The notes beneath the pieces were generated by a model. That model did no database searches, was not told where the DNA came from, and saw only the letters and a program-made list of their open reading frames with translations. From positions 1,462-65,461 of the forward strand of contig NZ_JACUTY010000005.1 in the NCBI RefSeq assembly GCF_014859555.1: a stretch of DNA of 64,000 nucleotides, in the 5' to 3' direction. This stretch comes from Thiomicrospira sp. (GTDB taxonomy: Bacteria; Pseudomonadota; Gammaproteobacteria; Thiomicrospirales; Thiomicrospiraceae). Of this stretch, positions 1-64,000 are shown one piece after another (positions within the stretch are counted from its first letter, which is position 1; each line of letters begins with the position of its first letter). Position numbers and translations under genes: made by a program.

Positions 1-136
1 AATACAAAACTTTTGATGCGGTGGCGTAGGGTATTTTCGGTTGAGTCGGCTTGTTCGCTCATGGCGTAATCTCTCAGCGGGCGTTGAAAAGTCTGCTAGT
101 ATAACCGACTTCGTGGACGCTTTACAGGAGAGGGGT

Positions 137-1222
137 TTGAGCTTTGCAGCACGTTTATTAGCTTGGTTTGATGTGCATGGCCGTCACGATTTGCCTTGGC
201 AGCATCCGCGTTCGCCTTATCAGGTTTGGGTGTCGGAAATTATGTTGCAGCAAACCCAGGTGCAGACGGTGATTCCATACTTCGAACGTTTTATGCAGCG
301 CTTTCCTGATATTAAGGCGTTGGCGTTGGCAGAGCAGGATGAGGTTTTGGCGCATTGGGCTGGGCTGGGTTATTACGCACGTGGACGAAATTTGCACAAA
401 GCGGCTCAGATTATTGACACCCAGCATGGCGGCGAGTTTCCTGATGAATTTGAGGCGATTATAGCGTTGCCGGGAATTGGACGTTCGACCGCTGGGGCGA
501 TTTTGTCGCAGGCATTTGAGCAACGTTATGCGATTTTGGATGGCAATGTAAAGCGTGTGTTAACGCGTTATGCGGCGATTGAAGGTTGGCCGGGCCATAA
601 AAAGCTCGAAACTAAATTATGGCAATTAGCCGAAGACTTAACCCCGCCAACCCGTTTTGCCGATTACACTCAGGCGATTATGGATTTAGGCGCGACCTTA
701 TGCAAAAGAACCAGGCCCGGTTGTGATCAATGCCCGCTTAAACAGGATTGCCAAGCTTATCAAGCCGGGCGCGCCGCCGAGTTCCCTTATTCTAAGCCTA
801 AAAACCCCAAACCCATTCGCCAGGCCTGGTTTTTATTATTGTTAAACACGGATGGAAAAATCGCTTTGATACAACGCCCAAACAGCGGTATTTGGGGCGG
901 TTTGTATAGTTTGCCGGAGTTTGATTCTTTCGATGCGTTAAGCTTGGCTGGGGTGGATTTGAATAGTCTGGTAAAATGGTCGGGTATTCGGCACAGTTTT
1001 AGTCATTATCATTTAGATATGATGCCAGTGTGTGCGTTAAGTGCGCCGACTGTGGCCGAACCAAGCGAACCTTATAATTGGTTAACGATAGAAGAGGCTT
1101 TAAAAGTCGGGCTTCCGGCACCGATTAAAACCTTATTACAACGTGCATTAAATCAAACAGATGTAGAAACAAAACCTTTTGGAGGTATCTATGACAAGAC
1201 AAGTACATTGCGCAAAATTTAA
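137..1222 (+). CDS. mutY: A/G-specific adenine DNA glycosylase
   Basis: Motifs [10 protein letters not shown], Hh[20 protein letters not shown] and 4Fe-4S C-x6-C-x2-C-x5-C. Likely TTG start at 137 after AGGAG (ORF track opens at 41). Confidence 0.95.
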
Positions 1223-1460
1223 CGAAGATATGGAAGGCTTGGACTTTTCGCCTTTTCCGGGTGAGCTGGGTAAACGTGTTTACGAGAGCGTTTCTAAAGA
1301 AGCTTGGAAACAATGGTTAAGCCAACAGACGATTTTGATAAATGAATACCGTTTATCCAGTTTAGATCCGAAAGCGCGGTCGTTTCTGCAAGAAGAGATG
1401 CAAAAGTTCTTATTTGGTGATGAGGATATTGACATGCCGGACGAATTTAAGCCGGTTTAA
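1191..1460 (+). CDS. yggX: Fe(II)-trafficking / oxidative damage protection protein
   Basis: [10 protein letters not shown]...[17 protein letters not shown] family signature; GGAGG RBS at 1181; canonical mutY-yggX synteny. Confidence 0.93.
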
Positions 1461-1503
1461 GCCTTTATATGCAGCAAAATTAGAATTTTTAGGCAATAGA
1501 GTT

Positions 1504-1512
1504 TGTTATAAT
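1504..1512 (+). promoter_or_regulatory. Extended -10 sigma70 promoter element (TGTTATAAT)
   Basis: Perfect TGnTATAAT ending about 32 nt upstream of the EAL/HDOD start codon. Confidence 0.6.
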
Positions 1513-1544
1513 GAATTCCAATTGTCTGTTTTTGTAGTTAATAA

Positions 1545-2759
1545 ATGTCTAAATTGATCGATATCTTTGTTGGGCGTCAGCCAGTCTTTAATGGTCAACT
1601 GCAACTATTTGCTTATGAATTGCTTTTTCGCACCAATAGTGAAGACAATCATGCCGTAATTGTCGGCGGTGATAGCGCGTCCGCCCAGGTCATGCTGAAT
1701 ACCTTTGGTGACATAGGTATTAAAGACGTGGCAGGTGATCATAAAGTATTTATTAACTTCACCGAAGGCTTGCTGCTACGCGAATATCAACCCTTCTTCC
1801 CTAAAAGTCAGGTTATTATTGAGATCCTAGAGGATGTTAATGTAACGCCGACTCTGCTTAAAGCTATTCAAAAACTGCGTGATAAAGGCTATACCATCGC
1901 CTTAGATGACTATGTGTTTAACCCCAAACTTGAACCGCTGGAAGCCTTAGCCGATATTATAAAAGTTGATATTCTCGAAGTTGGTCCCAAACAAATGTTG
2001 GAGCACGTGCAGCGTTTGAAGGACAAGGGTGTGCGTTTACTCGCCGAAAGGGTCGAAACCCGCGAACAGTACGATTTTTGTAAAAAAATTGGCTTTGATT
2101 ATTTCCAAGGTTACTTTTTTGCCAAGCCGGTGATTATTAAAGGTCAGCGTTTACCGACTAACAAAGCCAGTGTATTAGAGCTGTTATCGAACGTTTACGA
2201 TCCCAATGTGGATATGGTAAAACTCAGTCATATCATTGCAAAAGATGTATCGTTAAGCCAAAAACTACTGCGATTTTTAGCCCAAGATGGCGTGGCTGGT
2301 AAGACAAAAATCACCTCGATTCACGATGCGGTATTACGTTTTGGTTTAGAGCGTTTAAAGAGTTGGGCGGGCATGTTGGTTTTGTCGGGTATGGACGATA
2401 AACCGGATGAGTTATTTCATACCTCTTTAACCCGCGCTAAGTTTTGTGAACTGGTGGCTGAACGTTTAAAAGACGCACCAAAAGAGCTGTATTTTACAGT
2501 TGGATTGTTTTCAACTTTAGACGCGGTAATGGATTTAGACTTGCCCAGCTTGTTGGGCAAGTTGAGTTTAGATGAGTTAATTGTAGCGGCATTGATGGGT
2601 GAAGAAAATCCACCAGGCCTGGTGCTAAAAGCCGCCAGAAGTTTAGAGCAAGGTTCGACCCGTTTTAAATTGCCGGGTGATTTGACGCCGACTGAATTAT
2701 CGAACCTTTATTTGCAAGCAATGCAGTATACGCAAAGCGTGAACTTGTTGCCTTTATAA
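1545..2759 (+). CDS. EAL + HDOD domain protein (YuxH-like c-di-GMP phosphodiesterase family)
   Basis: FVGRQP, AYELLFR, EILE, ALDDY, LAERVE and FQGYFF motifs, followed by an HDOD-like region (DVSLSQKLLR, LFSTLDA). Confidence 0.88.
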   Translation: MSKLIDIFVGRQPVFNGQLQLFAYELLFRTNSEDNHAVIVGGDSASAQVMLNTFGDIGIKDVAGDHKVFINFTEGLLLREYQPFFPKSQVIIEILEDVNVTPTLLKAIQKLRDKGYTIALDDYVFNPKLEPLEALADIIKVDILEVGPKQMLEHVQRLKDKGVRLLAERVETREQYDFCKKIGFDYFQGYFFAKPVIIKGQRLPTNKASVLELLSNVYDPNVDMVKLSHIIAKDVSLSQKLLRFLAQDGVAGKTKITSIHDAVLRFGLERLKSWAGMLVLSGMDDKPDELFHTSLTRAKFCELVAERLKDAPKELYFTVGLFSTLDAVMDLDLPSLLGKLSLDELIVAALMGEENPPGLVLKAARSLEQGSTRFKLPGDLTPTELSNLYLQAMQYTQSVNLLPL

Positions 2760-2794
2760 GCTTTAATAAGAAGGCTTTATTTGATTTCATGTAC

Positions 2795-2823
2795 AAAAAA
2801 ACCACCGTGAAGGTGGTTTTTTT
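2795..2823. terminator. Bidirectional intrinsic terminator
   Basis: A7-CCACC-gtgaa-GGTGG-T7 between convergent EAL/HDOD and hemE genes. Confidence 0.85.
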
Positions 2824-2843
2824 GTTGTTAGCGTATGCGTTTA

Positions 2844-3908
2844 TTAAACGTGGTATTTAGGGCTTAACTCAACCACGGCTTCAATAAAGGCACCGGCATG
2901 TTCCGGTTTCACTTCTGGGTGAATACCGTGACCTAGGTTAAAGATATGGCCTGAACCTTGGCCATACTTTTCTAAAATATACTCGACTTCTTGGCGAATA
3001 CGTTCAGGTGATGCATATAACATGCTTGGGTCCATGTTGCCTTGAATCGCGACGCGATCACCAACACGACGACGAGCATCATCAATATCGGTTGTCCAAT
3101 CCAAACCAAGTGCATCCGCACCGGTATCGGCCATAGCCTCTAGCCATTGGCCGCCACCTTTGGTGAATAGAATAACCGGCACTTTAACGCCGTTATGTTC
3201 ACGTTTTAAGCCGTCAACAATCTTCGCCATGTAGTTTAGTGAGAATTCTTTATAGTCACGTGGCGTTAATACGCCGCCCCAAGTGTCAAAAATTTGCACA
3301 GCTTGCGCGCCGGCTTCAATTTGGGCGTTTAGGTATTCAATTACCGAGTCAGCCAATATATCCAAAATATGGTGCAAGGTTGCTGGCTGGTCGTACATCA
3401 TAGCTTTAATGATGGAAAAGGTTTTGCTTGAGCTGCCTTCAACCATATAGGTGGCCAAGGTCCAAGGACTGCCAGAGAAACCAATTAAAGGCACGCGACC
3501 GTTTAGGGCTTTACGAATCGTACTGACCGCGTTCATGACATAACCCAAATCTGAGCCCATATCCGGTACATAAAGTTTTTTAGCATCCGCCATTGAGCGG
3601 ATAGGTTTGTCAAAGACGGGGCCTTCGCCCGTCGCAAAACGTAATCCTAGCCCCATCGCATCCGGAATGGTTAAGATGTCTGAAAACAAAATCGCTGCAT
3701 CAAGAGGAAAACGCTCTAACGGTTGCAAGGTGACCTCACAAGCGAACTCTGCATTACGGCACAAATCCATAAACGAACCAGCTTGTGCACGGGTCGCGCG
3801 ATATTCTGGTAGGTAGCGACCCGCTTGGCGCATCATCCATACAGGCGTGCGGTCAACAGGCTGGCGCATTAAAGCGCGTAAGAAACGGTCGTTTTGTAAT
3901 GCAGACAT
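2844..3908 (-). CDS. hemE: Uroporphyrinogen decarboxylase
   Basis: [23 protein letters not shown] and HIFNLGHG motifs. Confidence 0.97.
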
Positions 3909-3996
3909 GAAAAGAACCTTTGTGAAAACAAAAACCGTATTCTACCGACAAAGCACGAGGCTGTCATCTTTGCTGTTGTGTTAGGTGAGGGTTTGC

Positions 3997-4018
3997 CAAC
4001 CACCAGGCCTGGTGGTTG
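3997..4018. repeat. 22-bp perfect palindrome CAACCACCAGGCCTGGTGGTTG (long intergenic copy of the iterated palindrome)
   Basis: Read directly; lies 15 nt past the thermonuclease stop codon. Confidence 0.95.
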
Positions 4019-4032
4019 AGTTATTTATGCGA

Positions 4033-4842
4033 TTAAGGTTGATATGGATTAAGTTTGTCGATCATGTTGGGATGGGAAATCACCACGTACATCGCGCCTT
4101 GGTAGGCAAAGCCATAACCACGCACTTCGATAGTTTGGCCTTTTAAGGCTTCTACGTCACGATAATTAAAGTTCGGCCAATCTTCACGTTTAACCCTAAT
4201 ACCGGTGGTGTCTAGGTTAATAATGATGTTGTTACGGCTTTGCGATACCTGTCGAACTTCACCACGGATAATACGAAACCCTAAATCGACATCCGAAAGC
4301 TGACTGCTCAGGGCGACCGGAAACTTGAGTTCGGGTTGATTCACACTTAAACGCCAAATACCACGGTTAGCCTGTCGGGCGCGTTGTTCGGCACGGAAAT
4401 AGCATTCTTGGTATTTTAAATTGGGTGGATTGGTTTCCACCATGCCTAAGCCATTTTCTAGCAACAGTTCATTAACATTGCGGCCATCTTCTAAAAATAA
4501 ATGCGCCACCACTCGACCAAAGCCATCCATTCGCTGTTGGTCAAACTCTATTCCAATTTTGCGGTCGTTATTGGCCAAGATACGATTTAGGAAAGTAAGT
4601 GATTCGCGTGATAATGGTCGCGGCGGGTCTGTTCGTTTGCTGAGATCACCCATTTCAGGGGCATAAACACCGGCCATAATATATTGGCGACTGCCAACGA
4701 TGACGACATTTCCGGCTTGGGCAATGCGGGCCTTTTCCCAGTTGTCGATATTAGTTGGCCCACAATTTTGTGCATGTACCGAACTCAACCACAGGGTGCT
4801 TAAAAGAAATAGAAGGCTAAAAAGGCTGGAGTGTTTTTTCAT
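4033..4842 (-). CDS. Secreted thermonuclease (SNase) family protein with C-terminal OB-like region; catalytic residues appear degenerate
   Basis: Signal peptide (SSVHA); GVYAPE, DGFGR, NVNELLLENGL and AEQRARQANRGIW match the SNase fold. Confidence 0.75.
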   Translation of the reverse strand: MKKHSSLFSLLFLLSTLWLSSVHAQNCGPTNIDNWEKARIAQAGNVVIVGSRQYIMAGVYAPEMGDLSKRTDPPRPLSRESLTFLNRILANNDRKIGIEFDQQRMDGFGRVVAHLFLEDGRNVNELLLENGLGMVETNPPNLKYQECYFRAEQRARQANRGIWRLSVNQPELKFPVALSSQLSDVDLGFRIIRGEVRQVSQSRNNIIINLDTTGIRVKREDWPNFNYRDVEALKGQTIEVRGYGFAYQGAMYVVISHPNMIDKLNPYQP

Positions 4843-4907
4843 GATGGGTTCATTCTAAAACAAGCGACGCCTAACCGCAATCGAATGCCGTGTTGGGCGC
4901 AAACAAA

Positions 4908-4931
4908 AAAGCCACATAAAAATGTGGCTTT
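4908..4931 (-). terminator. Intrinsic terminator of rpmE
   Basis: AAAGCCACAT-aaaa-ATGTGGCTTT stem with a U-tract on the minus strand. Confidence 0.75.
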
Positions 4932-4968
4932 AAAGACGCGTTTGACCGCGATAGGTAAAAACCTGATC

Positions 4969-5220
4969 TTACTTGCGAAGTGAACCGTATTTTTGACGGA
5001 ACTTCTCAACACGACCTTCGGTGTCAACCAGTGTCTGCTTACCAGTATAAAACGGGTGAGAAGCACTTGATACTTCAACACGAACCAGCGGATAGTCTTT
5101 ACCGTCTAGAGTGATTGTATCGCCAGAAGTTTTCATGGTTGAACGAGTCATAAATGTCTCACCAGTTGAGATGTCCTGGAAGACGACTTCGTTATATTCT
5201 GGATGAATGTCTGCTTTCAT
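4969..5220 (-). CDS. rpmE: 50S ribosomal protein L31, type B (no Zn-binding cysteines)
   Basis: MKADIHPEY...[12 protein letters not shown]...GRVEKF; 83 aa with no Cys. Confidence 0.95.
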
Positions 5221-5316
5221 AATGACGGTCCAAATTAATAGGGGTTAAAATTTAAAGACGAGATTTTAACAGAGAAAAAGTTAAAATCAAGTCATGTTTC
5301 TGATTTATCTAATAAA

Positions 5317-6576
5317 CTAGCGTTTCATCGACTCAAATAAAGCCGTGTTGGTTTTGCTCACTTTCATTTGATCAATCAGGGTTTCAATGGCTTCAACTTC
5401 GTTCATGCTGTGCAAGAAGCGACGTAGAATCCAAATGTTCTGAAGTTCTTCCGGTGTGGTTAGGAGTTCTTCTTTACGTGTGCCGGACTTGGTAATGTTA
5501 ATCGCAGGGAAAGTACGTTTTTCAGCAATATGGCGCGACAAATGAAGCTCCATGTTACCCGTGCCTTTAAATTCTTCGAAAATAACTTCGTCCATTTTAG
5601 AACCAGTATCAACCAATGCCGTTGCAATAATGGTTAATGAACCACCTTCTTCAATGTTACGCGCCGCACCAAAGAAACGTTTTGGACGATGTAATGCATT
5701 TGCATCCACACCACCGGTTAAAATTTTGCCAGAGGCCGGAACCACAGTGTTATAAGCACGCGCTAAACGTGTAATTGAGTCCAGCAAAATCACCACGTCG
5801 GTTTTGTGTTCGACTAGGCGTTTGGCTTTTTCAATCACCATTTCAGCAACTTGTACGTGACGGGCGGCCGGTTCATCAAAGGTGGACGCAATCACTTCAC
5901 CTTTAACGGTACGCTGCATTTCAGTTACTTCTTCCGGACGTTCATCAATCAATAACACGATTAAATAACACTCCGGATAATTTTCGGCAATCGATTGCGC
6001 CAAACCTTGCAGAATAACGGTTTTACCCGATTTAGGCGGCGCGACGATTAAGCCACGTTGGCCTTTACCAATTGGTGAGGCCATATCGATAATACGTGGG
6101 GTAATGTCTTCGGTACTACCGTTACCAATTTCCATACGCATACGGCTGTCGGCATGCAAAGGCGTGAGGTTTTCAAAGGCAATTTTTTTGCGCGCGACTT
6201 CCGGGTCTTCAAAGTTGACGCGATCCACTTTGAGCAGGGCAAAATAACGTTCGCCTTCTTTAGGTGGACGAATTTTGCCTTGAACCGTATCACCAGTGCG
6301 TAAGCCAAAACGGCGAATTTGGCTAGGTGAGACGTAAAGGTCATCTGGGCCAGCCAAATAAGAGCCATCTCCAGAACGCAGGAAGCCGAAGCCATCCGGC
6401 AGAATTTCAAGTACGCCTTCACCAAAAATATCTTCACCTTTTTGCGCGTGGCCTTTTAATATGGCGAAGATAATATCTTGTTTACGCTGACGAGCAAGAT
6501 TGCTATCCAACCCCATTTCGCTAACGAGTTCGATAAGTGAAGCGGCTGATTGTTTTTTTAAGTCGTTTAGATTCAT
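5317..6576 (-). CDS. rho: Transcription termination factor Rho
   Basis: [10 protein letters not shown], Walker [19 protein letters not shown]; 419 aa. Confidence 0.98.
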
Positions 6577-6661
6577 AGTGCTTTTTGGTGTTTAATTATT
6601 TAATGAATGGCCTGTTAAGGCGGGTTTGAAATTCTGATTGGGAACGTTGACTGGAGTGATA

Positions 6662-6685
6662 CGCGCTGAAGTTGCGTTCAGCGCG
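6662..6685 (-). other. GC-rich hairpin in the trxA-rho intergenic leader
   Basis: CGCGCTGAA-gttgcg-TTCAGCGCG, a perfect 9-bp stem. Confidence 0.6.
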
Positions 6686-6695
6686 CGAAACGAGT

Positions 6696-7022
6696 TTACA
6701 GATTGTTATCCAAGAAAGTGCAAAGCTGTGATTTAGACAGTGCACCTACTTGAGTAGAGTCTACTTCGCCGTTTTTGAACAACATAAGTGTTGGAATACC
6801 GCGCACACCAAATTGTGGTGGCGTTGATGGGTTTTCATCAATGTTCAATTTTACGATTTTAAGTTTACCATCGTAATCGCCAGCCACTTCATCAAGAATT
6901 GGCGCGATCATTTTGCAAGGACCACACCATTCGGCCCAAAAATCGACCAAAACAGGTAGTTCAGACTTTAAAACTTCGGCTTCGAAGTTGGCATCAGATG
7001 TCGCAATAATTTTGTTACTCAT
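6696..7022 (-). CDS. trxA: Thioredoxin 1
   Basis: WCGPC active site; trxA-rho synteny. Confidence 0.97.
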
Positions 7023-7397
7023 AGGTAACTCCTTATAATTTTATTTTTTTGGTACGAATAACCATTCTGAATGTGATCAGTGTGTGAGGGGATTCGTACG
7101 GAAAGTGTTCATTGAAACGAAGAGCAGTGGTTTTTCACTATTTTTTAGCTACTCTATTCACACTGTGATTCGGGGGCTATATTGTGCCCTGACAAAACAT
7201 TTTGACAATTATTACACTAGGTATGTAGGATTTGCAAGTTAATTTTTCAATTTGGTCTAATTTTTAATGCATTTTCCCTTTTGGTCATTTTTATCGTAGC
7301 ATAACGCACCGATAGGTTTTGCAGCACAAGAACACACAATCGAGGTGCTCAATCCTGTCAATCCACGCACATTATTAGGTTAAAGCAATCAACGCCC

Positions 7398-9596
7398 ATG
7401 GATATTACATTTATATTAAACGACTTAAACGATGCGCAACGTGAAGCGGTAACTTTAGAAGAACGCCACGCGTTAATTTTGGCCGGTGCGGGCAGTGGTA
7501 AAACACGCGTATTGGTGCATCGCATCGCTTGGTTAACCGAAGTGATGAAATTGTCGCCGTTTAATATTCTAGCCGTCACCTTTACTAATAAAGCCGCACG
7601 TGAGATGCGGGGCCGAATGGAACAGTTAATTGGTCACCAAGCCCAGGGCGTGACCATGGGAACCTTCCACGGTATTGCTTATCGCTTATTACGCCAGCAT
7701 TATGAAGCCGCCGGCTTACCGCAAAGTTTTCAAATTTTAGATTCGGATGATCAAAAGCGTTTAGTTAAACGTTTATTAAAGGCGATGGAGCTGGATGAAA
7801 CTCAGTGGCCGGTCAAACAAGTGCAAGCTTATATTAATGGTGAAAAAGAAGAAGGGCGTCGTCCGCATCATATTGACCCGGGTCACAATCCGTTTGTAAA
7901 AAAAATGCTGCAAATTTACCAAGCTTACGAACAACAGTGTCAAAAAGCAGGCCTGGTGGATTTCGCCGAGCTGTTGTTGCGTGCGCATGAACTCTGGCTG
8001 AAACGCCCTGAGATTCTGAGTTTTTATCAAGCACGTTATAAACACATCTTGGTGGACGAGTTCCAAGATACCAATAGCTTGCAGTATGCCTGGTTGCGTG
8101 TGTTGGCGGGCGCCACGGGCAAGTTGTTTGTGGTGGGTGACGATGACCAGTCTATTTATGGTTGGCGTGGCGCAAAAATCGAAAACATTCGATTGTTTGA
8201 GCAGGAGTTTGCCGATGTTAAAACCGTGCGTTTGGAACAAAATTATCGTTCCACCGGGCGTATTCTGAAAGCCGCCAACCATATTATTGCGTTTAACACC
8301 GAACGTATGGGCAAAGAGCTTTGGAGCGCGGGCGAAGATGGCGACCCTATTCGTATCTATGAATCTTTTAACGAATATGACGAAGCCAACTATGTGATCA
8401 GCCAAGCCAAAGCGTGGGTTGAGCAGGGTGGCGAGCGTTCTGATGTCGCGATCTTGTATCGTTCCAACGCACAATCGCGCGTGTTTGAGCAGGCGTTGAT
8501 TCAAGCCGAAATGCCTTATCGAATTTATGGCGGTTTGCGGTTTTATGATCGTGCTGAAGTCAAAGACGTATTGGCTTATTTGCGTTTATTGGTAAACCGC
8601 GATGACGATGCGTCGTTTGAACGGGTTTATAACCAACCCACGCGTGGCTTAGGCGAAAAAACCATGCAAACCGTGCGTGACTTAGCACGTGATTTGGGTT
8701 TGTCTTTATGGGATGCGGCCAAGGTTCAATTGGAATCCGGTTTAACTGCACGCGCGAAAGGAGCATTGAGTGGCTTTTTGGATTTAGTCGAGCAGTTGCA
8801 AATAGATACCCAAGGTAAAAGTTTACAAGATCAAGTAATGATGGTGATTTCACGTTCTGGGCTGCAAACGCATTTTGAAAAAGACCGCTCAGAACAAGGC
8901 CAAGCCCGGGTCGAAAACTTGGATGAACTGATTAATGCGGCCAGTGGCTTTGATAAAGCCCCGCCCGCCGAGAAAAACCCCAATCCCGATGATTTAGACG
9001 CGGCGATTAGCGATAATCCATTATTAAACTTTTTAGCTCAAGCAACCTTGGAAGCCGGAGATAATCAGGCCGAAGCTTGGGAGTCGGCGATACAGCTAAT
9101 GACCTTACATTCGGCCAAGGGTTTGGAGTTTCCACTGGTCTTTATGGTCGGGCTGGAAGAAGGTTTGTTCCCGTCTAAACCCTCGTTTGACGATCCGCTT
9201 CGGCTTGAAGAAGAACGTCGCCTAGCTTATGTCGGCATTACGCGTGCTGAACAAAAGCTGGTAATGACTTATGCTTTGCGCCGACGTTTGCACGGTACAG
9301 AAATTTACGCCGGGCCATCGCGTTTTCTAAAAGAGTTGCCGGAGGATTGTTTGGATTGGGTGCGGATGACTGGCCAAGTACAAACCGCGCGTGATTGGGC
9401 GTCGTCGAGTAGCCAAAAAACTCAGCATAACGAAGCTGGTTTTGTGATGGGGCAGCGTGTGTTTCATCAAAAATTTGGTGAAGGCACCGTATTGGCGACC
9501 GAAGGCTCGGGTGATCATGCACGTATTCAGGTTAATTTTAAACACGCGGGCTCTAAGTGGTTGGTTAAGGCTTACGCCAACTTGGAGACGGTTTAA
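7398..9596 (+). CDS. uvrD: DNA helicase II
   Basis: AGAGSGKT, DEFQDTN, VGDDDQSIY, MTLHSAKGLEF and EERRLAYVGITRA motifs plus C-terminal Tudor-like domain. Confidence 0.96.
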   Translation: MDITFILNDLNDAQREAVTLEERHALILAGAGSGKTRVLVHRIAWLTEVMKLSPFNILAVTFTNKAAREMRGRMEQLIGHQAQGVTMGTFHGIAYRLLRQHYEAAGLPQSFQILDSDDQKRLVKRLLKAMELDETQWPVKQVQAYINGEKEEGRRPHHIDPGHNPFVKKMLQIYQAYEQQCQKAGLVDFAELLLRAHELWLKRPEILSFYQARYKHILVDEFQDTNSLQYAWLRVLAGATGKLFVVGDDDQSIYGWRGAKIENIRLFEQEFADVKTVRLEQNYRSTGRILKAANHIIAFNTERMGKELWSAGEDGDPIRIYESFNEYDEANYVISQAKAWVEQGGERSDVAILYRSNAQSRVFEQALIQAEMPYRIYGGLRFYDRAEVKDVLAYLRLLVNRDDDASFERVYNQPTRGLGEKTMQTVRDLARDLGLSLWDAAKVQLESGLTARAKGALSGFLDLVEQLQIDTQGKSLQDQVMMVISRSGLQTHFEKDRSEQGQARVENLDELINAASGFDKAPPAEKNPNPDDLDAAISDNPLLNFLAQATLEAGDNQAEAWESAIQLMTLHSAKGLEFPLVFMVGLEEGLFPSKPSFDDPLRLEEERRLAYVGITRAEQKLVMTYALRRRLHGTEIYAGPSRFLKELPEDCLDWVRMTGQVQTARDWASSSSQKTQHNEAGFVMGQRVFHQKFGEGTVLATEGSGDHARIQVNFKHAGSKWLVKAYANLETV

Positions 9597-9619
9597 AACG
9601 GGTGCAATTGAACGCGAGA

Positions 9620-10630
9620 TTAAAGTGCCACTTTGCGAGAGAAGGCTTCAAAACTGACTAGCACAAATGGATTGGTTTGATAACCTAGTTGCAGTGGTGC
9701 ATGCACGCCGGGTGTAATCGATAAAAATAGCCAGTTATCATAAAATTGGTTACGCCAGCTAAACTGCAAATAAGTATCAAGTTGGCTGAAATTTTGTTCT
9801 GGTGTCCAGTCCCATAAACGCCCTAGGCGGTAACTGAGGCGGTTGTTGCTATCCCGGTTATGTCGCCATTCAAACACCTGTGCCACCTGCCATGCAGGCA
9901 ATTCATCGTACTTAAACACATTCGAAGTGGCCCGCAAATAATGCTTGTCATCATACTGATACGCTAAGTTTAACGTGCCTTCTTTACCTGTTCCCTCAAT
10001 ATGACGCCAAAATAATTCCGGCTCAAAGGTTACAAACCAAGCAGGGTTAATCGCCCATTCAAATCTCAATTTAGCCGTGCTATAAGGGTTTAATTGCCCA
10101 CCGCTCAGGCGTGTGCCAGTGCGGACTTTAAAACCGACCACATCCGACACTCGATAGATGGCACTCAAACCTAATAAGGTTTCTTGCTCGGCGTCTAACT
10201 GGCTTAGTTCGCTCGACTGGGCGCTCCGTTCATCCGGCCCAGCAAAGGACTCGATATATAGATTCCAACGTTTTTGGGTTTTGGGTAAGTGGGCGATCAA
10301 TTTAAATGTCAGTTGGTTTTGTTGCGCTAGATGCAGTGAGCTTTGATGGCTGAGCGTGGTTTTGATCAGCGATTTGCCTTCGGGCACGTCGGATTCGGGC
10401 GTAAAAAACCGATCAATACTGTTGGCATAACGATCAACGTAATTGGTTAACCAGGCCATGCTGTCTTTAATGGTTGCCAACTCAAAATTCAATTCAAATT
10501 TTTCCCCATTATCGCGGGATGTTTCCATGCTAGGCGAGCCGGCTTGAGCCGTTGCCGAATAAGCTAGCGCCCAAAATAAAAAACTTAAGCTCAGCCAAAG
10601 CCATGTTCTGAAGTTTTTGTGGGTCGGCAT
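9620..10630 (-). CDS. Hypothetical exported protein, possibly an outer-membrane beta-barrel
   Basis: 336-aa ORF with N-terminal signal peptide (ATAQA) and aromatic-rich amphipathic strands. Confidence 0.6.
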   Translation of the reverse strand: MPTHKNFRTWLWLSLSFLFWALAYSATAQAGSPSMETSRDNGEKFELNFELATIKDSMAWLTNYVDRYANSIDRFFTPESDVPEGKSLIKTTLSHQSSLHLAQQNQLTFKLIAHLPKTQKRWNLYIESFAGPDERSAQSSELSQLDAEQETLLGLSAIYRVSDVVGFKVRTGTRLSGGQLNPYSTAKLRFEWAINPAWFVTFEPELFWRHIEGTGKEGTLNLAYQYDDKHYLRATSNVFKYDELPAWQVAQVFEWRHNRDSNNRLSYRLGRLWDWTPEQNFSQLDTYLQFSWRNQFYDNWLFLSITPGVHAPLQLGYQTNPFVLVSFEAFSRKVAL

Positions 10631-10750
10631 GGTCGGTTCTCAGAAAAGATAACAGGGTATATTTTATCCTCTAAGATATTTTTCTGCGCGCTAATTGGGA
10701 TTTGCAGTGGCTTTATGGTTTAATAAAAACAACGCATTAGGAGAGTTAGC

Positions 10751-11533
10751 ATGGTTTCCTGGCTGATTTCAACCGACTTAGATGGCACTTTGTTAAATCA
10801 TAAAACCTATGACTACACCGGGATTGTTGCGTTATTGGCGAAGTTAGAAATGCAGGCAGTGCCAGTGATTTTGAACTCCAGTAAAACCCTAGCCGAGCTC
10901 ACAAAGTGGCGTCAAACCCTGCATTTAAAATGGCCAGTGATTGGTGAAAATGGCGGGGTTATTCAAGTAGATCAGTCGCCACCGATGTTAATCGGCCGAC
11001 CAATTAACGAAATAAGGGCGTTTTTAAACCGCTGGCGAGACCATCATGGCCAGCTGTTTGAAGGTTTTGGTGATTGGTCAGTCGAGCAGGTGATCAAGCA
11101 TACCGGGCTAAGCCGAGAAGATGCTTTGAATGCTCAACAGCGTTTGGTTTCCGAACCGATTTTATGGTTGGCTGAACCACCAGGCCTGGTGCTATTGGAA
11201 CAGGCTTTAGCACAGCAGGGTTTGCAGCTTCAAAAAGGTGGCCGTTTTTATCATGTGATGGCACAACATTCCAAGGCCAGCACGCTCAAAATTCTACTCA
11301 AAAACAGTGATCGCTATTTGGGCGATCAGACCGATTGGCATCTACTCGCATTAGGTGATGGCGAAAATGACCGCGCGATGCTCGAAATGGCCGAGGTTGC
11401 GGTGGTAATGCCGGATGCTAGTGGCCAATATTTAAGCCTAGATTCAAATAATCAAATCTATCAAGCCCAACAATCCGCCCCGCAAGGTTGGTTGGATGCG
11501 GTCAATCGGTGGGTATTAAAGGAGGCGGAATGA
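10751..11533 (+). CDS. gpgP: HAD-IIB glucosyl/mannosyl-3-phosphoglycerate phosphatase (GpgP/MpgP family)
   Basis: TDLDGTLL, NSSKT, GENGG and LGDGEND motifs; first gene of the cluster. Confidence 0.85.
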   Translation: MVSWLISTDLDGTLLNHKTYDYTGIVALLAKLEMQAVPVILNSSKTLAELTKWRQTLHLKWPVIGENGGVIQVDQSPPMLIGRPINEIRAFLNRWRDHHGQLFEGFGDWSVEQVIKHTGLSREDALNAQQRLVSEPILWLAEPPGLVLLEQALAQQGLQLQKGGRFYHVMAQHSKASTLKILLKNSDRYLGDQTDWHLLALGDGENDRAMLEMAEVAVVMPDASGQYLSLDSNNQIYQAQQSAPQGWLDAVNRWVLKEAE

Positions 11534-12741
11534 GCGATTTTTTCCAAAACGGCACAATCACAACTCTACACAATTTAACGCGGCGAGATTTGTCGGAGCT
11601 TGAGTGGGATTTGGTGAACTTCTCCCGTGAACGCCCCTTGGGTTTGGTGCTGCCTTCTTTATATAGTGAGCTTGAAGGCGAAGCCTTAACCCATATTCTG
11701 GACGAGCTGGAACGTGTGCCTTATTTATCCGAAATTGTGGTCGGTTTAGATCAAGCCGATCAAGCCCAGTTTGAACATGCCAAACACTTCTTTGCACGTT
11801 TACCTCAGCCACATAACATTCTGTGGAACGATGGCCCCCGATTGCAAAAAGTCATGCAACCACTTAAAAAGTTAAGCTTGGCGCCCACCGAACCGGGTAA
11901 AGGCAAAAATGTGTGGGGTTGTTTTGGTTATATCTTGGCCTCCGGTAAAACATCGGTGGTGGGATTGCACGACTGTGATGTGCTGACTTATAACCGTGAA
12001 ATGTTGGCGAGGTTACTTTATCCGGTCGCCCACCCCACTTTTAACTTTGTGTTTTCGAAGGGCTATTACGCGCGTTATTCAGACGGACATATGAATGGAC
12101 GCGTTGCGCGATTGCTCGTAACGCCGTTATTACGCAGCTTAGAAACCGTATTGGGACAGGATGATTTAATTACCTATTTAGATTCATTTCGTTATCCGTT
12201 AGCCGGTGAGTTTGCGCTGGAAGTGAATGCATTAAAAGATGTGCGAATCCCGAGTGATTGGGGATTGGAAATCGGAATTTTGGCTGAAATTCGACGTAAC
12301 TATTCTAACCGCCGCGTGTGCCAAGTTGAGATTGCGGATCGTTACGATCACAAACATCAAAAAGTTTCGTTTAATGATGTTAATGCCGGTTTATCGCGCA
12401 TGAGCCAAGATATTGCCAAGTCTTTGTACCGTAAGTTAGCCATCAGCGGCCATCAGTTTTCGCCGCAAACCATGCGCACGATCCGAGCGGTTTATCACCG
12501 TACCGCGCTGGATCAATTGGAGTCTTATGCGTTTGATGCCCAAATGAATGGTTTGTCGTTAGATCGTCACGAAGAGGAACGGGTGGTTGAGCTGTTTGCG
12601 GATAACTTATTAGTCGCCGGAAACGCTTTTATGGAAATGCACGACGATAAACCCTTTGTGGCCAATTGGAATCGGGTGATTAGTGCTTTCCCAGATATCT
12701 TAGAAGAACTTAAACACGCGGTAGAGCAGGATAACGCTTAA
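11530..12741 (+). CDS. gpgS: Glucosyl-3-phosphoglycerate synthase (GpgS-type glycosyltransferase)
   Basis: MSDFFQNGTITTLH N-terminus, GKGKNVW, HDCD, GRVARL, YPLAGEF and DWGLEIG. ATG at 11530 overlaps the gpgP stop (ATGA). Confidence 0.82.
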   Translation: MSDFFQNGTITTLHNLTRRDLSELEWDLVNFSRERPLGLVLPSLYSELEGEALTHILDELERVPYLSEIVVGLDQADQAQFEHAKHFFARLPQPHNILWNDGPRLQKVMQPLKKLSLAPTEPGKGKNVWGCFGYILASGKTSVVGLHDCDVLTYNREMLARLLYPVAHPTFNFVFSKGYYARYSDGHMNGRVARLLVTPLLRSLETVLGQDDLITYLDSFRYPLAGEFALEVNALKDVRIPSDWGLEIGILAEIRRNYSNRRVCQVEIADRYDHKHQKVSFNDVNAGLSRMSQDIAKSLYRKLAISGHQFSPQTMRTIRAVYHRTALDQLESYAFDAQMNGLSLDRHEEERVVELFADNLLVAGNAFMEMHDDKPFVANWNRVISAFPDILEELKHAVEQDNA

Positions 12742-12753
12742 GGAGTTGAAGGT

Positions 12754-14529
12754 ATGAGTCAGATGATATTTGAGCGCATTAAGCATCGTTTAGAAAAACT
12801 CTACCCGCTGGAATCGGCGAAAGATGCGTATCAAGAATTAAACCGACTGATTCAAATCTGCGGCGTCGAACCGGAGCTTGAAGTTGAACGCTGGAACCAA
12901 GAAGATGTGGTGTTAATTAGTTACGCCGACAGTATTATTGACAGCGAACAAGGCCATCAACCTTTGCAAGTGTTGCGTGAGTTTCTGCAAGAGTATGTCA
13001 AAGATGCGGTGAATACGATTCACCTGTTGCCGTTTTTTCCATTTAGTTCTGATGATGGCTTTTCGGTGATCGATTTTGTCAAAGTCGAGCCGGACTTTGG
13101 TGACTGGCCGGATATTCAGGCCATCAGTGCGGATTACCAACTCATGGTGGATTTGGTGATTAATCATATCTCGCGTGAGAGTTTATGGTTTACCGATTAC
13201 AAAGCCGATGTGCCACCGTTTAATCGGTTTTTTATTGAAGTGGATGGCCGCGAAGATGTGACGATGGTGGTGCGTCCACGAAACTCGCCGTTATTGGTGC
13301 CGGCTTATACCCACCGTGGACGCAAAATGGTTTGGGCGACCTTTAGTGCCGATCAGATTGACTTAAACTTCGAAAATCCCGCTGTTTTGGTGAAAATGAT
13401 TGAAGTCTTGTTGTTTTACGTTAAACAAAAAACCCATATTCTGCGTTTAGACGCAATTGCATTTTTATGGAAAAAACTCGGTACTAACTGCATTCATTTG
13501 CCCGAAACCCATGAGGTAGTGAAACTGATTCGTGATGTATTTGAATTGGTAAATCCGAACGGCATGGTTTTAACCGAAACCAACGTTCCGCACAACGAAA
13601 ACCTATCCTACTTTGGGCAGCAAGACGAAGCGCATTTGGTGTATCAATTTAGTTTAGCGCCTTTGGTGTTACATGCTTTATACCGTGGCGATGGTGCTTA
13701 TTTAACCCAATGGGCGCAACAACTTAAACCACCGGCGCAAGGCTGTAACTTTTTGAACTTTACGGCGTCGCATGATGGGATTGGTTTACGTCCGGTCGAA
13801 GGTATTTTGCCGCAGCGGGAAATTGAAGATTTGATCACCGGTATGCACCGTCAAGGTGGTTATATTTCGATGCGTACTCGGCCAGATGGTTCAGAGTCAC
13901 CCTATGAAATCAACATCGCTTTGTTTAGTGCATTTCGTGAAACCGCCAACAGCCAAGGCCCGGATCAGTGGCAGGTGGATCGGTTTATTAATTCGCAATT
14001 AATTATGTTGAGTTTGCAGGGCATCCCAGCCATTTATATCCACAGTTTATTGGCCACTGAAAACGATCAAACCGGGGTAGAGCGCACCGGTAGAACCCGC
14101 AGCATCAATCGCAAAAAATGGGATAAAACCTATTTAAAAGCCTTGTTGGATGGTCAAAACACCGCCAACTCGCAAGTTTTAAACCGCTTAATTCATGTGT
14201 TGAAACGCCGCAAAAAACACAAAGCCTTTCATCCAGATACGTCACAAAAAGTGTTGGATTTAGGTACGGGGTTTTTTGCGGTTTGGCGCGGGTTAGGTGA
14301 ATTAGATTTTCCATTATTATCAATTTTCAATTTAACCAGTGAGGTTAAAGAACTCGATATTCAGCATGAAATTGGATTCGAGAGTGCTGAAGGTTGGGTG
14401 AATATTTTAGATCACGAACATTATGAACCTCAGAATCAGCTGTTGGTTTTGCAGCCATACCAAGTATTGTGGTTAATGCCGGATAACGTTGATAACGTTA
14501 GCCCGTTATGGGCAATGAGCACCAGTTAA
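12754..14529 (+). CDS. GH13_18 sugar phosphorylase, likely glucosylglycerate phosphorylase
   Basis: HLLPFFPFSSDDGF, DLVINH, RLDAIAF, TETN, SHDGIG and PYEIN motifs. ETN/YE variants are typical of the glucosylglycerate-specific branch rather than sucrose phosphorylase (EIH/YQ). Confidence 0.82.
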   Translation: MSQMIFERIKHRLEKLYPLESAKDAYQELNRLIQICGVEPELEVERWNQEDVVLISYADSIIDSEQGHQPLQVLREFLQEYVKDAVNTIHLLPFFPFSSDDGFSVIDFVKVEPDFGDWPDIQAISADYQLMVDLVINHISRESLWFTDYKADVPPFNRFFIEVDGREDVTMVVRPRNSPLLVPAYTHRGRKMVWATFSADQIDLNFENPAVLVKMIEVLLFYVKQKTHILRLDAIAFLWKKLGTNCIHLPETHEVVKLIRDVFELVNPNGMVLTETNVPHNENLSYFGQQDEAHLVYQFSLAPLVLHALYRGDGAYLTQWAQQLKPPAQGCNFLNFTASHDGIGLRPVEGILPQREIEDLITGMHRQGGYISMRTRPDGSESPYEINIALFSAFRETANSQGPDQWQVDRFINSQLIMLSLQGIPAIYIHSLLATENDQTGVERTGRTRSINRKKWDKTYLKALLDGQNTANSQVLNRLIHVLKRRKKHKAFHPDTSQKVLDLGTGFFAVWRGLGELDFPLLSIFNLTSEVKELDIQHEIGFESAEGWVNILDHEHYEPQNQLLVLQPYQVLWLMPDNVDNVSPLWAMSTS

Positions 14530-14530
14530 A

Positions 14531-14544
14531 CACCAGGCCTGGTG
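14531..14544. repeat. CACCAGGCCTGGTG palindrome between convergent genes
   Basis: Occupies most of the 21-nt gap between the phosphorylase and glycerate kinase stop codons. Confidence 0.95.
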
Positions 14545-14550
14545 GTTAAG

Positions 14551-15672
14551 TTAATGTAAATAAAGCTTTAACGCACTGTAGAGGGTCGATTTGAGCCAAT
14601 GTTCGGTGTGATTCATGGCATCTGCTTCATCGGTTAAACGATGGATTAGACTAAACAACGCTATAAATTCCGGCATTTGCTCGGCGCTGATATCAAGCTG
14701 ACCGCAAAGGCCGAGAATCGGTACATCATAACGTTGCGCCATTTCCGCTAGTTTCATGGGCAGTTTGCCGTGGCGAGTTTGTGCGTCCATGCGGCCTTCA
14801 CCCGTAATCACTAAATCTACGCCTTGTTCAAAGGTTTGATGTAGTCCAATGGTTTCAGCGAGCAAATCAAAGCCACTAAAGGTTTGCGCATTCAAAATCC
14901 CCATAAATCCGCCGGCCATACCGCCCGCCGCACCAGCACCAGGCCTGGTGGTTATATTGTGGCCGGTTCGTTGTTCAATTAATTCGGCAAACTTGGTTAG
15001 GGCTTGTTCAAATTCGGCATGAGTTTGTGGCGTCACACCTTTTTGCGGACCGTAGACTGTGGTGGCGCCTTGCTCGCCAAGCAATGGGTTGGTGACATCG
15101 CAGGCCAGATGCCATTTGATATTTGATAAGTGTGCGGGAATATGCCCGATTTTGTCTAGTTTCAACAAGCCCTGAACGCCGGGCTTGATTGGTTGGTCTT
15201 TATCATCCGACAATTCAATTCCCAGCGCTTGCAAAGCCCCTGCGCCGCCATCGTTCGTGGCGCTGCCGCCTAGTCCTAATATGATAGTGCGAGCGCCCAG
15301 TTCGAGCGCGGCTTTAATCACCAGGCCGGTGCCATAGGTGCTGGCTTGCATCGGATCGCGTTCTTGTTTGCTGATTAGGGGTAAGCCGGAGGCTTGTGCC
15401 ATTTCGATCATCGCGGTTTGACGGTCGGCTTGCCAACCAAACGTGGCTTGAATCGGGCGAGCTAGCGGATCAAGGCTGTCGACAACTCGACGTTCGGCTT
15501 GGCCAGATTCTGTAATCGCCGCCACAAAACCTTCGCCGCCATCAGACAAGGGGCGTTCAATCACTTCGATATCAGGCCAGTGGTGTTTGATAACTTGAGC
15601 ACCGATGCGGCAAAATTCCACTGCCGTAAGCGAGCCTTTAAAGCTGTCGGGGGCGATTAGAATTCGGCGCAT
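14551..15672 (-). CDS. glxK: Glycerate kinase (GlxK/GarK family)
   Basis: IAPDSFKGSL, DGGEG, GLGGSATNDGG, GAGAAGG and ITGEGRMD motifs. Confidence 0.92.
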   Translation of the reverse strand: MRRILIAPDSFKGSLTAVEFCRIGAQVIKHHWPDIEVIERPLSDGGEGFVAAITESGQAERRVVDSLDPLARPIQATFGWQADRQTAMIEMAQASGLPLISKQERDPMQASTYGTGLVIKAALELGARTIILGLGGSATNDGGAGALQALGIELSDDKDQPIKPGVQGLLKLDKIGHIPAHLSNIKWHLACDVTNPLLGEQGATTVYGPQKGVTPQTHAEFEQALTKFAELIEQRTGHNITTRPGAGAAGGMAGGFMGILNAQTFSGFDLLAETIGLHQTFEQGVDLVITGEGRMDAQTRHGKLPMKLAEMAQRYDVPILGLCGQLDISAEQMPEFIALFSLIHRLTDEADAMNHTEHWLKSTLYSALKLYLH

Positions 15673-15686
15673 AGTAAAAACTCCGG

Positions 15687-16571
15687 TTACATGGTTTCGA
15701 GTTGCAGGGTAACGTGGTGTACCGCGTGGCGATCGTTAAGATAGGATTTAATTTCAAACAAGGTCGCGTCATTAATGTGTGCTAAATCGGTTTTGGCGTG
15801 TAATGTCATCATGACTTGTTGTTCTGCAATCGCCCATAAATGAATGTGGTGAATTTCTTCTAGGTAAGGGAAACGTTCAGCCAAGTCGTCTTTAATGGCC
15901 TGGATTTCGTAACCCGCTGGCACACCTTCTAATAAAATGGTGGCGGCCGAACGGGTCAGTTTGAAGGCATTATAAGCAATAATACTGGCGACCAGGATCG
16001 ACAAAATCGGGTCGACAATGTTCCAGCCGGAAAAGTAGATAATAATCGCGGCGCTAATGACCGCAACCGACGCTAAGGTGTCGCCCATAAAGTGAAGTGT
16101 TGCGCCGCGCATGTTTAGGTTTTTTTGATCACCGCTGTGTAACATCACAAATACGGTTAAATTAATCCCTAAACCAATAATGGCGATCATAAACATTTCC
16201 GCGCCCATGACTTCTTGCGGGTTAAACATACGTTCAATCGCCATGGCGGTGATGCCGACCGAAATTAACAGCAAGGCGGCACCGTTTACAAATGCGGTTA
16301 GAATTTGGGCGCGCATATAACCAAACGTCATGCGTTCGGTGGCCGGTTTTTGCGCGATATGAAAACCCCACCAAGCAATCATTAAGGCGATTGAGTCGGT
16401 TAGCATGTGCATACCATCGGCAATCAGCGCGACCGAGTTGACCCAAAAGCCGCCAATAACTTCGACCAGCATATAGCTAAAGGTTAAAACGGCGGCAATG
16501 ACTATTTTACGCTGATTTTTTGTATCAGGTTTGGCGCTATGGCTATGGTGCGGCGAGCTATGTGAGTGCAT
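15687..16571 (-). CDS. Cation diffusion facilitator (CzcD/ZitB-like Zn/Co/Cd exporter)
   Basis: His-rich N-terminus, ALIADGMHMLTD, NMRGATLHFMGD and HHIHLW. Confidence 0.9.
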   Translation of the reverse strand: MHSHSSPHHSHSAKPDTKNQRKIVIAAVLTFSYMLVEVIGGFWVNSVALIADGMHMLTDSIALMIAWWGFHIAQKPATERMTFGYMRAQILTAFVNGAALLLISVGITAMAIERMFNPQEVMGAEMFMIAIIGLGINLTVFVMLHSGDQKNLNMRGATLHFMGDTLASVAVISAAIIIYFSGWNIVDPILSILVASIIAYNAFKLTRSAATILLEGVPAGYEIQAIKDDLAERFPYLEEIHHIHLWAIAEQQVMMTLHAKTDLAHINDATLFEIKSYLNDRHAVHHVTLQLETM

Positions 16572-16581
16572 GCTAAAAGTC

Positions 16582-16803
16582 TCAAAAATTAAAAAATTGG
16601 CGATTAAATGAGTTTAATCCGGGTGGGTTCACGCTGGCGACGGTAAAAAACGAATAAGGCGCCAAATTTTGCACACCGTCCGAATTTAGGGTGATGATCC
16701 AGGCAATCGGGCGTGGCACAATGCCGCCGACTAAAAAGCGGTAGATTTCCGGTGGACTCAACTCGGATACAGACTTAAATATATTAACTTTTTCTAAAAC
16801 CAA
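16582..16803 (-). pseudogene. Truncated flavin reductase-like (DIM6/NTAB) gene
   Basis: IVPRPIAWI...NLAPYSFF...NPP matches the family N-terminus, but the ORF ends after 73 aa (family about 200 aa) and runs into the CDF gene. Confidence 0.75.
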
Positions 16804-16837
16804 TCATCATTTTACAACAATCTAACCGAAGTTAAAC

Positions 16838-17512
16838 TTAGAGTGTTTTCGCCATCGCCCAAGCCTCAACCACCAGGCCTGGTTGGGCGTCTTGAAGACG
16901 GCTGGCGGCGGCTTGCATGGTTGCGCCAGTGGTAATGACATCGTCGAGTAATGCGACGCGGTCAAAATCTTTTAATAAGACCGCGTCGGCTTCAAAGGCT
17001 TGCTTAAGATTTTGACGACGTTGTTTGGCTTTAAGTTGGGTTTGACTCGGGGTGGCGAGCGGGCGTGTTAATGCCGAAACAATCGGAATATTTAGCATTG
17101 GGCTTAACATCCGCGCCAATTCATACGCCTGGTTATAGCCACGTTCGCGCAGTCGTGTGCTATGCAGTGGGATCGGAATGATGGCTTGAATCCCTTGGGT
17201 GTGTAATTGCGGGGCTAACAGTTCGGCAAACAGACGACTTAAATCCAGTCGTTGGTGATATTTAAATTGGGCCATTAAATCGCGAAATTCAGCTTGGTAA
17301 GTGAACGCCACTTGGGTGCGACTGAATTGGGGTGGCTTGGACAAACACTGACCACATAGCAAACCCTGCGGACTGGGCTCGGCACAACATGGACAAACGT
17401 CGGAGCCAATTTGCCACTGAGCTATAAAGCTCGGGTCTAAGTCGTGTTTTTTGGTCGTAACCGCCGTGATGACGCAGGTTGGCGGAAATAGCCATTTTTC
17501 AAGCCAATGCAT
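16838..17512 (-). CDS. comF: ComF family competence protein (PRTase fold)
   Basis: CPCC...CGQC Zn motif, RGYNQA and LLDDVITTGAT. Likely ATG at 17512 (MHWLEK). Confidence 0.92.
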   Translation of the reverse strand: MHWLEKWLFPPTCVITAVTTKKHDLDPSFIAQWQIGSDVCPCCAEPSPQGLLCGQCLSKPPQFSRTQVAFTYQAEFRDLMAQFKYHQRLDLSRLFAELLAPQLHTQGIQAIIPIPLHSTRLRERGYNQAYELARMLSPMLNIPIVSALTRPLATPSQTQLKAKQRRQNLKQAFEADAVLLKDFDRVALLDDVITTGATMQAAASRLQDAQPGLVVEAWAMAKTL

Positions 17513-17573
17513 TTTCCAAATCCTGGTTGAATAATCGTTATAATAACCGCTTATTCTAAACACGAGTCTCGAA

Positions 17574-18566
17574 ATGAAATCTTTAGGACAAGTTCGTCAC
17601 GATTGGACCTCGGCGGAAATTCACGCCATTATGAATCAACCCTTTAATGACTTAATGTTTCAAGCGCACACGGTTCACCGTATGAACTTTGAACCTAACG
17701 AAGTGCAAATTAGCAGCTTGGTTAATATTAAATCAGGCGGCTGTGCGGAAGACTGTTCGTATTGTTCACAAAGCTCGCGTTACGACACAGGTTTGGAAAA
17801 ACAAAAAATGATGGCGGTACAAGAAGTATTGGATAAAGCCATGCAAGCCAAAGCCAAAGGCGCAACCCGTTTGTGTATGGGCGCGGCTTGGCGTAACCCG
17901 AATAAAAAAGACTTTCCGGTGGTATTGGAAATGGTCAAAGTGGTGCGCGATTTAGGCATGGAAACTTGTATGACCTTAGGCATGTTGGACGATGACCAGG
18001 TCGCGGCTTTAAAAGAAGCCGGCTTGGATTATTACAACCACAACCTGGATACTTCCGAAGCCTATTATTCAAAAGTGATTACCACCCGTTCTTTCCAAGA
18101 CCGTTTGGATACCATTGACAAGGTACAAAAATCCGGTATCAACGTCTGCTCAGGCGGCATTATCGGTATGGGCGAACAGCATAAAGATCGCACCGAATTA
18201 TTGCGCACCTTCGCTAATATGGATAATCATCCCGGCAGTGTACCGATTAACTTGTTAGTGCCAATCGAAGGCACCCCTTTGGCTGAAATGAAGGGTAAAA
18301 CCGATGCGTTTGAGTTTATTCGTGTGATTGCGACCGCACGTATTTTAATGCCGCAATCTTATGTGCGTTTGTCCGCCGGTCGGATGGAATTAAACCAACA
18401 AGCCCAGGCCTGGTGCTTTTTTGCCGGCGCCAACTCGATTTTCTATGGCGATAAGTTATTAACCACCGACAATCCCGAAGCCGATCATGATGTGCAATTG
18501 TTTAAAAAGCTAGGTTTAAATATGCAAGCCCAGGCTAAAGCCCATCTTGCAGAAGAGTCGGCTTAA
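17574..18566 (+). CDS. bioB: Biotin synthase
   Basis: Radical [28 protein letters not shown] and VRLSAGR. Confidence 0.97.
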
Positions 18567-18574
18567 GTTTTGCC

Positions 18575-19738
18575 ATGAAACCCACTATCGCAGATCGGTT
18601 TCAACCTAAGTTAGACGAACGCCAAGCGCAATCTCTTTATCGCCAACGCCCGTTGGCGTTTTCCCCACAACGTCCGCAAATGCAAATCAATGGTTTGCCG
18701 ATGCTGAATTTTTGCTCGAATGATTATTTAGGCCTCGCCGCCGATCCGCGCATAAAGCAAGCCGTGTGTAATGACGATACAGCAGGCTGGGGATCCGGAG
18801 CGGCGCATCTGGTGACGGGTCATCATTTGCATCATCATTTATTGGAAGATGAATTGGCCGACTGGTTAGGCGTGGAGCGTGTGTTGTTATTTTCGACCGG
18901 TTATATGGCGAACCTGGCGGTGCAACAAACCCTGATGCAAAAAGGCGATCGAATACTCGGCGATAAACTGAATCACGCCTCGTTAATTGATGGCGCATTG
19001 GCCAGCGGCGCGGACTTTAAACGTTATTCGCATCTTGATTACCACGCCTTAGAAACCCGCTTGGAACAATCCGATGCGCCCAGCTTAATCGTCAGCGACA
19101 GTGTGTTTAGTATGGATGGCGATTTAGCCGATTTAGCCAAACTGCAACAGCTAGCAAATAAGCACCAGGCCTGGTTGTTTGTGGATGATGCGCATGGTTT
19201 AGGTGTTTTGGGTAAACAAGGTAAAGGCAGTTTTGATCACTTTAACCTGCCGATCGACGCCGATAACATCTTAGTTGGCACATTTGGCAAGGCGTTCGGT
19301 ACATCGGGCGCATTTGTGGCCGGCTCGAGCGTGTTAATCGAAAGCTTAATTCAGTTTGCGCGACCGTTTATTTATACCACCGCCATGTCACCGATGAATG
19401 CCTTAGCGACACGTACCGCTTTAAAACTGTTGCGAGAAGGTGATGACTTACGTGATCAACTGCACGCTAACATTGCACAATTTAGAACCGGAGCGAAGGC
19501 GTTAGGTTTGAACTTAATGCCTTCGGTCAGCGCAATTCAGCCGATATTATTGGGTGATAGTGCAAAAGCCGTGGCCTGGAGTGAAGCACTTAAGCAAGCC
19601 GGTTTTTGGGTTTCAGCGATTCGCCCACCCACCGTGCCACAAGCACGCTTGCGAGTGACCTTAAGTGCCGCGCATTCTGACGCGCAAATTGAAGCACTCT
19701 TATCTGCACTCGCACACATAAAAAAAGCGGACATTTAA
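18575..19738 (+). CDS. bioF: 8-amino-7-oxononanoate synthase
   Basis: FCSNDYLGL, NHASLIDG, VDDAHG, GTFGKAFG and AIRPPTVP. Confidence 0.96.
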   Translation: MKPTIADRFQPKLDERQAQSLYRQRPLAFSPQRPQMQINGLPMLNFCSNDYLGLAADPRIKQAVCNDDTAGWGSGAAHLVTGHHLHHHLLEDELADWLGVERVLLFSTGYMANLAVQQTLMQKGDRILGDKLNHASLIDGALASGADFKRYSHLDYHALETRLEQSDAPSLIVSDSVFSMDGDLADLAKLQQLANKHQAWLFVDDAHGLGVLGKQGKGSFDHFNLPIDADNILVGTFGKAFGTSGAFVAGSSVLIESLIQFARPFIYTTAMSPMNALATRTALKLLREGDDLRDQLHANIAQFRTGAKALGLNLMPSVSAIQPILLGDSAKAVAWSEALKQAGFWVSAIRPPTVPQARLRVTLSAAHSDAQIEALLSALAHIKKADI

Positions 19739-19749
19739 TCCGCTTTTTT
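19721..19749. terminator. Intrinsic terminator overlapping the bioF stop
   Basis: AAAAAAGCGGA...TCCGCTTTTTT; immediately followed by a 22-bp copy of the palindrome. Confidence 0.75.
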
Positions 19750-19771
19750 TAACCACCAGGCCTGGTGGTTA
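19750..19771. repeat. 22-bp perfect palindrome TAACCACCAGGCCTGGTGGTTA
   Basis: Read directly; its last 3 nt are the stop codon of the DsrE-like gene. Confidence 0.95.
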
Positions 19772-20266
19772 CCAGGCAATAAATGCAAAGCCTGCGGCTT
19801 GAAGCTCCATTAAAGCGGCGGCACCAACTTCGGCGTATTCTGCAAATGGGCGCATGTCTTTATGTTCCCAGCCGATGGTGTGCATGGTGTTGCCGCAAGC
19901 AATCCAACGCACGTTGTAGTCTTTTGCAAAACTCTCAACGCGGTCATAAATTAAAGACGGGACTTCGCGCTTAGGTTCTTTGGCCAAAACGTGAATGCCT
20001 GGGCCTATTACCACTACCGCAATTTCAACATCATCGCCGTACTGACGAATCATCGCTTGAATCGAGTTAAGAATGCTGGCTTGATAAGCTTCATCGGCTT
20101 GGTTAAACATATATACCACTTTATGCGTGGCGGGGTCGCCTGGGAAACGGTCTTGGCTTGGGCCTTTAATTTCAGGCACCGTCTTAAGGTTGTCACTAGC
20201 GATGGTTGGGGCGCTAAAGCCTAGGCTGGCGATTAAGCTAATCGCAAATATTTGAAGAAAACGCAT
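19769..20266 (-). CDS. Periplasmic DsrE/DsrF-like family protein
   Basis: Signal peptide, HKVVYMFN, VVVIGPGIH, IACGNT and GAAALMELQ. Likely ATG at 20266 after AAGGAG. Confidence 0.8.
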   Translation of the reverse strand: MRFLQIFAISLIASLGFSAPTIASDNLKTVPEIKGPSQDRFPGDPATHKVVYMFNQADEAYQASILNSIQAMIRQYGDDVEIAVVVIGPGIHVLAKEPKREVPSLIYDRVESFAKDYNVRWIACGNTMHTIGWEHKDMRPFAEYAEVGAAALMELQAAGFAFIAW

Positions 20267-20474
20267 TACACAGCTCCTTACCTTAAACAAAGACACAAAT
20301 ACTTATGGCTATAAGTATAAAGAAAATAATGCAGGCTTGTTGACTTGAATCCGGAGAATTCGCATTGCTTACACGATTGGCTAGGGATTTTAGGCGAAAA
20401 AAAACCGCGAGGCTGAAAAGACAATCTCACGGTTCCGGCTGCTTAAACACAAGTGTTAGAGCAACAAATTAGGA

Positions 20475-20684
20475 TTAAAGTGCTGTAACGTTTTCCGCTT
20501 GTAAGCCCTTATCACCTTCAGTAATGTTGAAAGTCACTGCTTGACCTTCAGCTAGGGTTCTACGGCCGTTGCCATTGATGGCACGGAAATGTACGAATAC
20601 ATCTGGACCATTTTCTTGTGCTAAAAAACCGAAACCTTTTTCATCGTTAAACCATTTAACGGTGCCTGTTACTATATCTGACAT
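20475..20684 (-). CDS. cspA: Cold-shock protein
   Basis: [14 protein letters not shown] (RNP1) and DVFVHF (RNP2); 69 aa. Confidence 0.95.
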
Positions 20685-20895
20685 AACTACCTCAAAAAAA
20701 ACAAATAAAACGCCATCAAACTTAATGACGCTTGATCATTGTATCACCATGTTTTTAAAAAAGTATTGTTATATATGAATTATTTATTAATCAGTTCGCG
20801 AAAATGAGTGCCTGACATGCAAAAAAGCGCCTTTTCTATGGCGTTGGCGTCACGCAATCGTTACAATCCTTACAACTTATTTTTTGAGCAAAATC

Positions 20896-21699
20896 ATGAA
20901 ATCCAGCATTAAATTGAATACCGAAACCTTTGGTCAAGGCAAATCGCTCTGCCTAATTCATGGCTGGGGCGCGCAAAATTCGGTTTGGCGAGAGTGGGCT
21001 CAAACCCATCTTGCGCCTCATTTTGAAGTTACATTAATTGAATTACCGGGTTTTGGTGGTAGTCCAAAAATTGAATTGCAAGCGGGTGAAGACCTCAACC
21101 AGGCCTGGTTGGATGCGGTGGCCGATGTATTGCCGACCAAAACGTATTTATTAGGCTGGTCACTGGGTGGTTTGATTGCACTACAATTGGCCGAACGTTA
21201 TCCACAGCACATTAAATCTTTGATATGTTTGGCTTCTACGCCCAGTTTTGTGCAAACCGAGAATTGGAAATGGGGCGTTTCACCGGAATTAATGGGCGAC
21301 TTTATTAAAACCTTGGGTCTAGATAGCTTGGCGCTTTTAAGTCGGTTTTGGAAATTACAGTTGCAAGGATCGGATGGTGCACGCCAACTGATCAAACATT
21401 TTACGACCCAGATGAAAAATCGACGGATGCCAAGTTTCATCGGGTTATTACAAGGTTTGGAGTTATTACGTGATATTGATATGCGCAAAAATTTAGCCTC
21501 AATCCAACAACCCACGTTATGGTTGCTAGGCGAAAACGATCCGTTAGTACCGCAAGAGATCGTCAAGCTTTTACCCGAAATGCAGCCGAATTCGCAAGTT
21601 GAAATTATTCAAGGCGCCGCGCATGTTCCGTTTTTTTCGCATCCTGAGCAAACCGCGCAAAAAGTGAATGCTTTTTTATTAGGCGGTACACATGGTTAA
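20896..21699 (+). CDS. bioH: Pimeloyl-ACP methyl ester esterase
   Basis: LIHGWG, GWSLGG nucleophile elbow and AAHVPF. Start could be TTG 20884 or ATG 20896. Confidence 0.9.
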   Translation: MKSSIKLNTETFGQGKSLCLIHGWGAQNSVWREWAQTHLAPHFEVTLIELPGFGGSPKIELQAGEDLNQAWLDAVADVLPTKTYLLGWSLGGLIALQLAERYPQHIKSLICLASTPSFVQTENWKWGVSPELMGDFIKTLGLDSLALLSRFWKLQLQGSDGARQLIKHFTTQMKNRRMPSFIGLLQGLELLRDIDMRKNLASIQQPTLWLLGENDPLVPQEIVKLLPEMQPNSQVEIIQGAAHVPFFSHPEQTAQKVNAFLLGGTHG

Positions 21700-22627
21700 T
21701 CGCCAACATTTACGACAACATTTCTCCAAAGCCGCCGCACGTTACGATGAAGCGGCGGTATTGCAAAAGCTGTCCGCGCAAAACCTGGACAATCGTTTAG
21801 ATTTAATGGCGATGCAAGTAAACCAAGTATTAGATGTGGGCGCGGGCACTGGGTTTTTAACCGACAAATTGCTCGCGCGTTATCCCCATGCACAGATTAG
21901 CGCGTTGGATTTATCCCATAGCATGTTGCAACAAGCCAAGCGGCGTTTAATGCGCCCAATCTTTAACTGGTTGCCACCAAACTGGTCAACCCGTTTGGGT
22001 TGGTTAGCTTGTCCGGTGGCTTTAATTCAAGCCGATGCTTATGCTTTGCCGGTAGCCGATGCCAGTCAGGACTTGGTTGTTACCAACTTTATGTTGCAAT
22101 GGTGCGACGATTTAGATGCGGTGTTGGCGGAATTTCGACGCGTATTGCGCCCGGAAGGTTTGTTAATGCTTACCAGCTTGGGGCCGGATACCTTAAAAGA
22201 ACTCCGCCAGGCCTGGGTGTCGGTAGAAGGCGAAGCCGGGCATCAGCGTATGAATCATTTTATAGATATGCACGATTTAGGTGATGCGTTAATTCGCGCC
22301 GGCTTTGGTCAGCCAGTTATGGATGTGGAGCATTATACTTTAACGTATGATGAACCAATTGGTGTAATGCGCGACTTAAAAGCCATCGGTGCGACCAACG
22401 CGCAAGGCGAGCGCGCACAAGGTTTAACTGGCAAAACACGCTTTAAAGCCATGTTGGATGCGTATGAACTGGCGCGCAAACAGGGCAAAATTCCCGCTAG
22501 TTATGAAATTGTGCATGGCCACGCTTGGGCGGCTGAAGAAGTTATGAAAGGCCCGGGCCGCAATAAAGCCGGGGTTTATGAAATCACGTTAGACCAGTTT
22601 CAAAATCAATTAAAACCAGGGAGTTAA
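21692..22627 (+). CDS. bioC: Malonyl-ACP O-methyltransferase
   Basis: FSKAAARYD, LDVGAGTG, SLGPDTLKELR, FIDMHDLGD and DLKAIGA. Confidence 0.92.
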   Translation: MVNRQHLRQHFSKAAARYDEAAVLQKLSAQNLDNRLDLMAMQVNQVLDVGAGTGFLTDKLLARYPHAQISALDLSHSMLQQAKRRLMRPIFNWLPPNWSTRLGWLACPVALIQADAYALPVADASQDLVVTNFMLQWCDDLDAVLAEFRRVLRPEGLLMLTSLGPDTLKELRQAWVSVEGEAGHQRMNHFIDMHDLGDALIRAGFGQPVMDVEHYTLTYDEPIGVMRDLKAIGATNAQGERAQGLTGKTRFKAMLDAYELARKQGKIPASYEIVHGHAWAAEEVMKGPGRNKAGVYEITLDQFQNQLKPGS

Positions 22628-22631
22628 GTTT

Positions 22632-23003
22632 ATGTATTTCGGATTAGTTTTATTGCACAAAATCGCGGTGTTATTAAGCATTGTTGGGTTTTTTGGCCGC
22701 GGTGTTGGGCATATTTTTAACCAAAACTGGGTCACCAAAAAGCCGGTTAAAATTCTGCCACACATTGTGGATACTTTATTATTGGTCTCAGCGATCGGGA
22801 TAGTACTGGTCACCGGTTTTAGTTTCACCGATCCGTGGATTGTCGCCAAAATCTTAGGTTTAGTTGCTTATATTGGCTTAGGTTTAATGGCCTTCCGCTT
22901 CGCCAAAACCCGCGCCCAAAAAGCGATTTATTGGTTAATCGCCTTAGTTGTGTTGTTCTATATCGTTGCAGTAGCGGTACATAAGGTTGTTTGGCCGTTC
23001 TAA
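22632..23003 (+). CDS. SirB2-family inner membrane protein
   Basis: 4-TM protein with ILPHIVDTLLLVSAI and WIVAKI...YIGLG signatures. Confidence 0.8.
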   Translation: MYFGLVLLHKIAVLLSIVGFFGRGVGHIFNQNWVTKKPVKILPHIVDTLLLVSAIGIVLVTGFSFTDPWIVAKILGLVAYIGLGLMAFRFAKTRAQKAIYWLIALVVLFYIVAVAVHKVVWPF

Positions 23004-23031
23004 TGCAAGCTATGTGGCGCAAGTGTGTAGC

Positions 23032-23706
23032 TTAGCGGCGGAATGGGCTTTGGTTTTTGAGTGCGAGTCTGAACCAGGCGATGGCAATTGGAATGCAGGC
23101 CAATGCTGGGATCAGTAGACTGGCACCATGCCAGTTGGCAAACATGATGATGCCGAAGATGCCGCCGACAAGAAAGGTCGAAACTAGCGTAATTAACAAC
23201 CAGGCCTGCCAAGGCCAGCCCTGGCCTTTGATCATTCTAGCCATATAAACACCCAAGTCGGTGACGATGCCAGTGACGTGGGTTGTGCGCATTTGTAGGC
23301 CACGGTATTTAGCGGTGAGGGCGTTTTGTAGGCCGCAAGCAAAAGCAGTGGTAAATAAGGTCGCTAGGTGCATTTGGCTGGCGAGCCAGGCGCTAATAAA
23401 CAGGCTAGCGGAAAGCAAGGTCATGCCGAGTGCAAACCGCCGATCTTGAGGGCTTTCTCGATCACCAATCACCAGGCCTGAAACCAGTGCGCCAAGTATA
23501 AATCCAATCAGCACTAATAAACCTTTAAAACCTAACGCCCAATCTGTGTGATACATGCTTTCACTTAAACGAGACATGATCCCGGTCATTTGGCTGACGG
23601 GTAAGCCAAATTCTAAGAATAAAATAGTGTTGATATAACCGGCTTGCATGGCCATAAAGCCACCCAATAGCATAAAATTTCGAATAGAAAAGGGGTTTGG
23701 GTTCAT
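23032..23706 (-). CDS. YoaK/DUF1275 family membrane protein
   Basis: AGYINT, SQMTG, ACGLQNA and RTTHVTG motifs. Confidence 0.85.
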   Translation of the reverse strand: MNPNPFSIRNFMLLGGFMAMQAGYINTILFLEFGLPVSQMTGIMSRLSESMYHTDWALGFKGLLVLIGFILGALVSGLVIGDRESPQDRRFALGMTLLSASLFISAWLASQMHLATLFTTAFACGLQNALTAKYRGLQMRTTHVTGIVTDLGVYMARMIKGQGWPWQAWLLITLVSTFLVGGIFGIIMFANWHGASLLIPALACIPIAIAWFRLALKNQSPFRR

Positions 23707-23732
23707 TATGTTGGATTTATGTTTTTTAAAGT

Positions 23733-23754
23733 AAAAGCGCCCATTAAAGGGCGC
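23733..23754 (-). terminator. Intrinsic terminator of rpoH
   Basis: GCGCCC-tttaat-GGGCGC-TTTT on the minus strand. Confidence 0.65.
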
Positions 23755-23779
23755 GTATAAAGAGAGAGTTGAGCGAGTG

Positions 23780-24646
23780 TTAGGCCGTTAATGTTATGTC
23801 TTGATTTAATATGGCTTTCATTTTTTTCATGGCTTGTTGTTCGATTTGGCGAATACGTTCCATCGAAACACCATGTTTTGCAGAGAGCTCTTTTAAACCG
23901 AGCTTGTTTTCACCTAACCAGCGCGATTGGATAATATCTAAGCTGCGTTCATCAAGTTGTTTCAGTGCGGCTTGCATGAGTTCAGTTTGACGCGATTCTT
24001 CAGTTTCGCGCACCCAGTGAGTTTCCGGATCAAGTTCATGACTCACCAGAATAGGTGAGTTATAACCACGTTCTTCTTCCTCATCCGAACTCATGTCGAC
24101 TTGAATGTCTTTGCCGTATAAACGACTGTCCATTTCAAGCACGTCAGCACGAGTTACGCCAAGTTCTTCAGCGACACGGTCGGCATCTTTGTCAGTAAAC
24201 CAAGCTAACGCATGTTTCGCACCGCGCAATTTAAAGAACAACTTACGCTGTGCTTTGGTGGTGGCGGTTTTGACAATGCGCCAGTTTTTAATCACAAACT
24301 CGTTAATTTCAGCGCGAATCCAATGCACCGCAAAGGTCATTAAACGCACTTTTTCTTCTGGATTAAAACGTTTAACAGCTTTCATTAAACCAATATTGCC
24401 TTCCTGGATTAAGTCGCTTAATGGCAAACCGTAGCCTTTATAGCTACGCGCCACCGATACCACATAACGTAGTGAAGACAAGATCAGTTGGCGAGCCGCT
24501 TCTAAGTCTTGTTGATAATACAAGCGCTCAGCTAATGCACGTTCTTCCTCGGCGTTTAATTGAGGAAGCGTACGAACTGTGCGCAAATAGCTATCTAGGT
24601 TTTTGCCAGGAGTTAGCTGTTGGATTGTAAGCGCAGTAGTTGTCAT
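23780..24646 (-). CDS. rpoH: RNA polymerase sigma-32 factor
   Basis: DLIQEGNIGLMKAV, RpoH box QRKLFFKLR, and VSMERIRQIE. Confidence 0.96.
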   Translation of the reverse strand: MTTTALTIQQLTPGKNLDSYLRTVRTLPQLNAEEERALAERLYYQQDLEAARQLILSSLRYVVSVARSYKGYGLPLSDLIQEGNIGLMKAVKRFNPEEKVRLMTFAVHWIRAEINEFVIKNWRIVKTATTKAQRKLFFKLRGAKHALAWFTDKDADRVAEELGVTRADVLEMDSRLYGKDIQVDMSSDEEEERGYNSPILVSHELDPETHWVRETEESRQTELMQAALKQLDERSLDIIQSRWLGENKLGLKELSAKHGVSMERIRQIEQQAMKKMKAILNQDITLTA

Positions 24647-24821
24647 GTTTCACGACCTCTTCAGTTGTTTTTTCTATCCGTTTAAAATAACACTTGTGAA
24701 CAAAAATAGCAAGTGTGTTTTGTATATGGCTTGTAATGATGCTGGCCGATATTGTGTAATTATTACAGTAGGTTGGATGTCAAAGTTAAAGCTAAATTTA
24801 GAGTAAATTGTGGATGGCGGC

Positions 24822-25343
24822 TTAGGTTTTTGTCGATGGGTTTAAGCGCGATTGCATGACTTGCTGAACTTCAGAAAGTTGCGCGCCTGTTAGCGAATAG
24901 GTTTGGGCAAATCCGGCGACATAATGGGCTTGCTGAGGTGTGAGTTTTAAGAGTTGGAAATCTTGCATGCTGGTGAGTAAAGACATCATTTGGGGGTGTT
25001 GTTGGCTAAATAACCCGATGATGTCTGCCCAAATATCAGTGTCACGCGGGATGGTTTCAGCGATTACTTTAAGCCTGACACGTTCGCGCGCAAATAAATT
25101 GTGGGTTTTGGATTCGTCTTCAATAAACAATAGCTCAGCTTGCGGGTGATTTTTAAGGTTTTGGGTGTGACTCGCCAGTTCCGAAATATAAATATAAAAG
25201 CAGGCCTGGTGCTGGATAACGGGTGCATAACTTACCTCTGGTTCACCATCGCTGGAAAGACTGCCAATCACAGCGGTTTGAAAGCTGGCGATAAACTGCT
25301 GAAATTGAAGCCATATGGTTTGCGGATCATTTTTGTTCATCAC
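24822..25343 (-). CDS. HugZ/HutZ-like pyridoxamine 5'-phosphate oxidase-fold heme utilisation protein
   Basis: VSYAP, YIYISELASHTQNL, LFIEDE, FARER and AGFAQTY. Confidence 0.78.
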   Translation of the reverse strand: MMNKNDPQTIWLQFQQFIASFQTAVIGSLSSDGEPEVSYAPVIQHQACFYIYISELASHTQNLKNHPQAELLFIEDESKTHNLFARERVRLKVIAETIPRDTDIWADIIGLFSQQHPQMMSLLTSMQDFQLLKLTPQQAHYVAGFAQTYSLTGAQLSEVQQVMQSRLNPSTKT

Positions 25344-25348
25344 GTTAC

Positions 25349-27385
25349 CTAAAGTTTAACGCGCCTCAACAGCTGCGCATTGATGGCGACGATAACGGTG
25401 CTGGCCGACATTAATACGGCGCCAACGGCGGGCGACAATAAAATACCCCAAGCGGCTAATGCACCGGCGGCAAGTGGAATAGCGGCGATATTGTAGCCAG
25501 CCGCCCACCACAAGTTTTGCAACATTTTACGATAAGTGGCTTTGGATAAGGTAATGATACGCGGAATGTCGCGTGGGTCGGAGCGCACTAATACGATATG
25601 ACCGGCTTCGACTGCGACATCCGTGCCAGCGCCAATCGCAATGCCGATATCGGCGGTTGCTAAAGCAGGCGCATCGTTGACGCCATCTCCCACCATAGCC
25701 ACCCTGCGACCACCTGTTTGAAGTTCCTTAATTTTGGAAGCTTTATCTTCCGGTAACACTTCGGAAAATACCAGGTCAATACCTAATTGTTTTGCCACTG
25801 CATCGGCAACGTTTTTCGCATCGCCGGTCAGCATCGCGACTTGAATGCCCAGTTTATGCAGCGTTTGAATCGCGGCTTTACTTTCTTCACGCACCGCATC
25901 GGCGACCGCAAATAACGCGATGGCTTGTTGTTTGTGTAGTAGATAAATGACCGCATGGCCTTGTTGTTCGGCTTTTTGGGCGGCTTGTTTTAAATCTTCG
26001 CCTAGTTCGGCCTTTTCTAATTCGAGTAGGTTGGCACCGCCCATTAAATAGGCTTCGCCATCAACCTGAGCAGAAACCCCTTTGCCAGTTAAAGATTGAA
26101 AGTTTTGTGCAGCAGGAAAGCTTAATTTATGATCTTTAGCAGTGCGAACAATACCTTGTGCAATCGGATGTTCGGATTCAGATTCAATGCTGGCGGCAAT
26201 CTTTAGTGCTTGCTCATCTGATAAGCTGTGTGTGGCTTGACTGACCACTCGAAATTCGCCCAGTGTAAGGGTGCCGGTTTTATCAAATACAATGGTATCA
26301 AGGTTTCGTGCCTGTTCGAGACCACGTTGATCCCGCACTAATAAACCGTTGTTCGCACCCAAACTGGTGGAGATCGCAATCACTAAAGGCACGGCTAAAC
26401 CTAATGCGTGTGGGCAAGCGATAACTAAAACCGTAACCACGCGTACAATCGAGAACTCGATGTCGGCACCGACAAACTGCCATGCGATCAAAGTAATGAC
26501 ACCGGCACTAATTGCGACGGCTGTTAAAGCGCGAGCGGCGCGATCCGCCAGGTGTTGGGCACCGGATTTGGATTGTTGTGCATCTTTAACCAAACGCATA
26601 ATGCCGGATAATTTGGTTTTATCACCCGTTTGGGTGACTTCAAGCCGAAGTGAACCACGGCCATTAATTGTGCCGGCAATTAGGTTGTCACCAGGTTTTT
26701 TGCTTACCGGTTTTGATTCGCCAGTAATCATGGATTCGTTAACATCGCTCTGGCCTATTTTTAGCACGCCGTCGGCTGGAATACTGCCACCAGGCCTGAC
26801 TAATAATAGGTCGCCCGTTTTGAGTTCACTCACCGCGACTTGTTGTTCTTGGTCGCCACTTATACGTGTGGCTTGGTCGGGTAATAACTTGGCTAGTTCT
26901 TGCAACGCACCTTGGGCTTGATTGATCGAGCGCATCTCAATCCAGTGACCTAATAACATAATAGTAACTAAGGTTGCCAGTTCCCACCAAAGGGCTTGCG
27001 CATCAATCCACCCCAGTTGCACCACCCAAGAAAATATAAACGCGACCCCGATGGCGAGTGAAATTAAGGTCATCATGCCGGGTAAACGCTCGCTTATTTC
27101 ATGCCAAGCGCCTTTTAAAAATACCAGGCCGCCATAAAGAAAAATAGCCGTACCCAATACAGGAGCAATCCAGTCGGAACCCCAAAATTGTGGTGCATCG
27201 TAGCCAACTAGCGATTGAATATGACCCGACCAAAATACAATAGGCAAAGTCATTAAGAGTGATAACCAAAATCGGTCGCGAAACATTTCTGGGCTATGGC
27301 CAGCATGTTTGTCATGATGATGAGTATTTGAATGAGATGAGTGTTCTGAATGCGAATCATGACCATGATGTGTTGGATGAGTCAT
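25349..27385 (-). CDS. copB: Copper-translocating P1B-3 ATPase (CopB type)
   Basis: His-rich N-terminus, TGES, CPH transmembrane motif, DKTGT, GDGVND, YN and MSAST. Confidence 0.9.
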   Translation of the reverse strand: MTHPTHHGHDSHSEHSSHSNTHHHDKHAGHSPEMFRDRFWLSLLMTLPIVFWSGHIQSLVGYDAPQFWGSDWIAPVLGTAIFLYGGLVFLKGAWHEISERLPGMMTLISLAIGVAFIFSWVVQLGWIDAQALWWELATLVTIMLLGHWIEMRSINQAQGALQELAKLLPDQATRISGDQEQQVAVSELKTGDLLLVRPGGSIPADGVLKIGQSDVNESMITGESKPVSKKPGDNLIAGTINGRGSLRLEVTQTGDKTKLSGIMRLVKDAQQSKSGAQHLADRAARALTAVAISAGVITLIAWQFVGADIEFSIVRVVTVLVIACPHALGLAVPLVIAISTSLGANNGLLVRDQRGLEQARNLDTIVFDKTGTLTLGEFRVVSQATHSLSDEQALKIAASIESESEHPIAQGIVRTAKDHKLSFPAAQNFQSLTGKGVSAQVDGEAYLMGGANLLELEKAELGEDLKQAAQKAEQQGHAVIYLLHKQQAIALFAVADAVREESKAAIQTLHKLGIQVAMLTGDAKNVADAVAKQLGIDLVFSEVLPEDKASKIKELQTGGRRVAMVGDGVNDAPALATADIGIAIGAGTDVAVEAGHIVLVRSDPRDIPRIITLSKATYRKMLQNLWWAAGYNIAAIPLAAGALAAWGILLSPAVGAVLMSASTVIVAINAQLLRRVKL

Positions 27386-27429
27386 AAAAGCTTCCTTTTG
27401 TAAAAGGCCATGAATAGAATGCTTGTTTC

Positions 27430-27458
27430 ATCATAATCATCTGGGTTGTAAAAGTCAA
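27430..27458 (-). promoter_or_regulatory. sigma70 promoter of copB (TTGACT-17-TATGAT)
   Basis: On the minus strand: -35 at 27453-27458, -10 at 27430-27435, 17-nt spacer. Confidence 0.65.
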
Positions 27459-27590
27459 AAGACTAATTAATTGATTTGTAATGCATTATTAATGCTGTGA
27501 TTAAGGGTGGCTCTGCTTGACGAACTGAATTGATGCCTGATTGGCTAAGAGTGGGTACAATGTTTGCATTTGTTGATTGGCGTAATTTAA

Positions 27591-28616
27591 ATGCAAAACC
27601 GTTTATTAAATTCCCCTAGCCTAGCCTTGATTGGCCTGGTTAGTTTTCTCTTGGCTTTGAGCGTGTTGTCACTCCAAGTCGGCGCGATTGACTGGCGCTG
27701 GTCGGAGGTTTTGCATGCTTTGGTTTCCAGCGAGTCGGAGGCGCATTGGGTCGTATGGGAAATCCGTTTGCCACGCTTACTGGTGGCGATTGCGGTGGGC
27801 GCTGGTTTAGGAATGGCCGGAGCCGCGATGCAAGGCTTGTTTCGTAATCCATTAGCCGATCCAGGCCTGGTGGGAGTATCAAGTGGCGCGGCTTTGGCGG
27901 CGGTATTAGTGATTGTTTTTGGCCCGGCTTGGTGGTTGGATTGGGTGGGGTTAGGTTTAGCGATTCCGTTGGCGGCTTTTTTAGGTGGTCTTGCAGTGAC
28001 TTGGTTAATTTATAGATTAGCGAGTTATCGCGGTACAACTGATGTTGCGTTAATGTTGTTGGCGGGGATTGCGATTAATGCCATGGCGGGAGCCGCGACG
28101 GGTTTACTGGCTTATTGGGCGAGTGATGAAGCGCTACGCAGCTTAACTTTCTGGGCGTTTGGTTCATTGGCGCATTCGAGTTGGCGTGAAGTCATGATGA
28201 TTTGGTGGCCAATGTTGATGGTTTGGTTGATCCTGCCTTTATGGGCGAGCGATTTAAATCGTTATTTGATGGGTGAAGCCAGTGCACGGCATTTGGGTGT
28301 GCATGTGAAACGCTTAAAATTTGTCATTATCACCTTAGTCGCATTAGCGGTGGGCGCAAGTGTGGCGGTGGCCGGTGTGGTGGGATTTGTTGGTTTGATT
28401 GCGCCACATTTGGTGCGTTTGTTAGTCGGGCCGGATCATCGTTGGTTGTTGGTGTTAAGTGGTTTAATGGGCGCGTTGTTAGTCGTGACCGCCGACAGCT
28501 TGGCACGCAGTTTAATTGCACCGAGTGAATTACCGATTGGATTATTAATTGCGGCTTTGGGCGGTCCGTTCTTTTTATGGTTGTTGTTAAAACAGCGTCA
28601 TCGGTTACACGTTTAA
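27591..28616 (+). CDS. FecCD/HmuU/BtuC-family ABC permease (no partner genes adjacent)
   Basis: IRLPR, LFRNPLADP, GEASARHLGV, GFVGLIAPH and ELPIG...GGPFF. Confidence 0.9.
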   Translation: MQNRLLNSPSLALIGLVSFLLALSVLSLQVGAIDWRWSEVLHALVSSESEAHWVVWEIRLPRLLVAIAVGAGLGMAGAAMQGLFRNPLADPGLVGVSSGAALAAVLVIVFGPAWWLDWVGLGLAIPLAAFLGGLAVTWLIYRLASYRGTTDVALMLLAGIAINAMAGAATGLLAYWASDEALRSLTFWAFGSLAHSSWREVMMIWWPMLMVWLILPLWASDLNRYLMGEASARHLGVHVKRLKFVIITLVALAVGASVAVAGVVGFVGLIAPHLVRLLVGPDHRWLLVLSGLMGALLVVTADSLARSLIAPSELPIGLLIAALGGPFFLWLLLKQRHRLHV

Positions 28617-28630
28617 ATCTATTCGAGTGG

Positions 28631-29329
28631 CTAGCGTCTAAAGCCGCTAAACCATTTCCACAGATTAAATAAACTCGCCAAACTGCTGCTGACATAGGTC
28701 ATAGCGCAGGCGGTTAAAATATGGCGTGCGCGTTTCATATCTTTTTTATCCAGATATTCGCCTTCTTGCAATAACGGCAAGGCTCGTTTGTAGCTGGCAT
28801 CAAACTCGACCGGCAGGGTGGATAAATGAATCAACACCGGAATGCCCATTGCAATAAAGCCAGCCGCAAAGGTCACCATGCCGATAACAGGCGTGTGCAT
28901 TAGTGGGATTAAAACGGGCGTTGCCATTAAGGCAATCCCACTAAATTTTTGTAACCATTGCGAACGCTCCACCATTTGGGTGCGAGTTAATAGTGGTTCA
29001 TAATGGGTTTTATGCTGAATCGCGTGGCCAATTTCATGGGCCGTCGTCACTATGGCGGTAAGCGAGTTACTGTGAAAGTTTTGACTGGATAAACGCACGA
29101 CTTTATCGATCGGGTCATAATGATCACCGATTGCTGAACCGGAAGGGATTTCTTCAATTCGTACATCTTGAAGTGAATATTTACGGATTAAATGTTCTCC
29201 AAACTCATGTGCGCTGCCAGGTAAGCTTGGGTGTGGGTGACTGTGCTTTTTAAGAATAGCTTGTGTCCACCACTGAGGAACAAAGCTGATTATCGCCAAC
29301 AAAACCAGACCAATAATTAAAACCGCCAT
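28631..29329 (-). CDS. YugP-like neutral zinc metallopeptidase
   Basis: DHYDP, AHEIGHAIQH (HExxH), LPVEFDAS and AMTYV. Confidence 0.85.
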   Translation of the reverse strand: MAVLIIGLVLLAIISFVPQWWTQAILKKHSHPHPSLPGSAHEFGEHLIRKYSLQDVRIEEIPSGSAIGDHYDPIDKVVRLSSQNFHSNSLTAIVTTAHEIGHAIQHKTHYEPLLTRTQMVERSQWLQKFSGIALMATPVLIPLMHTPVIGMVTFAAGFIAMGIPVLIHLSTLPVEFDASYKRALPLLQEGEYLDKKDMKRARHILTACAMTYVSSSLASLFNLWKWFSGFRR

Positions 29330-29335
29330 AAGGGG

Positions 29336-31069
29336 TTAGCAGCCTTCATGTGTTAAATAACTGGCATAACGCCAAAGCGGCAAACCTGGTTGGGTTTGAA
29401 TCGATAGTGGGGTTTGATTGTCTGACGGAAAAGAACAACGTAATAACCCGCTCACAGAGGGTGTAGCCGAGTCGGCATAGTCGAGTTGGACTTGTTGCGT
29501 CGGAAGTAAGTTAGCTTGGTTAGTGGCCCAGCCAGCGCTGCGCCAAAATAGTTGATTTGTTTTATGGCTGAGTTGTTTAATTGGCTGGCTTAAATCGAGT
29601 TTAGTAGCGGTTTGCCAATCTATTAAACCCGCTAAGCTGTAAGCAAAATCTTCTAAGCCAGCGGTGTCTGAAAACTGCCCTTGGTCATTAATAGCTCGGG
29701 GCGCTTCTTCGAGCAAAAGCAGTTGAATTAAGCGTTGTGCAAGTGCATGGCCAAGCAACGCATAATGCGGGCTTTTTGTGGTGGTATAAGCCTGAGCATA
29801 AGCACTCAGCAATAAGCCATTCCAGCCGATTAATTGTTTATCATCCGTCAAACCAGGGCGTATCGCTAAGTTTGACTGTATGTCTAACCAGGCCTGGTGG
29901 TTATCCAGTGGTTTGGGTAGCCAGCCATAATTTAGCAAAGGCGGGGCTTGATTAAGTGACCAGGCTTGCTGGACTATTTGATAAAGTTCTGGCGTTAAGG
30001 TTTGTTCGAGTTGTTGGCGAGTCCATAGGTAACGCCCGCCATCTAAGCCGTCTTCGTCAATGGCGGATTGGCTGGATTGAGCTAAGCCGGTGAGCGGGCT
30101 TAATAACTCGGTTTGTATATAGTTTAATGTGTTTTCTGCGGTTTCTAGAAAGTCGCTGCGTTGAAATCTCTGATAAGCCAGAAAATAAATTTCAGACAGT
30201 TGCGCATTGTCATATAACATTTTTTCGAAGTGGGGTTCTTGCCATGTTGGGTCAACGGTATAACGGAAAAAACCGTGATGTACATGATCATAAAGATGTT
30301 CGGTTTGCATCGCCTCTAACGTGATTTCTAGCCAATCCAGTAGACCACTTTCAAGGTCTTTTTGCATTAGCAGTGCTTTAAGCAATGGGCTGTTGGGGAA
30401 TTTTTGGGTGGCATTTAAACCGCCACTGAAGTTGTCAACTTGGTCAGGCAGTTGTCTAATTAATTCAGGCTTAAGTTGTTCAAAACTGATGGGTTCGAGA
30501 GCGGATGTTTGATCGGCTTGGCTGAGTCGTTTAACCGTTCCAGCTTCGGTTTGCCAAAGTTGTTGAACGCGGTTAAGTCGATTGATTAAATCATCGCGCG
30601 GTAAATAAATGAAACTGGTAAAAGGGTAGCCGTCGGGGGTTAAAATCACATGCAAAGGCCAGCCCGCTTGCCCCGTCGCTCGGCGGGCAAACGCCAGTAG
30701 GTGGTCATCCAAGTCTGGTGAGAGTTCACGGTCAATTTTTACCGAGATAAAGTGCTGATTAAGTAAAGCCGCCACCTGAGGATCTTGATAGTTTTCTTGC
30801 TGCATGACATGACACCAATGGCAGGCAAAATATCCTGATGAAATTAGAATAAGTTTGTTTTGCTGTTTGGCTTGGTTGAGGGTGTCTTGTTGCCATAATT
30901 GCCAGTTGACGGGGTCGTCAGCATGCATCGCCAGATAAGCAGAAGGGTGGTTCGTTAAAGCACTGGCCTGTATCGGTAAAGGCAGCATAAAAATGAGCAC
31001 AAACCCCCAACCACTTAGCCATGACGGACGTCTGGCTAAATGATTTAAAGTCGCCTTAAGGTTTGTCAT
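29336..31069 (-). CDS. YyaL/DUF255 thioredoxin-domain protein with (alpha/alpha)6 barrel
   Basis: HPSAYL, SSGYFACHWCHVM, KIDRE, GWPL, GGFF-like HGFFRY, PHFEKMLYDNA and WNGL. Likely ATG at 31069. Confidence 0.85.
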   Translation of the reverse strand: MTNLKATLNHLARRPSWLSGWGFVLIFMLPLPIQASALTNHPSAYLAMHADDPVNWQLWQQDTLNQAKQQNKLILISSGYFACHWCHVMQQENYQDPQVAALLNQHFISVKIDRELSPDLDDHLLAFARRATGQAGWPLHVILTPDGYPFTSFIYLPRDDLINRLNRVQQLWQTEAGTVKRLSQADQTSALEPISFEQLKPELIRQLPDQVDNFSGGLNATQKFPNSPLLKALLMQKDLESGLLDWLEITLEAMQTEHLYDHVHHGFFRYTVDPTWQEPHFEKMLYDNAQLSEIYFLAYQRFQRSDFLETAENTLNYIQTELLSPLTGLAQSSQSAIDEDGLDGGRYLWTRQQLEQTLTPELYQIVQQAWSLNQAPPLLNYGWLPKPLDNHQAWLDIQSNLAIRPGLTDDKQLIGWNGLLLSAYAQAYTTTKSPHYALLGHALAQRLIQLLLLEEAPRAINDQGQFSDTAGLEDFAYSLAGLIDWQTATKLDLSQPIKQLSHKTNQLFWRSAGWATNQANLLPTQQVQLDYADSATPSVSGLLRCSFPSDNQTPLSIQTQPGLPLWRYASYLTHEGC

Positions 31070-32042
31070 CACCCTTTGGCTGGTTAGGATTTTCGCTATC
31101 TTTGGTTTGTTCATTTTGTTGACGCTTCTGTTGTTCTTTATTTAAAGCCGACATTTCAGCATCAATCTTATCAAACTCAGCGTCATAATCGAAGTCATCA
31201 TTTACTTGATCAGCATAACGGTCGTCAAAACCTTCTTCGTCCATTTTTGAGCGTTGGGCTGAATGGCTATCCGCACTGGTTTCAGATGGTTCTTTATCTA
31301 ACCCTTTGCGTTTGAGAATTAACGCACCGACCAATATACCAAGTTCGTAAAGTAACCAAACGGGTACCGCGAGTAAGGTTTGTGAAATAATGTCCGGTGG
31401 CGTGAGTAACATGCCTAGTACAAAAGCGCCGACAATTACGTAAGGGCGAGCATGTGACATTGATTTGGGTTTAACCATGCCAGTTAAAATCAATAACACC
31501 ACTACTACGGGCACTTCAAAAGACAGGCCAAAGGCAAAGAACATTTTGATCACAAAATCGAGATAAAGTGAAATGTCGGTTGCGATCGTCACGCCTTCGG
31601 GTGCCGTTTGCGATAAAAATCCAAATACTAATGGAAATACCACATAGTAGGCAAACGCGCCGCCTGCATAAAATAAAAACGAGCTAAAGAACAGGATCGG
31701 GGCAACCAGCTGGCGTTCGTGTTTGTAGAGCGCTGGTGCAATAAATGTCCAGAACTGATAAAGCAAGTAGGGCATCGCGAGATAAATCGCTAAAATTAAG
31801 CTTAATTTAAATGGCGTTAAGAACGGAGAGGCCACGCCTACCGCAATCATGCTAGCGCCTTCGGGCATAAAGCGGGTTAAGGGCTCGGCAATGTAAACGT
31901 ATAAATCATTTGCAAACGGGAAAAGCACTAAGAATAGCACTAATACCGCGATAACGGCTTTGGCCACCGCATTGCGAAGATCCAACAAATGTTGAACCAG
32001 CGTCATTTCTTGATCGTGGGGTGGGAGTGCGCTATTGCTCAT
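31056..32042 (-). CDS. tatC: Twin-arginine translocase subunit TatC with long acidic C-tail
   Basis: HLLDLR, SPFLTP, FGLSFEVP and LTPPD motifs. Confidence 0.95.
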   Translation of the reverse strand: MSNSALPPHDQEMTLVQHLLDLRNAVAKAVIAVLVLFLVLFPFANDLYVYIAEPLTRFMPEGASMIAVGVASPFLTPFKLSLILAIYLAMPYLLYQFWTFIAPALYKHERQLVAPILFFSSFLFYAGGAFAYYVVFPLVFGFLSQTAPEGVTIATDISLYLDFVIKMFFAFGLSFEVPVVVVLLILTGMVKPKSMSHARPYVIVGAFVLGMLLTPPDIISQTLLAVPVWLLYELGILVGALILKRKGLDKEPSETSADSHSAQRSKMDEEGFDDRYADQVNDDFDYDAEFDKIDAEMSALNKEQQKRQQNEQTKDSENPNQPKGDDKP

Positions 32043-32057
32043 GCCGGGCCAGTGTTG

Positions 32058-32531
32058 TTATACGTTAGATTTAGAAGCCGATTCGCTGGGATTGACCGTC
32101 TGAACAGAGTCCGTTGGGTTTTTCGCAGTTTTATCGCTTGGTGGGGTTTCGGTTTGATCTTGCGCGACGTCATTGGTAGAGTCCAATTGACGTTGGGCTT
32201 GTTCGATATCAGCTTGAGTAGGCTCAGGATTCGAGAAAGGACGCTGAAGCTCATCAAAGTTGATTTGATCTTGCACATCTTCAAAACCTTTATAAAGATC
32301 TTGTTTAATGTGATCAAATTCACGTTTGTGTTCTTGAACATCCACCGCATCTTGTAGCTCACGAACGGTTTCTCGTAGATTGGAATCGTCTTTGACTGAG
32401 TTGATGAAGTTTCGCATTTTGCGCAGGTATTCACCCGCTTTACGCGCCACTTCTGGCATGCGCTCAGGCCCCACCACCATTAAGGTGATGATGAGGATAA
32501 TAATGATTTCGAGAAAACCGATATCAAACAT
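32058..32531 (-). CDS. tatB: Twin-arginine translocase subunit TatB
   Basis: MFDIGFLE...VVGPERMP. Confidence 0.93.
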   Translation of the reverse strand: MFDIGFLEIIIILIITLMVVGPERMPEVARKAGEYLRKMRNFINSVKDDSNLRETVRELQDAVDVQEHKREFDHIKQDLYKGFEDVQDQINFDELQRPFSNPEPTQADIEQAQRQLDSTNDVAQDQTETPPSDKTAKNPTDSVQTVNPSESASKSNV

Positions 32532-32557
32532 GACTTAAACCTCAGGCGCGTTGCGCA

Positions 32558-32824
32558 TTAAACCTTAGGTTTCGTTTCGTCAGAATTAGCGGGTTTCTTT
32601 TCGGTCGCCTGGCTGTCGTATACGTTGCCTTTTTTATCTTCCGACTCTTCTAACTTAAGTTCTTCAGCCTGTTGGGCTTTTTTCTCGTCTTCATCACTGA
32701 CGGCTTTTTTGAAGCCTTTGATTGCGCCACCTAAGTCACTGCCCACGTTTTTCAAACGTTTTGCACCGAAAATAACCAAAACGATGGCGAGGATGATTAA
32801 TAGTTGCCAGATGCTGATGCCCAT
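32558..32824 (-). CDS. tatA: Twin-arginine translocase subunit TatA
   Basis: [10 protein letters not shown]...FGAKRL...[12 protein letters not shown]. Confidence 0.94.
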
Positions 32825-32895
32825 AGTGTGCTCCATTTAAAACAGGGTTAATTGTCTGCTAAACCGCAAACGATAAATAATAGCAAAATAAACGT

Positions 32896-33216
32896 TTATT
32901 TACCAAGTAAATGTATGTGTAGGTGAAACACTTCTTGACCACCGGTTTCGCCAGTATGAATGTGAGTTTTGAAGCCATCCAAGTTTTGCGACTGCGCAAT
33001 TTGTGGTAAAAGTAACATCATATGACCCATTAAGTCTTTATCTTCAGGCTTTAGGTCAAACAAGGTTGGAATAGGTTTTTTGGGAATAATCAACAAATGT
33101 ACACGCGCTTTAGGGTTGATATCTTTGATGACAACACACTTGTCGTCTTCATAAACAAACTCGGCTGGCAGCTCTTTGTTGATAATGCGTGTGAATAATG
33201 TCGGTTCGGTAATCAT
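32896..33216 (-). CDS. hinT: Histidine triad (HIT) nucleotide-binding protein
   Basis: DINPKARVHLLIIPK and GQEVFHLHIHL. Confidence 0.9.
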   Translation of the reverse strand: MITEPTLFTRIINKELPAEFVYEDDKCVVIKDINPKARVHLLIIPKKPIPTLFDLKPEDKDLMGHMMLLLPQIAQSQNLDGFKTHIHTGETGGQEVFHLHIHLLGK

Positions 33217-33240
33217 TGGAGGATCTCTCTTGGGTGAAGT

Positions 33241-33558
33241 TTATTGTTCTCTCTGGGCCTTTTCGGCTAATCCAGACAGTCCAAATCGGCGTTGCAGTTC
33301 TTTTAGAACATCGGCACTCGATAAGTTTTGGTGTGCCAGCAACACAAGGCTGTGAAACCATAGGTCGGTGACTTCGTAAATTAAGTGGTCTTTATCGCCG
33401 TCTTTGGCCGCCATTACGGTTTCAATAGCTTCTTCGCCAAGCTTTTTCAAGATTTGATCTAGCCCTTTGGCGTATAAACTCGCCACATAGGAGCTATCGG
33501 CAGACTCAGCTTTACGAGCTTCAAGCAGTTGATCAAGTTGCGTTAAAATTTCACTCAT
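33241..33558 (-). CDS. hisE: Phosphoribosyl-ATP diphosphatase
   Basis: [15 protein letters not shown] and DLWFH. Confidence 0.95.
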
Positions 33559-34328
33559 AAACGCACCTCAATGCCTTGGTCTTGCATGGCTTGCTTGGCT
33601 TCTTGAATAGTATGCTCACCAAAATGGAAGATGCTGGCGGCTAATACGGCTTGTGCATGACCCTGTTGAATGCCGTCAACTAGGTCTTGTAACTTGCCGA
33701 CGCCACCTGATGCGATGACGGGAATATTAACCGCATCCGCAATATGGCAAGTCAGATCGTTATCAAAACCAATTTTGGTGCCGTCTCGATCCATGCTGGT
33801 GACCAGTAATTCGCCAGCGCCAAAGTCTTGCATTTTCTTTGACCATTCAATCGCATCAATACCGGTTGGATTACGTCCGCCATGGGTAAATATTTCCCAG
33901 CGATTAGGTTCACCTTCAGCGCTGACCTTTTTAGCGTCAATCGCCACCACGATACATTGTGAGCCAAATAGGTCACTGGCCTGTTGAACAAACTCTGGGT
34001 TGTTGATTGCGGCGGTGTTGATCGAAACTTTGTCTGCACCGGCATTTAACATGCGGCGCACATCTTCAACGGTGCGAATGCCGCCACCTACGGTTAGCGG
34101 GATAAATACTTGGCTGGCAACCGCTTCTACCACATGCACCATGGTTTCACGGTCATCTGAGCTGGCGGTAATGTCTAGGAATGTGATTTCATCAGCACCT
34201 TGTAAATCATAGCGTTTCGCTACTTCTACCGGATCACCAGCATCACGGATATCCAAAAACTGCACGCCTTTTACGACCCGTCCATCTTTGACATCTAAGC
34301 AAGGAATAATGCGTTTAGCGAGTCCCAT
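33555..34328 (-). CDS. hisF: Imidazole glycerol phosphate synthase cyclase subunit
   Basis: [22 protein letters not shown] and LAASIFH. Confidence 0.97.
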
Positions 34329-35083
34329 TAACGTGATCCTGCGATTTGTTGTGAAAGCTTGTCTGCGAGGGCTTGGCCTTCTGCAAAGTCCAAGCTACCT
34401 TCGTAAATTGCGCGACCAGTAATGGCCCCGGTGACACCATCGGCTTCAATTTTAGATAACGCATGAATGTCGTCTAAATTGGTGATCCCCCCCGATGCAA
34501 TCACCGGAATACTGAGGGCTTGAGCAAGCGCTTGGGTCGCTTCAATATTAACGCCTTGCATCATGCCATCACGACCAATGTCGGTGTAAATAATCGCTTC
34601 AACCCCGTCGTTTTCAAATCTTTTGCCCAGATCAATGACTTGGTGTTCTGTAACTTCAGCCCAACCGTTAATCGCGACAAAGCCGTCTTTCGCATCTAGG
34701 CCAACCATAATGTGACCAGGGAATGCTTGACAAGCTTGAGCCACAAACTCAGGCGTGTGTACGGCTTGAGTGCCAATAATACAGTAGCTGACACCGGCTT
34801 TTAAATAAGCTTCGATGGTTTTAAGGTCACGAATGCCACCACCGATCTGGATCGGCAAGTCAGGATAAGCCTGGCTGACTTGCAACACCGCATCACCATT
34901 AACCGGCGTGCCTTCAAATGCACCATTAAGGTCGACCATATGCAGGCGACGTGCACCTTGGGTTACCCAGCGTTCGGCCATCGCTACAATGTCAGATGAG
35001 AAAACCGTCGCGTCCTCCATCACACCTTGTCTTAGGCGAACACATTGGCCGTCTTTTAAGTCAATTGCAGGAATAAGTAGCAT
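34328..35083 (-). CDS. hisA: ProFAR isomerase
   Basis: [21 protein letters not shown] and TDIGRDG. Confidence 0.97.
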
Positions 35084-35116
35084 AAATTTAGGTCCTTAGA
35101 TTGAAACGCATTTGGG

Positions 35117-35755
35117 TTATGCGCCATTCCAGTTTAAGAAGTTTTTAAACAGCTGAAGTCCGGCATCCGCACTTTTTTCTGGATGAGCCTGAATCGCAAA
35201 CAATTGATCCTGCGCGACGGCTGAAGCAAAGTCAGTAGCGTAGTGGGTCAGGCCGGTTATTTCAGTTTTTAATTTGGGTTGGATGTAATAACTGTGTACA
35301 AAATAAAAACGAGATTGATCTTCAATCTTATGCCATAAAGGGTGAGACTGAGTTTGTTGAATTTGGTTCCAGCCCATGTGCGGAATTTTTAGGTCGGGAT
35401 TGGCTGTTTCATCAAACCGAATCACGTTGCCGGGGATGACATCTAAGCAATCAATGCCGTTGTTCTCTTCAGAATGCGACATTAAAACCTGTAGTCCCAT
35501 GCAAATGCCTAGGAATGGTTTGGTTTTAGCGGCTTGTTTGATGGGGTCGATCATGCCCGTATTTTGTAAAGCTTGCATGCAGGCTTTGGCGGCACCTTGC
35601 CCTGGAAAAATTATGGCATCGGCGTCGGCCACATCTTGCGGGTTCTGGGTAACGAGAATTCGGGTTTGGCTATCGGCTACATGTTCTGCCGCTTTGGCGA
35701 CTGAACGTAAATTGCCCATACCATAGTCAATAACAACGACCTGCTTTAGTGCCAC
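35117..35755 (-). CDS. hisH: IGP synthase glutamine amidotransferase subunit
   Basis: DYGMGN, LGICMGLQ, PHMGWN and HPEKS. Confidence 0.96.
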   Translation of the reverse strand: MALKQVVVIDYGMGNLRSVAKAAEHVADSQTRILVTQNPQDVADADAIIFPGQGAAKACMQALQNTGMIDPIKQAAKTKPFLGICMGLQVLMSHSEENNGIDCLDVIPGNVIRFDETANPDLKIPHMGWNQIQQTQSHPLWHKIEDQSRFYFVHSYYIQPKLKTEITGLTHYATDFASAVAQDQLFAIQAHPEKSADAGLQLFKNFLNWNGA

Positions 35756-36343
35756 TTACAAACTCCCCTTGGTTGAAGGCAATTGGCCTCCCATTCTTGG
35801 GTCATCACTTAAAGCCATGCGTAACGCACGGCCAAAGGCTTTAAAGATGGTTTCAGCTTGGTGGTGCGCGTTTTGACCACGGATATTGTCAATGTGCAGG
35901 GTTGCTTGTGCATGATTTACAAAGCCTTGAAAAAATTCTGCAACCAGCTCGGTTTCAAATTGACCAATTTGTGCGCGTGTGAAGTTAGCATTAAACACCA
36001 GGCCTGGTCGTCCTGATAAGTCAATCACTACACGAGACAAGGACTCATCTAGCGGCACATAGGCATGACCATAACGTGTGATACCTTTTTTATCGCCGAC
36101 GGCTTGACGAATTGCTTGGCCTAACGCAATACCTATATCTTCAACCGTGTGGTGATCGTCAATATGGGTATCACCATTCGCTTGAATGTTGAGATCAATT
36201 AAGCCGTGACGCGCTATTTGGTCAAGCATATGTTCGAAAAAAGGCACACCAGTATTGAGTTTGGCTTCGCCAGTACCGTCTAGGTTGACGCTGATTTTAA
36301 TTTGCGTTTCTAAAGTGTTGCGTTCAACTTGAGCTGTGCGCAT
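35756..36343 (-). CDS. hisB: Imidazoleglycerol-phosphate dehydratase
   Basis: [19 protein letters not shown] and NAHHQAE. Confidence 0.97.
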
Positions 36344-36629
36344 TGCTTATCCCACCAAGCTTAAAAGAAAACTATGATACTGAAATTTGTTTAAATTTGC
36401 ACTTAAAAGCGTTTTGGTCGATAAGACAATTATGTCGGACAAATGTAACTGCAGCACTGGCTTACGGACTTGTGAGTGCGAGAATTGTCGGGGTAAAAGC
36501 ATTAGCAATAGCCGCGCTCAACGGGTCATAAATAATTTTTAGTTGTACCAGGGTGTGGATTTATTAGATAATTCGGCTGATTTTTATAGCCGTTCCTGAA
36601 CTAGCCACAATGCGAAGTGCTAGCAAATC

Positions 36630-36643
36630 TTGACCTAAATTAA
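36630..36643 (+). promoter_or_regulatory. FNR/Anr-like box upstream of ccoN
   Basis: TTGAC-CTAA-ATTAA, 8/10 match to TTGAT-N4-ATCAA. Confidence 0.55.
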
Positions 36644-36778
36644 GTTTTCTGGCGATTTTAAGCAGCAATCACTCTATAAAGTCCTTATAATTGGGCGCTG
36701 AGGAGTTCTTGCACTGTTTGAGATGATTAAAACAAGGGCAGGCAGGAGCGAAACATTAAGACTAAAAGGGGAATCCAC

Positions 36779-38212
36779 GTGGATACTACAATGACAAAAC
36801 CACAATATGATGATGGGGTGGTCAAATATTTGACTGTTCTAGCTGTCGTGTTTTTGGTGCTGGGTACGCTTATGGGGACATTTGCGGCCTCTCAGCTAGC
36901 ATGGCCAGCTTTGAATTTTGATATTGCTGAAATTACCTTTGCTCGTCTGCGTGTAATGCATACCAACACCGTTATTTTTGCGTTTGGTGGCATGACGTTG
37001 ATGGCAACGGCGTTTTATACAGTTCAGAGAACCAATGGTATTAAGTTGTTTAGCAATAAACTAGCTTGGATTACAGCCGTTCTATTTACGGTCGGTTTAT
37101 TATTGGGTGTGATCACTTTATCTATGGGGATGACTCAAGGTAAGGAATACCATGAGCTGATTTGGCCTTTGGATATCGCAGTAGCACTTGTGTGGGTGCT
37201 GTATACGTTTAACTTTGTTATGACGATTGCGTCACGTAACAAAGAAACTCATTCACACGTTTACGTTTCTAACTGGTTCTTCTTGGGTATGATGATCATG
37301 ATCACTTACCTATATGTTGTAAACGGTTTAGCGATTCCAGTATCATTGTTTACCTCCTACTCTATTTTTAGTGGTGTTCAAGACGCTATGATTCAATGGT
37401 GGTGGGGTCACAACGCGGTAGGTTTCTTCCTAACAGCTGGTTTCCTTGGGATTATGTATTATTTTGTACCTAAGCAAGCCCAGCGCCCTGTTTACTCATA
37501 TCGTTTATCGGTTATTCACTTCTGGGCTTTGATGTTTGGTTACGTATGGTTAGGTGCTCACCACCTTCAATATACCGCGTTACCTGACTGGACAGGTTCA
37601 TTAGGTGCCGTTATTTCGTTAGCGATGATTATTCCTTCTTGGGGTGGTGCATTGAACGGTATGTTGACCTTATCAGGGGCTTGGGATCGTTTGCGTACAG
37701 ACTATATTTTGCGCTTCCTAATTATGGCCTTGGCTTTCTATGCAATGGCCACGTTTGAAGGCCCAGTAATGGCGGCTAAGACAGTTAATGCATTGTCGCA
37801 CTACACTGACTGGACCATTGGTCACGTTCACTCCGGTGCATTAGGTTGGGTTGCGATGGTGTCGATAGGTGCGATTTACCATATGGTAATGAAACTGTGG
37901 AAAACTGAGATGTATTCCATGCGTTTGATTAACTTCCACTTCTGGTTGGCGACGATTGGTACGGTTCTGTATATCGTTGCAATGTGGGTGTCAGGCATTA
38001 TGCAGGGCTTGATGTGGCGTGCTTATGATGAGTACGGCATGTTAGCTTACACCTTTGCTGAGTCTGTGGCTGCGATGCATCCATACTATGTAATGCGTGC
38101 TGTCGGGGGTGTGTTGTTCACCTCTGGTGCGGTGGTGATGTTATATAACATCGTCATGACCATTAAGATGGCAAAAGCAAGACAAACCAGCACTGTGGCA
38201 GCGAATGCCTAG
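36779..38212 (+). CDS. ccoN: cbb3-type cytochrome c oxidase subunit I
   Basis: QWWWGHN, GAHHL and HVHSG motifs. Start GTG 36779 or ATG 36791. Confidence 0.97.
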   Translation: MDTTMTKPQYDDGVVKYLTVLAVVFLVLGTLMGTFAASQLAWPALNFDIAEITFARLRVMHTNTVIFAFGGMTLMATAFYTVQRTNGIKLFSNKLAWITAVLFTVGLLLGVITLSMGMTQGKEYHELIWPLDIAVALVWVLYTFNFVMTIASRNKETHSHVYVSNWFFLGMMIMITYLYVVNGLAIPVSLFTSYSIFSGVQDAMIQWWWGHNAVGFFLTAGFLGIMYYFVPKQAQRPVYSYRLSVIHFWALMFGYVWLGAHHLQYTALPDWTGSLGAVISLAMIIPSWGGALNGMLTLSGAWDRLRTDYILRFLIMALAFYAMATFEGPVMAAKTVNALSHYTDWTIGHVHSGALGWVAMVSIGAIYHMVMKLWKTEMYSMRLINFHFWLATIGTVLYIVAMWVSGIMQGLMWRAYDEYGMLAYTFAESVAAMHPYYVMRAVGGVLFTSGAVVMLYNIVMTIKMAKARQTSTVAANA

Positions 38213-38222
38213 TTAGAAAAAG

Positions 38223-38247
38223 GGTGGGGCCATATATTGGCCTCACC
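38223..38247 (+). other. 10-bp stem-loop between ccoN and ccoO (no U-tract; possible mRNA stabiliser)
   Basis: GGTGGGGCCA-tatat-TGGCCTCACC. Confidence 0.5.
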
Positions 38248-38280
38248 AGTCTAAATTAATGAGTTGAGGAGCAGAAACTC

Positions 38281-39102
38281 ATGGCAGATCAAACTCCAAA
38301 AAATTTCCAGGATCGTGTTGAACGCAATATATTTGCGATGATCTTGGCCACCGCTTTTGTGGTATCAATCGCGGGTATTGTTGAAATCGTACCGTTGTTT
38401 TATCTAAAGTCGACGGTTGATTACACAGAAAAAACCGATAAATACGGTAACGTTAAAAATGAGAAATTCCCTGAGCTAGTATGGGAGCGTACCTTTACGG
38501 AGCAAGATGGCAAAGTAGTATCAGACAAACGTCTTTACTACAAAAAAGCCGATGGAACGTGGGGATCAGACTGGAAACAAGGTGATGGGGTTCGTCCACA
38601 TACACCTTTAGAGTTTGCAGGTCGTGATATCTATATTCGTGAAGGTTGTTATATTTGTCACTCACAAATGATTCGCCCTTTCCGTGATGAGCGTGAGCGT
38701 TATGGTCACTTCTCACTCGCAACCGAGTCTATGTATGATCGCCCGTTCCAATGGGGTTCAAAGCGTACAGGGCCAGACTTGGCACGTGTGGGTGGAAAGT
38801 ACTCGGATGAATGGCATGTTATGCATTTATTAAGACCTCAGGATCTAGTGCCAGAGTCGGTGATGCCTGCTTACCCATGGCTAGCTGAGAATAGTGTAGA
38901 TAACTATTTCTTTGGCTTAACACGTAACATGAAGGCTCGTATGACCGCATTACGTCGCGTGGGTGTCCCTTATACGGATGAAGAAATCGAATTAGCACAA
39001 GAGCATATCGAAGGCAAAACAGAAATGGATGCAATCGTAGCTTACATGCAGGTTCTAGGTACCATGGTTAAACTCGACGACAGTAAGGTTTATCGTGAGT
39101 AA
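38281..39102 (+). CDS. ccoO: cbb3-type oxidase subunit II (monoheme), with an N-terminal insertion
   Basis: [26 protein letters not shown] and SVMPAY. Confidence 0.95.
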
Positions 39103-39277
39103 AATTCAACAATACTTCAGCACGGACTGGTCCTCAATGACAGGCCATGACTGGGCTGGACTAATCGTAACAGTACTGGTGTTTGTCGGTTTAGCTGTTG
39201 CTTTTTGGTGGGCATTAAGACCCAGCAAACGTAAAGAGCTGGAAGAACAAAAATACAAAGTACTTGATGATGATTGA
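39095..39277 (+). CDS. ccoQ: cbb3-type oxidase subunit 3/CcoQ
   Basis: 60-aa single-TM protein between ccoO and ccoP (WWALRPSK). Confidence 0.85.
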
Positions 39278-39297
39278 TTATTCTGAGGAGAATAAGT

Positions 39298-40224
39298 ATG
39301 GCACAACACAATCCATGGCCTGATGAAGGCAACACCGGCCACATTTGGGACGAAGACCTACGTGAACTGGATAATCCACCTCCATTATGGTGGATGCTGG
39401 CATTTTATGCTGGTTTGATAATGATCGTTTTTTATGCGGTTTATTATCCAACTGTTCCGTTAGTTGATTCACACACTAAAGGGGTAGCGGGTTGGACTCA
39501 GATTGAAGAGTATAAAGAAGACTTTGAAGTTCTGAATAAATGGCGTGAACGAACGTTTTCTTCACAAGAAGAAAAGCTAGCCAGTCTGGATGTAGCCGAT
39601 ATCATGAAAGATGATGAGTTACGCGCTTATGCGGTAGCGACCTCTAAAGTGTTATATGGTGACTACTGTATGGCTTGTCATGGTGCGGGTGGATCTGGTA
39701 ATCCGAACTTCCCGGTATTAGCCGATGATGACTGGTTATGGGGAGGCTCCGTTAAGCAAATTGAAGCATCTCTTGAAAAAGGCCGTGTTGGTAACATGCC
39801 AGCGAAGGGCATGATGGGCAACTTAAATGATCAAGAAATTGAACAGGTTGCGGATTATGTCATCGGTTTAGCAACAGGTGAAAGTGAAAATGAAGCATAT
39901 GCTGCAGGTAAAGCGATTTATAACGGTAAAGGTTTGTGCATGGCCTGTCATGGTCCATTAGGTAAGCCTGTTGCTCCAAATGGAGCCACCAACCTTACCG
40001 GTAGTGTGGAACGTTTTATGGGTGTACCGGGTAACTTACAAGCCGATCGTCGTGCATCGATTATTCACACCATTACATATGGTGTGAATGTTAAAAAAGA
40101 CGGCGCTTACTTACCTGAAACACGTCGCGCTGAAATGCCTTCTTTTAAAGAGCGCTTACCTGATGCCGATGTCAATATTAAACGCCTAGCGGTTTATGTT
40201 CATGAATTAGGTGGCGGTCAGTAA
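39298..40224 (+). CDS. ccoP: cbb3-type oxidase subunit III (diheme)
   Basis: TGHIWDEDLRELDNPPP, two CMACH motifs and DDDWLWGG. ATG at 39298 after GAGGAG. Confidence 0.95.
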   Translation: MAQHNPWPDEGNTGHIWDEDLRELDNPPPLWWMLAFYAGLIMIVFYAVYYPTVPLVDSHTKGVAGWTQIEEYKEDFEVLNKWRERTFSSQEEKLASLDVADIMKDDELRAYAVATSKVLYGDYCMACHGAGGSGNPNFPVLADDDWLWGGSVKQIEASLEKGRVGNMPAKGMMGNLNDQEIEQVADYVIGLATGESENEAYAAGKAIYNGKGLCMACHGPLGKPVAPNGATNLTGSVERFMGVPGNLQADRRASIIHTITYGVNVKKDGAYLPETRRAEMPSFKERLPDADVNIKRLAVYVHELGGGQ

Positions 40225-40328
40225 GGCCATTATGACGCCTTTTATTTTGGGTGTCTCAATTGAATAGAGAGTTAATCCATGGCTAGGATTGTCTTAGTTG
40301 TGGATCTTCAGAATTGAGGAGAATGTTC

Positions 40329-40460
40329 ATGAATGAATTAAACAATGACTGGGTTTTATGGGTTTCCCTTCTTGCCTTAGTTTTCAGTGTGATCGCTTTT
40401 GTCGCGTTCGGCTGGAAAGCTTTCAAAAGTATGGAAGGCAATGACGAAGACAAGTCTTAA
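40329..40460 (+). CDS. Small single-TM protein (43 aa), absent from the ORF track
   Basis: GAGGAG RBS 7 nt upstream; MNELNNDWVLWVSLLALVFSVIAFVAFGWKAFKSMEGNDEDKS. Confidence 0.7.
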   Translation: MNELNNDWVLWVSLLALVFSVIAFVAFGWKAFKSMEGNDEDKS

Positions 40461-40470
40461 TTGCAGATAA

Positions 40471-40484
40471 TTGATGTAAATAAA
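40471..40484 (+). promoter_or_regulatory. FNR/Anr-like box upstream of ccoG
   Basis: TTGAT-GTAA-ATAAA, 9/10 match to consensus. Confidence 0.55.
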
Positions 40485-40516
40485 AATAGGCCTATATATA
40501 GGCCTATTTTTATTTA
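40477..40516. terminator. Loop-less 40-bp perfect palindrome (likely terminator or cruciform)
   Basis: TAAATAAAAATAGGCCTATATATAGGCCTATTTTTATTTA. Confidence 0.7.
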
Positions 40517-40617
40517 TGGCAAATGATAAAATTTTTCAAGAGTTAAAATCAATCAAAGCGGTTAGAATAATCTACAATTTTCAGGTTAATCGTGTTGTTC
40601 CATCCTAAATTAAGAGA

Positions 40618-42087
40618 ATGCTAATGTCAGGCTCAAAAAAAGAAGCTTACCGCCCAAAAATTCATACAGGTTCGTTACTTGATGATGTTCATGTCCAGTC
40701 TAAAACCCTAGATGATATCGGTGTCGAAATTTTACCATTACATACAGGCGGCACCGTGCATGCAAAACGGATTGGTGGAAGTTTTCGTACCTTTAAGTGG
40801 TTGGTCGCTTCTTTTTGGTTACTATTATTTGTAGGGCCCTACATACGCTGGGATGGTAGCCAAGCTATTTTATGGGACTTGGGGAATCGGCAGTTTCATA
40901 TTTTTGCATTAACGGTATTGCCACAGGATATTTGGATGTTGGCGATGATCTTGCTGTTTTTTGCTTTGTTATTAGCGGCTTCAACCGCGATTGCAGGTCG
41001 CGTATGGTGTGGCTACTTTTGTTTCCATACAGTTTGGGTAGATGTATTTACCTGGTTAGAAGAAAAAATTGAAGGTAAGCCGGGCAAACGTATCAAACTA
41101 GATGCCGAGCCAATGAGCTTTACTAAGTTTAAGGTTAAGTTACCTAAGCATATAATTTGGCTGCTGATTGCCTTTATGACCGGCTTCAGCTTTGTGGCCT
41201 ATTTTACCGATGCGTTTCAGCTCTGGGCGCGACTGTTGCATTTCCAGCTTGCGTATTATGAAACCATTATTATTTTGGTCCTTGCAGGCTTAACGTATTT
41301 AACGGCGGGTTTCATGCGCGAACAGGTCTGTATGGGTTTTTGCCCATACTCCCGTATTCAGGGCGCGATGACCGATACTGAGACGGTTATGCCAACTTAT
41401 GATCGAGATCGTGGAGAACCACGCGGTCGTCAACGACGAGCTAAACCTGGTGAAGAAGTGCCGGTTTTGGGGGATTGTATAGATTGTCGAATGTGCGTGG
41501 ATGTCTGTCCAACCGGCGTTGATATTCGTTTAGGTCAACAGTTTGGTTGCATTACTTGTGGTTTATGTATTGATGCCTGTGATGAAATCATGGAAAAGGT
41601 TAATAAACCTAAAGGCTTGATTCGTTACGCGGCTATTAATGAGTTTGCTGGAAAAATTTTGCCGCCAATTTGGCGTCGGCCTCGGGTGATTGTATACTCC
41701 TCTATCATGATATTTGCAGCGGCGGCACTGATTTGGGGTATGGCAAATATGGCGCCAATCAATGTTACGGTTCTAAAGGAGCGTGCACCACTTTATGTAC
41801 AAATGAGTGATGGTAGTATTCAGAATAAATATGATGTCAAGGTGGTCAATAAAACCAATGAGTTTATGCAGGTCGAAGTTGAAGTGTTTGGCCATGATGA
41901 TTTAATTTTTATGGCTGACCGAGTGGCGGAAGTGAGCCCAGGTAGTGTTGCCACTATAAGGTTGTTTGTTCGAATTCCTCGAAACAAACTAGACGAGAAA
42001 TCTACGCCAATAGACGTGGTGGTTAAAGACTTAAACAACAAGGATAATAGTGACCGTTATCGCAGTGTATTTCATGGGCCTAAATAA
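40618..42087 (+). CDS. ccoG: Cytochrome c oxidase accessory 4Fe-4S protein CcoG/FixG
   Basis: [14 protein letters not shown]...[15 protein letters not shown] and [11 protein letters not shown]. Confidence 0.95.
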
Positions 42088-42170
42088 TAAAATTACGGTA
42101 CCGTTTACAATCAATAGCTTTCTATATGGAAGGCCATAACCAAGTTAATCGACTGGTTTTAGGAGAAAGA

Positions 42171-42692
42171 ATGCAAACACAAAAGAAAGACACTCGTGAC
42201 TGGAGTGTGGCCTGGAAAAATCCATTGGTTATTTTCTGGGTGGCGATTATATTGGTCGTGTTGATGGTCAATTTTTTCATGGTCAGTATGGCCATCGTAA
42301 CCAATCCAGGCCTGGTGATTGATGACTTCTACGAACGTGGCAAAAACCATGCCGCCGTATTGGCTGAACGTCAGAAGATGGAAAAGTTGGGGTGGCAGTT
42401 AAAGGTTGATATGCCAGATTTGGTCGAAGCAAAGTCTGAGCGAATTGCACTTGAGGTGTTAGACAAAGATAATGTGCACTTTGATGTCGATTCGGCCACT
42501 TTATATTACTATCGACCTTCAGACCGTAACTTGGATGGCTCGTTGGTGTTGGCTCAACTCGATACCACTGGAAATTATGCGGCTGATCTGAACTTGCCAC
42601 TAAAAGGTAAATGGGATTTTATTATTGAAATAGTTAAAGGTGACAAGAAATACAGTATTGGGCAATCGTTTATGGTCAAAGACCCAGAATAA
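42171..42692 (+). CDS. ccoH: FixH/CcoH family protein
   Basis: Single N-terminal [19 protein letters not shown] and GKWD. ATG at 42171 after AGGAG. Confidence 0.85.
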
Positions 42693-42695
42693 CTA

Positions 42696-45173
42696 ATGAG
42701 CCAATGCTACCATTGTGGTCAAGATGTTCCTCAGAATGAACGGATTGACAAGGTTATTAAGGGTCAAAGTCGATCTTTTTGTTGCCACGGTTGTGCTTCA
42801 GTCTGCGAGGTTATTCATAATTCAGGTCTAGAAAGTTTTTATAAACTTTCGCCAGATACACAGCGCCCGATTGCCCCTCTTCAACTAAATACGCAAACCT
42901 CCGATTTTTTTGATTATGATGAAGTCCAGTCTCAGTTTGTTAAAGAGCTGGGGCAAGTGCGTCAAATCACACTCATGTCGGATGCGATTCATTGCGCTGC
43001 TTGTATTTGGTTAATTGAACATAGTCTTGCGAAGGTAGATGGTGTTCTACATGCCAATGTAAATTTTACCAATAAGCAAATCAAAGTACGTTGGGACAAT
43101 TCAAAAATTCAACTCTCGCAAATTCTTCAACGCCTTAACCAAGTTGGGTACGATGCTCGCCCATATAATGCAGAAGAAAGTGAACAAGCCTATCGAAAAG
43201 CCAACCGCGACTTACTTTATCGGCTAGGTTTTGCAGGCTTTGCCGTAATGAATGCAATGTGGTTTTCGGTTGCGCTATATACCGGTGCACGTGATGATGC
43301 GGAATACCGAACCTATTTTTATTTTGTATTATTCTTATTAGCCAGTGCGACATTGGTGTATTCCGCACAGCCTTTTTTTAAAGGTGCTTTACAAAGTCTT
43401 AAAGCCAAAACAGTGGGCATGGACGTCTCTATCAGCCTAGGTTTGCTTATTACCTATGGTTATTCCACCTGGGTAATGGTTCATCCAGATCAGATCGGTC
43501 AAGCCTTTTATGCGACCGTGATCGATCTTACTTTTCTATTATTAATCGGGCGTTATCTCGAGGCTATTTCTAAAAATAAAGCCTTGGATGCGACACGAAG
43601 ATTAATGGACTTACAGCCAAAAATGGCACGTCAATTTATTGATGGTATGGAACAAGTAGTGCCGGTTCGCCTGCTAAAATCCGGTGATATGGTATGGGTC
43701 AAACCCGGCGATAAAATTCCGGTTGACGGTCAAGTTATGGACGGCGAAAGCCAGGTTAATGAGTCGATGCTGACTGGGGAATCAAGAGAGATTTTTAAGC
43801 AGTTAGGCCATAAAGTATCGGCGGGCACCATAAATTTAGATGGAACCTTGATGATTCAAGTCGAGGCAACGCTTGATGATACCCGTTTGGCGCGAATTAT
43901 TCATTTAGTTGAAGATGCACAAGGTTCAAAAGCGACGATCCAATGTACGACTGAAAAAATCATGCCTTGGTTTGTAAGTGTAACCTTGGCGTTAGCCACC
44001 CTGGCATTTTTATTTTGGTGGTGGCAGGCAGATATTGAAACGGCGATTATGGCAGGCACGGCCGTTCTCATTATTACCTGTCCTTGTGCATTAGGTTTAG
44101 CTACACCTATGGCCATGGCCGTCGCGGCAGGCGTATCGGCAAAAAACGGTATATTGGTTAAAAATAGTGTAGTACTGGAAATGCTGAATGAGATTGATCA
44201 TTTTGTCTTTGATAAAACAGGCACCCTGACAAAAGGTCAAATGCAATGGGTTGATGAGGTCTGGTCACCAGGCCTGGTGGTTGAGGAGTGGCTAGTCAAA
44301 ATTGCTAAAATTGAACAAAAATCCGAGCACAGCTTAGCACGTGCCATTGTTAAAACCATGGAGGCCCGTCAGCCGGATTGGCAAAAAAACATATTGGTTA
44401 TCGAGGATTTTAAGGCGGAACCAGGCCGTGGAGTGAGCGCCAAAATTGATCAAGACCTGGTTCGAATAGGCACTGGGGTTTGGTTAAAGAAATTTGATAT
44501 TGAACTCCCAAATGAGATGCTATTGGCAGAACATGATCAAGCGCAACAAGGTCGCAGTAGTGTTTGGGTCGCGAATAATGAGAAAGTGATTGGTGTACTC
44601 TTTATTGAGGACGAATTACGTATGGATGCTAAGGACTTAATTGAACACTTACAAGCGCGCGGAAAACAAGTAACTCTGTTGAGTGGCGATAGACAATTAG
44701 TCGCACACGCGGTTGCAAACCAACTCGGCGGAATGAACGTGATTGCTGAAGTATTGCCTGAAGATAAAAGTCGGGTGATCGCCGATCTACAAAAGCAGGG
44801 CCAAAAAGTAGCAATGGTCGGGGATGGAATTAACGATGCTCCCGCATTAAGTCGAGCAAATGTTGGGTTTGCATTGGGAGCTGGAACCGATGTTTCAATG
44901 GATTCAGCAGACATAATTTTATTAAATAATGAGTTATTGGCCATTGATAAATCACTCGCTTTATCGGAGAGAACACTTAAAACGGTTAAGCAGAATATTA
45001 GCTTGTCGATTGCCTACAATATCATTATGGTTCCTTTAGCCATGGCGACACTGCTCACTCCACTTATGGCCTCTATTACGATGCCTTTAAGCGGTTTAGC
45101 CGTCATTTTAAATGCGATGCGTATTCGAAGTTTTTTTAACAAACCTATTAATTCCAAAGTTGGAAAGAGGTAA
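42696..45173 (+). CDS. ccoI: Cu-translocating P-type ATPase CcoI/FixI
   Basis: CYHCG...CCHGC, HCAAC, CPC, DKTGT and GDGIND. Confidence 0.95.
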   Translation: MSQCYHCGQDVPQNERIDKVIKGQSRSFCCHGCASVCEVIHNSGLESFYKLSPDTQRPIAPLQLNTQTSDFFDYDEVQSQFVKELGQVRQITLMSDAIHCAACIWLIEHSLAKVDGVLHANVNFTNKQIKVRWDNSKIQLSQILQRLNQVGYDARPYNAEESEQAYRKANRDLLYRLGFAGFAVMNAMWFSVALYTGARDDAEYRTYFYFVLFLLASATLVYSAQPFFKGALQSLKAKTVGMDVSISLGLLITYGYSTWVMVHPDQIGQAFYATVIDLTFLLLIGRYLEAISKNKALDATRRLMDLQPKMARQFIDGMEQVVPVRLLKSGDMVWVKPGDKIPVDGQVMDGESQVNESMLTGESREIFKQLGHKVSAGTINLDGTLMIQVEATLDDTRLARIIHLVEDAQGSKATIQCTTEKIMPWFVSVTLALATLAFLFWWWQADIETAIMAGTAVLIITCPCALGLATPMAMAVAAGVSAKNGILVKNSVVLEMLNEIDHFVFDKTGTLTKGQMQWVDEVWSPGLVVEEWLVKIAKIEQKSEHSLARAIVKTMEARQPDWQKNILVIEDFKAEPGRGVSAKIDQDLVRIGTGVWLKKFDIELPNEMLLAEHDQAQQGRSSVWVANNEKVIGVLFIEDELRMDAKDLIEHLQARGKQVTLLSGDRQLVAHAVANQLGGMNVIAEVLPEDKSRVIADLQKQGQKVAMVGDGINDAPALSRANVGFALGAGTDVSMDSADIILLNNELLAIDKSLALSERTLKTVKQNISLSIAYNIIMVPLAMATLLTPLMASITMPLSGLAVILNAMRIRSFFNKPINSKVGKR

Positions 45174-45176
45174 GCT

Positions 45177-45410
45177 GTGGAGATTATTTTTATCACCATT
45201 CCGCTGGTGTTGATTGTGGGCGGTTTAGTTGTAGCAATGTTTATTTGGATGGCTAAAAAAGGTCAGTTTGATGATTTAGATGGTGCTGCACATCGAATTT
45301 TATTGGATGATGAAGATCAAGGTTCAGAATTGGAAGCTATAAATCAAGATAAGGATAACAAGCTTGGTGCTAAAGAATCTAATCAAGCTGGAAAAAACAA
45401 CGCGTGTTAA
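45177..45410 (+). CDS. ccoS: cbb3 oxidase assembly protein CcoS/FixS
   Basis: GTG start; WMAKKGQFDDLDGAAHRILLDD. Confidence 0.92.
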   Translation: MEIIFITIPLVLIVGGLVVAMFIWMAKKGQFDDLDGAAHRILLDDEDQGSELEAINQDKDNKLGAKESNQAGKNNAC

Positions 45411-45994
45411 AGTTTGCGCCCGATATACCAAGCCTCGCGCATTAACCGATTGTCGGAAGATTTGATCCAACCTTCACCATAGACTTCGCAGTTTAAGCTT
45501 GGCCAATAAGCTTGATATTCACTAGGTTGAATATAAAAATCGGGATTACTTGGCCCAGCGGCTTGAGTTGGAGCCAGGAAGGTTTGATAAAACAACCATC
45601 CTTTGGGTTTTAAAGATTGTGCCAAATTGTCCATGATCGTGCGGTCGAGATAATGGCTTACCACAATCACATCGAATTGATTAGATACAAAATCCTGCAC
45701 TGCAATGTCTTTACAGTGGGCCTGCAAATGGGTTAACCCTTGCAGCTTTGCCCAACGAGACACTAAATCCGTGGCCGTTTCAGAAATATCCCACGCCTGG
45801 GTGCTTAAACCGCAACGCGCTAAAAAACGCGCGTTACCGGCTAATCCACTGGCTAAATCTAATGCTTGGCCCCGCAAGGGCAAACAACGAATGTGTTGTT
45901 TTAATAGCCAGCAAGCTTCAGCAGGTGTCGATAGCTCAGCCGTTTGGTAGCGTTGATTCCACTTTTGGGCGCGGGTTTCTGGCATATTAAGCAC
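45407..45994 (-). CDS. Class I SAM-dependent methyltransferase (TehB-like)
   Basis: KWNQRY, ALDLASGLAGNA, FDVIVVSHYL and LKPKGWL. Confidence 0.8.
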   Translation of the reverse strand: MLNMPETRAQKWNQRYQTAELSTPAEACWLLKQHIRCLPLRGQALDLASGLAGNARFLARCGLSTQAWDISETATDLVSRWAKLQGLTHLQAHCKDIAVQDFVSNQFDVIVVSHYLDRTIMDNLAQSLKPKGWLFYQTFLAPTQAAGPSNPDFYIQPSEYQAYWPSLNCEVYGEGWIKSSDNRLMREAWYIGRKL

Positions 45995-47438
45995 GCCAGA
46001 AGGTACGGGTTAAAATCACCAATAAGGTGAATATTTCTAAACGACCTAACAGCATCGAAAAAGTCAAAATCCATTTCTGTGGATTACTGATGCCACCAAA
46101 ATTGGCTGCCACTTCGCCTAACCCCGGCCCCAAGTTGTTAAGGGTCGCCGCTGTGGCTGAGAAGGCGGTTACCTGATCCATACCAAATGCCATCAAGGCT
46201 AATAAGATAATGGCAAAGGTGGCGACATAAAGCGCAAAGAAGCCCCATACGGAAGACATAACTCGTTCCGGAATCGCGCGACCGCTTAATTTAACTGGCA
46301 TTAACGCATTCGGATGCATTAAACGTTGAATTTCACGAATACCTTGTTTAAATAACAGTAAGAAACGAATCACTTTCATGCCACCGCCAGTTGAGCCGGC
46401 ACTGCCACCAATAAAGCTCATAAAGATCAACATTACTGGCAAAAAGCCTGGCCACATCGCAAAGTCTGCATTACTAAATCCAGATGTGGTTGCAATCGAT
46501 ACTGTCATAAATAAGCCATAACGGAAAGCTTCTGACAGTGTGCCATACACTGATTGAAAGTATAAATAGCTGGTACTGATGGCAATTCCGATCAACAAAA
46601 CCATAACGTAAGTGCGGAACTCTGGGTCAAACAAATAGGGTTTGACTTCAAATGAGCGGAATGCACGGAAATGCAAAGCAAAATTGGCTCCGGCTAAAAA
46701 CATAAAGAAGATCGCAATCGATTCAATAACCTGGCTGTCAAAATAACCGATACTGGCATCATGGGTAGAAAATCCACCAATTGCAACGGTAGAAAAACTG
46801 TGGCCTATTGCATCAAACCAACTCATGCCTGCAATCCAGTAAGCCATGGCACAAGCAATGGTTAACGCGACATAAATCAGCCAAAGCGTTTTGGCCGTTT
46901 CGGAGATACGCGGCGCCAATTTATTATCTTTCGCTGGGCCGGGCATTTCGGCGCGGTATAGCTGCATTCCACCAATACCTAATAAGGGCAAAATCGCGAC
47001 GGCTAATACAATGATCCCCATGCCGCCTAACCATTGAAGCTGTTGGCGATACCACAAAATGGCATGCGGCATGGTATCTAAGCCACTTAATACAGTAGCA
47101 CCAGTAGTGGTTAAGCCAGAAAAGGATTCAAAAATGGCATCACTGATCGAAATCGGTACGTCTTCTTCAAGCAAGAAGGGTAAAGCACCGACCATGCCCA
47201 GCGCAGTCCAGAACATCACGACAATAATAAAACCATCGCGTATTTTGAGTTCTCGGCGGTGTTTTCGATTCGGTAGCCATAAAGATAAACCGGTAATCTG
47301 GGTTAAAACCATAGCGGATAGAAAGGCGATGAGTGCACCGTCTTGATAAATTAGAGCGATCGCAATCGGCGGCAATAGACTTAAGCTATACACCATTAAC
47401 AATAGGCCGAGAATTTTTATAATGATCTGAAATTGCAT
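45987..47438 (-). CDS. trkH: Trk potassium uptake membrane protein
   Basis: ESFSGLTTTG, QWLGGMG, GGSAGSTGGG and LLGRLEI. Confidence 0.96.
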   Translation of the reverse strand: MQFQIIIKILGLLLMVYSLSLLPPIAIALIYQDGALIAFLSAMVLTQITGLSLWLPNRKHRRELKIRDGFIIVVMFWTALGMVGALPFLLEEDVPISISDAIFESFSGLTTTGATVLSGLDTMPHAILWYRQQLQWLGGMGIIVLAVAILPLLGIGGMQLYRAEMPGPAKDNKLAPRISETAKTLWLIYVALTIACAMAYWIAGMSWFDAIGHSFSTVAIGGFSTHDASIGYFDSQVIESIAIFFMFLAGANFALHFRAFRSFEVKPYLFDPEFRTYVMVLLIGIAISTSYLYFQSVYGTLSEAFRYGLFMTVSIATTSGFSNADFAMWPGFLPVMLIFMSFIGGSAGSTGGGMKVIRFLLLFKQGIREIQRLMHPNALMPVKLSGRAIPERVMSSVWGFFALYVATFAIILLALMAFGMDQVTAFSATAATLNNLGPGLGEVAANFGGISNPQKWILTFSMLLGRLEIFTLLVILTRTFWRA

Positions 47439-47442
47439 CTAT

Positions 47443-48843
47443 TTATCCTAGCCAAGACCGGCGCGCTTCTGGCTCAAACAAATCATGAATCTCGGTAATG
47501 CGTGAGCGGTCGGTTAAGAATAAAATCACATGATCTTCGGCTTCAATCACCAGGTCTCTGTGTGCAAACAGTACCGCACCATCACGCACAATACAGCCGA
47601 TGGTGATGTCTTTTGGCCAGTCAACGTCGATTAAACGCTTACCGACAATTTTGGAGGTGTTTTCACTGCCATGCACAATTACTTCCATCGCTTCCGCCGC
47701 GCCCCGTCGCAGAGTGAAAGCTTTAACAGTATCGCCTTGGCGCATGTAATGAAGTAGGTTGTTGGTCGTAATTCGGTCGGCAGAGATCGCAATGTCAATT
47801 GAGTTAAGGTGAATTAACTCGATATAGGATTGGTTGTTGACTAATGCAATCACACGTCGAACACCAAGCTTTTTAGCCAGCATAGACGAAATAATATTGG
47901 CTTCATCTTTATTGGTGACCGCCACAAACAAATCGATTTCGTCGATATTCTCTTCAATCAACAGGTCTTTATCGGCCACATCACCGTGGATAATAATGGC
48001 TTGATCTAATATCTCGGATATCTCACGCGCTCGCACAATGTTGTGATCAATGATTTTTACCTGATGTGAATGTTCAAGCTGTTTAGCCAGGCTAAAACCA
48101 ATGTGTCCGCCACCAGCGATCATAATATTACGAGCTTTTTTCTGTTTTTCGCGGCGGAATTCTTCTACGATAATCGAAATATCGTGTGGCTCGGCAATAA
48201 AGAAAACTTCATCACCCACTCGGATTGGCTCATCGCCCGTTGGCATTACGACTTCGTCTTGACGATAGATCGCAACAATGCGGGTTTTAACTTTTGAGGG
48301 TAAGTGTTGTTTAAGTTCGCGGATTTTTTTGCCGACCAGTGGGCCGCCATTATGGGCACGCATTGCGACCAAACGCACTAAGCCACCCGCAAAGTCGACG
48401 ACCTGGAGTGAACCAGGATAAGCAATCAATTGCAAGATGTAATCCGTCACCAGGTTTTCCGGGCTGATTAATAAATCAATGGGGATCGCATCTGGATTTT
48501 GATTACGATCAAACAACTCGGGATGCATTAAATAATCGTTACTACGAACCCGTGCTATTTTTGTCGTAGTTTTAAACATGATGTGCGCGATTTGGCAGGC
48601 GCAAATATTGGTCTCATCATTTTGAGCGGCCGCAATTAAAAGGTCTGCATATTCTAAGCCGGCCTGTACTAACACATTCGGGTGGGAAACATGGCCTTGA
48701 ACGGTGCGGATATCAAGACGATCTTGCAGGCGCTGTAAGCTTGCATTGTCAAGGTCAACGACTGTGACATCGTTATCATCATTGGCTAACAATTCGGCTA
48801 GTGACGAGCCGACCTGGCCTGCTCCGAGAATAACAATATTCAT
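47443..48843 (-). CDS. trkA: Trk potassium uptake NAD-binding subunit
   Basis: Two RCK domains (ILGAGQVG; IAGGGHIG). Confidence 0.96.
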   Translation of the reverse strand: MNIVILGAGQVGSSLAELLANDDNDVTVVDLDNASLQRLQDRLDIRTVQGHVSHPNVLVQAGLEYADLLIAAAQNDETNICACQIAHIMFKTTTKIARVRSNDYLMHPELFDRNQNPDAIPIDLLISPENLVTDYILQLIAYPGSLQVVDFAGGLVRLVAMRAHNGGPLVGKKIRELKQHLPSKVKTRIVAIYRQDEVVMPTGDEPIRVGDEVFFIAEPHDISIIVEEFRREKQKKARNIMIAGGGHIGFSLAKQLEHSHQVKIIDHNIVRAREISEILDQAIIIHGDVADKDLLIEENIDEIDLFVAVTNKDEANIISSMLAKKLGVRRVIALVNNQSYIELIHLNSIDIAISADRITTNNLLHYMRQGDTVKAFTLRRGAAEAMEVIVHGSENTSKIVGKRLIDVDWPKDITIGCIVRDGAVLFAHRDLVIEAEDHVILFLTDRSRITEIHDLFEPEARRSWLG

Positions 48844-48854
48844 AATTGATTTCC

Positions 48855-50246
48855 TTAAATGGGATCTTTTGGATCGATCTCTAGCACCTTGAGTTTGCGG
48901 TAGAGATGGGTACGTTCAATTCCAGAGCGTTTCGCGGTTTCTGAAACACTCCCGCAGGTTTCACGCAATAACTGCTTTAAATAAGCGGCTTCAAAACTCT
49001 CTTTAGCCGACTTTAAATTCATGGAGGTATCAATTGATGCGCTATTGTAGTATTGCTGCGAAGACTGGGTCAAGCTATGGCGGACTTCTTCTTCCGATAC
49101 TTCTGGTGCGGTGCCTAGAATTAATAATCGCTGCACCAAATTTTGCAGTTCGCGCAAATTACCCGGCCAAGCGTATTGGCGTAATAAATTGAAAACTGGT
49201 TCAGAGAAGGTGCGATTAGGCAGGCCCTCTTGGAAAGTAAAGTGGTCTACAAAATGCCGGACCAGCTCAGGGATGTCTTCGTTGTGTTGACGCAAAGCTG
49301 GAACCACAATCGGCATGACATTGAGTCGTTTAAACACATCCTCACGGAACTCGCCGTTTTCGACGGCCAGTTCCAGGTCAACACGGGTGGTGCAAACTAA
49401 ACGTATATCAATCGGATGTAGTTTTTCACTGCCTTGGCGACGGTAGGATTGATGAAAAATCAAATCCGCTAATCGGCTTTGGGCGTCTTCACTTAGTCGT
49501 TCAACGTTAGATAGCACCAGCGTACCGCTTTTAGCCTGTTCGATTTGACCAACCTGAGTGTTACGTTCTTCGGCTTTACCCAACCAGACGCCCAGTTGTT
49601 CTGAAAAATCTTTGGCGTGTATATTATAGATAGGCGCTTCTTTACGTGGGCTCATTTGATGCAAGGCGTTGGCAAAAAAATGTTTACCTGTACCGGCTTC
49701 ACCGGTCAGTAGAATCGGCATGGTATATTTGGCTAAGCGTTCAATCGTACTGCGTTGTTCGCGTATTAACTTGCTTTTGCCGACAGGCATCACCAGGCCG
49801 GGTTGATTGCCTTTTAAACGTCGGTTTTCATGAGCGAGCCGATTGTGTTCTAACGCGCGTTCAGCCATCACAATCAGTTTAGCCAGCGACAAGGGTTTTT
49901 CCATAAAATCATAAGCCCCAAAGCGGGTGGCTTCGACTGCAGTTTCAATAGTGCCATGACCCGACATCATAATGACGGTGGTATGATCTAATAACTTTTC
50001 GGATTGCATTTCTTTAAGCAAAGATAAACCATCCACATCCGGCATCCAAATGTCTAGAAAAATGACATCCGGCACATTGTCTCGCCAAGCCGAACGTGCT
50101 TGCACACCATTCGCAGCGGTCATGACTTGGTAGCCTTCTTCGGCAAAAATTTCTTGCATTAGGTTACGAATATCTTTTTCATCATCAACGATGAGTAGTT
50201 TACCCGAGGCCGCTGAGTGATTATTTGAACTTGACGGTTTTTGCAT
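48855..50246 (-). CDS. ntrX: NtrX-like sigma54-type response regulator
   Basis: Receiver (FLDIWMP, MSGHG), AAA+ (GEAGTGK, FREDVFKRL, WPGNLREL) and Fis HTH. Confidence 0.85.
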   Translation of the reverse strand: MQKPSSSNNHSAASGKLLIVDDEKDIRNLMQEIFAEEGYQVMTAANGVQARSAWRDNVPDVIFLDIWMPDVDGLSLLKEMQSEKLLDHTTVIMMSGHGTIETAVEATRFGAYDFMEKPLSLAKLIVMAERALEHNRLAHENRRLKGNQPGLVMPVGKSKLIREQRSTIERLAKYTMPILLTGEAGTGKHFFANALHQMSPRKEAPIYNIHAKDFSEQLGVWLGKAEERNTQVGQIEQAKSGTLVLSNVERLSEDAQSRLADLIFHQSYRRQGSEKLHPIDIRLVCTTRVDLELAVENGEFREDVFKRLNVMPIVVPALRQHNEDIPELVRHFVDHFTFQEGLPNRTFSEPVFNLLRQYAWPGNLRELQNLVQRLLILGTAPEVSEEEVRHSLTQSSQQYYNSASIDTSMNLKSAKESFEAAYLKQLLRETCGSVSETAKRSGIERTHLYRKLKVLEIDPKDPI

Positions 50247-52444
50247 CAGTGTCCATCCGCGTTAAGTTTTGAGAGTGTGATTACAAAGCAGGTACCCTCG
50301 TTATTACTGGCTTGTAATTCAATCTGTCCGTTGAGCTCTTCGACAATTTTTTTAACAATGGCTAACCCCAATCCGGTACCTTTGGGTTTGTCGGTGGCGT
50401 AGGGTTCGAAAATCCAGTTGACGGCTTGCTCTGGGATGCCGGGCCCATTATCAATTACTTGGATTGTAATCTTATCAGGCTGCGCTGCACAATCGGTGAT
50501 AATTTGTACCTTCGCAACATCGGACTCCTCAGTGGCTTCAAGTGCGTTTTTAATCAGGTTATGAAACAGCTGCCGCAAACGAGACGCGTCCGCCAGAATA
50601 GCCGGGCATTCTGGATCAAACTTAAGTTCAATGATGCCGTCGTCATGTGGTGTCTGATACAAGGATACAATATCCAAAATCAGTTCATTTAAATCCAGCA
50701 GCTGCAGCTGCATTTCCGGCGTATGAGCATAATCGATAAAGGCTTGAACCAATGTTTGCATGGTATCGACCTGGTCGACAATGGTGCGTGTCATGCGCTC
50801 AAGAAAGGCCGCATCGTCGGGTTGAAGTTTATTAGTCAGCTTAAACTCTAGCCTTTCCGCGCTCAACTGAATCGGTGTCAGCGGGTTTTTAATTTCATGC
50901 GCTAAACGACGAGCCACATCACTCCAGGCGGCGTGTAACTGAGCTTGAACCAGTTCAGTAATATCATCCAGTACAATGACAAATCCGCCAATTTTTTGGT
51001 CGATGCTCGGCAAGGTTGAGCCATGCAACAGAATTATGCGTTGCTGGTTATGATGTTGAATCGTGACTTGCTCGCTCCAGGGCCGCGCATCCATTTGCAT
51101 TAAATTCGAGTTTTCAAAGCGGGGCATCATGGCATCAAAAAAAGGCTTAAGGTGCGGGGTGTCGGCCTGATCCATAATGTCGCAAAACCGCTCACCCACT
51201 AGCGGTTGCAAATTAATGCCGAGTATCTGACTGGCCTTATCGTTAATGGTGCGCAAACGTCGATTCATATCCAGTGTGACCACGCCATTGGTTAGGTTGC
51301 GGATCACGGCCTGGAAATACAAACGCTGTACTTCGGTTTGTTGATGGTTAATTTTTATATCATTACGAGCCTTCGCGACCTGGCCGATCATGTCGTTAAA
51401 AGACTGAATTAAGGTACCAAATTCATCATCTCGATCCACCTGCATTTTGGTGCTGTAATCACCTTGTGCTACGCGCTGTGTACCCTGGGCCAAATATCGA
51501 ATCGGTCGGGTTAAATTTTGGGCGGCTTGCACCATAAACAATAAGGCACTGACTAAAGTCAGCAATAACACCATGGATAAGATTAAGGTAAAACTGGTTT
51601 TTAACGGTGCACGTAAATAGTTTAGTTCGTGATACTGGCTTTGGGCCAAACGCACCGACTGCGCATAGCGCGTGATGTTTTCAGGGATATTAAAAATAAC
51701 CTGCAATGGAAGCACTTGGTTTGAAAATGGGTTAAATACCGGAATTAATATTCGGACAATTTGTTGGTTGGTGGGGCTGAGTGTTTCGACGGCGGCGTAG
51801 CTATGACGTTGGCGCAGCTGCTGAAATAAGTTGTCACCCGGTTGATTCGGCAGGCTTTGATCACCAAAACTATTGCTATAGGCAATTAACTGACCGTTAG
51901 ATTGATACAGGGCGACTTCTTGTGCGCCCAGTTTATTGCGCAACTGGCTTACTGAATAGGCCGGGCGTTGAGCTAAAAAAGGCCGTAAGGATTCTTCGGC
52001 ACGCAGGGTGGCATTTAAACTATCGCGTGTTAAATTATCTAGATTGGCGCGCACCAGTGCACTAGCATCACTGAGAGCTTGTTCGGTTCGGACATCAAAC
52101 CACTGATCAATGCTTTGGTGTACCAAGCTGACCGAAAAATAAAACAAAGTCATAATCGGGAAGGCCAGTAACAGCGTCAGGGTGCTGGTAATTTTAACCG
52201 TGGTGCGGATGCCGGATACATTTTGTTTATACTGACGATAGAGCTTAAGTAGGGTACGAATCAACAAGGTTAACAGGATAAGTGTGCCTATCATGCTAAA
52301 GGCCAGTAAGCCAATATAGTACTCAACAAACTCGGGAGCGTTTTGTAGGATTTGGTGCATAATGAACAACGAGCTCAGTAATAGCCCGGTCACAATGGCC
52401 AACCAACCATACTGTTTCAGAAATAAGCGTGTTTTCACATTCAT
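50246..52444 (-). CDS. ntrY: NtrY-like PAS/HAMP sensor histidine kinase
   Basis: AWSDVARRLAHEIKNPLTPIQLS, NLIKNALEA, DNGPG and GTGLGL. Confidence 0.88.
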   Translation of the reverse strand: MNVKTRLFLKQYGWLAIVTGLLLSSLFIMHQILQNAPEFVEYYIGLLAFSMIGTLILLTLLIRTLLKLYRQYKQNVSGIRTTVKITSTLTLLLAFPIMTLFYFSVSLVHQSIDQWFDVRTEQALSDASALVRANLDNLTRDSLNATLRAEESLRPFLAQRPAYSVSQLRNKLGAQEVALYQSNGQLIAYSNSFGDQSLPNQPGDNLFQQLRQRHSYAAVETLSPTNQQIVRILIPVFNPFSNQVLPLQVIFNIPENITRYAQSVRLAQSQYHELNYLRAPLKTSFTLILSMVLLLTLVSALLFMVQAAQNLTRPIRYLAQGTQRVAQGDYSTKMQVDRDDEFGTLIQSFNDMIGQVAKARNDIKINHQQTEVQRLYFQAVIRNLTNGVVTLDMNRRLRTINDKASQILGINLQPLVGERFCDIMDQADTPHLKPFFDAMMPRFENSNLMQMDARPWSEQVTIQHHNQQRIILLHGSTLPSIDQKIGGFVIVLDDITELVQAQLHAAWSDVARRLAHEIKNPLTPIQLSAERLEFKLTNKLQPDDAAFLERMTRTIVDQVDTMQTLVQAFIDYAHTPEMQLQLLDLNELILDIVSLYQTPHDDGIIELKFDPECPAILADASRLRQLFHNLIKNALEATEESDVAKVQIITDCAAQPDKITIQVIDNGPGIPEQAVNWIFEPYATDKPKGTGLGLAIVKKIVEELNGQIELQASNNEGTCFVITLSKLNADGH

Positions 52445-53010
52445 CGGCGCCGTCCTGTTTGCACATCAAGCTCAAACCATTCACTTTTAAAGCGCCAATC
52501 CGCATCCAGCAAGGCTTGTGTAAACATGGGAGCCGGTAAGCTCCAATAGTTCAAACGAAAACGCAGTTTTAGTTTATAACGCAAACCTGAATGCAGTTGG
52601 TTTAAGCTGGTAATCGGGAAGTTTTGGATTTCGCCCAGCGTCGCTAAGGCCGGTTCTAATTGGCTAAAGTACAGGATGTTTTGATTACGCAAATTATGAA
52701 GTTTGTAGCGCCGATCATAATGCGAATAGGACAGCTCGGTGGTGTAATCGATTCGGGTTTGCTGACTGTTATAGGGAAAAATAAAGATCTGGTCGCGGCG
52801 GGTTAATTCGATTTGCGTAATAAACTGGATAGGAATTTCATGCTGGATGGCCTCCACTACTTTTTCAGATAATTGGATGTGGGCTTTGGCATCCATGTAA
52901 AGCGTGCTTTCAAACTGTTTATCGACTAATTCTAGCAGGGTTATTTGTGACCAAGCCGGTTGAGCGGCCAGCATGAATAAGATACTCACTAAGCCACCTA
53001 GGCATTTCAT
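52441..53010 (-). CDS. DUF4390 family exported protein
   Basis: Signal peptide; conserved position between rsmB and ntrY; LPAPM...W motif. Confidence 0.75.
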   Translation of the reverse strand: MKCLGGLVSILFMLAAQPAWSQITLLELVDKQFESTLYMDAKAHIQLSEKVVEAIQHEIPIQFITQIELTRRDQIFIFPYNSQQTRIDYTTELSYSHYDRRYKLHNLRNQNILYFSQLEPALATLGEIQNFPITSLNQLHSGLRYKLKLRFRLNYWSLPAPMFTQALLDADWRFKSEWFELDVQTGRRR

Positions 53011-54314
53011 GCCGTAATATCCGCTTTGTGGAGTAAGGCATAATAAAAGCCATCCATGCCCTCTTCACCAGGTAGGATTTGTTTACCAATCTCGCCTTGC
53101 CCCCAGTCGCCAGCCATGGATTGCAATTGAGCATCGTTTTGGCGCTGCAAAAAGGCCGCAATTTGCTGTGTATTTTCTTGCGGTAACACCGAACAGGTGG
53201 CATAAAGCAATTGGCCGCCAGGTTTCAGTGTTTGCCAAAGTTGATCTAATAAATGCGCTTGAATCACGACCAAGGCCTCAATATCTTCTGGACGACGGTG
53301 ATGTTTGATATCTGGATGGCGCCGAATAATACCGGTCGCCGAGCAGGGCGCATCCAGCAATATCTGATCGAAGGGTTGGCCGTCCCACCAGGTTTCAATA
53401 TCGCCCGCATCGGCCACTTTCGTGTGCACATCAAGCTGAAGGCGCGCCAAGTTTTCCTGCAAACGTGGCAACCGATCGGCTTGTTTTTCAAGGGCCAACA
53501 ACCAGGCCTGGTTATCACAAAATTCAAGTAAATGTCCGGTTTTACCGCCGGGGGCAGCACAGGCATCTAACAGGCGCATGCCCGCTTGTGGCTGTAAAAT
53601 CAACGCAGCTTGTTGCGCGGCGATATCTTGCACACTAAAACCACCCTGTTCAAAACTCGGTAATTGGCTGATATCTACCGGACTGGTTAAAGCAATACCG
53701 ACTGGGCTAAGAGGGTGCGCATGAGCTGAAACCCCGACTTCGTTTAGTTGGCTTAAAAAGACATCACGTGTTTGCACACGTTGGTTCACTCGTAAAGTTA
53801 ACGGAGCCGTTTGATTGTTTTGTTGCAAAATTTGTTCATATTGATCTGGGTAAGCCTGTTTTAAATTCTTAACTAGCCAGGCTGGGTGGGAGGTTTGCAT
53901 GCCAATGTCATTAGGTAGCTTGGATAAAATGGCTTCTCTGTCACGTAGAAATGTACGTAAAACGCCGTTTAATAGACCACGAGCCCAAGGCTTTTTGAGC
54001 TTCTGACTTAAATTCACGGTTTCTGATACTGCCGCATGATCGGGCGTATCCAGATACAAAAGCTGATAAAGCGCGAGCAGAATTAAGCTGTTAATGTCTT
54101 CGTCTTTGGCTTTGAGTGGTTTGGCTAATAATTGATCACGCACCGCAACTAAACGCTGGTACCAGCGCAAGCAGCCAAACACCAGGTTTTGGGTAAAAGC
54201 TCGATCGCGCCGATCGGAAATAGCCTGTAAGGCATTCGGCAAAGCTTGGCTAAGTGATTGACCCTGGTGAGTCACATTTAACAACGCATTAAGAGCAGCA
54301 CGACGTGGATTCAT
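53007..54314 (-). CDS. rsmB: 16S rRNA m5C967 methyltransferase
   Basis: NusB-like N-terminus, DACAAPGGKT, LDAPCSATG and YATCS. Confidence 0.96.
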   Translation of the reverse strand: MNPRRAALNALLNVTHQGQSLSQALPNALQAISDRRDRAFTQNLVFGCLRWYQRLVAVRDQLLAKPLKAKDEDINSLILLALYQLLYLDTPDHAAVSETVNLSQKLKKPWARGLLNGVLRTFLRDREAILSKLPNDIGMQTSHPAWLVKNLKQAYPDQYEQILQQNNQTAPLTLRVNQRVQTRDVFLSQLNEVGVSAHAHPLSPVGIALTSPVDISQLPSFEQGGFSVQDIAAQQAALILQPQAGMRLLDACAAPGGKTGHLLEFCDNQAWLLALEKQADRLPRLQENLARLQLDVHTKVADAGDIETWWDGQPFDQILLDAPCSATGIIRRHPDIKHHRRPEDIEALVVIQAHLLDQLWQTLKPGGQLLYATCSVLPQENTQQIAAFLQRQNDAQLQSMAGDWGQGEIGKQILPGEEGMDGFYYALLHKADITA

Positions 54315-54326
54315 AAGGACCTAAAA

Positions 54327-55253
54327 TTAAATAAGCGTTTTGCCGATGACATTGCGCGCTTGGCAAAAGTCATAGGCCGACATAGGTTTTTTACCCGCCG
54401 GTTGCAACTGCGTAATACGCACCAAGCCTTCGCCCGCCATTACGTCCACACCGAGTTTTTCTAATAAAATCATTTCGCCGGGTTTGTCGTGTTTGGGACC
54501 GTCTAAGGCTTGTGCTTGTAAAATACGCAAAGGCTGGCCGTCAAAATGCGTGAAGGCCATCGGCCAAGGATTAAATGCATGAATTCGACGTACGATGTGC
54601 TGGGCGGATAAAGACCAATCAATTTCGGCTTCGGCTTTAGTCAGCTTGGCGGCATAGCAGGCCTGGTGGTCTTGCTGTGCTTCTGGGTTAAGCTGAATAA
54701 GTTTTGCCAGTGTGTCTAATAAAGCTTGTGCGCCCATCGGAGCTAGGCGGTCATGCAGTGTGTGGGCCGTATCATTCGGTCGAATATCGGTTTCGAGCTT
54801 ATACAACATAGCACCCGTATCTAAGCCGGCATCCATTTGCATAATGGTAATGCCAGTTTGTTGATCCCCGGCTTCAATCGCGCGTTGAATCGGCGCCGCA
54901 CCACGCCAGCGAGGTAACAAGGAGGCGTGAATGTTTAGACAGCCTAGCTTGGGTGTGTCTAGCACCGTTTGCGGTAGAATCAAGCCATAAGCCACCACCA
55001 CCATAATATCCGCATTTAACGCGGCCAACTCAGTTTGGGCTTCGGGTGTTTTAAGGCTTTCGGGTTGAAATACAGGCAGATTGTGTGCGAGCGCGAGTTG
55101 TTTGACTGGGCTGGGCGTGAGTTTTCGACCACGACCCGCTGGACGGTCAGGTTGGGTATAAACCCCGACCACTTGATGCGCTGAATCCAATAAGGCTTGC
55201 AAAGGCGCGACCGAAAACTCTGGTGTACCAGCAAAAATAATTCGATAACTCAT
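54327..55253 (-). CDS. fmt: Methionyl-tRNA formyltransferase
   Basis: FAGTPEF, QPDRPAGRG and NIHASLLPRWRGAAPI. ATG at 55253. Confidence 0.97.
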   Translation of the reverse strand: MSYRIIFAGTPEFSVAPLQALLDSAHQVVGVYTQPDRPAGRGRKLTPSPVKQLALAHNLPVFQPESLKTPEAQTELAALNADIMVVVAYGLILPQTVLDTPKLGCLNIHASLLPRWRGAAPIQRAIEAGDQQTGITIMQMDAGLDTGAMLYKLETDIRPNDTAHTLHDRLAPMGAQALLDTLAKLIQLNPEAQQDHQACYAAKLTKAEAEIDWSLSAQHIVRRIHAFNPWPMAFTHFDGQPLRILQAQALDGPKHDKPGEMILLEKLGVDVMAGEGLVRITQLQPAGKKPMSAYDFCQARNVIGKTLI

Positions 55254-55280
55254 AAGCGCTCCTTTCAAGTGATGCCGTAT

Positions 55281-55793
55281 TTAAACGTTTGTGTTGGCTT
55301 CGGCTTGCAGTTTTTTGTATTTTTGCAAAATACGAGTACGTTTTAGGCCGGACAAGTGGTCTACAAACAGTTTACCATTTAAGTGGTCAATTTCATGCTG
55401 TATGCAGATGGCCATTAAATCGAAGGCTTCCATTTCAATCATTTGTCCATCACGATCCATCGCGCGTACCAAAATATCGCTTGGCCGATCCACGTGTGCA
55501 TAAATTCCGGGCAAAGATAAACAGCCTTCTTCCCAAGTGATTTGTCCGGCGCTACGCACAATCTCCGGATTAATCAGCGCGATGGGCTGGTTTTTGTCTT
55601 CCGACACATCTACTACAATAACACGTTGTTGCACGGCCACCTGTGGCGCGGCTAAGCCAATGCCTGGCGCGTCGTACATGGTGTAAAACATATCATCAAT
55701 CAGGCGATCTAAATCGTCCGTCATTTCCGGCACGGGCGCGCACACTTCGCGCAGGCCTTCATCCGGGAATAAAACAAGGTTGAGTTTTTGCAT
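55281..55793 (-). CDS. def: Peptide deformylase
   Basis: GIGLAAPQ, EGCLS and HEIDH. Confidence 0.97.
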   Translation of the reverse strand: MQKLNLVLFPDEGLREVCAPVPEMTDDLDRLIDDMFYTMYDAPGIGLAAPQVAVQQRVIVVDVSEDKNQPIALINPEIVRSAGQITWEEGCLSLPGIYAHVDRPSDILVRAMDRDGQMIEMEAFDLMAICIQHEIDHLNGKLFVDHLSGLKRTRILQKYKKLQAEANTNV

Positions 55794-55855
55794 GGAATAG
55801 TTACTTTTAGGTTTATACTTGAAACTTTACGGAATCCAAGCATTATAGCGAATTT

Positions 55856-56968
55856 ATGAATAAAAATGCCGACAATACCGAGCTGACCCTTTGGCTGCGA
55901 CTTCATTTGGCTTATTTAAGCGCCAAGCAGGTTCAGCGGGTTGTGAATCATATAGGTGACTTCGCGCAATTGGCGTATACTCAACGTTCAGACTGGTTGC
56001 CAGTGCCCAAAATTACTGAGAAGCAGGCCGATGCGTTTTTTCAGGTAGAAGAGGCGCAAATTCAACAAGCCTTAGACTGGGCGCAGCAACCCAATCACCA
56101 TATTGTTACGCTAGACGATGACGCTTTTCCAGAGCTGTTGCGCGAAATTTCTGACCCACCCATTTTATTGTATGTGCGCGGTGATTTGAGCTTGTTAAAA
56201 AGTCCGCAACTAGCGGTGGTTGGCAGTCGTCACGCATCACGCCAAGGCCTGCAAATTGCAGAAGACTTTGGTGAGCACCTGTCTCGCGTCGGCTTGTGTA
56301 TCACGAGTGGTTTAGCGCATGGCATAGACGCCGCCGCCCATCGCGGTGGCTTGCGTGGACAAGGTCAAACTTTAGCCGTGGTGGGCACGGGGTTAGACCG
56401 AATTTATCCGGCCGCCAATCAAAACTTAGCACGCCAAATTGCCGAGCAAGGTGCGATTGTTTCGGAATATCCACTTGGTACTCGACCTTTGGCACAGAAT
56501 TTTCCTAAACGTAATCGAGTGATCAGCGGCATGTCCACTGGCTGTTTGGTGGTGGAGGCGGCCTTAAAAAGTGGCTCTCTCATTACCGCTCGTCAGGCCA
56601 TGGAACAAGGGCGCGAAGTATTTGCGGTTCCGGGTTCAATCAATAACTCGTTGGCGAAAGGTTGTCATCAATTGATTAAACAAGGCGCCAAACTGGTCGA
56701 GTCGGCGCAAGACGTGTTGGAAGAGTTGGCCCCTTTGGTAGCCTTCAGTTGGGATAACGATAACACCAAGCCTGAAACATCAGCACCAGGCCTGGTCGAA
56801 CAAACAAAACATCCGTTATTGGCGGTGGTGGAGTACGAGCCGATAAGTTTAGATGAGTTGGTGGTGATGACAAAAATGGCCGCATCGGATATCCAGGCTC
56901 AAATGATGATTCTGGAACTCAGTGGTCAAGTGGAGTCCCTTTCAGCCGGACGCTGGCGACGCATATAG
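55856..56968 (+). CDS. dprA: DNA-processing protein DprA
   Basis: AVVGSR, SGLAHGID, FPKRNR, SGSLITA and REVFAVPG; C-terminal winged helix. Confidence 0.96.
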   Translation: MNKNADNTELTLWLRLHLAYLSAKQVQRVVNHIGDFAQLAYTQRSDWLPVPKITEKQADAFFQVEEAQIQQALDWAQQPNHHIVTLDDDAFPELLREISDPPILLYVRGDLSLLKSPQLAVVGSRHASRQGLQIAEDFGEHLSRVGLCITSGLAHGIDAAAHRGGLRGQGQTLAVVGTGLDRIYPAANQNLARQIAEQGAIVSEYPLGTRPLAQNFPKRNRVISGMSTGCLVVEAALKSGSLITARQAMEQGREVFAVPGSINNSLAKGCHQLIKQGAKLVESAQDVLEELAPLVAFSWDNDNTKPETSAPGLVEQTKHPLLAVVEYEPISLDELVVMTKMAASDIQAQMMILELSGQVESLSAGRWRRI

Positions 56969-57051
56969 TCATCAGGTTTGCAGCTGAGGTGGATTTGGAT
57001 TATATTAAACATTAAAGCTTTCATTATTTTAATGAAACAAGGAGCGTTAAC

Positions 57052-57432
57052 ATGTTAAAGAAATGGACGAGTGCGGTATTGGCTTTAGCCTTTTTAGGTT
57101 TATCAACTATGCCGTTGCAAGCTGCGATGGTATCAACTGATGAATTAATTTCAACGCAACAAGCCCAAATGGACCGTGAATCTATCGCGGCTTTATTAGA
57201 TCGTGCTGATGTACAAGAAAAATTGGTCGCGATGGGTGTAACAGTCGGTGATGTTGAACAGCGTATTGCCTTAATGACAAACGCAGAAGTGGCACAACTG
57301 AACCAACAAATAGCCGACTTGCCAGCGGGTGAAGGTGTGGTTGGTATATTGGTGTTATTGTTTGTTATTTTCGTCGTCACGGATGTAATTGGCGCAACGA
57401 ATATTTTCCCGTTCATCAGACCGGTTCGTTAA
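57052..57432 (+). CDS. PA2779-family exported/membrane protein, copy 1
   Basis: Signal peptide, AMVSTDELI...VEQRIALMT...LPAG...TDVIG...FPF pattern; AGGAG RBS. Confidence 0.82.
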   Translation: MLKKWTSAVLALAFLGLSTMPLQAAMVSTDELISTQQAQMDRESIAALLDRADVQEKLVAMGVTVGDVEQRIALMTNAEVAQLNQQIADLPAGEGVVGILVLLFVIFVVTDVIGATNIFPFIRPVR

Positions 57433-57465
57433 TGTTCAGAAGATTTAGGGTTAAATGCTTTACTC

Positions 57466-57493
57466 ACCCAGCTTCGGCTGGGTTTTTTGTTTT
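57466..57493 (+). terminator. Intrinsic terminator after PA2779 copy 1
   Basis: ACCCAGC-ttcg-GCTGGGT followed by TTTTTGTTTT. Confidence 0.85.
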
Positions 57494-57638
57494 AGGGTTA
57501 TTGATCCTGACACCGGTTCGCAATCTATTTTAACTGGACGTTGGCGGCCCCTAGAGTTTACAGCTTGCGGTTTAAAAGAATAGGGTTTATATTTTATATG
57601 AAGTCTTCATAATTTTAATGAAGCAAGGAGCGTTAAAT

Positions 57639-58019
57639 ATGTTAAAGAAATGGACGAGTGCGGTATTGGCTTTAGCCTTTTTAGGTTTATCAACTATGCC
57701 GTTGCAAGCTGCGATGGTATCAACTGATGAATTAATTTCAACGCAACAAGCCCAAATGGACCGTGAATCTATCGCGGCTTTATTAGATCGTGCTGATGTA
57801 CAAGAAAAATTGGTCGCGATGGGTGTAACAGTCGGTGATGTTGAACAGCGTATTGCCTTAATGACAAACGCAGAAGTGGCACAGCTGAACCAGCAAATAG
57901 CCGATTTACCGGCGGGTGCGGATGTGGTTAGCGTGCTGGGGTTATTGTTTATTATTTTCGTGATAACAGACGTGTTTGGTTTAACGAATGTTTTCTCTTT
58001 TATTAGACCGGTTCGTTAA
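57639..58019 (+). CDS. PA2779-family protein, copy 2 (tandem duplicate)
   Basis: First 245 nt identical to copy 1; ATG at 57639 after AGGAG. Confidence 0.82.
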   Translation: MLKKWTSAVLALAFLGLSTMPLQAAMVSTDELISTQQAQMDRESIAALLDRADVQEKLVAMGVTVGDVEQRIALMTNAEVAQLNQQIADLPAGADVVSVLGLLFIIFVITDVFGLTNVFSFIRPVR

Positions 58020-59026
58020 TGTTCAGCAGATTTAATGCCATACACACCCAGCTTCGGCTGGGTGTTTTGTTTATGGGAATTTTAGGTTTGTCAGTTCTGA
58101 CTGGTTGCGCCACTAGTCCGCAAACGCAGCAATTGATAACGCAACCCTCCGCAACATTCAAAGCAACCGAGTTAACAGCCGTGCCTTTTTTTCCACAAAC
58201 CGAATATCAGTGTGGTCCGGCGGCTTTAGCGACCGTGATGCAATACCGTGGGCGAGAAGTGTTTCCAGATGATTTGGTAAGCCAGGTTTATATTCCAGAA
58301 AAAAAAGGCAGTCTGCAAATTGAAATGATCGCGGCCACACGCAAGCAAGGTTTAATGCCTTATCCCTTGGCACCTAAACTATCGGCTTTACTCAGCGAAG
58401 TTGATGGGGGTAATCCGGTGTTGGTGATGCAGAATTTGGGGCTAGATTGGTTTCCGGTTTGGCATTATGCGGTGGTGGTGGGTTATGATTTAGCAGAACA
58501 ACAGCTTGTTTTACGTTCGGCTGAAACTAAGCGTTGGATTAGTGATTTGTCAACGTTTGAACGTACCTGGCAGCGCAGTAATTATTGGGCGTTGGTGATG
58601 GTTAAGCCGGATCAGTTGCCCGCTACTGCCGAACCAGCCGCTTGGCTTAAAACCGCGTTTGAGCTTGAGCAGGTCGGGCAAACGACGGCCGCCGCTCAAG
58701 CTTATCAAGCCGGTTTAACTCAATGGCCGGATTCATTTGAAACCGGGTTGGCTTTAACCAACTTGCATTACAATCAGAAAAACTTTTCCCAAGCAGGTAC
58801 CGTTTTTGAATCCATGGTTTCGCAACATGGCTCAAATGCGATCCTATGGAATAACTGGGCTTATAATTTAAAAGCTCAATCCTGCATAATTCAAGCCAAA
58901 CAAGCCGCAGCTTGTGGGCTTAAACGTCAACCGGAGTTGATTAATATCCAATCCACTTGGTCCGAAATGCAAACCCTGTCGGAAAAAACTCAAGCGGCCA
59001 ACTGCCCCGTTATAAAATGCGATTAA
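58019..59026 (+). CDS. PA2778-family lipoprotein (C39-like cysteine peptidase + TPR)
   Basis: Lipobox LTGC, QCGPAALA (Cys), WHYAVV (His) and TPR-like C-terminus. Confidence 0.82.
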   Translation: MFSRFNAIHTQLRLGVLFMGILGLSVLTGCATSPQTQQLITQPSATFKATELTAVPFFPQTEYQCGPAALATVMQYRGREVFPDDLVSQVYIPEKKGSLQIEMIAATRKQGLMPYPLAPKLSALLSEVDGGNPVLVMQNLGLDWFPVWHYAVVVGYDLAEQQLVLRSAETKRWISDLSTFERTWQRSNYWALVMVKPDQLPATAEPAAWLKTAFELEQVGQTTAAAQAYQAGLTQWPDSFETGLALTNLHYNQKNFSQAGTVFESMVSQHGSNAILWNNWAYNLKAQSCIIQAKQAAACGLKRQPELINIQSTWSEMQTLSEKTQAANCPVIKCD

Positions 59027-59229
59027 CGCTGAGTGCTACCAGGCCTGGTGGTAATAAATCGAAGCTAATAGTTGTAAAACCAAACATTTGATCGCAATAT
59101 ATTTGGGTTTTTGCATCACAATGGTTACAATCGCGACAAATTACGGTGTAATGACTTTTTGATTTTTAATGTTTGCATTATGAATAAAATTTTTGCAGTC
59201 TTTATATAGAGCGTCATACACAAACATTA

Positions 59230-59389
59230 GGGCACCTCGATTAACCCCTGGTTGATTCTGCGGGGCTTAGCCAAGTTTCTCAGCTCTGCGTTGTGAACCT
59301 TTGCAAGGTCTAGACATTCCTTCAGGTTCACGCCTTGATCTGAAAAACTTGGCGTTGCCAGAATGAATCAGGGGTTAATCGAGGTGCCC
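59230..59389. mobile_element. 160-bp non-autonomous MITE-like palindromic element
   Basis: 21-bp perfect TIRs GGGCACCTCGATTAACCCCTG (59230-59250 / 59369-59389), flanked by direct ATTA repeats (59226-59229, 59390-59393), with nested internal inverted repeats. Confidence 0.75.
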
Positions 59390-59409
59390 ATTATATTTAA
59401 GGTTTATCA

Positions 59410-61878
59410 ATGAAGAATTTGGTGATAGTAGAGTCGCCGGCCAAGGCCAAGACCATCGAACAATATCTGGGCAAAGATTTTACTGTGCGCTCCAGTTACG
59501 GACATATTCGTGACTTGTCGAAAAAAGGTATGGGGATTGATCTGGCTAATCGATTTGAGCCGAGCTATGAAATATCACCGGACAAAAAGAAAACCGTCAC
59601 CGAGCTGCGAAAGCTCGCTAAAGAGGCCGATGCGGTTTGGTTGGCGACGGATGAGGACCGCGAAGGGGAAGCCATTGCTTGGCACCTAGCGGAAGCCTTA
59701 AAGCTGAATGTGGCAGAAACCAAACGTATCGTATTCCACGAGATCACCAAAGATGCGATCACCCATGCGGTCGCGCATCCGCGTACCGTGGATCTAAACT
59801 TGGTGAATGCGCAACAAGCACGTCGAATTCTAGATCGTGTGGTCGGGTTTGAATTATCGCCAATCTTGTGGAAAAAAATTCGTACTGGGCTCTCGGCCGG
59901 TCGTGTGCAATCGGTTGCGGTGCGTTTGATTGTTGAACGTGAACGTGAAGTTGACGCTTTTAATGCGCAAGTGTCTTATAAAGTTCAAGGCCAGTTGCAA
60001 CCAATTGGTGAGCAGGGCGAACTCGGCGAAACGTTTAATGTGAAACGTGTTGCCGGTTTTGAAACCGAACAGCAAGCGCAACAGTATTTAGAAGCGCTGG
60101 CGTTATCCAGCTTAAAGGTTGAAAACCTAGAACAAAAACCCGCCAAACGTGCGCCTAAAGCGCCGTTTACCACTTCAACTTTGCAGCAGGAAGCCTCACA
60201 AAAACTGGGATTTTCGGTCAAACAAACCATGGTGATTGCCCAGCGTTTATATGAGTCCGGTAAGATCACTTATATGCGTACCGACTCAGTCAACCTGTCG
60301 GAAACCGCGATTGCGCAAGCTAAGCAAACCATTGAATCTGATTTTGGCGCGAAATATAGTCATCCACGTCGGTTTAAAACCAAGCAAGCGGATGCCCAAG
60401 AAGCCCACGAAGCCATCCGCCCCACCGAGTTTTCGGTGCGCGAAGTCAATGGCGAGCGCAACGAACAACGTTTATATCAGCTAATTTGGCGACGCACGAT
60501 GGCCTCGCAAATGGCGGAAGCTGAACTGCTGCGCACCACGGTCGATATCAGCGTGAGTGAATTGGCGCAAGAAAGATTACAAGCCAAAGGTGAAATGGTC
60601 ACGTTTGATGGCTTCCTAAAGGTTTATAACCTTGACGGAACCAAAGATGACGATGTGTTGCTGCCAGCCATGCAAGTGGGTCAAGCGCTTAATTTGGTTG
60701 AGATGGTCGCCAAACAAAGCTTCAGTCGTGCACCAGCACGTTACAACGAAGCCAGCCTAGTCCGTACCCTAGAAGAAATGGGAATTGGTCGTCCCTCTAC
60801 TTATGCACCCACCATTGATACAGTTCAACAACGTGGCTATGTAGTCAAAGAGGATCGCGAAGGCACACCACGCGAAATTCGTCAGCTCACCCTTAGTGGT
60901 GGAAAAGTCGAAGCCGAAACCTTGTCTGAAATGGCGGGGGCGGAAAAAAACAAACTTTTCCCAACCGATATTGCTGGCATAGTGAATGACTTTTTAGTGA
61001 AAAACTTCGGTGAAGTGTTGGATTATAAGTTCACCGCTAAGGTCGAAGCCGAGTTTGATGAAATCGCGACAGGCGACCAGGCCTGGCAGGATATGTTGGA
61101 AAGTTTTTACACCAAGTTTCATCCGAAAGTTGAAGTGGCCGAAACGCTTTCTAGAGAAGAGGCTGGTCAAGCGCGGGCGTTGGGTGATGACCCTAAAACC
61201 GGCAAACCCGTGTTTGTTAAAATCGGACGTTTTGGCCCTTATGTTCAGCTAGGCGAAGGCGAAGATGATGAAAAACCCACCTTTGCCAGTTTAAGACCCG
61301 GCCAAAAAATGGATACGCTGAAGTTAGATGATGCGATGGAGTTGTTTAAATTACCTCGCAGTTTGGGCGAAATGCCTGAGTCCTATTCAGCTAAAGCCGC
61401 CGATGGCACCGAGTTTGTTGTCGAAAAAGGTCAAACCTTGATCGCCAAACAAGGGCCATTCGGGCCTTATTTGGAATACGGCGAAAAACTGTTTGCGCCG
61501 ATCAAAGGTTACGATCCATTAAGCATTACTTTAGACGAAGCGGTGGTGTTGGTTGAAGCCAAAATTCAAGCCGATGCGGACAAAATTGTGCGTAGCTTCG
61601 CGGGCACGGATGTCAAAATACTCAATGGCCGTTGGGGACCATATATTACGGATACCTCAACCAAGGTGAATGCTAAAATTGCCAAAACCGAAGACCCGAA
61701 TGATTTGACCTTAGAAGAATGTCAAAAACGTTTAGCTGAAGCACCACCACCTAAAAAACGTGGCCGAGCCGCGGCTAAAAAACCCGCCGCCAAAAAAGCG
61801 ACGGCTAAGAAGGCCCCCGCTAAAAAACCAGCGGCCAAAAAGCCCGCCAAAAAGCCCGCGACTAAAGCTAGCAAATAG
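59410..61878 (+). CDS. topA: DNA topoisomerase I with C-terminal repeats and Lys/Ala/Pro-rich tail
   Basis: IVESPAKA, ATDEDREGE, SAGRVQ, ITYMRTDS, GIGRPST, GRFGPY repeats and PAKK tail. Confidence 0.97.
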   Translation: MKNLVIVESPAKAKTIEQYLGKDFTVRSSYGHIRDLSKKGMGIDLANRFEPSYEISPDKKKTVTELRKLAKEADAVWLATDEDREGEAIAWHLAEALKLNVAETKRIVFHEITKDAITHAVAHPRTVDLNLVNAQQARRILDRVVGFELSPILWKKIRTGLSAGRVQSVAVRLIVEREREVDAFNAQVSYKVQGQLQPIGEQGELGETFNVKRVAGFETEQQAQQYLEALALSSLKVENLEQKPAKRAPKAPFTTSTLQQEASQKLGFSVKQTMVIAQRLYESGKITYMRTDSVNLSETAIAQAKQTIESDFGAKYSHPRRFKTKQADAQEAHEAIRPTEFSVREVNGERNEQRLYQLIWRRTMASQMAEAELLRTTVDISVSELAQERLQAKGEMVTFDGFLKVYNLDGTKDDDVLLPAMQVGQALNLVEMVAKQSFSRAPARYNEASLVRTLEEMGIGRPSTYAPTIDTVQQRGYVVKEDREGTPREIRQLTLSGGKVEAETLSEMAGAEKNKLFPTDIAGIVNDFLVKNFGEVLDYKFTAKVEAEFDEIATGDQAWQDMLESFYTKFHPKVEVAETLSREEAGQARALGDDPKTGKPVFVKIGRFGPYVQLGEGEDDEKPTFASLRPGQKMDTLKLDDAMELFKLPRSLGEMPESYSAKAADGTEFVVEKGQTLIAKQGPFGPYLEYGEKLFAPIKGYDPLSITLDEAVVLVEAKIQADADKIVRSFAGTDVKILNGRWGPYITDTSTKVNAKIAKTEDPNDLTLEECQKRLAEAPPPKKRGRAAAKKPAAKKATAKKAPAKKPAAKKPAKKPATKASK

Positions 61879-61965
61879 TTGAAGTTTAAAAGGCCGTCAA
61901 GGCCAAGCGGTTTGGGATAAAATAGCCAACTTTCCGCGCCACCTATTTACGCAAACGAGACAAGC

Positions 61966-63729
61966 ATGAAAACAAAATTAAACCAAATTTTGATTGAAGT
62001 AGCCGATCAACTTAAACAGCAGGGTGTGATTCCGGCTGACCAAGACGTTAAGGTTCAAGTTGATCCAACCCGTGATAAAGCGCATGGTGATTTTGCCACC
62101 AACCTTGCTATGACACTTGCCAAACCAGCGGGATTGCCGCCACGTGAGTTGGCCGCCAAAATTATTGCGTTATTACCCGCACAATCGGTGATCACCAAAG
62201 TTGAAATGGCTGGCCCTGGTTTTATTAACTTTTTTGTTGATGATCAAGCCAAGTTTGCCGTGGTGCAACAAGTGCTGCAACAAAAAAACCAGTTTGGTCA
62301 AAATGGTGCCGGACAAGGGCGTTCGGTGTTAGTCGAATATGTGTCGGCTAACCCAACCGGGCCTTTGCATGTCGGTCACGGTCGCGGTGCGGCTTATGGC
62401 GCGAGTTTGGTGAATCTGCTTGGGTTTGCCGGTTTTGATGTGACCGCCGAATATTATGTTAATGATGCCGGTCGTCAGATGGATATTTTAGCGACGTCGG
62501 TCTGGTTACGTTATTTAGAAATTTGTGGCGAGCAATTCCCGTTCCCAAGTAATGGTTACAAGGGTGACTATATTTATGCCATCGCGCGTCAATTGTTTGA
62601 CCAGCACGGCGATGCGTTACGTAAACCGGCGTTTGAAGTCTTTGCCGGTGCCTTCCCAGATGAAGGTCAAGACGGTGGCGATAAAGAAAAACACATTGAT
62701 GCCTTGATCGAGCGCGCTAAAGCCTTATTAGGCGGAGTGGATTTTGAACAAGTTTTTAGCTTAGCCATAAAGGATATTCTGACCGATATCGAAGAAGACT
62801 TGTCGGAGTTTGGGGTTAAGTTTAATAATTGGTTTTCTGAGCGTTCATTAATGCATACTGGCGTGGTGGATGCAGCGCTGGAAAAGTTGCAACAAGCCGA
62901 TAAAATTTACGAAAAAAATGGCGCACTTTGGTTTCGTTCAACCGAATATGGTGATGAAAAAGACCGGGTGGTGGTGCGCGATAATGGCTTAAAAACCTAT
63001 TTTGCGTCGGATATTGCCTATCACTTTAATAAACTTGAACGCGGTTACGAAACCATCATTGATATTTGGGGATCTGACCACCACGGTTATATTCCACGTG
63101 TAAAAGCGGCGATGCAAGCGATGGAAACCAATCCAGATGCGTTGCAAGTGTTGTTAGTGCAGTTTGCGATTTTGTACCGCGGCGGCGAACGTGCGCAGAT
63201 GTCAACGCGAAGCGGTCAGTTTGTGACCTTACGTGAATTGCGTGAAGAAGTCGGTACCGATGCGGCGCGTTTTTTCTATGTCGCACGTAAATCCGAACAA
63301 CATATGGATTTTGATTTAGATTTGGCCAAATCGCAATCTAACGACAATCCGGTTTATTATATTCAATATGCGCATGCTCGTATTTGTAGCGTATTGGGTC
63401 AGTTGGCTGAAAAAGGTTATGCGCTTGACGAAGCGATGGGCTTGGCTAATTTAGATCAGTTAAGCACCGAGCACGAAGTGGATTTGGCGACCAAATTAGC
63501 CCAGTTTCCAGATTTAATTGGACGCGCGGCGCTGGCTTATGAACCACACCAAATCGCCTATTATTTAAAAGAATTGGCGCATGGTTTACACAGCTATTAC
63601 AACTCGGAGCATTTTATTGTCGAACAAGCCGAGTTACGTAATGCACGTATGGTGCTGATTTTAGCCGTGCAGCAAGTTTTGCAGAACGGCTTGGCGATTA
63701 TCGGTGTTACCGCGCCTGAGAAAATGTAA
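61966..63729 (+). CDS. argS: Arginine--tRNA ligase
   Basis: SANPTGPLHVGHGR, GSDHHGY, MSTRSG and YIQYAHAR. Confidence 0.97.
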   Translation: MKTKLNQILIEVADQLKQQGVIPADQDVKVQVDPTRDKAHGDFATNLAMTLAKPAGLPPRELAAKIIALLPAQSVITKVEMAGPGFINFFVDDQAKFAVVQQVLQQKNQFGQNGAGQGRSVLVEYVSANPTGPLHVGHGRGAAYGASLVNLLGFAGFDVTAEYYVNDAGRQMDILATSVWLRYLEICGEQFPFPSNGYKGDYIYAIARQLFDQHGDALRKPAFEVFAGAFPDEGQDGGDKEKHIDALIERAKALLGGVDFEQVFSLAIKDILTDIEEDLSEFGVKFNNWFSERSLMHTGVVDAALEKLQQADKIYEKNGALWFRSTEYGDEKDRVVVRDNGLKTYFASDIAYHFNKLERGYETIIDIWGSDHHGYIPRVKAAMQAMETNPDALQVLLVQFAILYRGGERAQMSTRSGQFVTLRELREEVGTDAARFFYVARKSEQHMDFDLDLAKSQSNDNPVYYIQYAHARICSVLGQLAEKGYALDEAMGLANLDQLSTEHEVDLATKLAQFPDLIGRAALAYEPHQIAYYLKELAHGLHSYYNSEHFIVEQAELRNARMVLILAVQQVLQNGLAIIGVTAPEKM

Positions 63730-64000
63730 TGGCGCAAGACTTTCGACATGCGCCGATGCGTCGTAAGACTTATCAGCGCAAATCTCAACTCAATCCTGAT
63801 TCAAGTTCCACATCTACCAGGCCTGGTGGTTCGTTTAGCTCAGCTCAAACCTTATGGTTAGTGGGTTTCGTATTAAGCCTTGTACTCGTTACGGTGTTTT
63901 TTGTGGTTAAACACTTTGCCTCGCAAGGGGTAAAAGCCTCCGAATCACGTAGCAGCCAAGTATATCAAGCACAAACGCCCGTTTCGGTTGAAGCTGATAA
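63729..64000 (+). CDS. 5' part of a SPOR/FtsN-like protein (runs off the window)
   Basis: ATG overlaps the argS stop; MAQDF...basic region then a TM helix (LWLVGFVLSLVLVTVFFVV); open to the window end; argS-SPOR synteny is common. Confidence 0.65.
   Translation, partial: MAQDFRHAPMRRKTYQRKSQLNPDSSSTSTRPGGSFSSAQTLWLVGFVLSLVLVTVFFVVKHFASQGVKASESRSSQVYQAQTPVSVEAD

Follow-up and report, generated by a model that had tools for sequence, protein, structure and literature searches.

A short palindromic DNA motif, with a core of 10 to 12 bases (A)CCAGGCCTGG(T), recurs throughout the 64-kb window (the whole stretch of Thiomicrospira DNA analysed here, 64,000 nucleotides). The motif very likely belongs to the class of the cyanobacterial HIP and the DNA uptake sequences and is maintained at the DNA level. 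As a sequence of this class it is new for the lineage, whereas its octamer has already been published for a cyanobacterium, Synechococcus sp. PCC 6312.

Four nested palindromes were counted in the window: the 8-mer CAGGCCTG 28 times, the 10-mer CCAGGCCTGG 22 times, the 12-mer ACCAGGCCTGGT 16 times and the 14-mer CACCAGGCCTGGTG seven times, which reproduced exactly the counts of the first-pass annotation of this DNA. Dinucleotide-preserving shuffles of the window contained 0.66, 0.05, 0 and 0 copies, respectively, and composition-based and Markov estimates placed the expected number of octamers at 0.66 to 0.8. In an unbiased k-mer scan of the window the motif family ranked first at k = 8, 10 and 12, with enrichments of 35-, 320- and 2161-fold over an order-2 Markov model. 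The excess also survived a codon-aware null, proposed as a check in the first-pass annotation, in which synonymous codons were shuffled while proteins and codon usage were preserved. The coding part of the window held 23 octamers compared with 2.13 ± 1.41 under this null (maximum 8 in 1000 shuffles), and 17 copies of the 10-mer compared with 0.6. The GC content of the window, which the annotation had put at about 44%, was measured as 45.6%.

The positions G-1, G-2, A-3 and C-4 from the centre were fixed by the search. The outer arm then tapered through C-5 (89%), A-6 (82%), C-7 (55%), C-8 (55%), A-9 (61%) and A-10 (48%), and no arm conservation was observed past position 10 among the window copies. 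The 20-mer consensus given earlier was right in direction, although it tapers outward and is complete in two window copies only (3997-4018 and 19750-19771), both of them intergenic. The copies extend from 820-829 to 63816-63827 at 0.44 per kb, and unselected loci of carrier genomes showed 0.24 to 0.76 per kb. HIPs are associated with quasi-periodic spacing on a scale of 10-90 kb; over the 64 contiguous kb of the window, local spacing was near random (CV 0.87), so there was no sign of even spacing. In 732 kb of DNA from the family, 329 perfect octamers were found against 11.7 expected, and every one-mismatch octamer occurred at 0.6 to 1.2 times expectation. Since the one-mismatch octamers stay at chance level, recognition of the core looks all-or-none. 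The 28 window copies are as follows (coordinates, length and context; no strand is assigned).

820..829, 10-bp CCAGGCCTGG, in mutY, frame CAG-GCC-TGG (QAW)
2611..2624, 14-bp CACCAGGCCTGGTG, in an EAL-domain gene, frame CCA-GGC-CTG (PGL)
3997..4018, 22-bp perfect palindrome CAACCACCAGGCCTGGTGGTTG, intergenic, about 15 nt past the stop of a nuclease gene (4033-4842, minus strand); RNA hairpin of -14.8 kcal/mol
7948..7955, 8-bp copy, in uvrD, PGL frame
11178..11191, 14-bp copy, in an MPGP-family phosphatase gene; kept in relatives L088, L089 and L090
14531..14544, 14-bp copy, between a convergent GH13 gene and glycerate kinase gene; kept in L088 and L089, with arms that vary by species
14937..14950, 14-bp copy, in the glycerate kinase gene, RPG frame; core kept in L088-L090, flanks diverged
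16872..16883, 12-bp copy, in comF/gntX; kept in L088-L090
18404..18413, 10-bp copy, in bioB; kept in L088-L090 and ALE5 (L097)
19164..19175, 12-bp copy, in bioF (HQAW); common to Thiomicrospira, Thiomicrorhabdus and Thiosulfativibrio at the DNA level, decayed or absent in Galenea and H. kuenenii
19750..19771, 22-bp perfect palindrome TAACCACCAGGCCTGGTGGTTA, between convergent bioF and a DsrE-like gene; hairpin of -15.3 kcal/mol
21096..21111, 16-bp copy, in bioH; kept as far as T. microaerophila (L091)
22207..22216, 10-bp copy, in bioC; kept in L088-L090, degenerate in L091
23201..23208, 8-bp copy, in a DUF1275 gene
23473..23480, 8-bp copy, in a DUF1275 gene
25201..25208, 8-bp copy, in a HutZ/HugZ-like gene; present in L088 and L089, no motif at the aligned place in L090
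26791..26798, 8-bp copy, in a copper P-type ATPase gene, RPG frame
27861..27870, 10-bp copy, in a FecCD permease gene; kept in L088-L090
29887..29898, 12-bp copy, in a thioredoxin-domain (DsbH-like) gene
35997..36008, 12-bp copy, in hisB
42306..42315, 10-bp copy, in fixH/ccoH
44266..44279, 14-bp copy, in the ccoI P-type ATPase gene
53500..53513, 14-bp AACCAGGCCTGGTT, in rsmB
54658..54665, 8-bp copy, in fmt
56785..56796, 12-bp copy, in dprA
59038..59049, 12-bp copy, intergenic, 12 nt past the stop of a C39-like peptidase gene
61077..61086, 10-bp copy, in topA
63816..63827, 12-bp copy, intergenic, 87 nt past the stop of argS

Twenty-three of these copies (82%) lie within ORFs, so the earlier description of them as mostly inside housekeeping genes holds, and the five intergenic ones are all at most 100 nt past a stop codon. 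The in-gene copies are distributed over the three reading frames as 11, 10 and 2, and copies of 8-10 bp fall in genes in proportion to the coding share. The motif bends codon choice and even protein sequence, with an excess of the tripeptides QAW and PGL. QAW was observed 11 times in the window proteins compared with 1.8 expected, and the motif encodes nine of these 11 through the minority codon CAG.

Orthologous genes of related species carry the motif at matching sites. Across the alignments of such genes, third-codon positions within the octamer were identical in 87 of 88 cases (99%) and those in the two bases on each side in 53 of 56, while identity was 58% in the adjacent 12-nt flanks and 57% in the background. 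In L090 alone, all 20 third-codon positions were identical compared with an expected fraction of 0.51 (p = 1.4e-6). The intergenic sites 14531-14544 and 19750-19771 were also retained in relatives. Aligned sites that are empty of the motif differed by base changes alone, without insertions or deletions, as at L090 position 9410, which reads AAGCAGGCCTGGAT compared with AAGCCGGCTTGGAT in the window. New copies thus arise through point substitution in pre-existing genes.

The 18-mer matched many genomes of Thiomicrospira, Hydrogenovibrio, Thiomicrorhabdus and Thiosulfatimonas. Nearly all of these genomes had the octamer as their first-ranked palindrome in the sampled DNA; by genus, it ranked first among palindromic octamers in Thiomicrospira, Thiomicrorhabdus, Thiosulfativibrio, Thiosulfatimonas and some Hydrogenovibrio. 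Samples of 21 kb from H. marinus, H. kuenenii and Galenea each contained none. The motif is therefore common to several genera, with outer arms that are weaker and genus-specific, and judging from these samples it is lost in part of Hydrogenovibrio. Conservation at synonymous sites, the all-or-none core and the absence in some sister lineages together point to a lineage-specific reading system. This agrees with the first-pass annotation in so far as it proposed a sequence-recognition system, while none of the systems that it listed is singled out.

Full-length copies gather where coding constraint is absent, just 3' of genes. The intergenic share climbed with length, from 10-12% at 8-10 bp to 90% for perfect palindromes of at least 22 bp. 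Intergenic copies lay a median of 34 nt past a 3' end; 66 of them had only a 3' end nearby and 12 only a 5' end. Palindromes of at least 22 bp were often of the form AAAAACCACCAGGCCTGGTGGTTTTT, which would suit a two-way terminator, as in the uptake sequences of Neisseria and Haemophilus, and the recurrent long form was AAAAACCACCAGG|CCTGGTGGTTTTT. The long palindromes span 22-44 bp, and many have an A-run at one flank and a T-run at the other. In Thiomicrospira their arms are site-specific and perfectly complementary up to 44 bp, and A5-stem-T5 forms predominate in Hydrogenovibrio and Thiomicrorhabdus. Fold energies ranged from -13 to -30 kcal/mol, and the hairpin arms co-vary beyond the consensus. 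Position and fold suggest that the long copies may double as two-way transcription terminator hairpins. The two long copies of the window (3997-4018 and 19750-19771) are without a clean downstream T-run.

The octamer CAGGCCTG has been described before, in Synechococcus sp. PCC 6312, where it is the alternative HIP (Xu, Lawrence and Durand 2018, PMC5861425; Rodriguez-Cruz et al. 2026 preprint). For the sulfur-oxidiser lineage studied here, the first-pass annotation named no description of such a motif, and no paper on it was found. In both PCC 6312 and the Thiomicrospira group the identical octamer is the top palindromic octamer, lies within ORFs and has GGCC at its centre. The hosts belong to Cyanobacteriota and Gammaproteobacteria, respectively. 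The PCC 6312 plasmid carries 12 octamers (0.52 per kb), nine of which extend to CCAGGCCTGG, whereas all 12 lack both the A...T at ±6 and the CC/AA arms of the Thiomicrospira motif. Site conservation is demonstrated in Thiomicrospira relatives, whereas PCC 6312 lacked a comparison genome, and the terminator-type long forms present in the Thiomicrospira group have not been reported there. The PCC 6312 alternative HIP, the terminator-type long copies between genes, the occurrence in several genera with differing outer arms and the loss in part of Hydrogenovibrio had all escaped the first-pass annotation.

The likeness to HIP1 and to uptake sequences that the annotation had drawn was supported. 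HIP1 (GCGATCGC, cyanobacteria) and the present motif are both palindromic octamer cores, 15- to 300-fold over-represented, found within and between ORFs, conserved at orthologous positions and reaching about 1 per kb. Both are lineage-wide apart from a few sub-lineages in which they were lost, and neither shows enrichment of its inner methyltransferase-type site alone. The present motif differs in sequence, carries a longer signal (12 to 20 bp) and forms the tip of terminator-type hairpins, unlike HIP1. Its one-mismatch variants are unenriched, whereas one-off sites of HIP1 are also conserved (Xu et al., PMC5861425). HIP1 raises transformation efficiency in a methylation-dependent manner (bioRxiv 10.1101/2024.09.10.611283) and a role in DNA uptake, as the sequence recognised, has been proposed for it (bioRxiv 10.64898/2026.06.24.733823).

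A second comparison is with the uptake sequences of Neisseriaceae (DUS) and Pasteurellaceae (USS). These occur about once per 1-2 kb, in ORFs and in all frames, as family-wide motifs with dialects, positional stability and an origin by point mutation. Inverted copies make terminators after genes, and USS have a GC-rich core with AT-rich flanks. The Thiomicrospira motif resembles them in density, in its location in ORFs in all frames, and in its dialects, positional stability, point-mutation origin, terminator-type forms and GC-rich core with AT-rich flanks. However, known uptake sequences are asymmetric and read in one orientation, those of Neisseria by a monomeric pilin, and their uptake has been shown experimentally, whereas the present motif is a perfect palindrome.

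The best explanation overall, which we put forward tentatively, is a tag of the HIP/uptake class that is read by an uptake or recombination system. A lineage-specific system would read the core as double-stranded DNA, and the exact two-fold symmetry of the core makes a homodimeric reader probable. Copies arise by ordinary point substitution, as the alignments show, and perfect copies are almost never lost, so that they accumulate to about 1 per 1.5-2.5 kb in all three frames. The motif would tag "self" DNA and spread via molecular drive, as do DUS and USS and as proposed for HIP1. That the reader is the machinery by which naturally transformed cells take up and recombine DNA, possibly requiring a methylated site, is a possibility that we hold with some reserve. 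In its favour, the window contains comF and dprA; against it, these genes are near-universal, and comF is retained in the motif-free H. marinus and H. kuenenii. No report of natural transformation in this lineage was found in the searchable literature. No reader (methyltransferase, Vsr, uptake receptor or binding protein) was identified in the window or in about 0.9 Mb sampled from relatives, a small fraction of each genome, where the sole find was one type I HsdM.

The conservation, the gain by substitution and the loss in a sub-lineage would be explained just as well by a methylation-linked repair ratchet or by a protein-binding site under selection. In the methylation-linked ratchet of Elhai's HIP model, which we regard as rather unlikely here, an orphan methyltransferase would recognise the inner GGCC, AGGCCT or two abutting CCWGG, and methylation-directed mismatch repair would turn near-sites into the full palindrome and restore mutated ones. 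As read from the sequence, the motif nests the methyltransferase sites GGCC, AGGCCT, CCAGG and CCTGG, and all-or-none recognition resembles that of type II enzymes. AGGCCT outside the octamer is not enriched and is often depleted (O/E 0.2-0.6 in the densest genomes), which parallels CGATCG outside HIP1 (Elhai 2015), and deviations in the 12-mer cluster at the outer two positions, a pattern that Elhai also describes for HIP1. PCC 6312 has this octamer as its alternative HIP, and alternative HIPs are reported to accompany matching methyltransferases (Elhai 2015, as related in the introduction of a 2026 preprint). The density is also near the model's predicted saturation of roughly 1 per kb. However, the information reaches 12 bp, and weakly 20 bp, which exceeds usual methyltransferase sites, and one-mismatch octamers are not clearly depleted: CAGACCTG and CAAGCCTG, which arise by C-to-T change, occur at 1.0 and 0.9 times the expected number. 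Outside motif copies, CCWGG shows no excess (O/E 0.4-1.2), no methyltransferase gene bar the HsdM and no Vsr gene was present in the small genome fractions sampled, and Xu et al. 2018 hold that conserved positions speak for selection rather than for replenishment through repair. A footprint of Dcm/Vsr very-short-patch repair was rejected on the same CCWGG and C-to-T ratios. The cognate methyltransferases of HIP1 itself are DmtA and DmtC.

A selected binding site for an abundant dimeric protein that organises the nucleoid or chromosome, the reading of HIP1 by Xu, Lawrence and Durand, is also unlikely. Purifying selection would then keep each copy for a protein that needs sites chromosome-wide. 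A palindrome with 10-bp half-sites suits a homodimer, positional conservation is strong, the motif and its sites were lost together in a sub-lineage, and Xu et al. 2018 infer that HIP1 is under selection and plays a structural part. Such sites normally tolerate mismatches, yet one-off sites are unenriched here, and the spacing looks random in 64 kb. This explanation also gives no reason for the motif in terminator-type hairpins, and no candidate protein is known.

We consider it very improbable that the element is primarily an RNA hairpin (a terminator or 3'-end stabiliser) whose in-gene copies are incidental or act in mRNA. The long copies past 3' ends have A- and T-runs and fold well, and their arms co-vary. 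Nevertheless, about 80% of copies are short cores in ORFs that fold at about -2 kcal/mol, no better than shuffles, and these are the ones conserved at synonymous sites. Moreover, terminator stems need no single fixed sequence across genera, and for HIP1 Xu et al. detected no role at the RNA level.

The idea that the copies are what remains of a small mobile element (MITE or REP/RAYT type), or its ends, can hardly be right: the palindrome is repeated and its intergenic copies sit after genes as REPs do, yet 82% of window copies are in genes with the reading frame kept, motif-less orthologous sites differ by substitution rather than insertion, no sequence is conserved more than 10 nt from the centre, no target-site duplications or GTAG head were found, and the 18-mer had no matches in viral contigs. 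REPs are extragenic only, imperfect palindromes with a GTAG head, spread by a transposase (RAYT). REP/BIME and the motif both include extragenic, hairpin-capable palindromes past gene 3' ends, whereas the motif is mostly intragenic, perfect around a fixed centre and born by substitution. In-gene copies, gain without indels and the lack of an element body contradict such an origin. The statement of the first-pass annotation that the motif is not a CRISPR, REP cluster or IS end was supported.

Returning to a tag of the HIP/uptake class, a more speculative and doubtful extension is that CCAGGCCTGG marks one transferable reading module, which Synechococcus PCC 6312 and the ancestor of the Thiomicrospira group would have acquired independently and which the H. 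marinus/H. kuenenii branch would since have lost. Such a module could pair a methyltransferase with a methylation-dependent DNA-uptake or recombination factor. If this were true, HIPs and uptake sequences would be one phenomenon, and the contrast of presence and absence in a culturable lineage with small genomes could lead to the long-sought HIP reader through phylogenetic profiling. The Thiomicrospira group thus offers a new lineage in which to find what reads such tags.

The octamer CAGGCCTG occurs 28 times in the window, and the longer forms nested on the same centre occur 22 times as the 10-mer CCAGGCCTGG, 16 times as the 12-mer ACCAGGCCTGGT and 7 times as the 14-mer CACCAGGCCTGGTG, spanning 820-63827. 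These four counts are exactly those reported in the first-pass annotation, and its observation was confirmed. Dinucleotide-preserving shuffles gave expected counts of 0.66, 0.05, 0 and 0, respectively. The motif family also ranked first in an unbiased k-mer scan at k = 8, 10 and 12 (35x, 320x and 2161x over an order-2 Markov model), and no second word in the window came near its excess. The shuffles and the scan rule out chance or base composition as the source of the motif. Copies were not evenly spaced in the window (CV 0.87), and the motif-free 9.2 kb at 44.3-53.5 kb, with normal GC, was within Poisson expectation.

The window has a GC content of 45.6% and is ~91% coding; 23 copies are located inside ORFs and 5 between ORFs. 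The ORF copies are read as CAG-GCC-TGG (QAW) in 11 cases, CCA-GGC-CTG (PGL) in 10 and AGG-CCT-GG (RPG), which requires the rare codon AGG, in 2. A codon-aware null had been proposed in the first-pass annotation as a check, and it was run as 1000 synonymous shuffles in which every protein and the overall codon usage were preserved. While 23 octamers were observed, the shuffles gave 2.13 ± 1.41 with a maximum of 8, and the 10-mer was found 17 times in coding DNA versus 0.6 under the same null, which excludes a codon-usage or peptide artefact. The tripeptide QAW was observed 11 times in the window proteins versus 1.8 expected from amino-acid composition, and 9 of the 11 are encoded by the motif via the minority codon CAG. 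Hence, the DNA motif shapes the proteins and not the reverse. By half-site statistics in the window, the 12-mer is firm, with 89% C at -5 and 82% A at -6; the arm outside it is weaker (C 55%, C 55%, A 61%, A 48%), and no base preference was seen more than 10 nt from the motif centre.

The genes of the window are an ordinary gammaproteobacterial housekeeping set (mutY, hemE, rho, uvrD, a glucosylglycerate cluster, comF, bioBFHC, rpoH, tatC, hisBHAF, ccoNOQP-GHI, trkAH, rsmB, fmt, def, dprA, topA and argS). Its BioF is 87% identical to that of a Thiomicrospira MAG and 76-78% identical to that of T. microaerophila. Nearly the entire window DNA was recovered in one 'volcano metagenome' sequencing run, among runs that gave only metagenome contigs, an exact-protein look-up found no protein identical to the window GH13 protein, and Rfam gave no match within the window. 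The following features are given in window positions along the forward strand.

3997-4018: full-length palindrome, ranked first by a simple terminator scan of the window
4033-4842: staphylococcal-nuclease-like gene (269 aa), immediately upstream of the palindrome at 3997-4018
10751-15672: compatible-solute cluster (MPGP-family phosphatase, glucosyl-3-phosphoglycerate synthase-like gene, sucrose-phosphorylase-like GH13 enzyme and convergent glycerate kinase), also kept in three syntenic Thiomicrospira relatives and strain ALE5
59262-59395: non-coding element of ~130 nt upstream of topA

A secreted nuclease beside 3997-4018 could matter if the lineage takes up DNA. The element upstream of topA was also found in three sampled stretches (L063 4171-4305, L068 7545-7676 and L028 1952-2079) and is present twice in Thiomicrospira UBA5634. 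Its identity across species is 86-94%, compared with ~76% for their coding DNA, and it contains no ORF and has no Rfam match. Its consensus fold has 40 pairs, 3 of them with compensatory changes, and the element is a candidate structured RNA.

The region at 8.6-29.7 kb is syntenic with the three Thiomicrospira relatives, and almost all window copies there have a counterpart at the aligned position, with an identical core of 8-12 nt and differing adjacent bases. In these alignments, third-codon identity was 87/88 within the octamer and 53/56 in the two bases on each side, compared with 58% in the next 12 nt and 57% in the remainder of the genes. For the most distant syntenic relative alone, 20 of 20 third-codon positions were identical versus 0.51 (p = 1.4e-6). 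The bioF copy is ACCAGGCCTGGTT in Thiomicrospira, Thiomicrorhabdus and Thiosulfativibrio, genera in which BioF shares only 63-69% identity with the window protein, and the DNA aligned to it in Galenea and H. kuenenii is unrelated.

Copies also turn over: the window has about half of its copies in common with one of the syntenic relatives (L090) and few with T. microaerophila. Lineage-specific copies align to sites that differ by substitution only (AAGCAGGCCTGGAT vs AAGCCGGCTTGGAT; CAGCAGGCCTGGGT vs AACCAAAACTGGGT), and no insertions or deletions were found at them in the alignments. Since copies are gained by substitution without indels, a mobile element is excluded; MITE, REP, IS end and CRISPR were ruled out on this ground, on the location of most copies in ORFs and on the lack of a conserved body. 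In 732 kb of pooled family DNA, 329 perfect octamers were observed versus 11.7 expected, every one-mismatch octamer was at 0.6-1.2x expectation, and mismatches to the 12-mer were almost confined to its outer two positions. The motif is therefore a real one, maintained at the DNA level and arising by substitution, with a core that behaves as all-or-none: perfect copies are strongly protected and near-copies are worthless.

All apparent 'joints' in contigs of related strains (runs X2-X5, window 10000-28000; e.g., 14548>23038, 16883>26264 and 19771>23038) have a motif copy at their start or end, with 20-50 letters matching. They were read as spurious, as artefacts of assembly or alignment and not as rearrangements. 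The contigs of these runs tend to stop at motif copies; the palindrome fragments short-read assemblies.

The 18-mer ACCACCAGGCCTGGTGGT was used as a search word with one genome per species, which gave at least 87 stretches. Among the matches listed, almost all belonged to Thiomicrospira, Hydrogenovibrio, Thiomicrorhabdus, Thiosulfatimonas or another member of the Piscirickettsiaceae (NCBI family), and the unrelated taxa were 7 singletons, the number expected by chance. The 18-mer was not found in viral contigs. In 8-kb blocks of the listed matches, copies not used for selection amounted to 0.04-0.75 per kb in the family and 0-0.12 in unrelated taxa, and in nearly all family members sampled no palindromic octamer ranked above CAGGCCTG. 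Unselected 21-kb loci around bioF were then counted.

Octamers per unselected 21-kb bioF locus
Three Thiomicrospira relatives: 14, 15, 16
T. microaerophila: 12
Strain ALE5: 13
Thiomicrorhabdus lithotrophica: 10
Thiosulfativibrio zosterae: 5
Hydrogenovibrio kuenenii: 0
H. marinus: 0
Galenea microaerophila: 0

These counts indicate that the motif is common to several genera and was lost or never gained in part of Hydrogenovibrio, since finding no octamer in the 42 kb from two Hydrogenovibrio would have p = 0.004 even if the lowest density among carriers is assumed. Some sister lineages thus lack something on which the motif depends. A substitute palindrome in H. kuenenii, ACCATGGT (5 vs 0.7 expected, without extended structure), was too weak to claim.

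GGCC in the motif-free H. kuenenii and H. marinus loci is at 0.5-0.6 of the composition expectation, compared with 0.8-1.6 in carriers (most 0.9-1.5) and 0.94 in Galenea, and AGGCCT is scarce (1 and 3 copies). A restriction system that cuts GGCC could have left this shortage as its footprint, and might be why the motif was lost there. In ALE5, the RuBisCO/carboxysome operon (L097 14500-21158) has 0 copies in ~6.7 kb versus 13 in the preceding 13.5 kb (p ~0.002) and a GC content of 43.8% versus 47.0%; it may be recently acquired DNA, or may reflect a constraint of very high expression. Four contigs of the methanotroph MAG 'Methyloprofundus sp. Kmv24' (L018, L060, L063 and L074) carry the motif at a Thiomicrospira-like 0.44 per kb, their coverages differ widely, and one of the four has the topA-upstream element (94% identity). 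All four probably come from Thiomicrospira and were mis-binned.

Full-length copies are concentrated in hairpins that follow genes. In the family DNA as a whole, the intergenic share was 10-12% for perfect palindromes of 8-10 bp, equal to the non-coding share, and rose to ~25% at 12-14 bp, 44-49% at 16-20 bp and 90% at 22 bp or longer. Intergenic copies lie at a median of 34 nt from a gene 3' end, with 66 near a 3' end only versus 12 near a 5' end only, and each of the five in the window comes after a stop codon. The long form of Hydrogenovibrio, Thiomicrorhabdus, Thiosulfatimonas and the CG07 MAG is almost always AAAAACCACCAGG-CCTGGTGGTTTTT, an A-run, stem, GGCC loop and T-run, which by this layout is a predicted two-way intrinsic terminator design. 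In the Thiomicrospira branch, the arms past -9 are site-specific yet pair perfectly, in palindromes of up to 44 bp, and in many cases a T-run comes after them; the two long copies of the window lack a clean T-run. Predicted RNA hairpins of long copies reach -13 to -30 kcal/mol, whereas the 12-mer by itself shows no folding advantage over shuffles, and the arms co-vary outside the consensus (z = 2.6). These features suggest that long copies may act as terminators. The outer arms also vary by genus, with AAAGTTACCAGGCCTGGTAACTTT in Thiomicrorhabdus lithotrophica and AT-runs often one or two bases outside the 12-mer in H. halophilus, and look like dialects around a shared core. H. halophilus also has two tandem 12-mers 18 bp apart, ACCAGGCCTGGTaaaacaACCAGGCCTGGT (L021 525-554).

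To our knowledge, no highly iterated palindromes (HIP) had been reported outside cyanobacteria, and for 30 years there has been debate over whether they serve a methylation ratchet, nucleoid structure or DNA uptake. Hypotheses for the cyanobacterial HIP1 include a mismatch-repair ratchet directed by methylation (Elhai 2015), a role in chromosome structure that is under selection (Xu 2018, PMC5861425) and DNA uptake or recombination (bioRxiv 10.64898/2026.06.24.733823), and, in support of the last, HIP1 stimulates transformation in a way that depends on methylation (bioRxiv 10.1101/2024.09.10.611283). Our octamer is already published as the over-represented palindrome of Synechococcus sp. PCC 6312, which lacks HIP1; its conservation could not be tested in that study (Xu, Lawrence and Durand 2018, PMC5861425). 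A 2026 preprint (Rodriguez-Cruz et al.) repeats the observation and points out the GGCC core. The alternative HIP of PCC 6312 and the Thiomicrospira-group motif are identical in the octamer. The PCC 6312 plasmid pSYN6312.01, which is small, non-mobilizable and without HIP1, contains 12 octamers in 23 kb (0.52 per kb), 9 of them as the 10-mer, and none of the 12 has the A...T of the 12-mer. The two phyla therefore have the 10-mer in common, and the gammaproteobacterial version is longer. No report of the motif as a genomic motif of sulfur oxidisers was found in the literature searched, nor is it mentioned in the T. crunogena genome paper. The motif belongs to the HIP/uptake-sequence class, and there are close precedents for the phenomenon. 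We know of no earlier HIP octamer carried outside cyanobacteria.

The genome-wide sequence-recognition system proposed in the first-pass annotation is a reasonable general inference. We infer that a sequence-specific reader of double-stranded DNA exists, and it is probably a dimer. No reader protein was found in the window, ~0.9 Mb of relatives or the PCC 6312 plasmid. The plasmid also encodes a DUF559 (Vsr-fold) protein and a ResIII helicase, and its large unannotated ORFs gave three proteins without a Pfam match and nothing decisive. Catalytic-motif patterns and Pfam detected only a type I HsdM, in H. halophilus, as methyltransferase or Vsr in the window and ~0.9 Mb of relatives.

Uptake sequences of Neisseria and Haemophilus are known for one word in ORFs in all frames and in terminator hairpins, with family dialects, and the present motif combines the same features, with terminator hairpins that are predicted. 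We tentatively rank first a role in which the motif would tag self-DNA for uptake or recombination, because of this combination of features and because the most recent HIP1 work agrees. A methylation ratchet maintaining the motif is ranked next and seems unlikely: GGCC, AGGCCT and CCWGG sites are nested in the motif, AGGCCT is not enriched outside the octamer and deviations are concentrated at outer positions, but the signal reaches 12-20 bp and no deamination or repair footprint was seen. A Dcm/Vsr-type footprint had no support from one-mismatch octamers or from CCWGG outside the motif. A nucleoid-protein site, which agrees with the symmetry and conservation, is similarly doubtful, as the all-or-none core does not fit it.

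Genomes of Thiomicrospira-group bacteria are ~2.2-2.7 Mb. The motif provides an equally strong HIP case in an unrelated, culturable lineage, with the very octamer that one cyanobacterium has in place of HIP1. Three assets not found together in cyanobacteria are combined here: relatives with the motif (H. halophilus and others) and without it (H. marinus and H. kuenenii), which suit gene-content profiling; a longer, more specific recognition sequence, which suits pull-downs; and terminator-type long forms, whose apparent double role connects HIPs with how the uptake sequences of Neisseria and Haemophilus behave. For carrier organisms, the palindrome breaks short-read assemblies, and, as a compact marker, it allows contigs to be assigned to the group, as it flags the probably mis-binned ones in the 'Methyloprofundus' MAG. 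If the role in uptake or recombination is true, the motif could aid genetic tools for these chemolithoautotrophs.

Follow-up and report, generated by a model that had tools for sequence, protein, structure and literature searches.

An iterated octamer palindrome imprinted on proteins in three reading frames of a Thiomicrospira chromosome segment

The DNA analysed here (the window) is a 64-kb segment of a Thiomicrospira chromosome with a GC content of 45.6%, and the genomes nearest to it are those of Thiomicrospira spp. (Piscirickettsiaceae, Gammaproteobacteria). Pfam searches confirmed the presence of MutY, EAL/HDOD, UvrD, HAD hydrolase, glycerate kinase, ComF-like, BioB, BioF, BioH, BioC, DUF1275 and PNPOx/HutZ-like proteins, together with two P-type ATPases, FecCD, DUF255, IGPD, FixH, RsmB, Fmt, DprA and TopA. 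Running through these genes and the spacers between them is the palindromic octamer CAGGCCTG (the core), which occurs exactly 28 times, the first copy at 821–828 and the last at 63818–63825, as the first-pass annotation of this sequence had counted. Longer forms are also frequent, with 22 copies of CCAGGCCTGG, 16 of ACCAGGCCTGGT and 7 of CACCAGGCCTGGTG. Markov models of order 0 to 3 predict 0.65–1.1 copies of the 8-mer and 0.04–0.14 copies of the 10-mer, and the enrichment of the core over chance within the window is approximately 30-fold. Its density, 0.44 per kb, lies above the criteria used for highly iterated palindromes (HIPs; >0.2 per kb and more than about 15-fold). Coding DNA carries 0.41 cores per kb and non-coding DNA 0.74, a difference that is not significant. 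HIPs are characterized by periodic spacing over 10–90 kb; at the local scale of the window, the spacing of cores fits random placement (CV 0.87, KS P = 0.21). One-off variants of the core are at expectation in the window and its relatives, no enrichment of isolated half-sites was found, and CCWGG outside the palindrome is likewise at expectation (0.91).

Four copies are intergenic (4004, 14534, 19757 and 59040), each located just 3′ of a gene end. Those at 3998–4017, 3′ of an SNase-like gene and 5′ of hemE, and at 19751–19770, where the ends of bioF and a DsrE-like gene converge, are perfect 20-bp palindromes of the sequence AACCACCAGGCCTGGTGGTT, the full consensus in the Thiomicrospira genome, which intergenic copies match best. 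The other two lie between the convergent ends of an alpha-amylase-family gene and glxK (14534–14541) and 3′ of a C39-peptidase/TPR gene, upstream of topA (59040–59047). In the relative L004, the copy at 19751–19770 retains the core and left arm, and the copy at 14534 retains the core with different outer flanks. The flanks of the two arms vary independently of each other, without arm-to-arm covariation, and the half-site flanks are equivalent.

The remaining 24 cores, or 86% of the copies, are located inside long ORFs and are read in all three frames as 11 QA[W/C], 10 xGLV (8 PGLV, 1 AGLV and 1 SGLV) and 3 xRPG peptides, exactly the division reported in the first-pass annotation. Codon frequencies predict only 0.26, 0.35 and 0.013 cores in these frames, respectively. 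The third frame requires AGG, which had been described as rare elsewhere in the window and accounts for 2.0% of arginine codons (19/970), three of these 19 being inside cores. The encoded peptides are correspondingly 5 to 20 times more frequent than composition predicts: QA[WC] occurs 14 times (2.6 expected), PGLV 9 times (0.4 expected) and TRPG 3 times (0.14 expected). The whole excess sits on cores, and copies of these peptides elsewhere are at expectation. The spelling CAG GCC TG is used in 11 of the 14 QA[WC] peptides, compared with 1.4 expected from codon usage. Among relatives, QA[WC] occurs 2.1 times per 10,000 codons in motif-poor genomes versus 7.2–7.5 in motif-rich ones.

The palindrome was originally proposed to be imprinted on proteins through a force acting on DNA, and comparison with relatives bears this out. 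All 14 alignable cores are kept in L004, which has 82% nucleotide identity to the window, versus 24% of 8-mers overall; of the control palindromes with 75% GC, 2 of 11 are kept, and of the one-off variants none of 6. Third-codon positions are conserved at 30/30 inside these cores versus 60.9% outside (P = 3.4e-7), and the outer arms differ in L004 although the core is kept. In L005, 4 of 7 cores are kept versus 10% of all 8-mers. Thus, a DNA-level force keeps the cores, although core conservation alone fits natural selection and a strong repair or conversion bias alike. Neither the window nor L004 has gained a core over ~18% divergence, which implies that core creation is slow. The cores shared with L004 include two in the DUF1275 gene (23201–23208, WQAW, and 23473–23480, SGLV, both minus strand) and those in the PNPOx/HutZ-like gene (25201–25208, minus; HQAC), a P-type ATPase (26791–26798 in the gene at 25349–27385, minus; VRPG with AGG) and the FecCD permease (27862–27869, plus; DPGLV). 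Further copies, all on the plus strand, lie in mutY (821–828, gene 41–1222; RQAW), the EAL/HDOD gene (2614–2621, gene 1545–2759; PPGLV), FixH/ccoH (42307–42314; NPGLV) and the FixI/ccoI P-type ATPase (44269–44276; SPGLVV), the last having a 37%-identical paralogue-like match as its sole comparison.

Orthologous positions in relatives reveal two ways in which sites have arisen. At four sites, synonymous codons were chosen on a pre-existing peptide. The peptides at uvrD (7948–7955, plus; AGLV), bioC (22208–22215, plus; RQAW) and hisB (35999–36006, minus; RPGLV) are conserved, so that codon choice alone makes the site: AGLV of UvrD is spelled GCA GGC TTG GTC in L002 and GCA GGC CTA GTT in L005; the bioC core is present in 13/23 orthologues, the others encoding QAW with CAA GCN; and 13 hisB orthologues encode RPGL[VET] with other codons, the core being found also in L018 and L028. 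The fourth, bioF (19166–19173, plus; HQAW), is an old site kept across genera, with CAG GCC TGG in 20/29 family orthologues and CAA GCA, CAG GCT, CAG GCG or a changed residue in motif-poor genomes. The bioH site (21100–21107, plus; NQAW) is intermediate, with the core in 5/24 family orthologues, a conserved W and variable QA.

At ten sites amino acids have been replaced and the peptide is absent from motif-free orthologues, consistent with the first-pass suggestion that the motif may drive changes in proteins; the same peptides in assorted synonymous codons are therefore found in motif-free genomes at a minority of sites only, namely the four above. In bioB (18405–18412, plus; QAWC) a Leu or Met in a conserved block has become Trp, motif-free orthologues having Q[AS][LM]C in 29/30 cases, and L002 retains the W spelled CAG GCT TGG. 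The QPGLVV near the C-terminus of the comF-like product (16874–16881, minus) is shared by L004 alone, the 29 other family orthologues differing without gaps. TTRPG of glxK (14940–14947, minus), with the rare AGG, is common to L004 and L005 and is replaced by HLEG in L002; PPGLV of the HAD-family hydrolase (11181–11188 in the gene at 10751–11533, plus) is common to L004, and L005 has DSLFT. NQAW of rsmB (53503–53510, minus) corresponds to QAD (CAA GCC GAT) in L093 and to KAR, QSR or EAK in others. Both HQAC of fmt (54658–54665, minus) and DQAW of topA (61078–61085, plus) are common to L093; other orthologues have [LF]VT in the former, and in the latter, where two amino acids are replaced, the 12 others have [LMI][QE]W without gaps. 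The last three sites lie in indel-rich segments and are the only ones ambiguous with respect to insertion: APGLV at the boundary between the DprA and winged-helix domains of dprA (56787–56794, plus), in a segment that is hypervariable in relatives; HQAW of the DUF255/YyaL-like gene yyaL (29889–29896, minus), with the core in 0/21 orthologues and gaps in 16/21; and STRPGG, with AGG, in the variable N-terminal segment of the ORF downstream of argS (63818–63825, ORF from 63729 to the window end, plus), where relatives have an 8-residue gap. This last ORF has no Pfam match within the window; by eye, its homologue in L003 has SPOR-like sequence at its end.

Gain by substitution rather than insertion is evident from the alignments, which are free of gaps at comF (29/29), bioB (30/30), topA (12/12), hisB (13/13), bioF (9/9) and rsmB (5/5), at no fewer than 11 sites altogether, and at every site outside linkers that are already indel-rich. 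The first-pass remark that several full-length copies sit in loops or linkers holds in part: those in dprA, comF, rsmB and the argS-downstream ORF do lie in variable segments, but across 11 sites the residues are of about average conservation (mean percentile 0.39).

The motif is spread over the genera Thiomicrospira, Thiomicrorhabdus and Hydrogenovibrio, where its flanks differ and form genus-level dialects, and some relatives have the core without the CC/GG flank. It is scattered in patches over the BioB tree, L003 having lost it secondarily. Several sublineages, T. microaerophila among them, have lost the motif and their copies decay, and there are sister genomes of similar composition that are motif-poor. 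Pooling the window with 24 motif-rich relatives gives 208 cores versus 8.1 expected, and 13 motif-poor relatives have 4 versus 2.6 expected, the relatives' loci being orthologous and the pooled counts therefore not independent. A temperate phage or prophage carries the motif at a density like that of its host. We found no report in the literature of such a protein imprint by a HIP-type motif for the Thiomicrospira bacterial group.

The closest likeness is to the cyanobacterial HIPs, comprising HIP1 (GCGATCGC) and the alternates GGGATCCC, TCGATCGA and CAGGCCTG itself, which is enriched in the cyanobacterium Synechococcus sp. PCC 6312 (0.37 per kb, O/E 14.7; PMC5861425, bioRxiv 10.64898/2026.06.24.733823). 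Like these, the Thiomicrospira motif is an 8-bp palindrome with 75% GC, within their range of 0.2–3 per kb and 15- to 300-fold enrichment, and occurs both between genes and within them in all frames. It is conserved between related genomes above control palindromes and beyond what codon conservation gives, as Xu et al. (2018) require, its flanks differ by species, and HIPs too have been lost or replaced in some lineages. It differs in its gammaproteobacterial host, all described HIP cases being cyanobacterial, in a graded consensus that reaches 20 bp, and in that none of six one-off variants is kept, whereas HIP1* is conserved in cyanobacteria.

CAGGCCTG is a HIP of Thiomicrospira, Thiomicrorhabdus and Hydrogenovibrio, held by a force on the DNA and not on the encoded peptides; on balance, we favor an accessory modification, repair or recombination module as its probable reader. 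Copies are made in place by point substitution. Where QAW, PGLV or AGLV was already present, the needed synonymous codons become fixed; elsewhere one to three residues change, in places whose conservation is about average or below, in any of the three frames, including the one that requires AGG. A finished copy then stays unchanged as neighboring synonymous sites diverge. The force depends on something dispensable, and after its loss copies decay. In at least some cases the synonymous sites go first, so that changed residues outlast the core as amino-acid fossils, e.g., the Trp of BioB in L002. We infer that a factor with two-fold symmetry reads the motif in double-stranded DNA, being strict for the 8-bp core and having graded, species-specific preferences that reach some 10 bp to either side. 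The most likely candidate is a sequence-specific accessory DNA modification, repair or recombination module as proposed for cyanobacterial HIP1, linked there to an orphan methyltransferase; such a reader would favor a genome-wide density of about one site per 2 kb. HIPs have been proposed to be tied to a methyltransferase that recognizes the motif or an internal sequence (Elhai 2015; PMC4390886). No DNA methyltransferase, Vsr or restriction genes were found in the window or in any fetched relative locus. For a methyltransferase, preferences graded over 20 bp would be atypical; they suit a DNA-binding or uptake protein equally well.

Causes at the level of protein, composition or insertion can be regarded as refuted. 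QAW and PGLV are indeed ancestral peptides that have been conserved in a few places (bioF, bioC and hisB), as selection on peptides would have it, but a single DNA word underlies three peptides of no relation to one another, each in its own frame, as well as the intergenic copies. Codon or composition bias would yield about one copy under Markov and codon models, and motif-poor sisters of similar composition lack the motif. Codon spelling inside cores is invariant, and the ungapped alignment of the sites tells against insertion of a small mobile element. REP/BIME and MITE-type repeats resemble the motif as short GC-rich palindromes in many copies; they are inserted, intergenic-only units, whereas the motif is mostly intragenic, in frame and made by substitution without length change. 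A structural role as a DNA or RNA hairpin or cruciform, e.g., a terminator or mRNA stability element, is very improbable. The position of all four intergenic copies 3′ of genes and the two perfect 20-bp palindromes would suit it; however, the arms covary no more than their separate base preferences would give, the intergenic copies inspected by eye (e.g., 19757) lack a T-run after the hairpin in both directions, L004 keeps the core and not the outer arms, and most copies are intragenic.

Two processes acting on DNA deserve more weight than these. Very-short-patch (VSP) repair in E. coli, which is tied to a cytosine methyltransferase, skews CCWGG-related words genome-wide, and CCAGGCCTGG contains two CCWGG. 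The two cases differ in effect size by orders of magnitude; CCWGG shows no distortion outside the palindrome here, and certain relatives retain the core without the CC/GG flank. In a purely neutral ratchet, a VSP-like, methyl-directed mismatch-repair bias would convert near-cognates to CAGGCCTG and correct mutations away from it without benefit to the cell. It would act on any resident DNA, prophage included, and account for the fast decay of copies after loss of the system. The VSP effects known so far fall well short of a 30-fold shift in word frequency. No one-step variant is depleted beyond a family-wide scarcity of GGGCC, and the absence of core gain between the window and L004 also argues against a ratchet. 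Elhai proposed one for HIP1 (PMC4390886), whereas Xu et al. argued for selection on HIP1 from like conservation (PMC5861425). We consider a ratchet quite unlikely here. DNA uptake offers a different drive: competent cells would prefer palindrome-bearing DNA, and uptake with recombination would spread and maintain the motif, as for the USS of Pasteurellaceae and the DUS of Neisseriaceae. The density of about 0.4 per kb in every frame, the genus-level dialects, a consensus composed of a core and graded flanks, the presence of comF and dprA in the window and the phage with host-like density are all in keeping with this. Against it, natural transformation is not known to have been reported for the Thiomicrospira lineage. 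Known uptake sequences are asymmetric and occur in two orientations, with a demonstrated uptake bias, whereas the Thiomicrospira motif is a strict palindrome, and uptake bias would give a graded cloud of variants, which are here neither enriched nor conserved. In favor of uptake, the encoded tripeptides are over-represented in the proteome as Findlay and Redfield described for USS, and the motif shares with USS a choice of frames that follows codon acceptability, site gain by substitution and other residues in motif-free orthologues (PMC2817400); the QA[WC] excess of about 5-fold here exceeds the roughly 2-fold tripeptide excess for USS. Enrichment of the identical octamer in a cyanobacterium (PMC5861425) is poorly explained by a lineage-specific pilin receptor. 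Uptake is thus a possible but improbable explanation, and a HIP with an accessory reader remains our preferred one. More tentatively, HIPs in two phyla, in the cyanobacterium and in the Thiomicrospira lineage, might be created by one transferable determinant whose specificity for CAGGCCTG is fixed, e.g., a methyltransferase or nuclease or a DNA-binding module.

That an iterated DNA word can leave its mark on proteins has been seen before, with HIP1 and with uptake sequences, and the present case adds a clean instance of that phenomenon, not a new principle. It extends HIP-type motifs to a new host group, pervading a family of gammaproteobacterial sulfur oxidizers with an octamer known once before, from a cyanobacterium. 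Close relatives with and without the motif also constitute a natural experiment in which synonymous recruitment, forced replacement, long-term retention and decay after loss can be followed at orthologous sites. The identity of the genes that make or read HIPs has been a question for about 30 years in the case of HIP1. Because a single family mixes genomes rich and poor in the motif, and decay after loss can be seen in it, whole-genome comparison could pinpoint such genes, and the pattern of presence and absence is a practical way to find the machinery behind iterated palindromes. Codon and amino-acid statistics are locally skewed by the motif, which could also serve as a lineage marker. In metagenome assemblies, spurious joins were observed at the 20-bp copies.

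The 8-bp palindrome CAGGCCTG occurs 28 times in the 64-kb window (45.6% GC), in which Markov models of order 0 to 3 predict 0.65-1.1 copies. The palindrome is longer in many copies, reading CCAGGCCTGG in 22, ACCAGGCCTGGT in 16 and CACCAGGCCTGGTG in 7; the 28 cores run from 821-828 to 63818-63825, the extent originally described. With both arms folded together the half-site consensus is AACCACCAGG, and its information falls outward, from C in 50/56 arms at position 5 from the centre and A in 46/56 at position 6 to ~55% agreement at positions 7 to 10. Perfect 20-bp palindromes, AACCACCAGGCCTGGTGGTT, are present at the intergenic copies at 4004 and 19757. All four intergenic cores sit directly 3' of gene ends, and core density does not differ significantly between coding (0.41 per kb) and non-coding DNA (0.74 per kb). 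Within the 64 kb, core spacing is indistinguishable from random placement, with respect to both regularity and clustering. Five of the 24 genic cores fall in DNA-metabolism genes, which make up ~13% of the coding DNA; this informal count is not significant.

Gene identities were confirmed by Pfam, and the window is ordinary chromosomal core, with hemE, rho, trxA, uvrD, bio, his and tat genes together with a cbb3 oxidase and its fixGHI-type assembly genes, trkAH, def-fmt-rsmB, dprA, topA and argS. No methyltransferase, Vsr, restriction or DNA-methylation gene was found among all genes of the window by Pfam, and no methyltransferase or Vsr gene in any fetched locus by motif regular expression. 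Three ORFs have no Pfam match at E <= 1e-5: 9620-10630 (minus strand, 336 aa), 11488-12741 (plus strand, 417 aa) and 57024-57416 (minus strand, 130 aa). The 417-aa ORF lies between a HAD hydrolase gene and an alpha-amylase-family gene, beside glycerate kinase, and could be part of a compatible-solute cluster of the glucosylglycerate type.

The nearest genome, a Thiomicrospira MAG (L004), is 97% identical to the window in BioB and 82% identical in nucleotides along a collinear stretch of 20 kb. Of the cores, 14 can be aligned, 12 of them genic and 2 intergenic; L004 keeps every one, and neither genome has private cores. Background conservation in this alignment is 24% for 8-mers overall and 21% for those with six G/C; among the controls, the figures are 2/11 for palindromes of 75% GC and 0/6 for one-off variants, which are not conserved. 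Third-codon positions are identical to L004 in 30/30 cases inside cores, compared with 60.9% outside (P = 3.4e-7). These values show a force acting on the DNA itself, in support of the first-pass annotation's proposal of selection at that level. The same core-conservation test was used by Xu, Lawrence and Durand to argue for selection on HIP1, the highly iterated palindrome (HIP) of cyanobacteria (PMC5861425). A more distant relative (L005) shares 4/7 cores with the window, against a background of 10%, and has nine of its own, indicating that cores do turn over, but slowly. The sole break in the collinear alignment with L004 is ~450 bp of extra sequence in that genome between the cation-efflux gene and comF (window 16586-16622, L004 8601-9057).

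The imprint of the motif on proteins is real. Every gene-by-gene reading made initially proved correct: 11 cores are read as QA[W/C], 10 as xGLV and 3 as xRPG through AGG, which is as rare as had been supposed (2.0% of Arg codons in the window). Codon frequencies predict 0.26, 0.35 and 0.013 cores in these respective frames, so the rare-codon AGG frame is the least used in absolute terms yet the most enriched. The peptides exceed expectation from the amino-acid composition of the window in each case (QA[WC], 14 vs 2.6; PGLV, 9 vs 0.4; TRPG, 3 vs 0.14), and the excess is confined to cores, copies elsewhere being at expectation. The spelling CAG GCC TG is used in 11/14 QA[WC] peptides, compared with 1.4 expected from codon usage. 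QA[WC] occurs 7.5 times per 10,000 codons in relatives in which the core is enriched (motif-rich) and 2.1 times in those in which it is lacking or no commoner than chance (motif-poor), in loci that are largely orthologous and with pooled numbers that are not independent.

Comparison of orthologues at 16 coding sites shows how the sites arise. At four of these, uvrD (AGLV), bioC (RQAW), bioF ([HY]QAW) and hisB (RPGLV), recruitment was purely synonymous: the peptide is present in all relatives, with the motif spelling in motif-rich genomes and assorted codons in motif-poor ones. In bioF, CAG GCC TGG is found in 20/29 family genomes while the adjoining codons vary freely. The bioH site is intermediate, with a conserved Trp and variable QA residues. 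At ten sites (bioB, topA, fmt, rsmB, comF, glxK, the HAD hydrolase gene, dprA, yyaL and the ORF downstream of argS) amino acids have been replaced. Thus, QAWC of the window's BioB corresponds to Q[AS][LM]C in 29/30 motif-free orthologues, QAW of TopA to [LMI][QE]W, QAC of Fmt to [LF]VT, and QAW of RsmB to QAD or KAR. The core at 26791, in a P-type ATPase gene, aligns only with L004, which shares it, apart from a 23%-identical match that is unreliable; it has no outgroup. The alignments are ungapped at the sites in comF (29/29), bioB (30/30), topA (12/12), hisB (13/13), bioF (9/9) and rsmB (5/5). Only the sites in dprA, yyaL and the argS-downstream ORF, where STRPGG falls within an 8-residue gap region, lie in segments with indels in all relatives, so insertion is possible at these three; elsewhere, insertion is not needed to explain the sites. 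The first-pass annotation also placed several copies in loops or linkers. Poorly conserved sites do exist, with conservation percentiles of 0.06 (rsmB) and 0.10 (dprA) within their own proteins, but the cores are not confined to loops: across 11 sites the motif-encoded residues reach 0.79 (hisB) and average 0.39, and the preference for poorly conserved residues is a weak, non-significant tendency.

By its BioB the window belongs to Thiomicrospira (Piscirickettsiaceae). Enrichment of the core extends to many loci of Thiomicrospira, Thiomicrorhabdus, Hydrogenovibrio and Thiosulfatimonas, and the motif-rich loci pooled with the window hold 208 cores, compared with 8.1 expected. In motif-poor relatives the core is absent or at chance (4 vs 2.6 expected), and it is absent from the loci examined outside the family. 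Cultured motif-rich strains include Thiomicrorhabdus chilensis DSM 12352, Thiomicrospira sp. ALE5 and Hydrogenovibrio sp. SC-1, whereas T. microaerophila ASL8-2 and Hydrogenovibrio sp. JE_KL2 are motif-poor. Motif-poor genomes are spread over the BioB tree in several distinct groups; T. microaerophila is nested in a motif-rich clade and therefore lost the motif secondarily. Flanks differ by group, being ACCAGGCCTGGT, nCCAGGCCTGGn or a core without a C/G flank. In a close relative, Thiomicrospira MAG BF2_24 (L002), the window's sites are gone and the locus has cores of its own at 700, 6163, 7939 and 9881, with a 5' G in 4/4 and GCAGGCCTGC in 3/4, suggesting that the flank preference has shifted and that the motif was not simply lost. 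Its BioB retains the derived Trp, spelled CAG GCT TGG, and this residue is the amino-acid fossil of a decayed site.

Arm-to-arm covariation is absent, the flanks of the two arms being independent once the base preference of each arm is allowed for, so complementarity as such is not selected; a hairpin, cruciform or terminator function and palindrome-extending repair are both disfavoured by this independence. ACCAGG and CACCAGG on their own are not enriched, so the half-site does not act as the unit, and CCWGG sites elsewhere than in the palindrome are as frequent as expected, which speaks against Dcm-like involvement. No signature of a ratchet driven by deamination or very-short-patch repair was seen, one-step variants being neither enriched nor depleted apart from CAGGCCCG/CGGGCCTG (1 vs 11.4 expected), whose deficit is explained by the scarcity of GGGCC throughout the family, motif-poor genomes included. 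NGGCCN palindromes outside the motif are under-represented in the window, at 0.25-0.71 of expectation. Together, these observations point to a two-fold symmetric factor that would read duplex DNA, strictly for the 8-bp core and with graded outer preferences. Such a factor would have to be dispensable, since it would have been lost repeatedly. Outside the motif, the individual values in the window are 0.58 (AGGCCT), 0.71 (TGGCCA), 0.38 (CGGCCG) and 0.25 (GGGCCC), and AGGCCT is at 0.43 in motif-poor relatives; restriction avoidance or cytosine-methylation decay could account for this scarcity.

The palindrome behaves as a HIP, a known phenomenon found here in the Thiomicrospira lineage; the original observation was confirmed and its interpretation supported. 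CAGGCCTG has one earlier report, from Synechococcus sp. PCC 6312, a cyanobacterium poor in HIP1 in which this octamer is enriched instead (0.37 per kb, O/E 14.7); a comparison genome was lacking there and conservation could not be assessed (PMC5861425). The GGCC centre of that octamer is a known methylation target in cyanobacteria (bioRxiv 10.64898/2026.06.24.733823), and Elhai connected HIPs with cognate methyltransferases and put forward a ratchet of methyl-directed repair (PMC4390886). The imprint on the proteome parallels that of DNA uptake sequences described by Findlay and Redfield (PMC2817400). We favour a HIP-type reader, linked to methylation, repair or recombination, over an uptake sequence, because the palindrome is strict, has no cloud of near variants and recurs as the identical word in another phylum. 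In the full-text literature, of which coverage is incomplete and gives no proof of novelty, we found no report of the motif in this lineage, the H. crunogenus XCL-2 genome paper included.

A temperate-phage fragment (IMG/VR contig IMGVR_UViG_3300001336_000470, 1-12462; 42% GC) has 4 cores in 12.5 kb (0.32 per kb), with 5' AC in 4/4 and the full ACCAGGCCTGGT in 3/4, so a phage can carry the motif at host-like density. It encodes an integrase, a CI-like repressor, Ant, O/P-like replication proteins, a RecE-like exonuclease, an HNH endonuclease and SSB. When the viral collection was scanned for the 14-mer, 28 contigs matched, all with a single copy, and no phage-borne array was found. For window 14000-20000, a volcano-labelled metagenome run contains near-identical sequence (96% of sampled words), and related strains occur in soda-lake, sediment and lake-water metagenomes (6-28% of words), habitats that fit the alkaliphilic Thiomicrospira group. 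Contigs of related metagenomic strains show ~2,450 differences from the window. Some soda-lake contigs (run X2) end in ~22 bases matching several copies of the palindrome, and contigs of this run join window 4014-4017 to 14522, 14929 and 16867; these apparent skips of 10-13 kb are an assembly or alignment artefact of the repeated 20-bp palindrome and not real deletions.

Follow-up and report, generated by a model that had tools for sequence, protein, structure and literature searches.

The function of highly iterated palindromes (HIPs) has been debated for about 30 years, and these elements have been treated as a cyanobacterial peculiarity. The USS of Pasteurellaceae and the DUS of Neisseriaceae are asymmetric words that are read by the uptake machinery. 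HIP1 (GCGATCGC) and the rest of the cyanobacterial class are GC-rich palindromic octamers present in hundreds of copies per Mb (Elhai 2015, PMC4390886). Every HIP in cyanobacteria is accompanied by a methyltransferase that acts on an internal site, an association with orphan methyltransferases that defines the class, and changes from one HIP to another coincide with methyltransferase gains. With methylated HIP1, natural transformation rises by up to more than 100-fold, and proposals for its role include one like that of Chi or one in uptake; HIP1 has also been reported to be conserved and quasi-periodic. One octamer, CAGGCCTG, is HIP-like in Synechococcus sp. PCC 6312, where it occurs 0.37 times per kb with an observed/expected ratio (O/E) of 14.7 (Xu, Lawrence & Durand 2018, PMC5861425).

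An iterated palindrome in 64 kb of Thiomicrospira

The identical octamer is present in 28 copies in the window, the whole 64-kb stretch of DNA from a Thiomicrospira sp. that was analysed here. This corresponds to 0.44 copies per kb, or about one per 2-3 kb, against 0.83 copies expected in the window from a second-order Markov model (an approximately 34-fold enrichment). The sequence-only reading of this DNA had drawn attention to a 16-mer, CCACCAGGCCTGGTGG, which is matched exactly at 4000-4015 and 19753-19768 and has the anatomy ascribed to it (CCAGG followed by CCTGG, with internal GGCC and AGGCCT). Both sites are parts of 22-nt perfect palindromes (3997-4018 and 19750-19771). The 16-mer had been taken for the repeated unit, but that unit is smaller: the conserved element is the 8-mer core CAGGCCTG with a lineage-specific symmetric extension, and the two 16-mers are the longest among at least 28 copies of a self-complementary word in the window. 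The 10-mer CCAGGCCTGG is found 22 times in 64 kb, where dinucleotide shuffles predict 0.05, and the 16-mer, with up to two mismatches allowed, has 15 against 0.01 expected. The consensus in the window is (cc)ACCAGGCCTGGT(gg), with 16 copies of ACCAGGCCTGGT and weaker outer cc and gg positions, and the information in the word spans 12-16 bp. The copies are given below; the word itself is palindromic, and the strand is that of the host gene.

820-829, + strand: copy of CCAGGCCTGG in mutY (41-1222), read Q-A-W
2611-2624, + strand: copy of CACCAGGCCTGGTG in an EAL/HDOD protein gene (1545-2759), read P-G-L-V
3997-4018, intergenic: CAACCACCAGGCCTGGTGGTTG, 22-nt perfect palindrome, first site of the sequence-only reading, 15 nt past the stop of a thermonuclease-like gene (4033-4842, -), with hemE (2844-3908, -) about 90 nt downstream of it
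7948-7955, + strand: core-only copy gCAGGCCTGg in uvrD (7398-9596), read A-G-L
11178-11191, + strand: copy of CACCAGGCCTGGTG in a mannosyl/glucosyl-3-phosphoglycerate phosphatase-family gene (10751-11533), read P-G-L-V
14531-14544, intergenic: copy flanked by two convergent genes (12754-14529, +; 14551-15672, -)
14937-14950, - strand: copy in a glycerate kinase gene (14551-15672), read T-R-P-G through a rare AGG codon
16872-16883, - strand: copy in a comF/gntX-family gene (16838-17563), read P-G-L-V
18404-18413, + strand: copy in bioB (17574-18566), read Q-A-W, displacing an L/M conserved in about 80 relatives
19164-19175, + strand: copy in bioF (18575-19738), read Q-A-W, with a core at the same position in 15 of the relatives' loci
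19750-19771, intergenic: TAACCACCAGGCCTGGTGGTTA, 22-nt perfect palindrome, second site of the sequence-only reading, between bioF (+) and the convergent DsrE-like gene (19769-20296, -), adjoining a separate strong terminator hairpin (19719-19750)
21096-21111, + strand: copy of CAACCAGGCCTGGTTG in bioH (20884-21699), read Q-A-W
22207-22216, + strand: copy in bioC (21692-22627), read Q-A-W, with a core at the same position in 8 of the relatives' loci
23201-23208, - strand: core copy in a DUF1275 gene (23032-23706), read Q-A-W
23473-23480, - strand: core copy in the same DUF1275 gene (23032-23706), read S-G-L
25201-25208, - strand: core copy in a HutZ/HugZ-like gene (24822-25343), read Q-A-C
26791-26798, - strand: core copy in a copper P-type ATPase gene (25349-27385), read R-P-G
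27861-27870, + strand: copy in a BtuC-like permease gene (27591-28616), read P-G-L-V
29887-29898, - strand: copy in a DUF255 thioredoxin-domain gene (29336-31114), read Q-A-W
35997-36008, - strand: copy in hisB (35756-36343), read P-G-L-V
42306-42315, + strand: copy in a FixH-domain gene (42126-42692), read P-G-L-V
44266-44279, + strand: copy in a heavy-metal P-type ATPase gene (42696-45173), read P-G-L-V, kept in the relative's locus L105 (79% DNA identity)
53500-53513, - strand: copy of AACCAGGCCTGGTT in rsmB (53007-54314), read Q-A-W
54658-54665, - strand: core copy in fmt (54327-55268), read Q-A-C
56785-56796, + strand: copy in dprA (55856-56968), read P-G-L-V
59038-59049, intergenic: copy 12 nt past the stop of a PA2778-family peptidase gene (58019-59026, +)
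61077-61086, + strand: copy in topA (59410-61878), read Q-A-W
63816-63827, intergenic: copy some 87 nt beyond the end of argS (61966-63729, +), with no tRNA at this place

Placement in genes and conservation in relatives

Most copies (23 of 28, or 82%) are intragenic, in housekeeping genes, with a frame split of 11/10/2; the five intergenic copies, in 9% of the sequence, are not a significant excess (P = 0.11). The word is a DNA-level signal, occurring in each of the three frames as well as outside genes, and neither peptide nor codon usage explains it. Although the peptide QAW is itself frequent (11 occurrences against 1.8 expected), it is spelled CAGGCCTGG in nine of the 11 cases, where codon usage predicts about 1.1, and PGL is spelled CCAGGCCTG in eight of 12, where about 0.2 are predicted. 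BioB has AQAWC here, in place of the AQA[L/M]C of its relatives. Alignments of orthologs at word sites are free of gaps and contain only substitutions. The copies arise by base changes at the site itself that leave the length unaltered, and they run counter to codon usage and in some cases to the conservation of the protein. The pressure for the word is strong enough to rewrite codons, even those of conserved residues.

The intergenic copies fold as hairpins of 6-10 bp at the 3' ends of genes (segment minimum free energies of -8.4 to -14.8 kcal/mol). Intrinsic termination was rejected as a general function because 82% of the copies are intragenic; only one intergenic copy folds clearly more stably than its shuffles (z = -2.35), and none of those in the window has a U-tract. 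REP/BIME elements are likewise short GC-rich palindromes able to form hairpins after genes, but REPs are extragenic and mobilised as units, whereas the copies here are largely intragenic, born by substitution and without effect on length; neither an extragenic location nor the unit insertion with length change of REP/BIME or MITE elements characterizes them. The resemblance to USS and DUS extends further, as these are generally known to occur about once per 1-3 kb in all reading frames, with effects on peptides, lineage dialects, stable positions and, for intergenic copies, hairpins at the 3' ends of genes. However, USS and DUS are asymmetric and form terminators as inverted pairs, whereas this word is a perfect palindrome, even though its intergenic copies do sit in 3'-end hairpins.

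Aligned core sites are conserved in 186 of 301 cases, about five times the 36 expected from control 8-mers, in locus pairs that are not independent of one another. Sequence alignment thus places retained copies at orthologous positions in related genomes, with the qualification that parallel gain could mimic conservation, because much of it is found at QAW, where the word costs nothing. The core is carried by Thiomicrospira, Hydrogenovibrio and related MAGs, and it is confined to the two genera and their close relatives. The symmetric flanks differ from lineage to lineage: TGG is local to the lineage of the window, and relatives have GGTA, GGTC or GCTAA. Sister lineages, represented by the loci L114, L129 and L134, have retained the core but with no CCWGG in the word, as in GCAGGCCTGC and ACAGGCCTGT. 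In the lineage of L115, ACCGGCCGGT takes the place of the CAGGCCTG word; the old site in its bioF is destroyed (QAW to NAW), with a new copy of ACCGGCCGGT 11 nt upstream, and four of its five alignable new copies fall at places that lack an old copy in the aligned relatives. The single-gene tree of bioB contains at least two losses of the word. The word is as dense in a temperate-phage (prophage-like) fragment, L214, as in host DNA, with copies in and beside a RecE-like exonuclease gene.

By these features the element is a highly iterated palindrome, of the same kind as HIP1. The class was taken here to comprise short GC-rich palindromes enriched more than about 15-fold and present at about 0.3-2.7 copies per kb, and CAGGCCTG lies within it in both abundance and enrichment. 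Like the cyanobacterial HIPs, it is found inside and between genes, is conserved at orthologous sites above control words, has symmetric extensions and lineage-specific variants, and has disappeared from some lineages or given way there to a different palindrome; the rCCGGy/ACCGGC-type word of cyanobacteria resembles the ACCGGCCGGT of L115. HIPs have so far been described only in cyanobacteria, and the window departs from this, a distinction that is taxonomic and not mechanistic. HIP1 differs from the present word in sequence and phylum, and also in that its one-off variants are described as common, whereas one-off variants of the core are not in excess in the window (23 against 18.4 expected). 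The nearest counterpart, that of Synechococcus PCC 6312, has the identical 8-mer at a similar density (0.37 there against 0.44 per kb here; O/E 14.7 against about 34), but in a cyanobacterium and not a gammaproteobacterial sulfur oxidiser. Conservation of sites is shown here and is not assessable there, and the word here has a 12-22-nt symmetric extension with lineage-specific flanks.

Candidate causes of the iteration

The two-fold symmetry of the word reaches into its lineage-specific flanks, which suggests, with fair confidence, that a symmetric (dimeric) protein reads the word as duplex DNA and that the specificity of this protein drifts between lineages. Our best guess, given a probability of roughly 0.35-0.4, is that the word is a symmetric, probably methylation-marked signal of self DNA for uptake or homologous recombination, spread by biased conversion. 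The dimeric protein would act in the self-DNA recognition step of either process, the form that it recognises would probably be methylated at the central GGCC/AGGCCT, and fragments containing the word would be preferentially taken up or recombined, after which biased gene conversion would spread and restore the word. This is the logic of USS and DUS, now proposed for HIP1 as well. The transformation genes comF and dprA are both present in the window, as permissive evidence only, because both are widespread. Counting against uptake are the palindromic form of the word, known uptake sequences being asymmetric, and a literature search that found nothing on natural transformation in the clade. The host-like density of the word in L214 would be explained at least as easily by an intracellular repair ratchet or by selection on phage as by uptake.

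The enzyme behind such a mark was sought in a regular-expression scan for m5C methyltransferase motifs, covering the window and all loci of relatives (about 0.5 Mb). No candidate for the cognate methyltransferase emerged from these sequences, nor did one for a receptor or nuclease. The sole m5C methyltransferase match, in L136 but absent from the 89%-identical sister locus L133, was rejected as the cognate enzyme because it is paired with an EcoO109I-family endonuclease and belongs to an unrelated system; a member of this family recognises RGGNCCY.

The main rival, which we consider rather unlikely, is a methylation-directed repair ratchet acting on the GGCC/AGGCCT core and not on CCWGG, the model of Elhai for HIPs. 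A resident methyltransferase would mark GGCC, and a mismatch-repair or Vsr-like activity would resolve near-misses toward the methylated word. Copies would thereby build up and be repaired within the cell, with no need for DNA exchange. The consistent association of cyanobacterial HIPs and their switches with methyltransferases is in favour of such a ratchet, as are the central GGCC with its G-C step, common to the CAGGCCTG lineages and the replacement ACCGGCCGGT, and the prophage-like fragment at host-like density. Active restoration would also account for the scarcity of near-misses: the relatives' loci and the window together contain 139 perfect 10-mers, but any given one-off variant at a core position is present only 0-3 times. 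However, the one-off variants bear no signature of deamination, those of the C-to-T type being no more depleted than others, and the short sites are not enriched by themselves (six AGGCCT outside the core against 12.7 expected; 287 GGCC against a Markov expectation of 326). The 12-16 bp of information exceeds the sites of typical type II methyltransferases, and no matching methyltransferase or Vsr gene was found in the window or in the 0.5 Mb of relatives' loci.

An improbable alternative is that an abundant protein of chromosome organisation or DNA maintenance binds the word, with copies kept by ordinary selection, as Xu et al. suggested for HIP1. Symmetric flanks that co-vary by lineage would fit a dimeric binder, and both the five-fold excess in conservation and the reports of conserved, quasi-periodic HIP1 sites are consistent with such a role. 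In the window, however, the copies are no more regularly spaced than random placement would have them (CV 0.87, P = 0.29). Much of the apparent conservation is at cost-free QAW peptides, where parallel gain could imitate it, and most of the alignable new copies of the L115 lineage are not at old positions.

The general analogy to HIP1 that the sequence-only reading had drawn, as a methylation-linked iterated palindrome, holds well, but both of the specific origins that it derived from the anatomy fail. One was an orientation-independent Chi-type signal, in which the palindrome would display CCTGGTGG on both strands and attenuate RecBCD or AddAB from either side. This is very unlikely, even though a Chi-like contribution has been suggested for HIP1 and the copies in L214 lie in or next to an exonuclease gene of the RecE type. 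In the longest copies the half-site CCTGGTGG is one mismatch from the Chi of E. coli, GCTGGTGG, but it is the variable TGG flank that is Chi-like, and the conserved core is not. Outside the palindrome CCTGGTGG occurs once in the window, and therefore the proposed test of strand skew in lone copies has nothing to act on; GCTGGTGG itself has no copy on one strand and one on the other. The Chi sites known so far are asymmetric, co-oriented with replication and enriched a few-fold, not 30-400-fold, and the asymmetry of the flanks here (11 against 7) simply tracks GC skew, the + strand being G-rich throughout. The other origin was a Dcm/Vsr very-short-patch repair ratchet on two abutting CCWGG sites. 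Very-short-patch repair raises the frequency of CCWGG in E. coli, and CCAGGCCTGG does hold CCAGG and CCTGG, but in its simple form this barely credible model is already contradicted: outside the motif CCWGG is not enriched (CCAGG 44 against 45.5 expected, CCTGG 39 against 47.6), CTTGG and CCAAG are enriched and not depleted (106 against 62.7 and 87 against 49.4), the sister lineages keep the core without CCWGG, a 5-bp ratchet cannot specify a word of 12-16 bp, and no dcm, vsr or other DNA cytosine methyltransferase gene is present in the 64-kb window, a small part of the genome. A methylation-dependent or recombination-stimulating role, as now proposed for HIP1, is possible for the palindrome as a whole.

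A comparative system for HIPs

We tentatively propose that the Thiomicrospiraceae have a true non-cyanobacterial HIP system with the octamer of PCC 6312, and that the protein that sets its specificity, whether a methyltransferase or one that acts in uptake or recombination, may have been switched several times within one small family, giving ACCAGGCCTGGT, GCAGGCCTGC, ACCGGCCGGT, perhaps TGGCGCCA, and none. If so, close relatives with different words or no word are a natural experiment, in which simple phylogenetic profiling could pinpoint the gene behind HIPs and show whether or not they act as a signal for uptake or recombination. The phenomenon now extends to culturable gammaproteobacterial chemolithoautotrophs with small genomes, which share their octamer with one cyanobacterium. 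The same octamer in two phyla, together with loss and replacement among close relatives, argues for a portable molecular cause, namely the specificity of an enzyme or receptor, and the clade offers a tractable comparative system for finding it. By analogy with HIP1 in Synechococcus PCC 7002, the word may be of practical relevance when these bacteria are to be genetically transformed.

Searches of the full-text literature for the 10-mer returned only crystallography and primer matches and nothing bacterial, and nothing relevant was found on an uptake sequence or palindrome in Thiomicrospira. The word also confuses short-read assemblies and alignments, which become cross-linked at its copies; apparent joints in metagenome contigs over 14-30 kb fall at copies of the word and were rejected as alignment artefacts. 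The sequence of the window is 98% present in a volcano metagenome run, and relatives are present in soda-lake and other metagenome runs.

Form and abundance of the palindrome

The repeated palindrome is a symmetric, lineage-specific word at the level of DNA that was made in place and is retained at orthologous sites; it overrides codon usage and, occasionally, protein conservation. Its two longest copies each contain one of the exact matches to the 16-mer CCACCAGGCCTGGTGG (4000-4015 and 19753-19768) that the sequence-only reading had singled out:

3997-4018: 22-nt perfect palindrome CAACCACCAGGCCTGGTGGTTG, intergenic, containing the first 16-mer
19750-19771: 22-nt perfect palindrome TAACCACCAGGCCTGGTGGTTA, intergenic, containing the second 16-mer

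The anatomy proposed for the 16-mer, CCAGG joined to CCTGG with GGCC and AGGCCT inside, is literally right as a description. The motif is far more frequent than chance allows: the 10-mer CCAGGCCTGG has 22 copies in 64 kb (dinucleotide-preserving shuffles predict 0.05), the 16-mer, two mismatches allowed, has 15 copies in the window (0.01 expected), and a 20-mer with up to three mismatches has 11 (none expected). Position counts over all window copies reveal the invariant core CAGGCCTG (n = 28), around which a symmetric extension, ACCAGGCCTGGT (n = 16), is strongly preferred, with weaker C/G positions further out. This core is very sharply defined. Perfect matches in the window number 28 versus 0.83 expected, and there is no halo of degenerate copies because the counts with one mismatch (23 versus 18.4) and two mismatches (219 versus 202) are near expectation. 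In a pool of about 0.45 Mb, consisting of the window and word-carrying loci of relatives, there are 139 perfect 10-mers, and each variant that differs by one base within the core has no more than zero to three copies; transitions are not favoured among these variants.

Copies within and between genes

Genes were called as the longest non-overlapping open reading frames (ORFs) only, which cover 91% of the window and enclose 23 of the 28 cores. Translation of these gives Q-A-W or Q-A-C eleven times, (P/S/A)-G-L ten times and R-P-G, using the rare AGG codon, twice. The genes concerned are ordinary housekeeping genes such as mutY, uvrD, bioB, bioF, bioH, bioC, hisB, topA, rsmB, fmt, dprA, comF and those of P-type ATPases. 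The pressure falls on DNA, neither on protein nor on RNA. In the window, Q-A-W is coded by CAGGCCTGG in nine of eleven cases (codon usage predicts about 10%) and P-G-L by CCAGGCCTG in eight of twelve (about 1.6% predicted). The peptides QAW (11 versus 1.8 expected), PGL (12 versus 6.1) and RPG (6 versus 2.7) are over-represented, and their reversed controls WAQ, LGP and GPR are not; codon choice and these controls speak against a peptide motif. The BioB protein reads AQAWC at 18404-18413 versus AQA[L/M]C in about 80 relatives, a change that creates the palindrome; the nearest relative, locus L114, has the same tryptophan in DNA that is one base short of the word. For two conserved peptides, YQAWL in BioF and RQAW in BioC, word-carrying lineages use CAGGCCTGG, and lineages without the word use CAAGCTTGG, CAAGCGTGG and similar sequences.

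All five intergenic copies sit 1-90 nt to the 3' side of stop codons, two of them between convergent genes. Five of 28 copies in 9% of the sequence is not a significant excess (P = 0.11), and the spacing of copies in the window is no more regular than random (CV 0.87, P = 0.29). The intergenic copies fold as hairpins with stems of 6-10 bp and a four-base loop at the centre of the palindrome (minimum free energy of the folded segments, -8.4 to -14.8 kcal/mol), among which only that of 3997-4018 clearly beats its own shuffles (z = -2.35). Intrinsic terminators were rejected because no U-tract follows any intergenic copy in the window and most copies are intragenic. With 82% of copies intragenic and no change of length, REP, BIME and MITE elements were ruled out as well. 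Several other features lie beside or around copies of the palindrome:

4033-4842, minus strand: thermonuclease-like gene, tied to DNA uptake and processing, ending just before the first 22-nt palindrome
16838-17563, minus strand: ComF/GntX-family gene, tied to DNA uptake and processing, holding one copy
19719-19750: strong bidirectional, terminator-like hairpin AAAAAAAGCGGACATTTAATCCGCTTTTTTT directly 3' of bioF, abutting the second 22-nt palindrome (segment 19700-19785, the palindrome included, folds with a minimum free energy of -28.8 kcal/mol, z = -5.7)
55856-56968, plus strand: DprA gene, tied to DNA uptake and processing, holding one copy

When contigs of four metagenome runs are placed on 14000-30000, apparent joints or loose ends appear at copies of the palindrome (about 14548, 14953, 16883, 18405, 19160-19163, 19770, 23215 and 25211); these look like places where the repeat has cross-linked alignments or assemblies, and not like real rearrangements.

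Distribution, turnover and retention

A search for CACCAGGCCTGGTG in one genome per species (185,579 species) found at least 113 loci; as this 14-mer chose the loci, only extra copies were counted. Among the matches listed, 31 of 113 loci belong to Thiomicrospira, Hydrogenovibrio, Thiomicrorhabdus or Piscirickettsiaceae genomes, with 2.8 extra cores per 10 kb; this density is 0.39 in the other 82, which are mostly of high G+C content. The word is no assembly artefact, since it is present in the isolates T. microaerophila ASL8-2, Thiomicrospira sp. WB1 and H. halophilus DSM 15072. A volcano metagenome run holds 98% of the window's sequence, and soda-lake and other metagenome runs contain relatives. 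Metagenome loci were retrieved via BioB, bioB being the sole gene neighbourhood sampled across relatives.

Relatives share the core and have lineage-specific flanks: ACCAGGCCTGGT in the window, L133 and L136; G[A/C]CCAGGCCTGG[T/G]C in L121, L128 and L132; and TTAGCAGGCCTGCTAA or GAACAGGCCTGTTC, which lack CCWGG, in L114, L129 and L134. The bioB loci L116, L118, L120 and L124 have no copies. Locus L115 (1-15357, contig Ga0193952_1000003), from a sister lineage whose BioB is 83% identical to that of the window, also has no CAGGCCTG and carries inside its genes another iterated palindrome, (tt)ACCGGCCGGT(aa), with ten copies of CCGGCCGG and seven of the 10-mer ACCGGCCGGT in 15 kb. Its bioF has Y-N-A-W at the ancestral Y-Q-A-W site and a new copy of ACCGGCCGGT 11 nt upstream. 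In a neighbour-joining tree of BioB, approximate because it rests on a single gene, most branches of the clade have the core, which was lost at least twice and replaced once and is absent from outgroups.

Orthologous alignments are gap-free at the sites (L105 at 79% identity, L114 at 71-82%), and therefore copies arise through substitution, not insertion. Some gains comprise many changes within about 10 bp, such as CCACCAGGCCTGGTAC in L105 versus CCAATAAGCTTGATAT in the window and AGGCAGGCCT in L114 versus ATCTTTAACT in the window. In alignments of 12 related loci, conservation holds at 186 of 301 core sites, where control 8-mers from those alignments predict 36; the locus pairs behind this figure are non-independent, and the bioF and bioC sites supply much of the signal. 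Independent close pairs agree: L133/L136 (5/6 and 5/5 sites; control rate 0.47), L123/L125 (5/5 and 5/6; 0.42) and L129/L134 (4/4 and 4/5; 0.17).

Cyanobacteria have iterated palindromes of the same kind, called HIPs. Among them, HIP1 (GCGATCGC) is replaced in particular lineages by the variants GGGATCCC, TCGATCGA, GGCGCC, GCsGC and rCCGGy (as cACCGGCa), and all HIPs are circumstantially tied to resident methyltransferases whose recognition site lies within the word (Elhai 2015, PMC4390886). HIP1 sites are conserved, and the over-represented octamer of Synechococcus sp. PCC 6312 (0.37 per kb, O/E 14.7) is CAGGCCTG (Xu et al. 2018, PMC5861425), the same word as in the window. The searchable literature yielded no account of a word of this type in Thiomicrospira or in other gammaproteobacteria.

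Locus L124 (1-5214) has seven GGCGCC (about 1 expected) and three TGGCGCCA (0.06 expected) in 5.2 kb, a small sample that may represent a third iterated palindrome, parallel to the GGCGCC HIP of Calothrix PCC 7103. In L090 (1-8000, from T. microaerophila ASL8-2) the density reaches 1.75 cores per kb (14 in 8 kb), fourfold that of the window; the cores lie in three large neighbouring ORFs, which encode an SbcC/Rad50-like ATPase (four copies read H-Q-A-W-(L/H)), a 1,154-aa protein whose GFGKT motif resembles a Walker A, and a protein of 731 aa. The temperate-phage fragment L214 (1-12462, IMG/VR UViG 3300001336_000470) encodes an integrase, CI-like repressor, Ant, RecE-like exonuclease and SSB, and bears cores at about host density, three of the four with acC...Ggt flanks; locus L211 has four in 14.5 kb.

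Candidate roles of the word

Because its symmetry reaches into flanks that vary by lineage, the word is probably recognised as duplex DNA by a two-fold symmetric protein. The best guess, at a probability of roughly 40%, is that it serves as a tag of self DNA, probably methylated at the central GGCC/AGGCCT, that would be used in DNA uptake or recombination and would spread by biased gene conversion. The word parallels USS/DUS in its sharpness, in flanks that vary by lineage, in its influence on encoded peptides, in hairpin copies at gene 3' ends and in positional stability. Recent preprints describe natural transformation of Synechococcus PCC 7002 increased more than 100-fold by methylated HIP1, and propose an uptake-signal and/or Chi-like role; the presence of comF and dprA in the window is only permissive for uptake.

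The main rival, somewhat less probable than the self-DNA tag, is an intracellular ratchet of methylation-directed repair on the GGCC centre, which is kept both by CAGGCCTG lineages and by the replacement word ACCGGCCGGT; the four cores in 12.5 kb of phage fragment L214 also favour it. Site-wise selection for binding of a chromosome-organising protein is unlikely.

A Chi-type signal, which the sequence-only reading had offered on the likeness of CCTGGTGG to E. coli Chi, is improbable. Of 18 occurrences of CCTGGTGG/CCACCAGG in the window, 17 are flanks of the palindrome, and therefore a strand-skew test of lone octamers has a single copy to act on; GCTGGTGG itself occurs zero times and once on the two strands. 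Other lineages do not conserve the TGG flank, and the resemblance to Chi is a property of this variable flank. The flank asymmetry (11 versus 7) agrees with the G-rich bias of the plus strand over the entire window (skew +0.07).

The other origin suggested there, a Dcm/Vsr ratchet on CCWGG, is in its simple form highly improbable. Outside the palindrome, CCAGG (44 versus 45.5 expected) and CCTGG (39 versus 47.6) show no excess in the window; CTTGG (106 versus 62.7) and CCAAG (87 versus 49.4) are enriched, not depleted, and the low counts of CTAGG and CCTAG simply reflect a general scarcity of CTAG. The flanks of L114, L129 and L134 argue against it, being wholly without CCWGG, and no DNA cytosine methyltransferase or Vsr gene is present in the 64-kb window, a small part of the genome. 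GGCC is not above Markov expectation in the window, and AGGCCT outside the core tends to be rarer than expected (6 versus 12.7). Two such AGGCCT sites, as TAGGCCTA units, belong to a separate AT-flanked palindromic structure, AAAATAGGCCTATATATAGGCCTATTTT, at 40484-40511, in the intergenic region upstream of ccoG.

A restriction-modification pair in L136 (6099-8159) was rejected as not cognate to the palindrome. The pair, an EcoO109I-family endonuclease and an m5C methyltransferase whose N terminus is a MerR-type HTH, is inserted between the genes of a Zn-peptidase and a CDF transporter; sister locus L133, 89% identical, lacks it.
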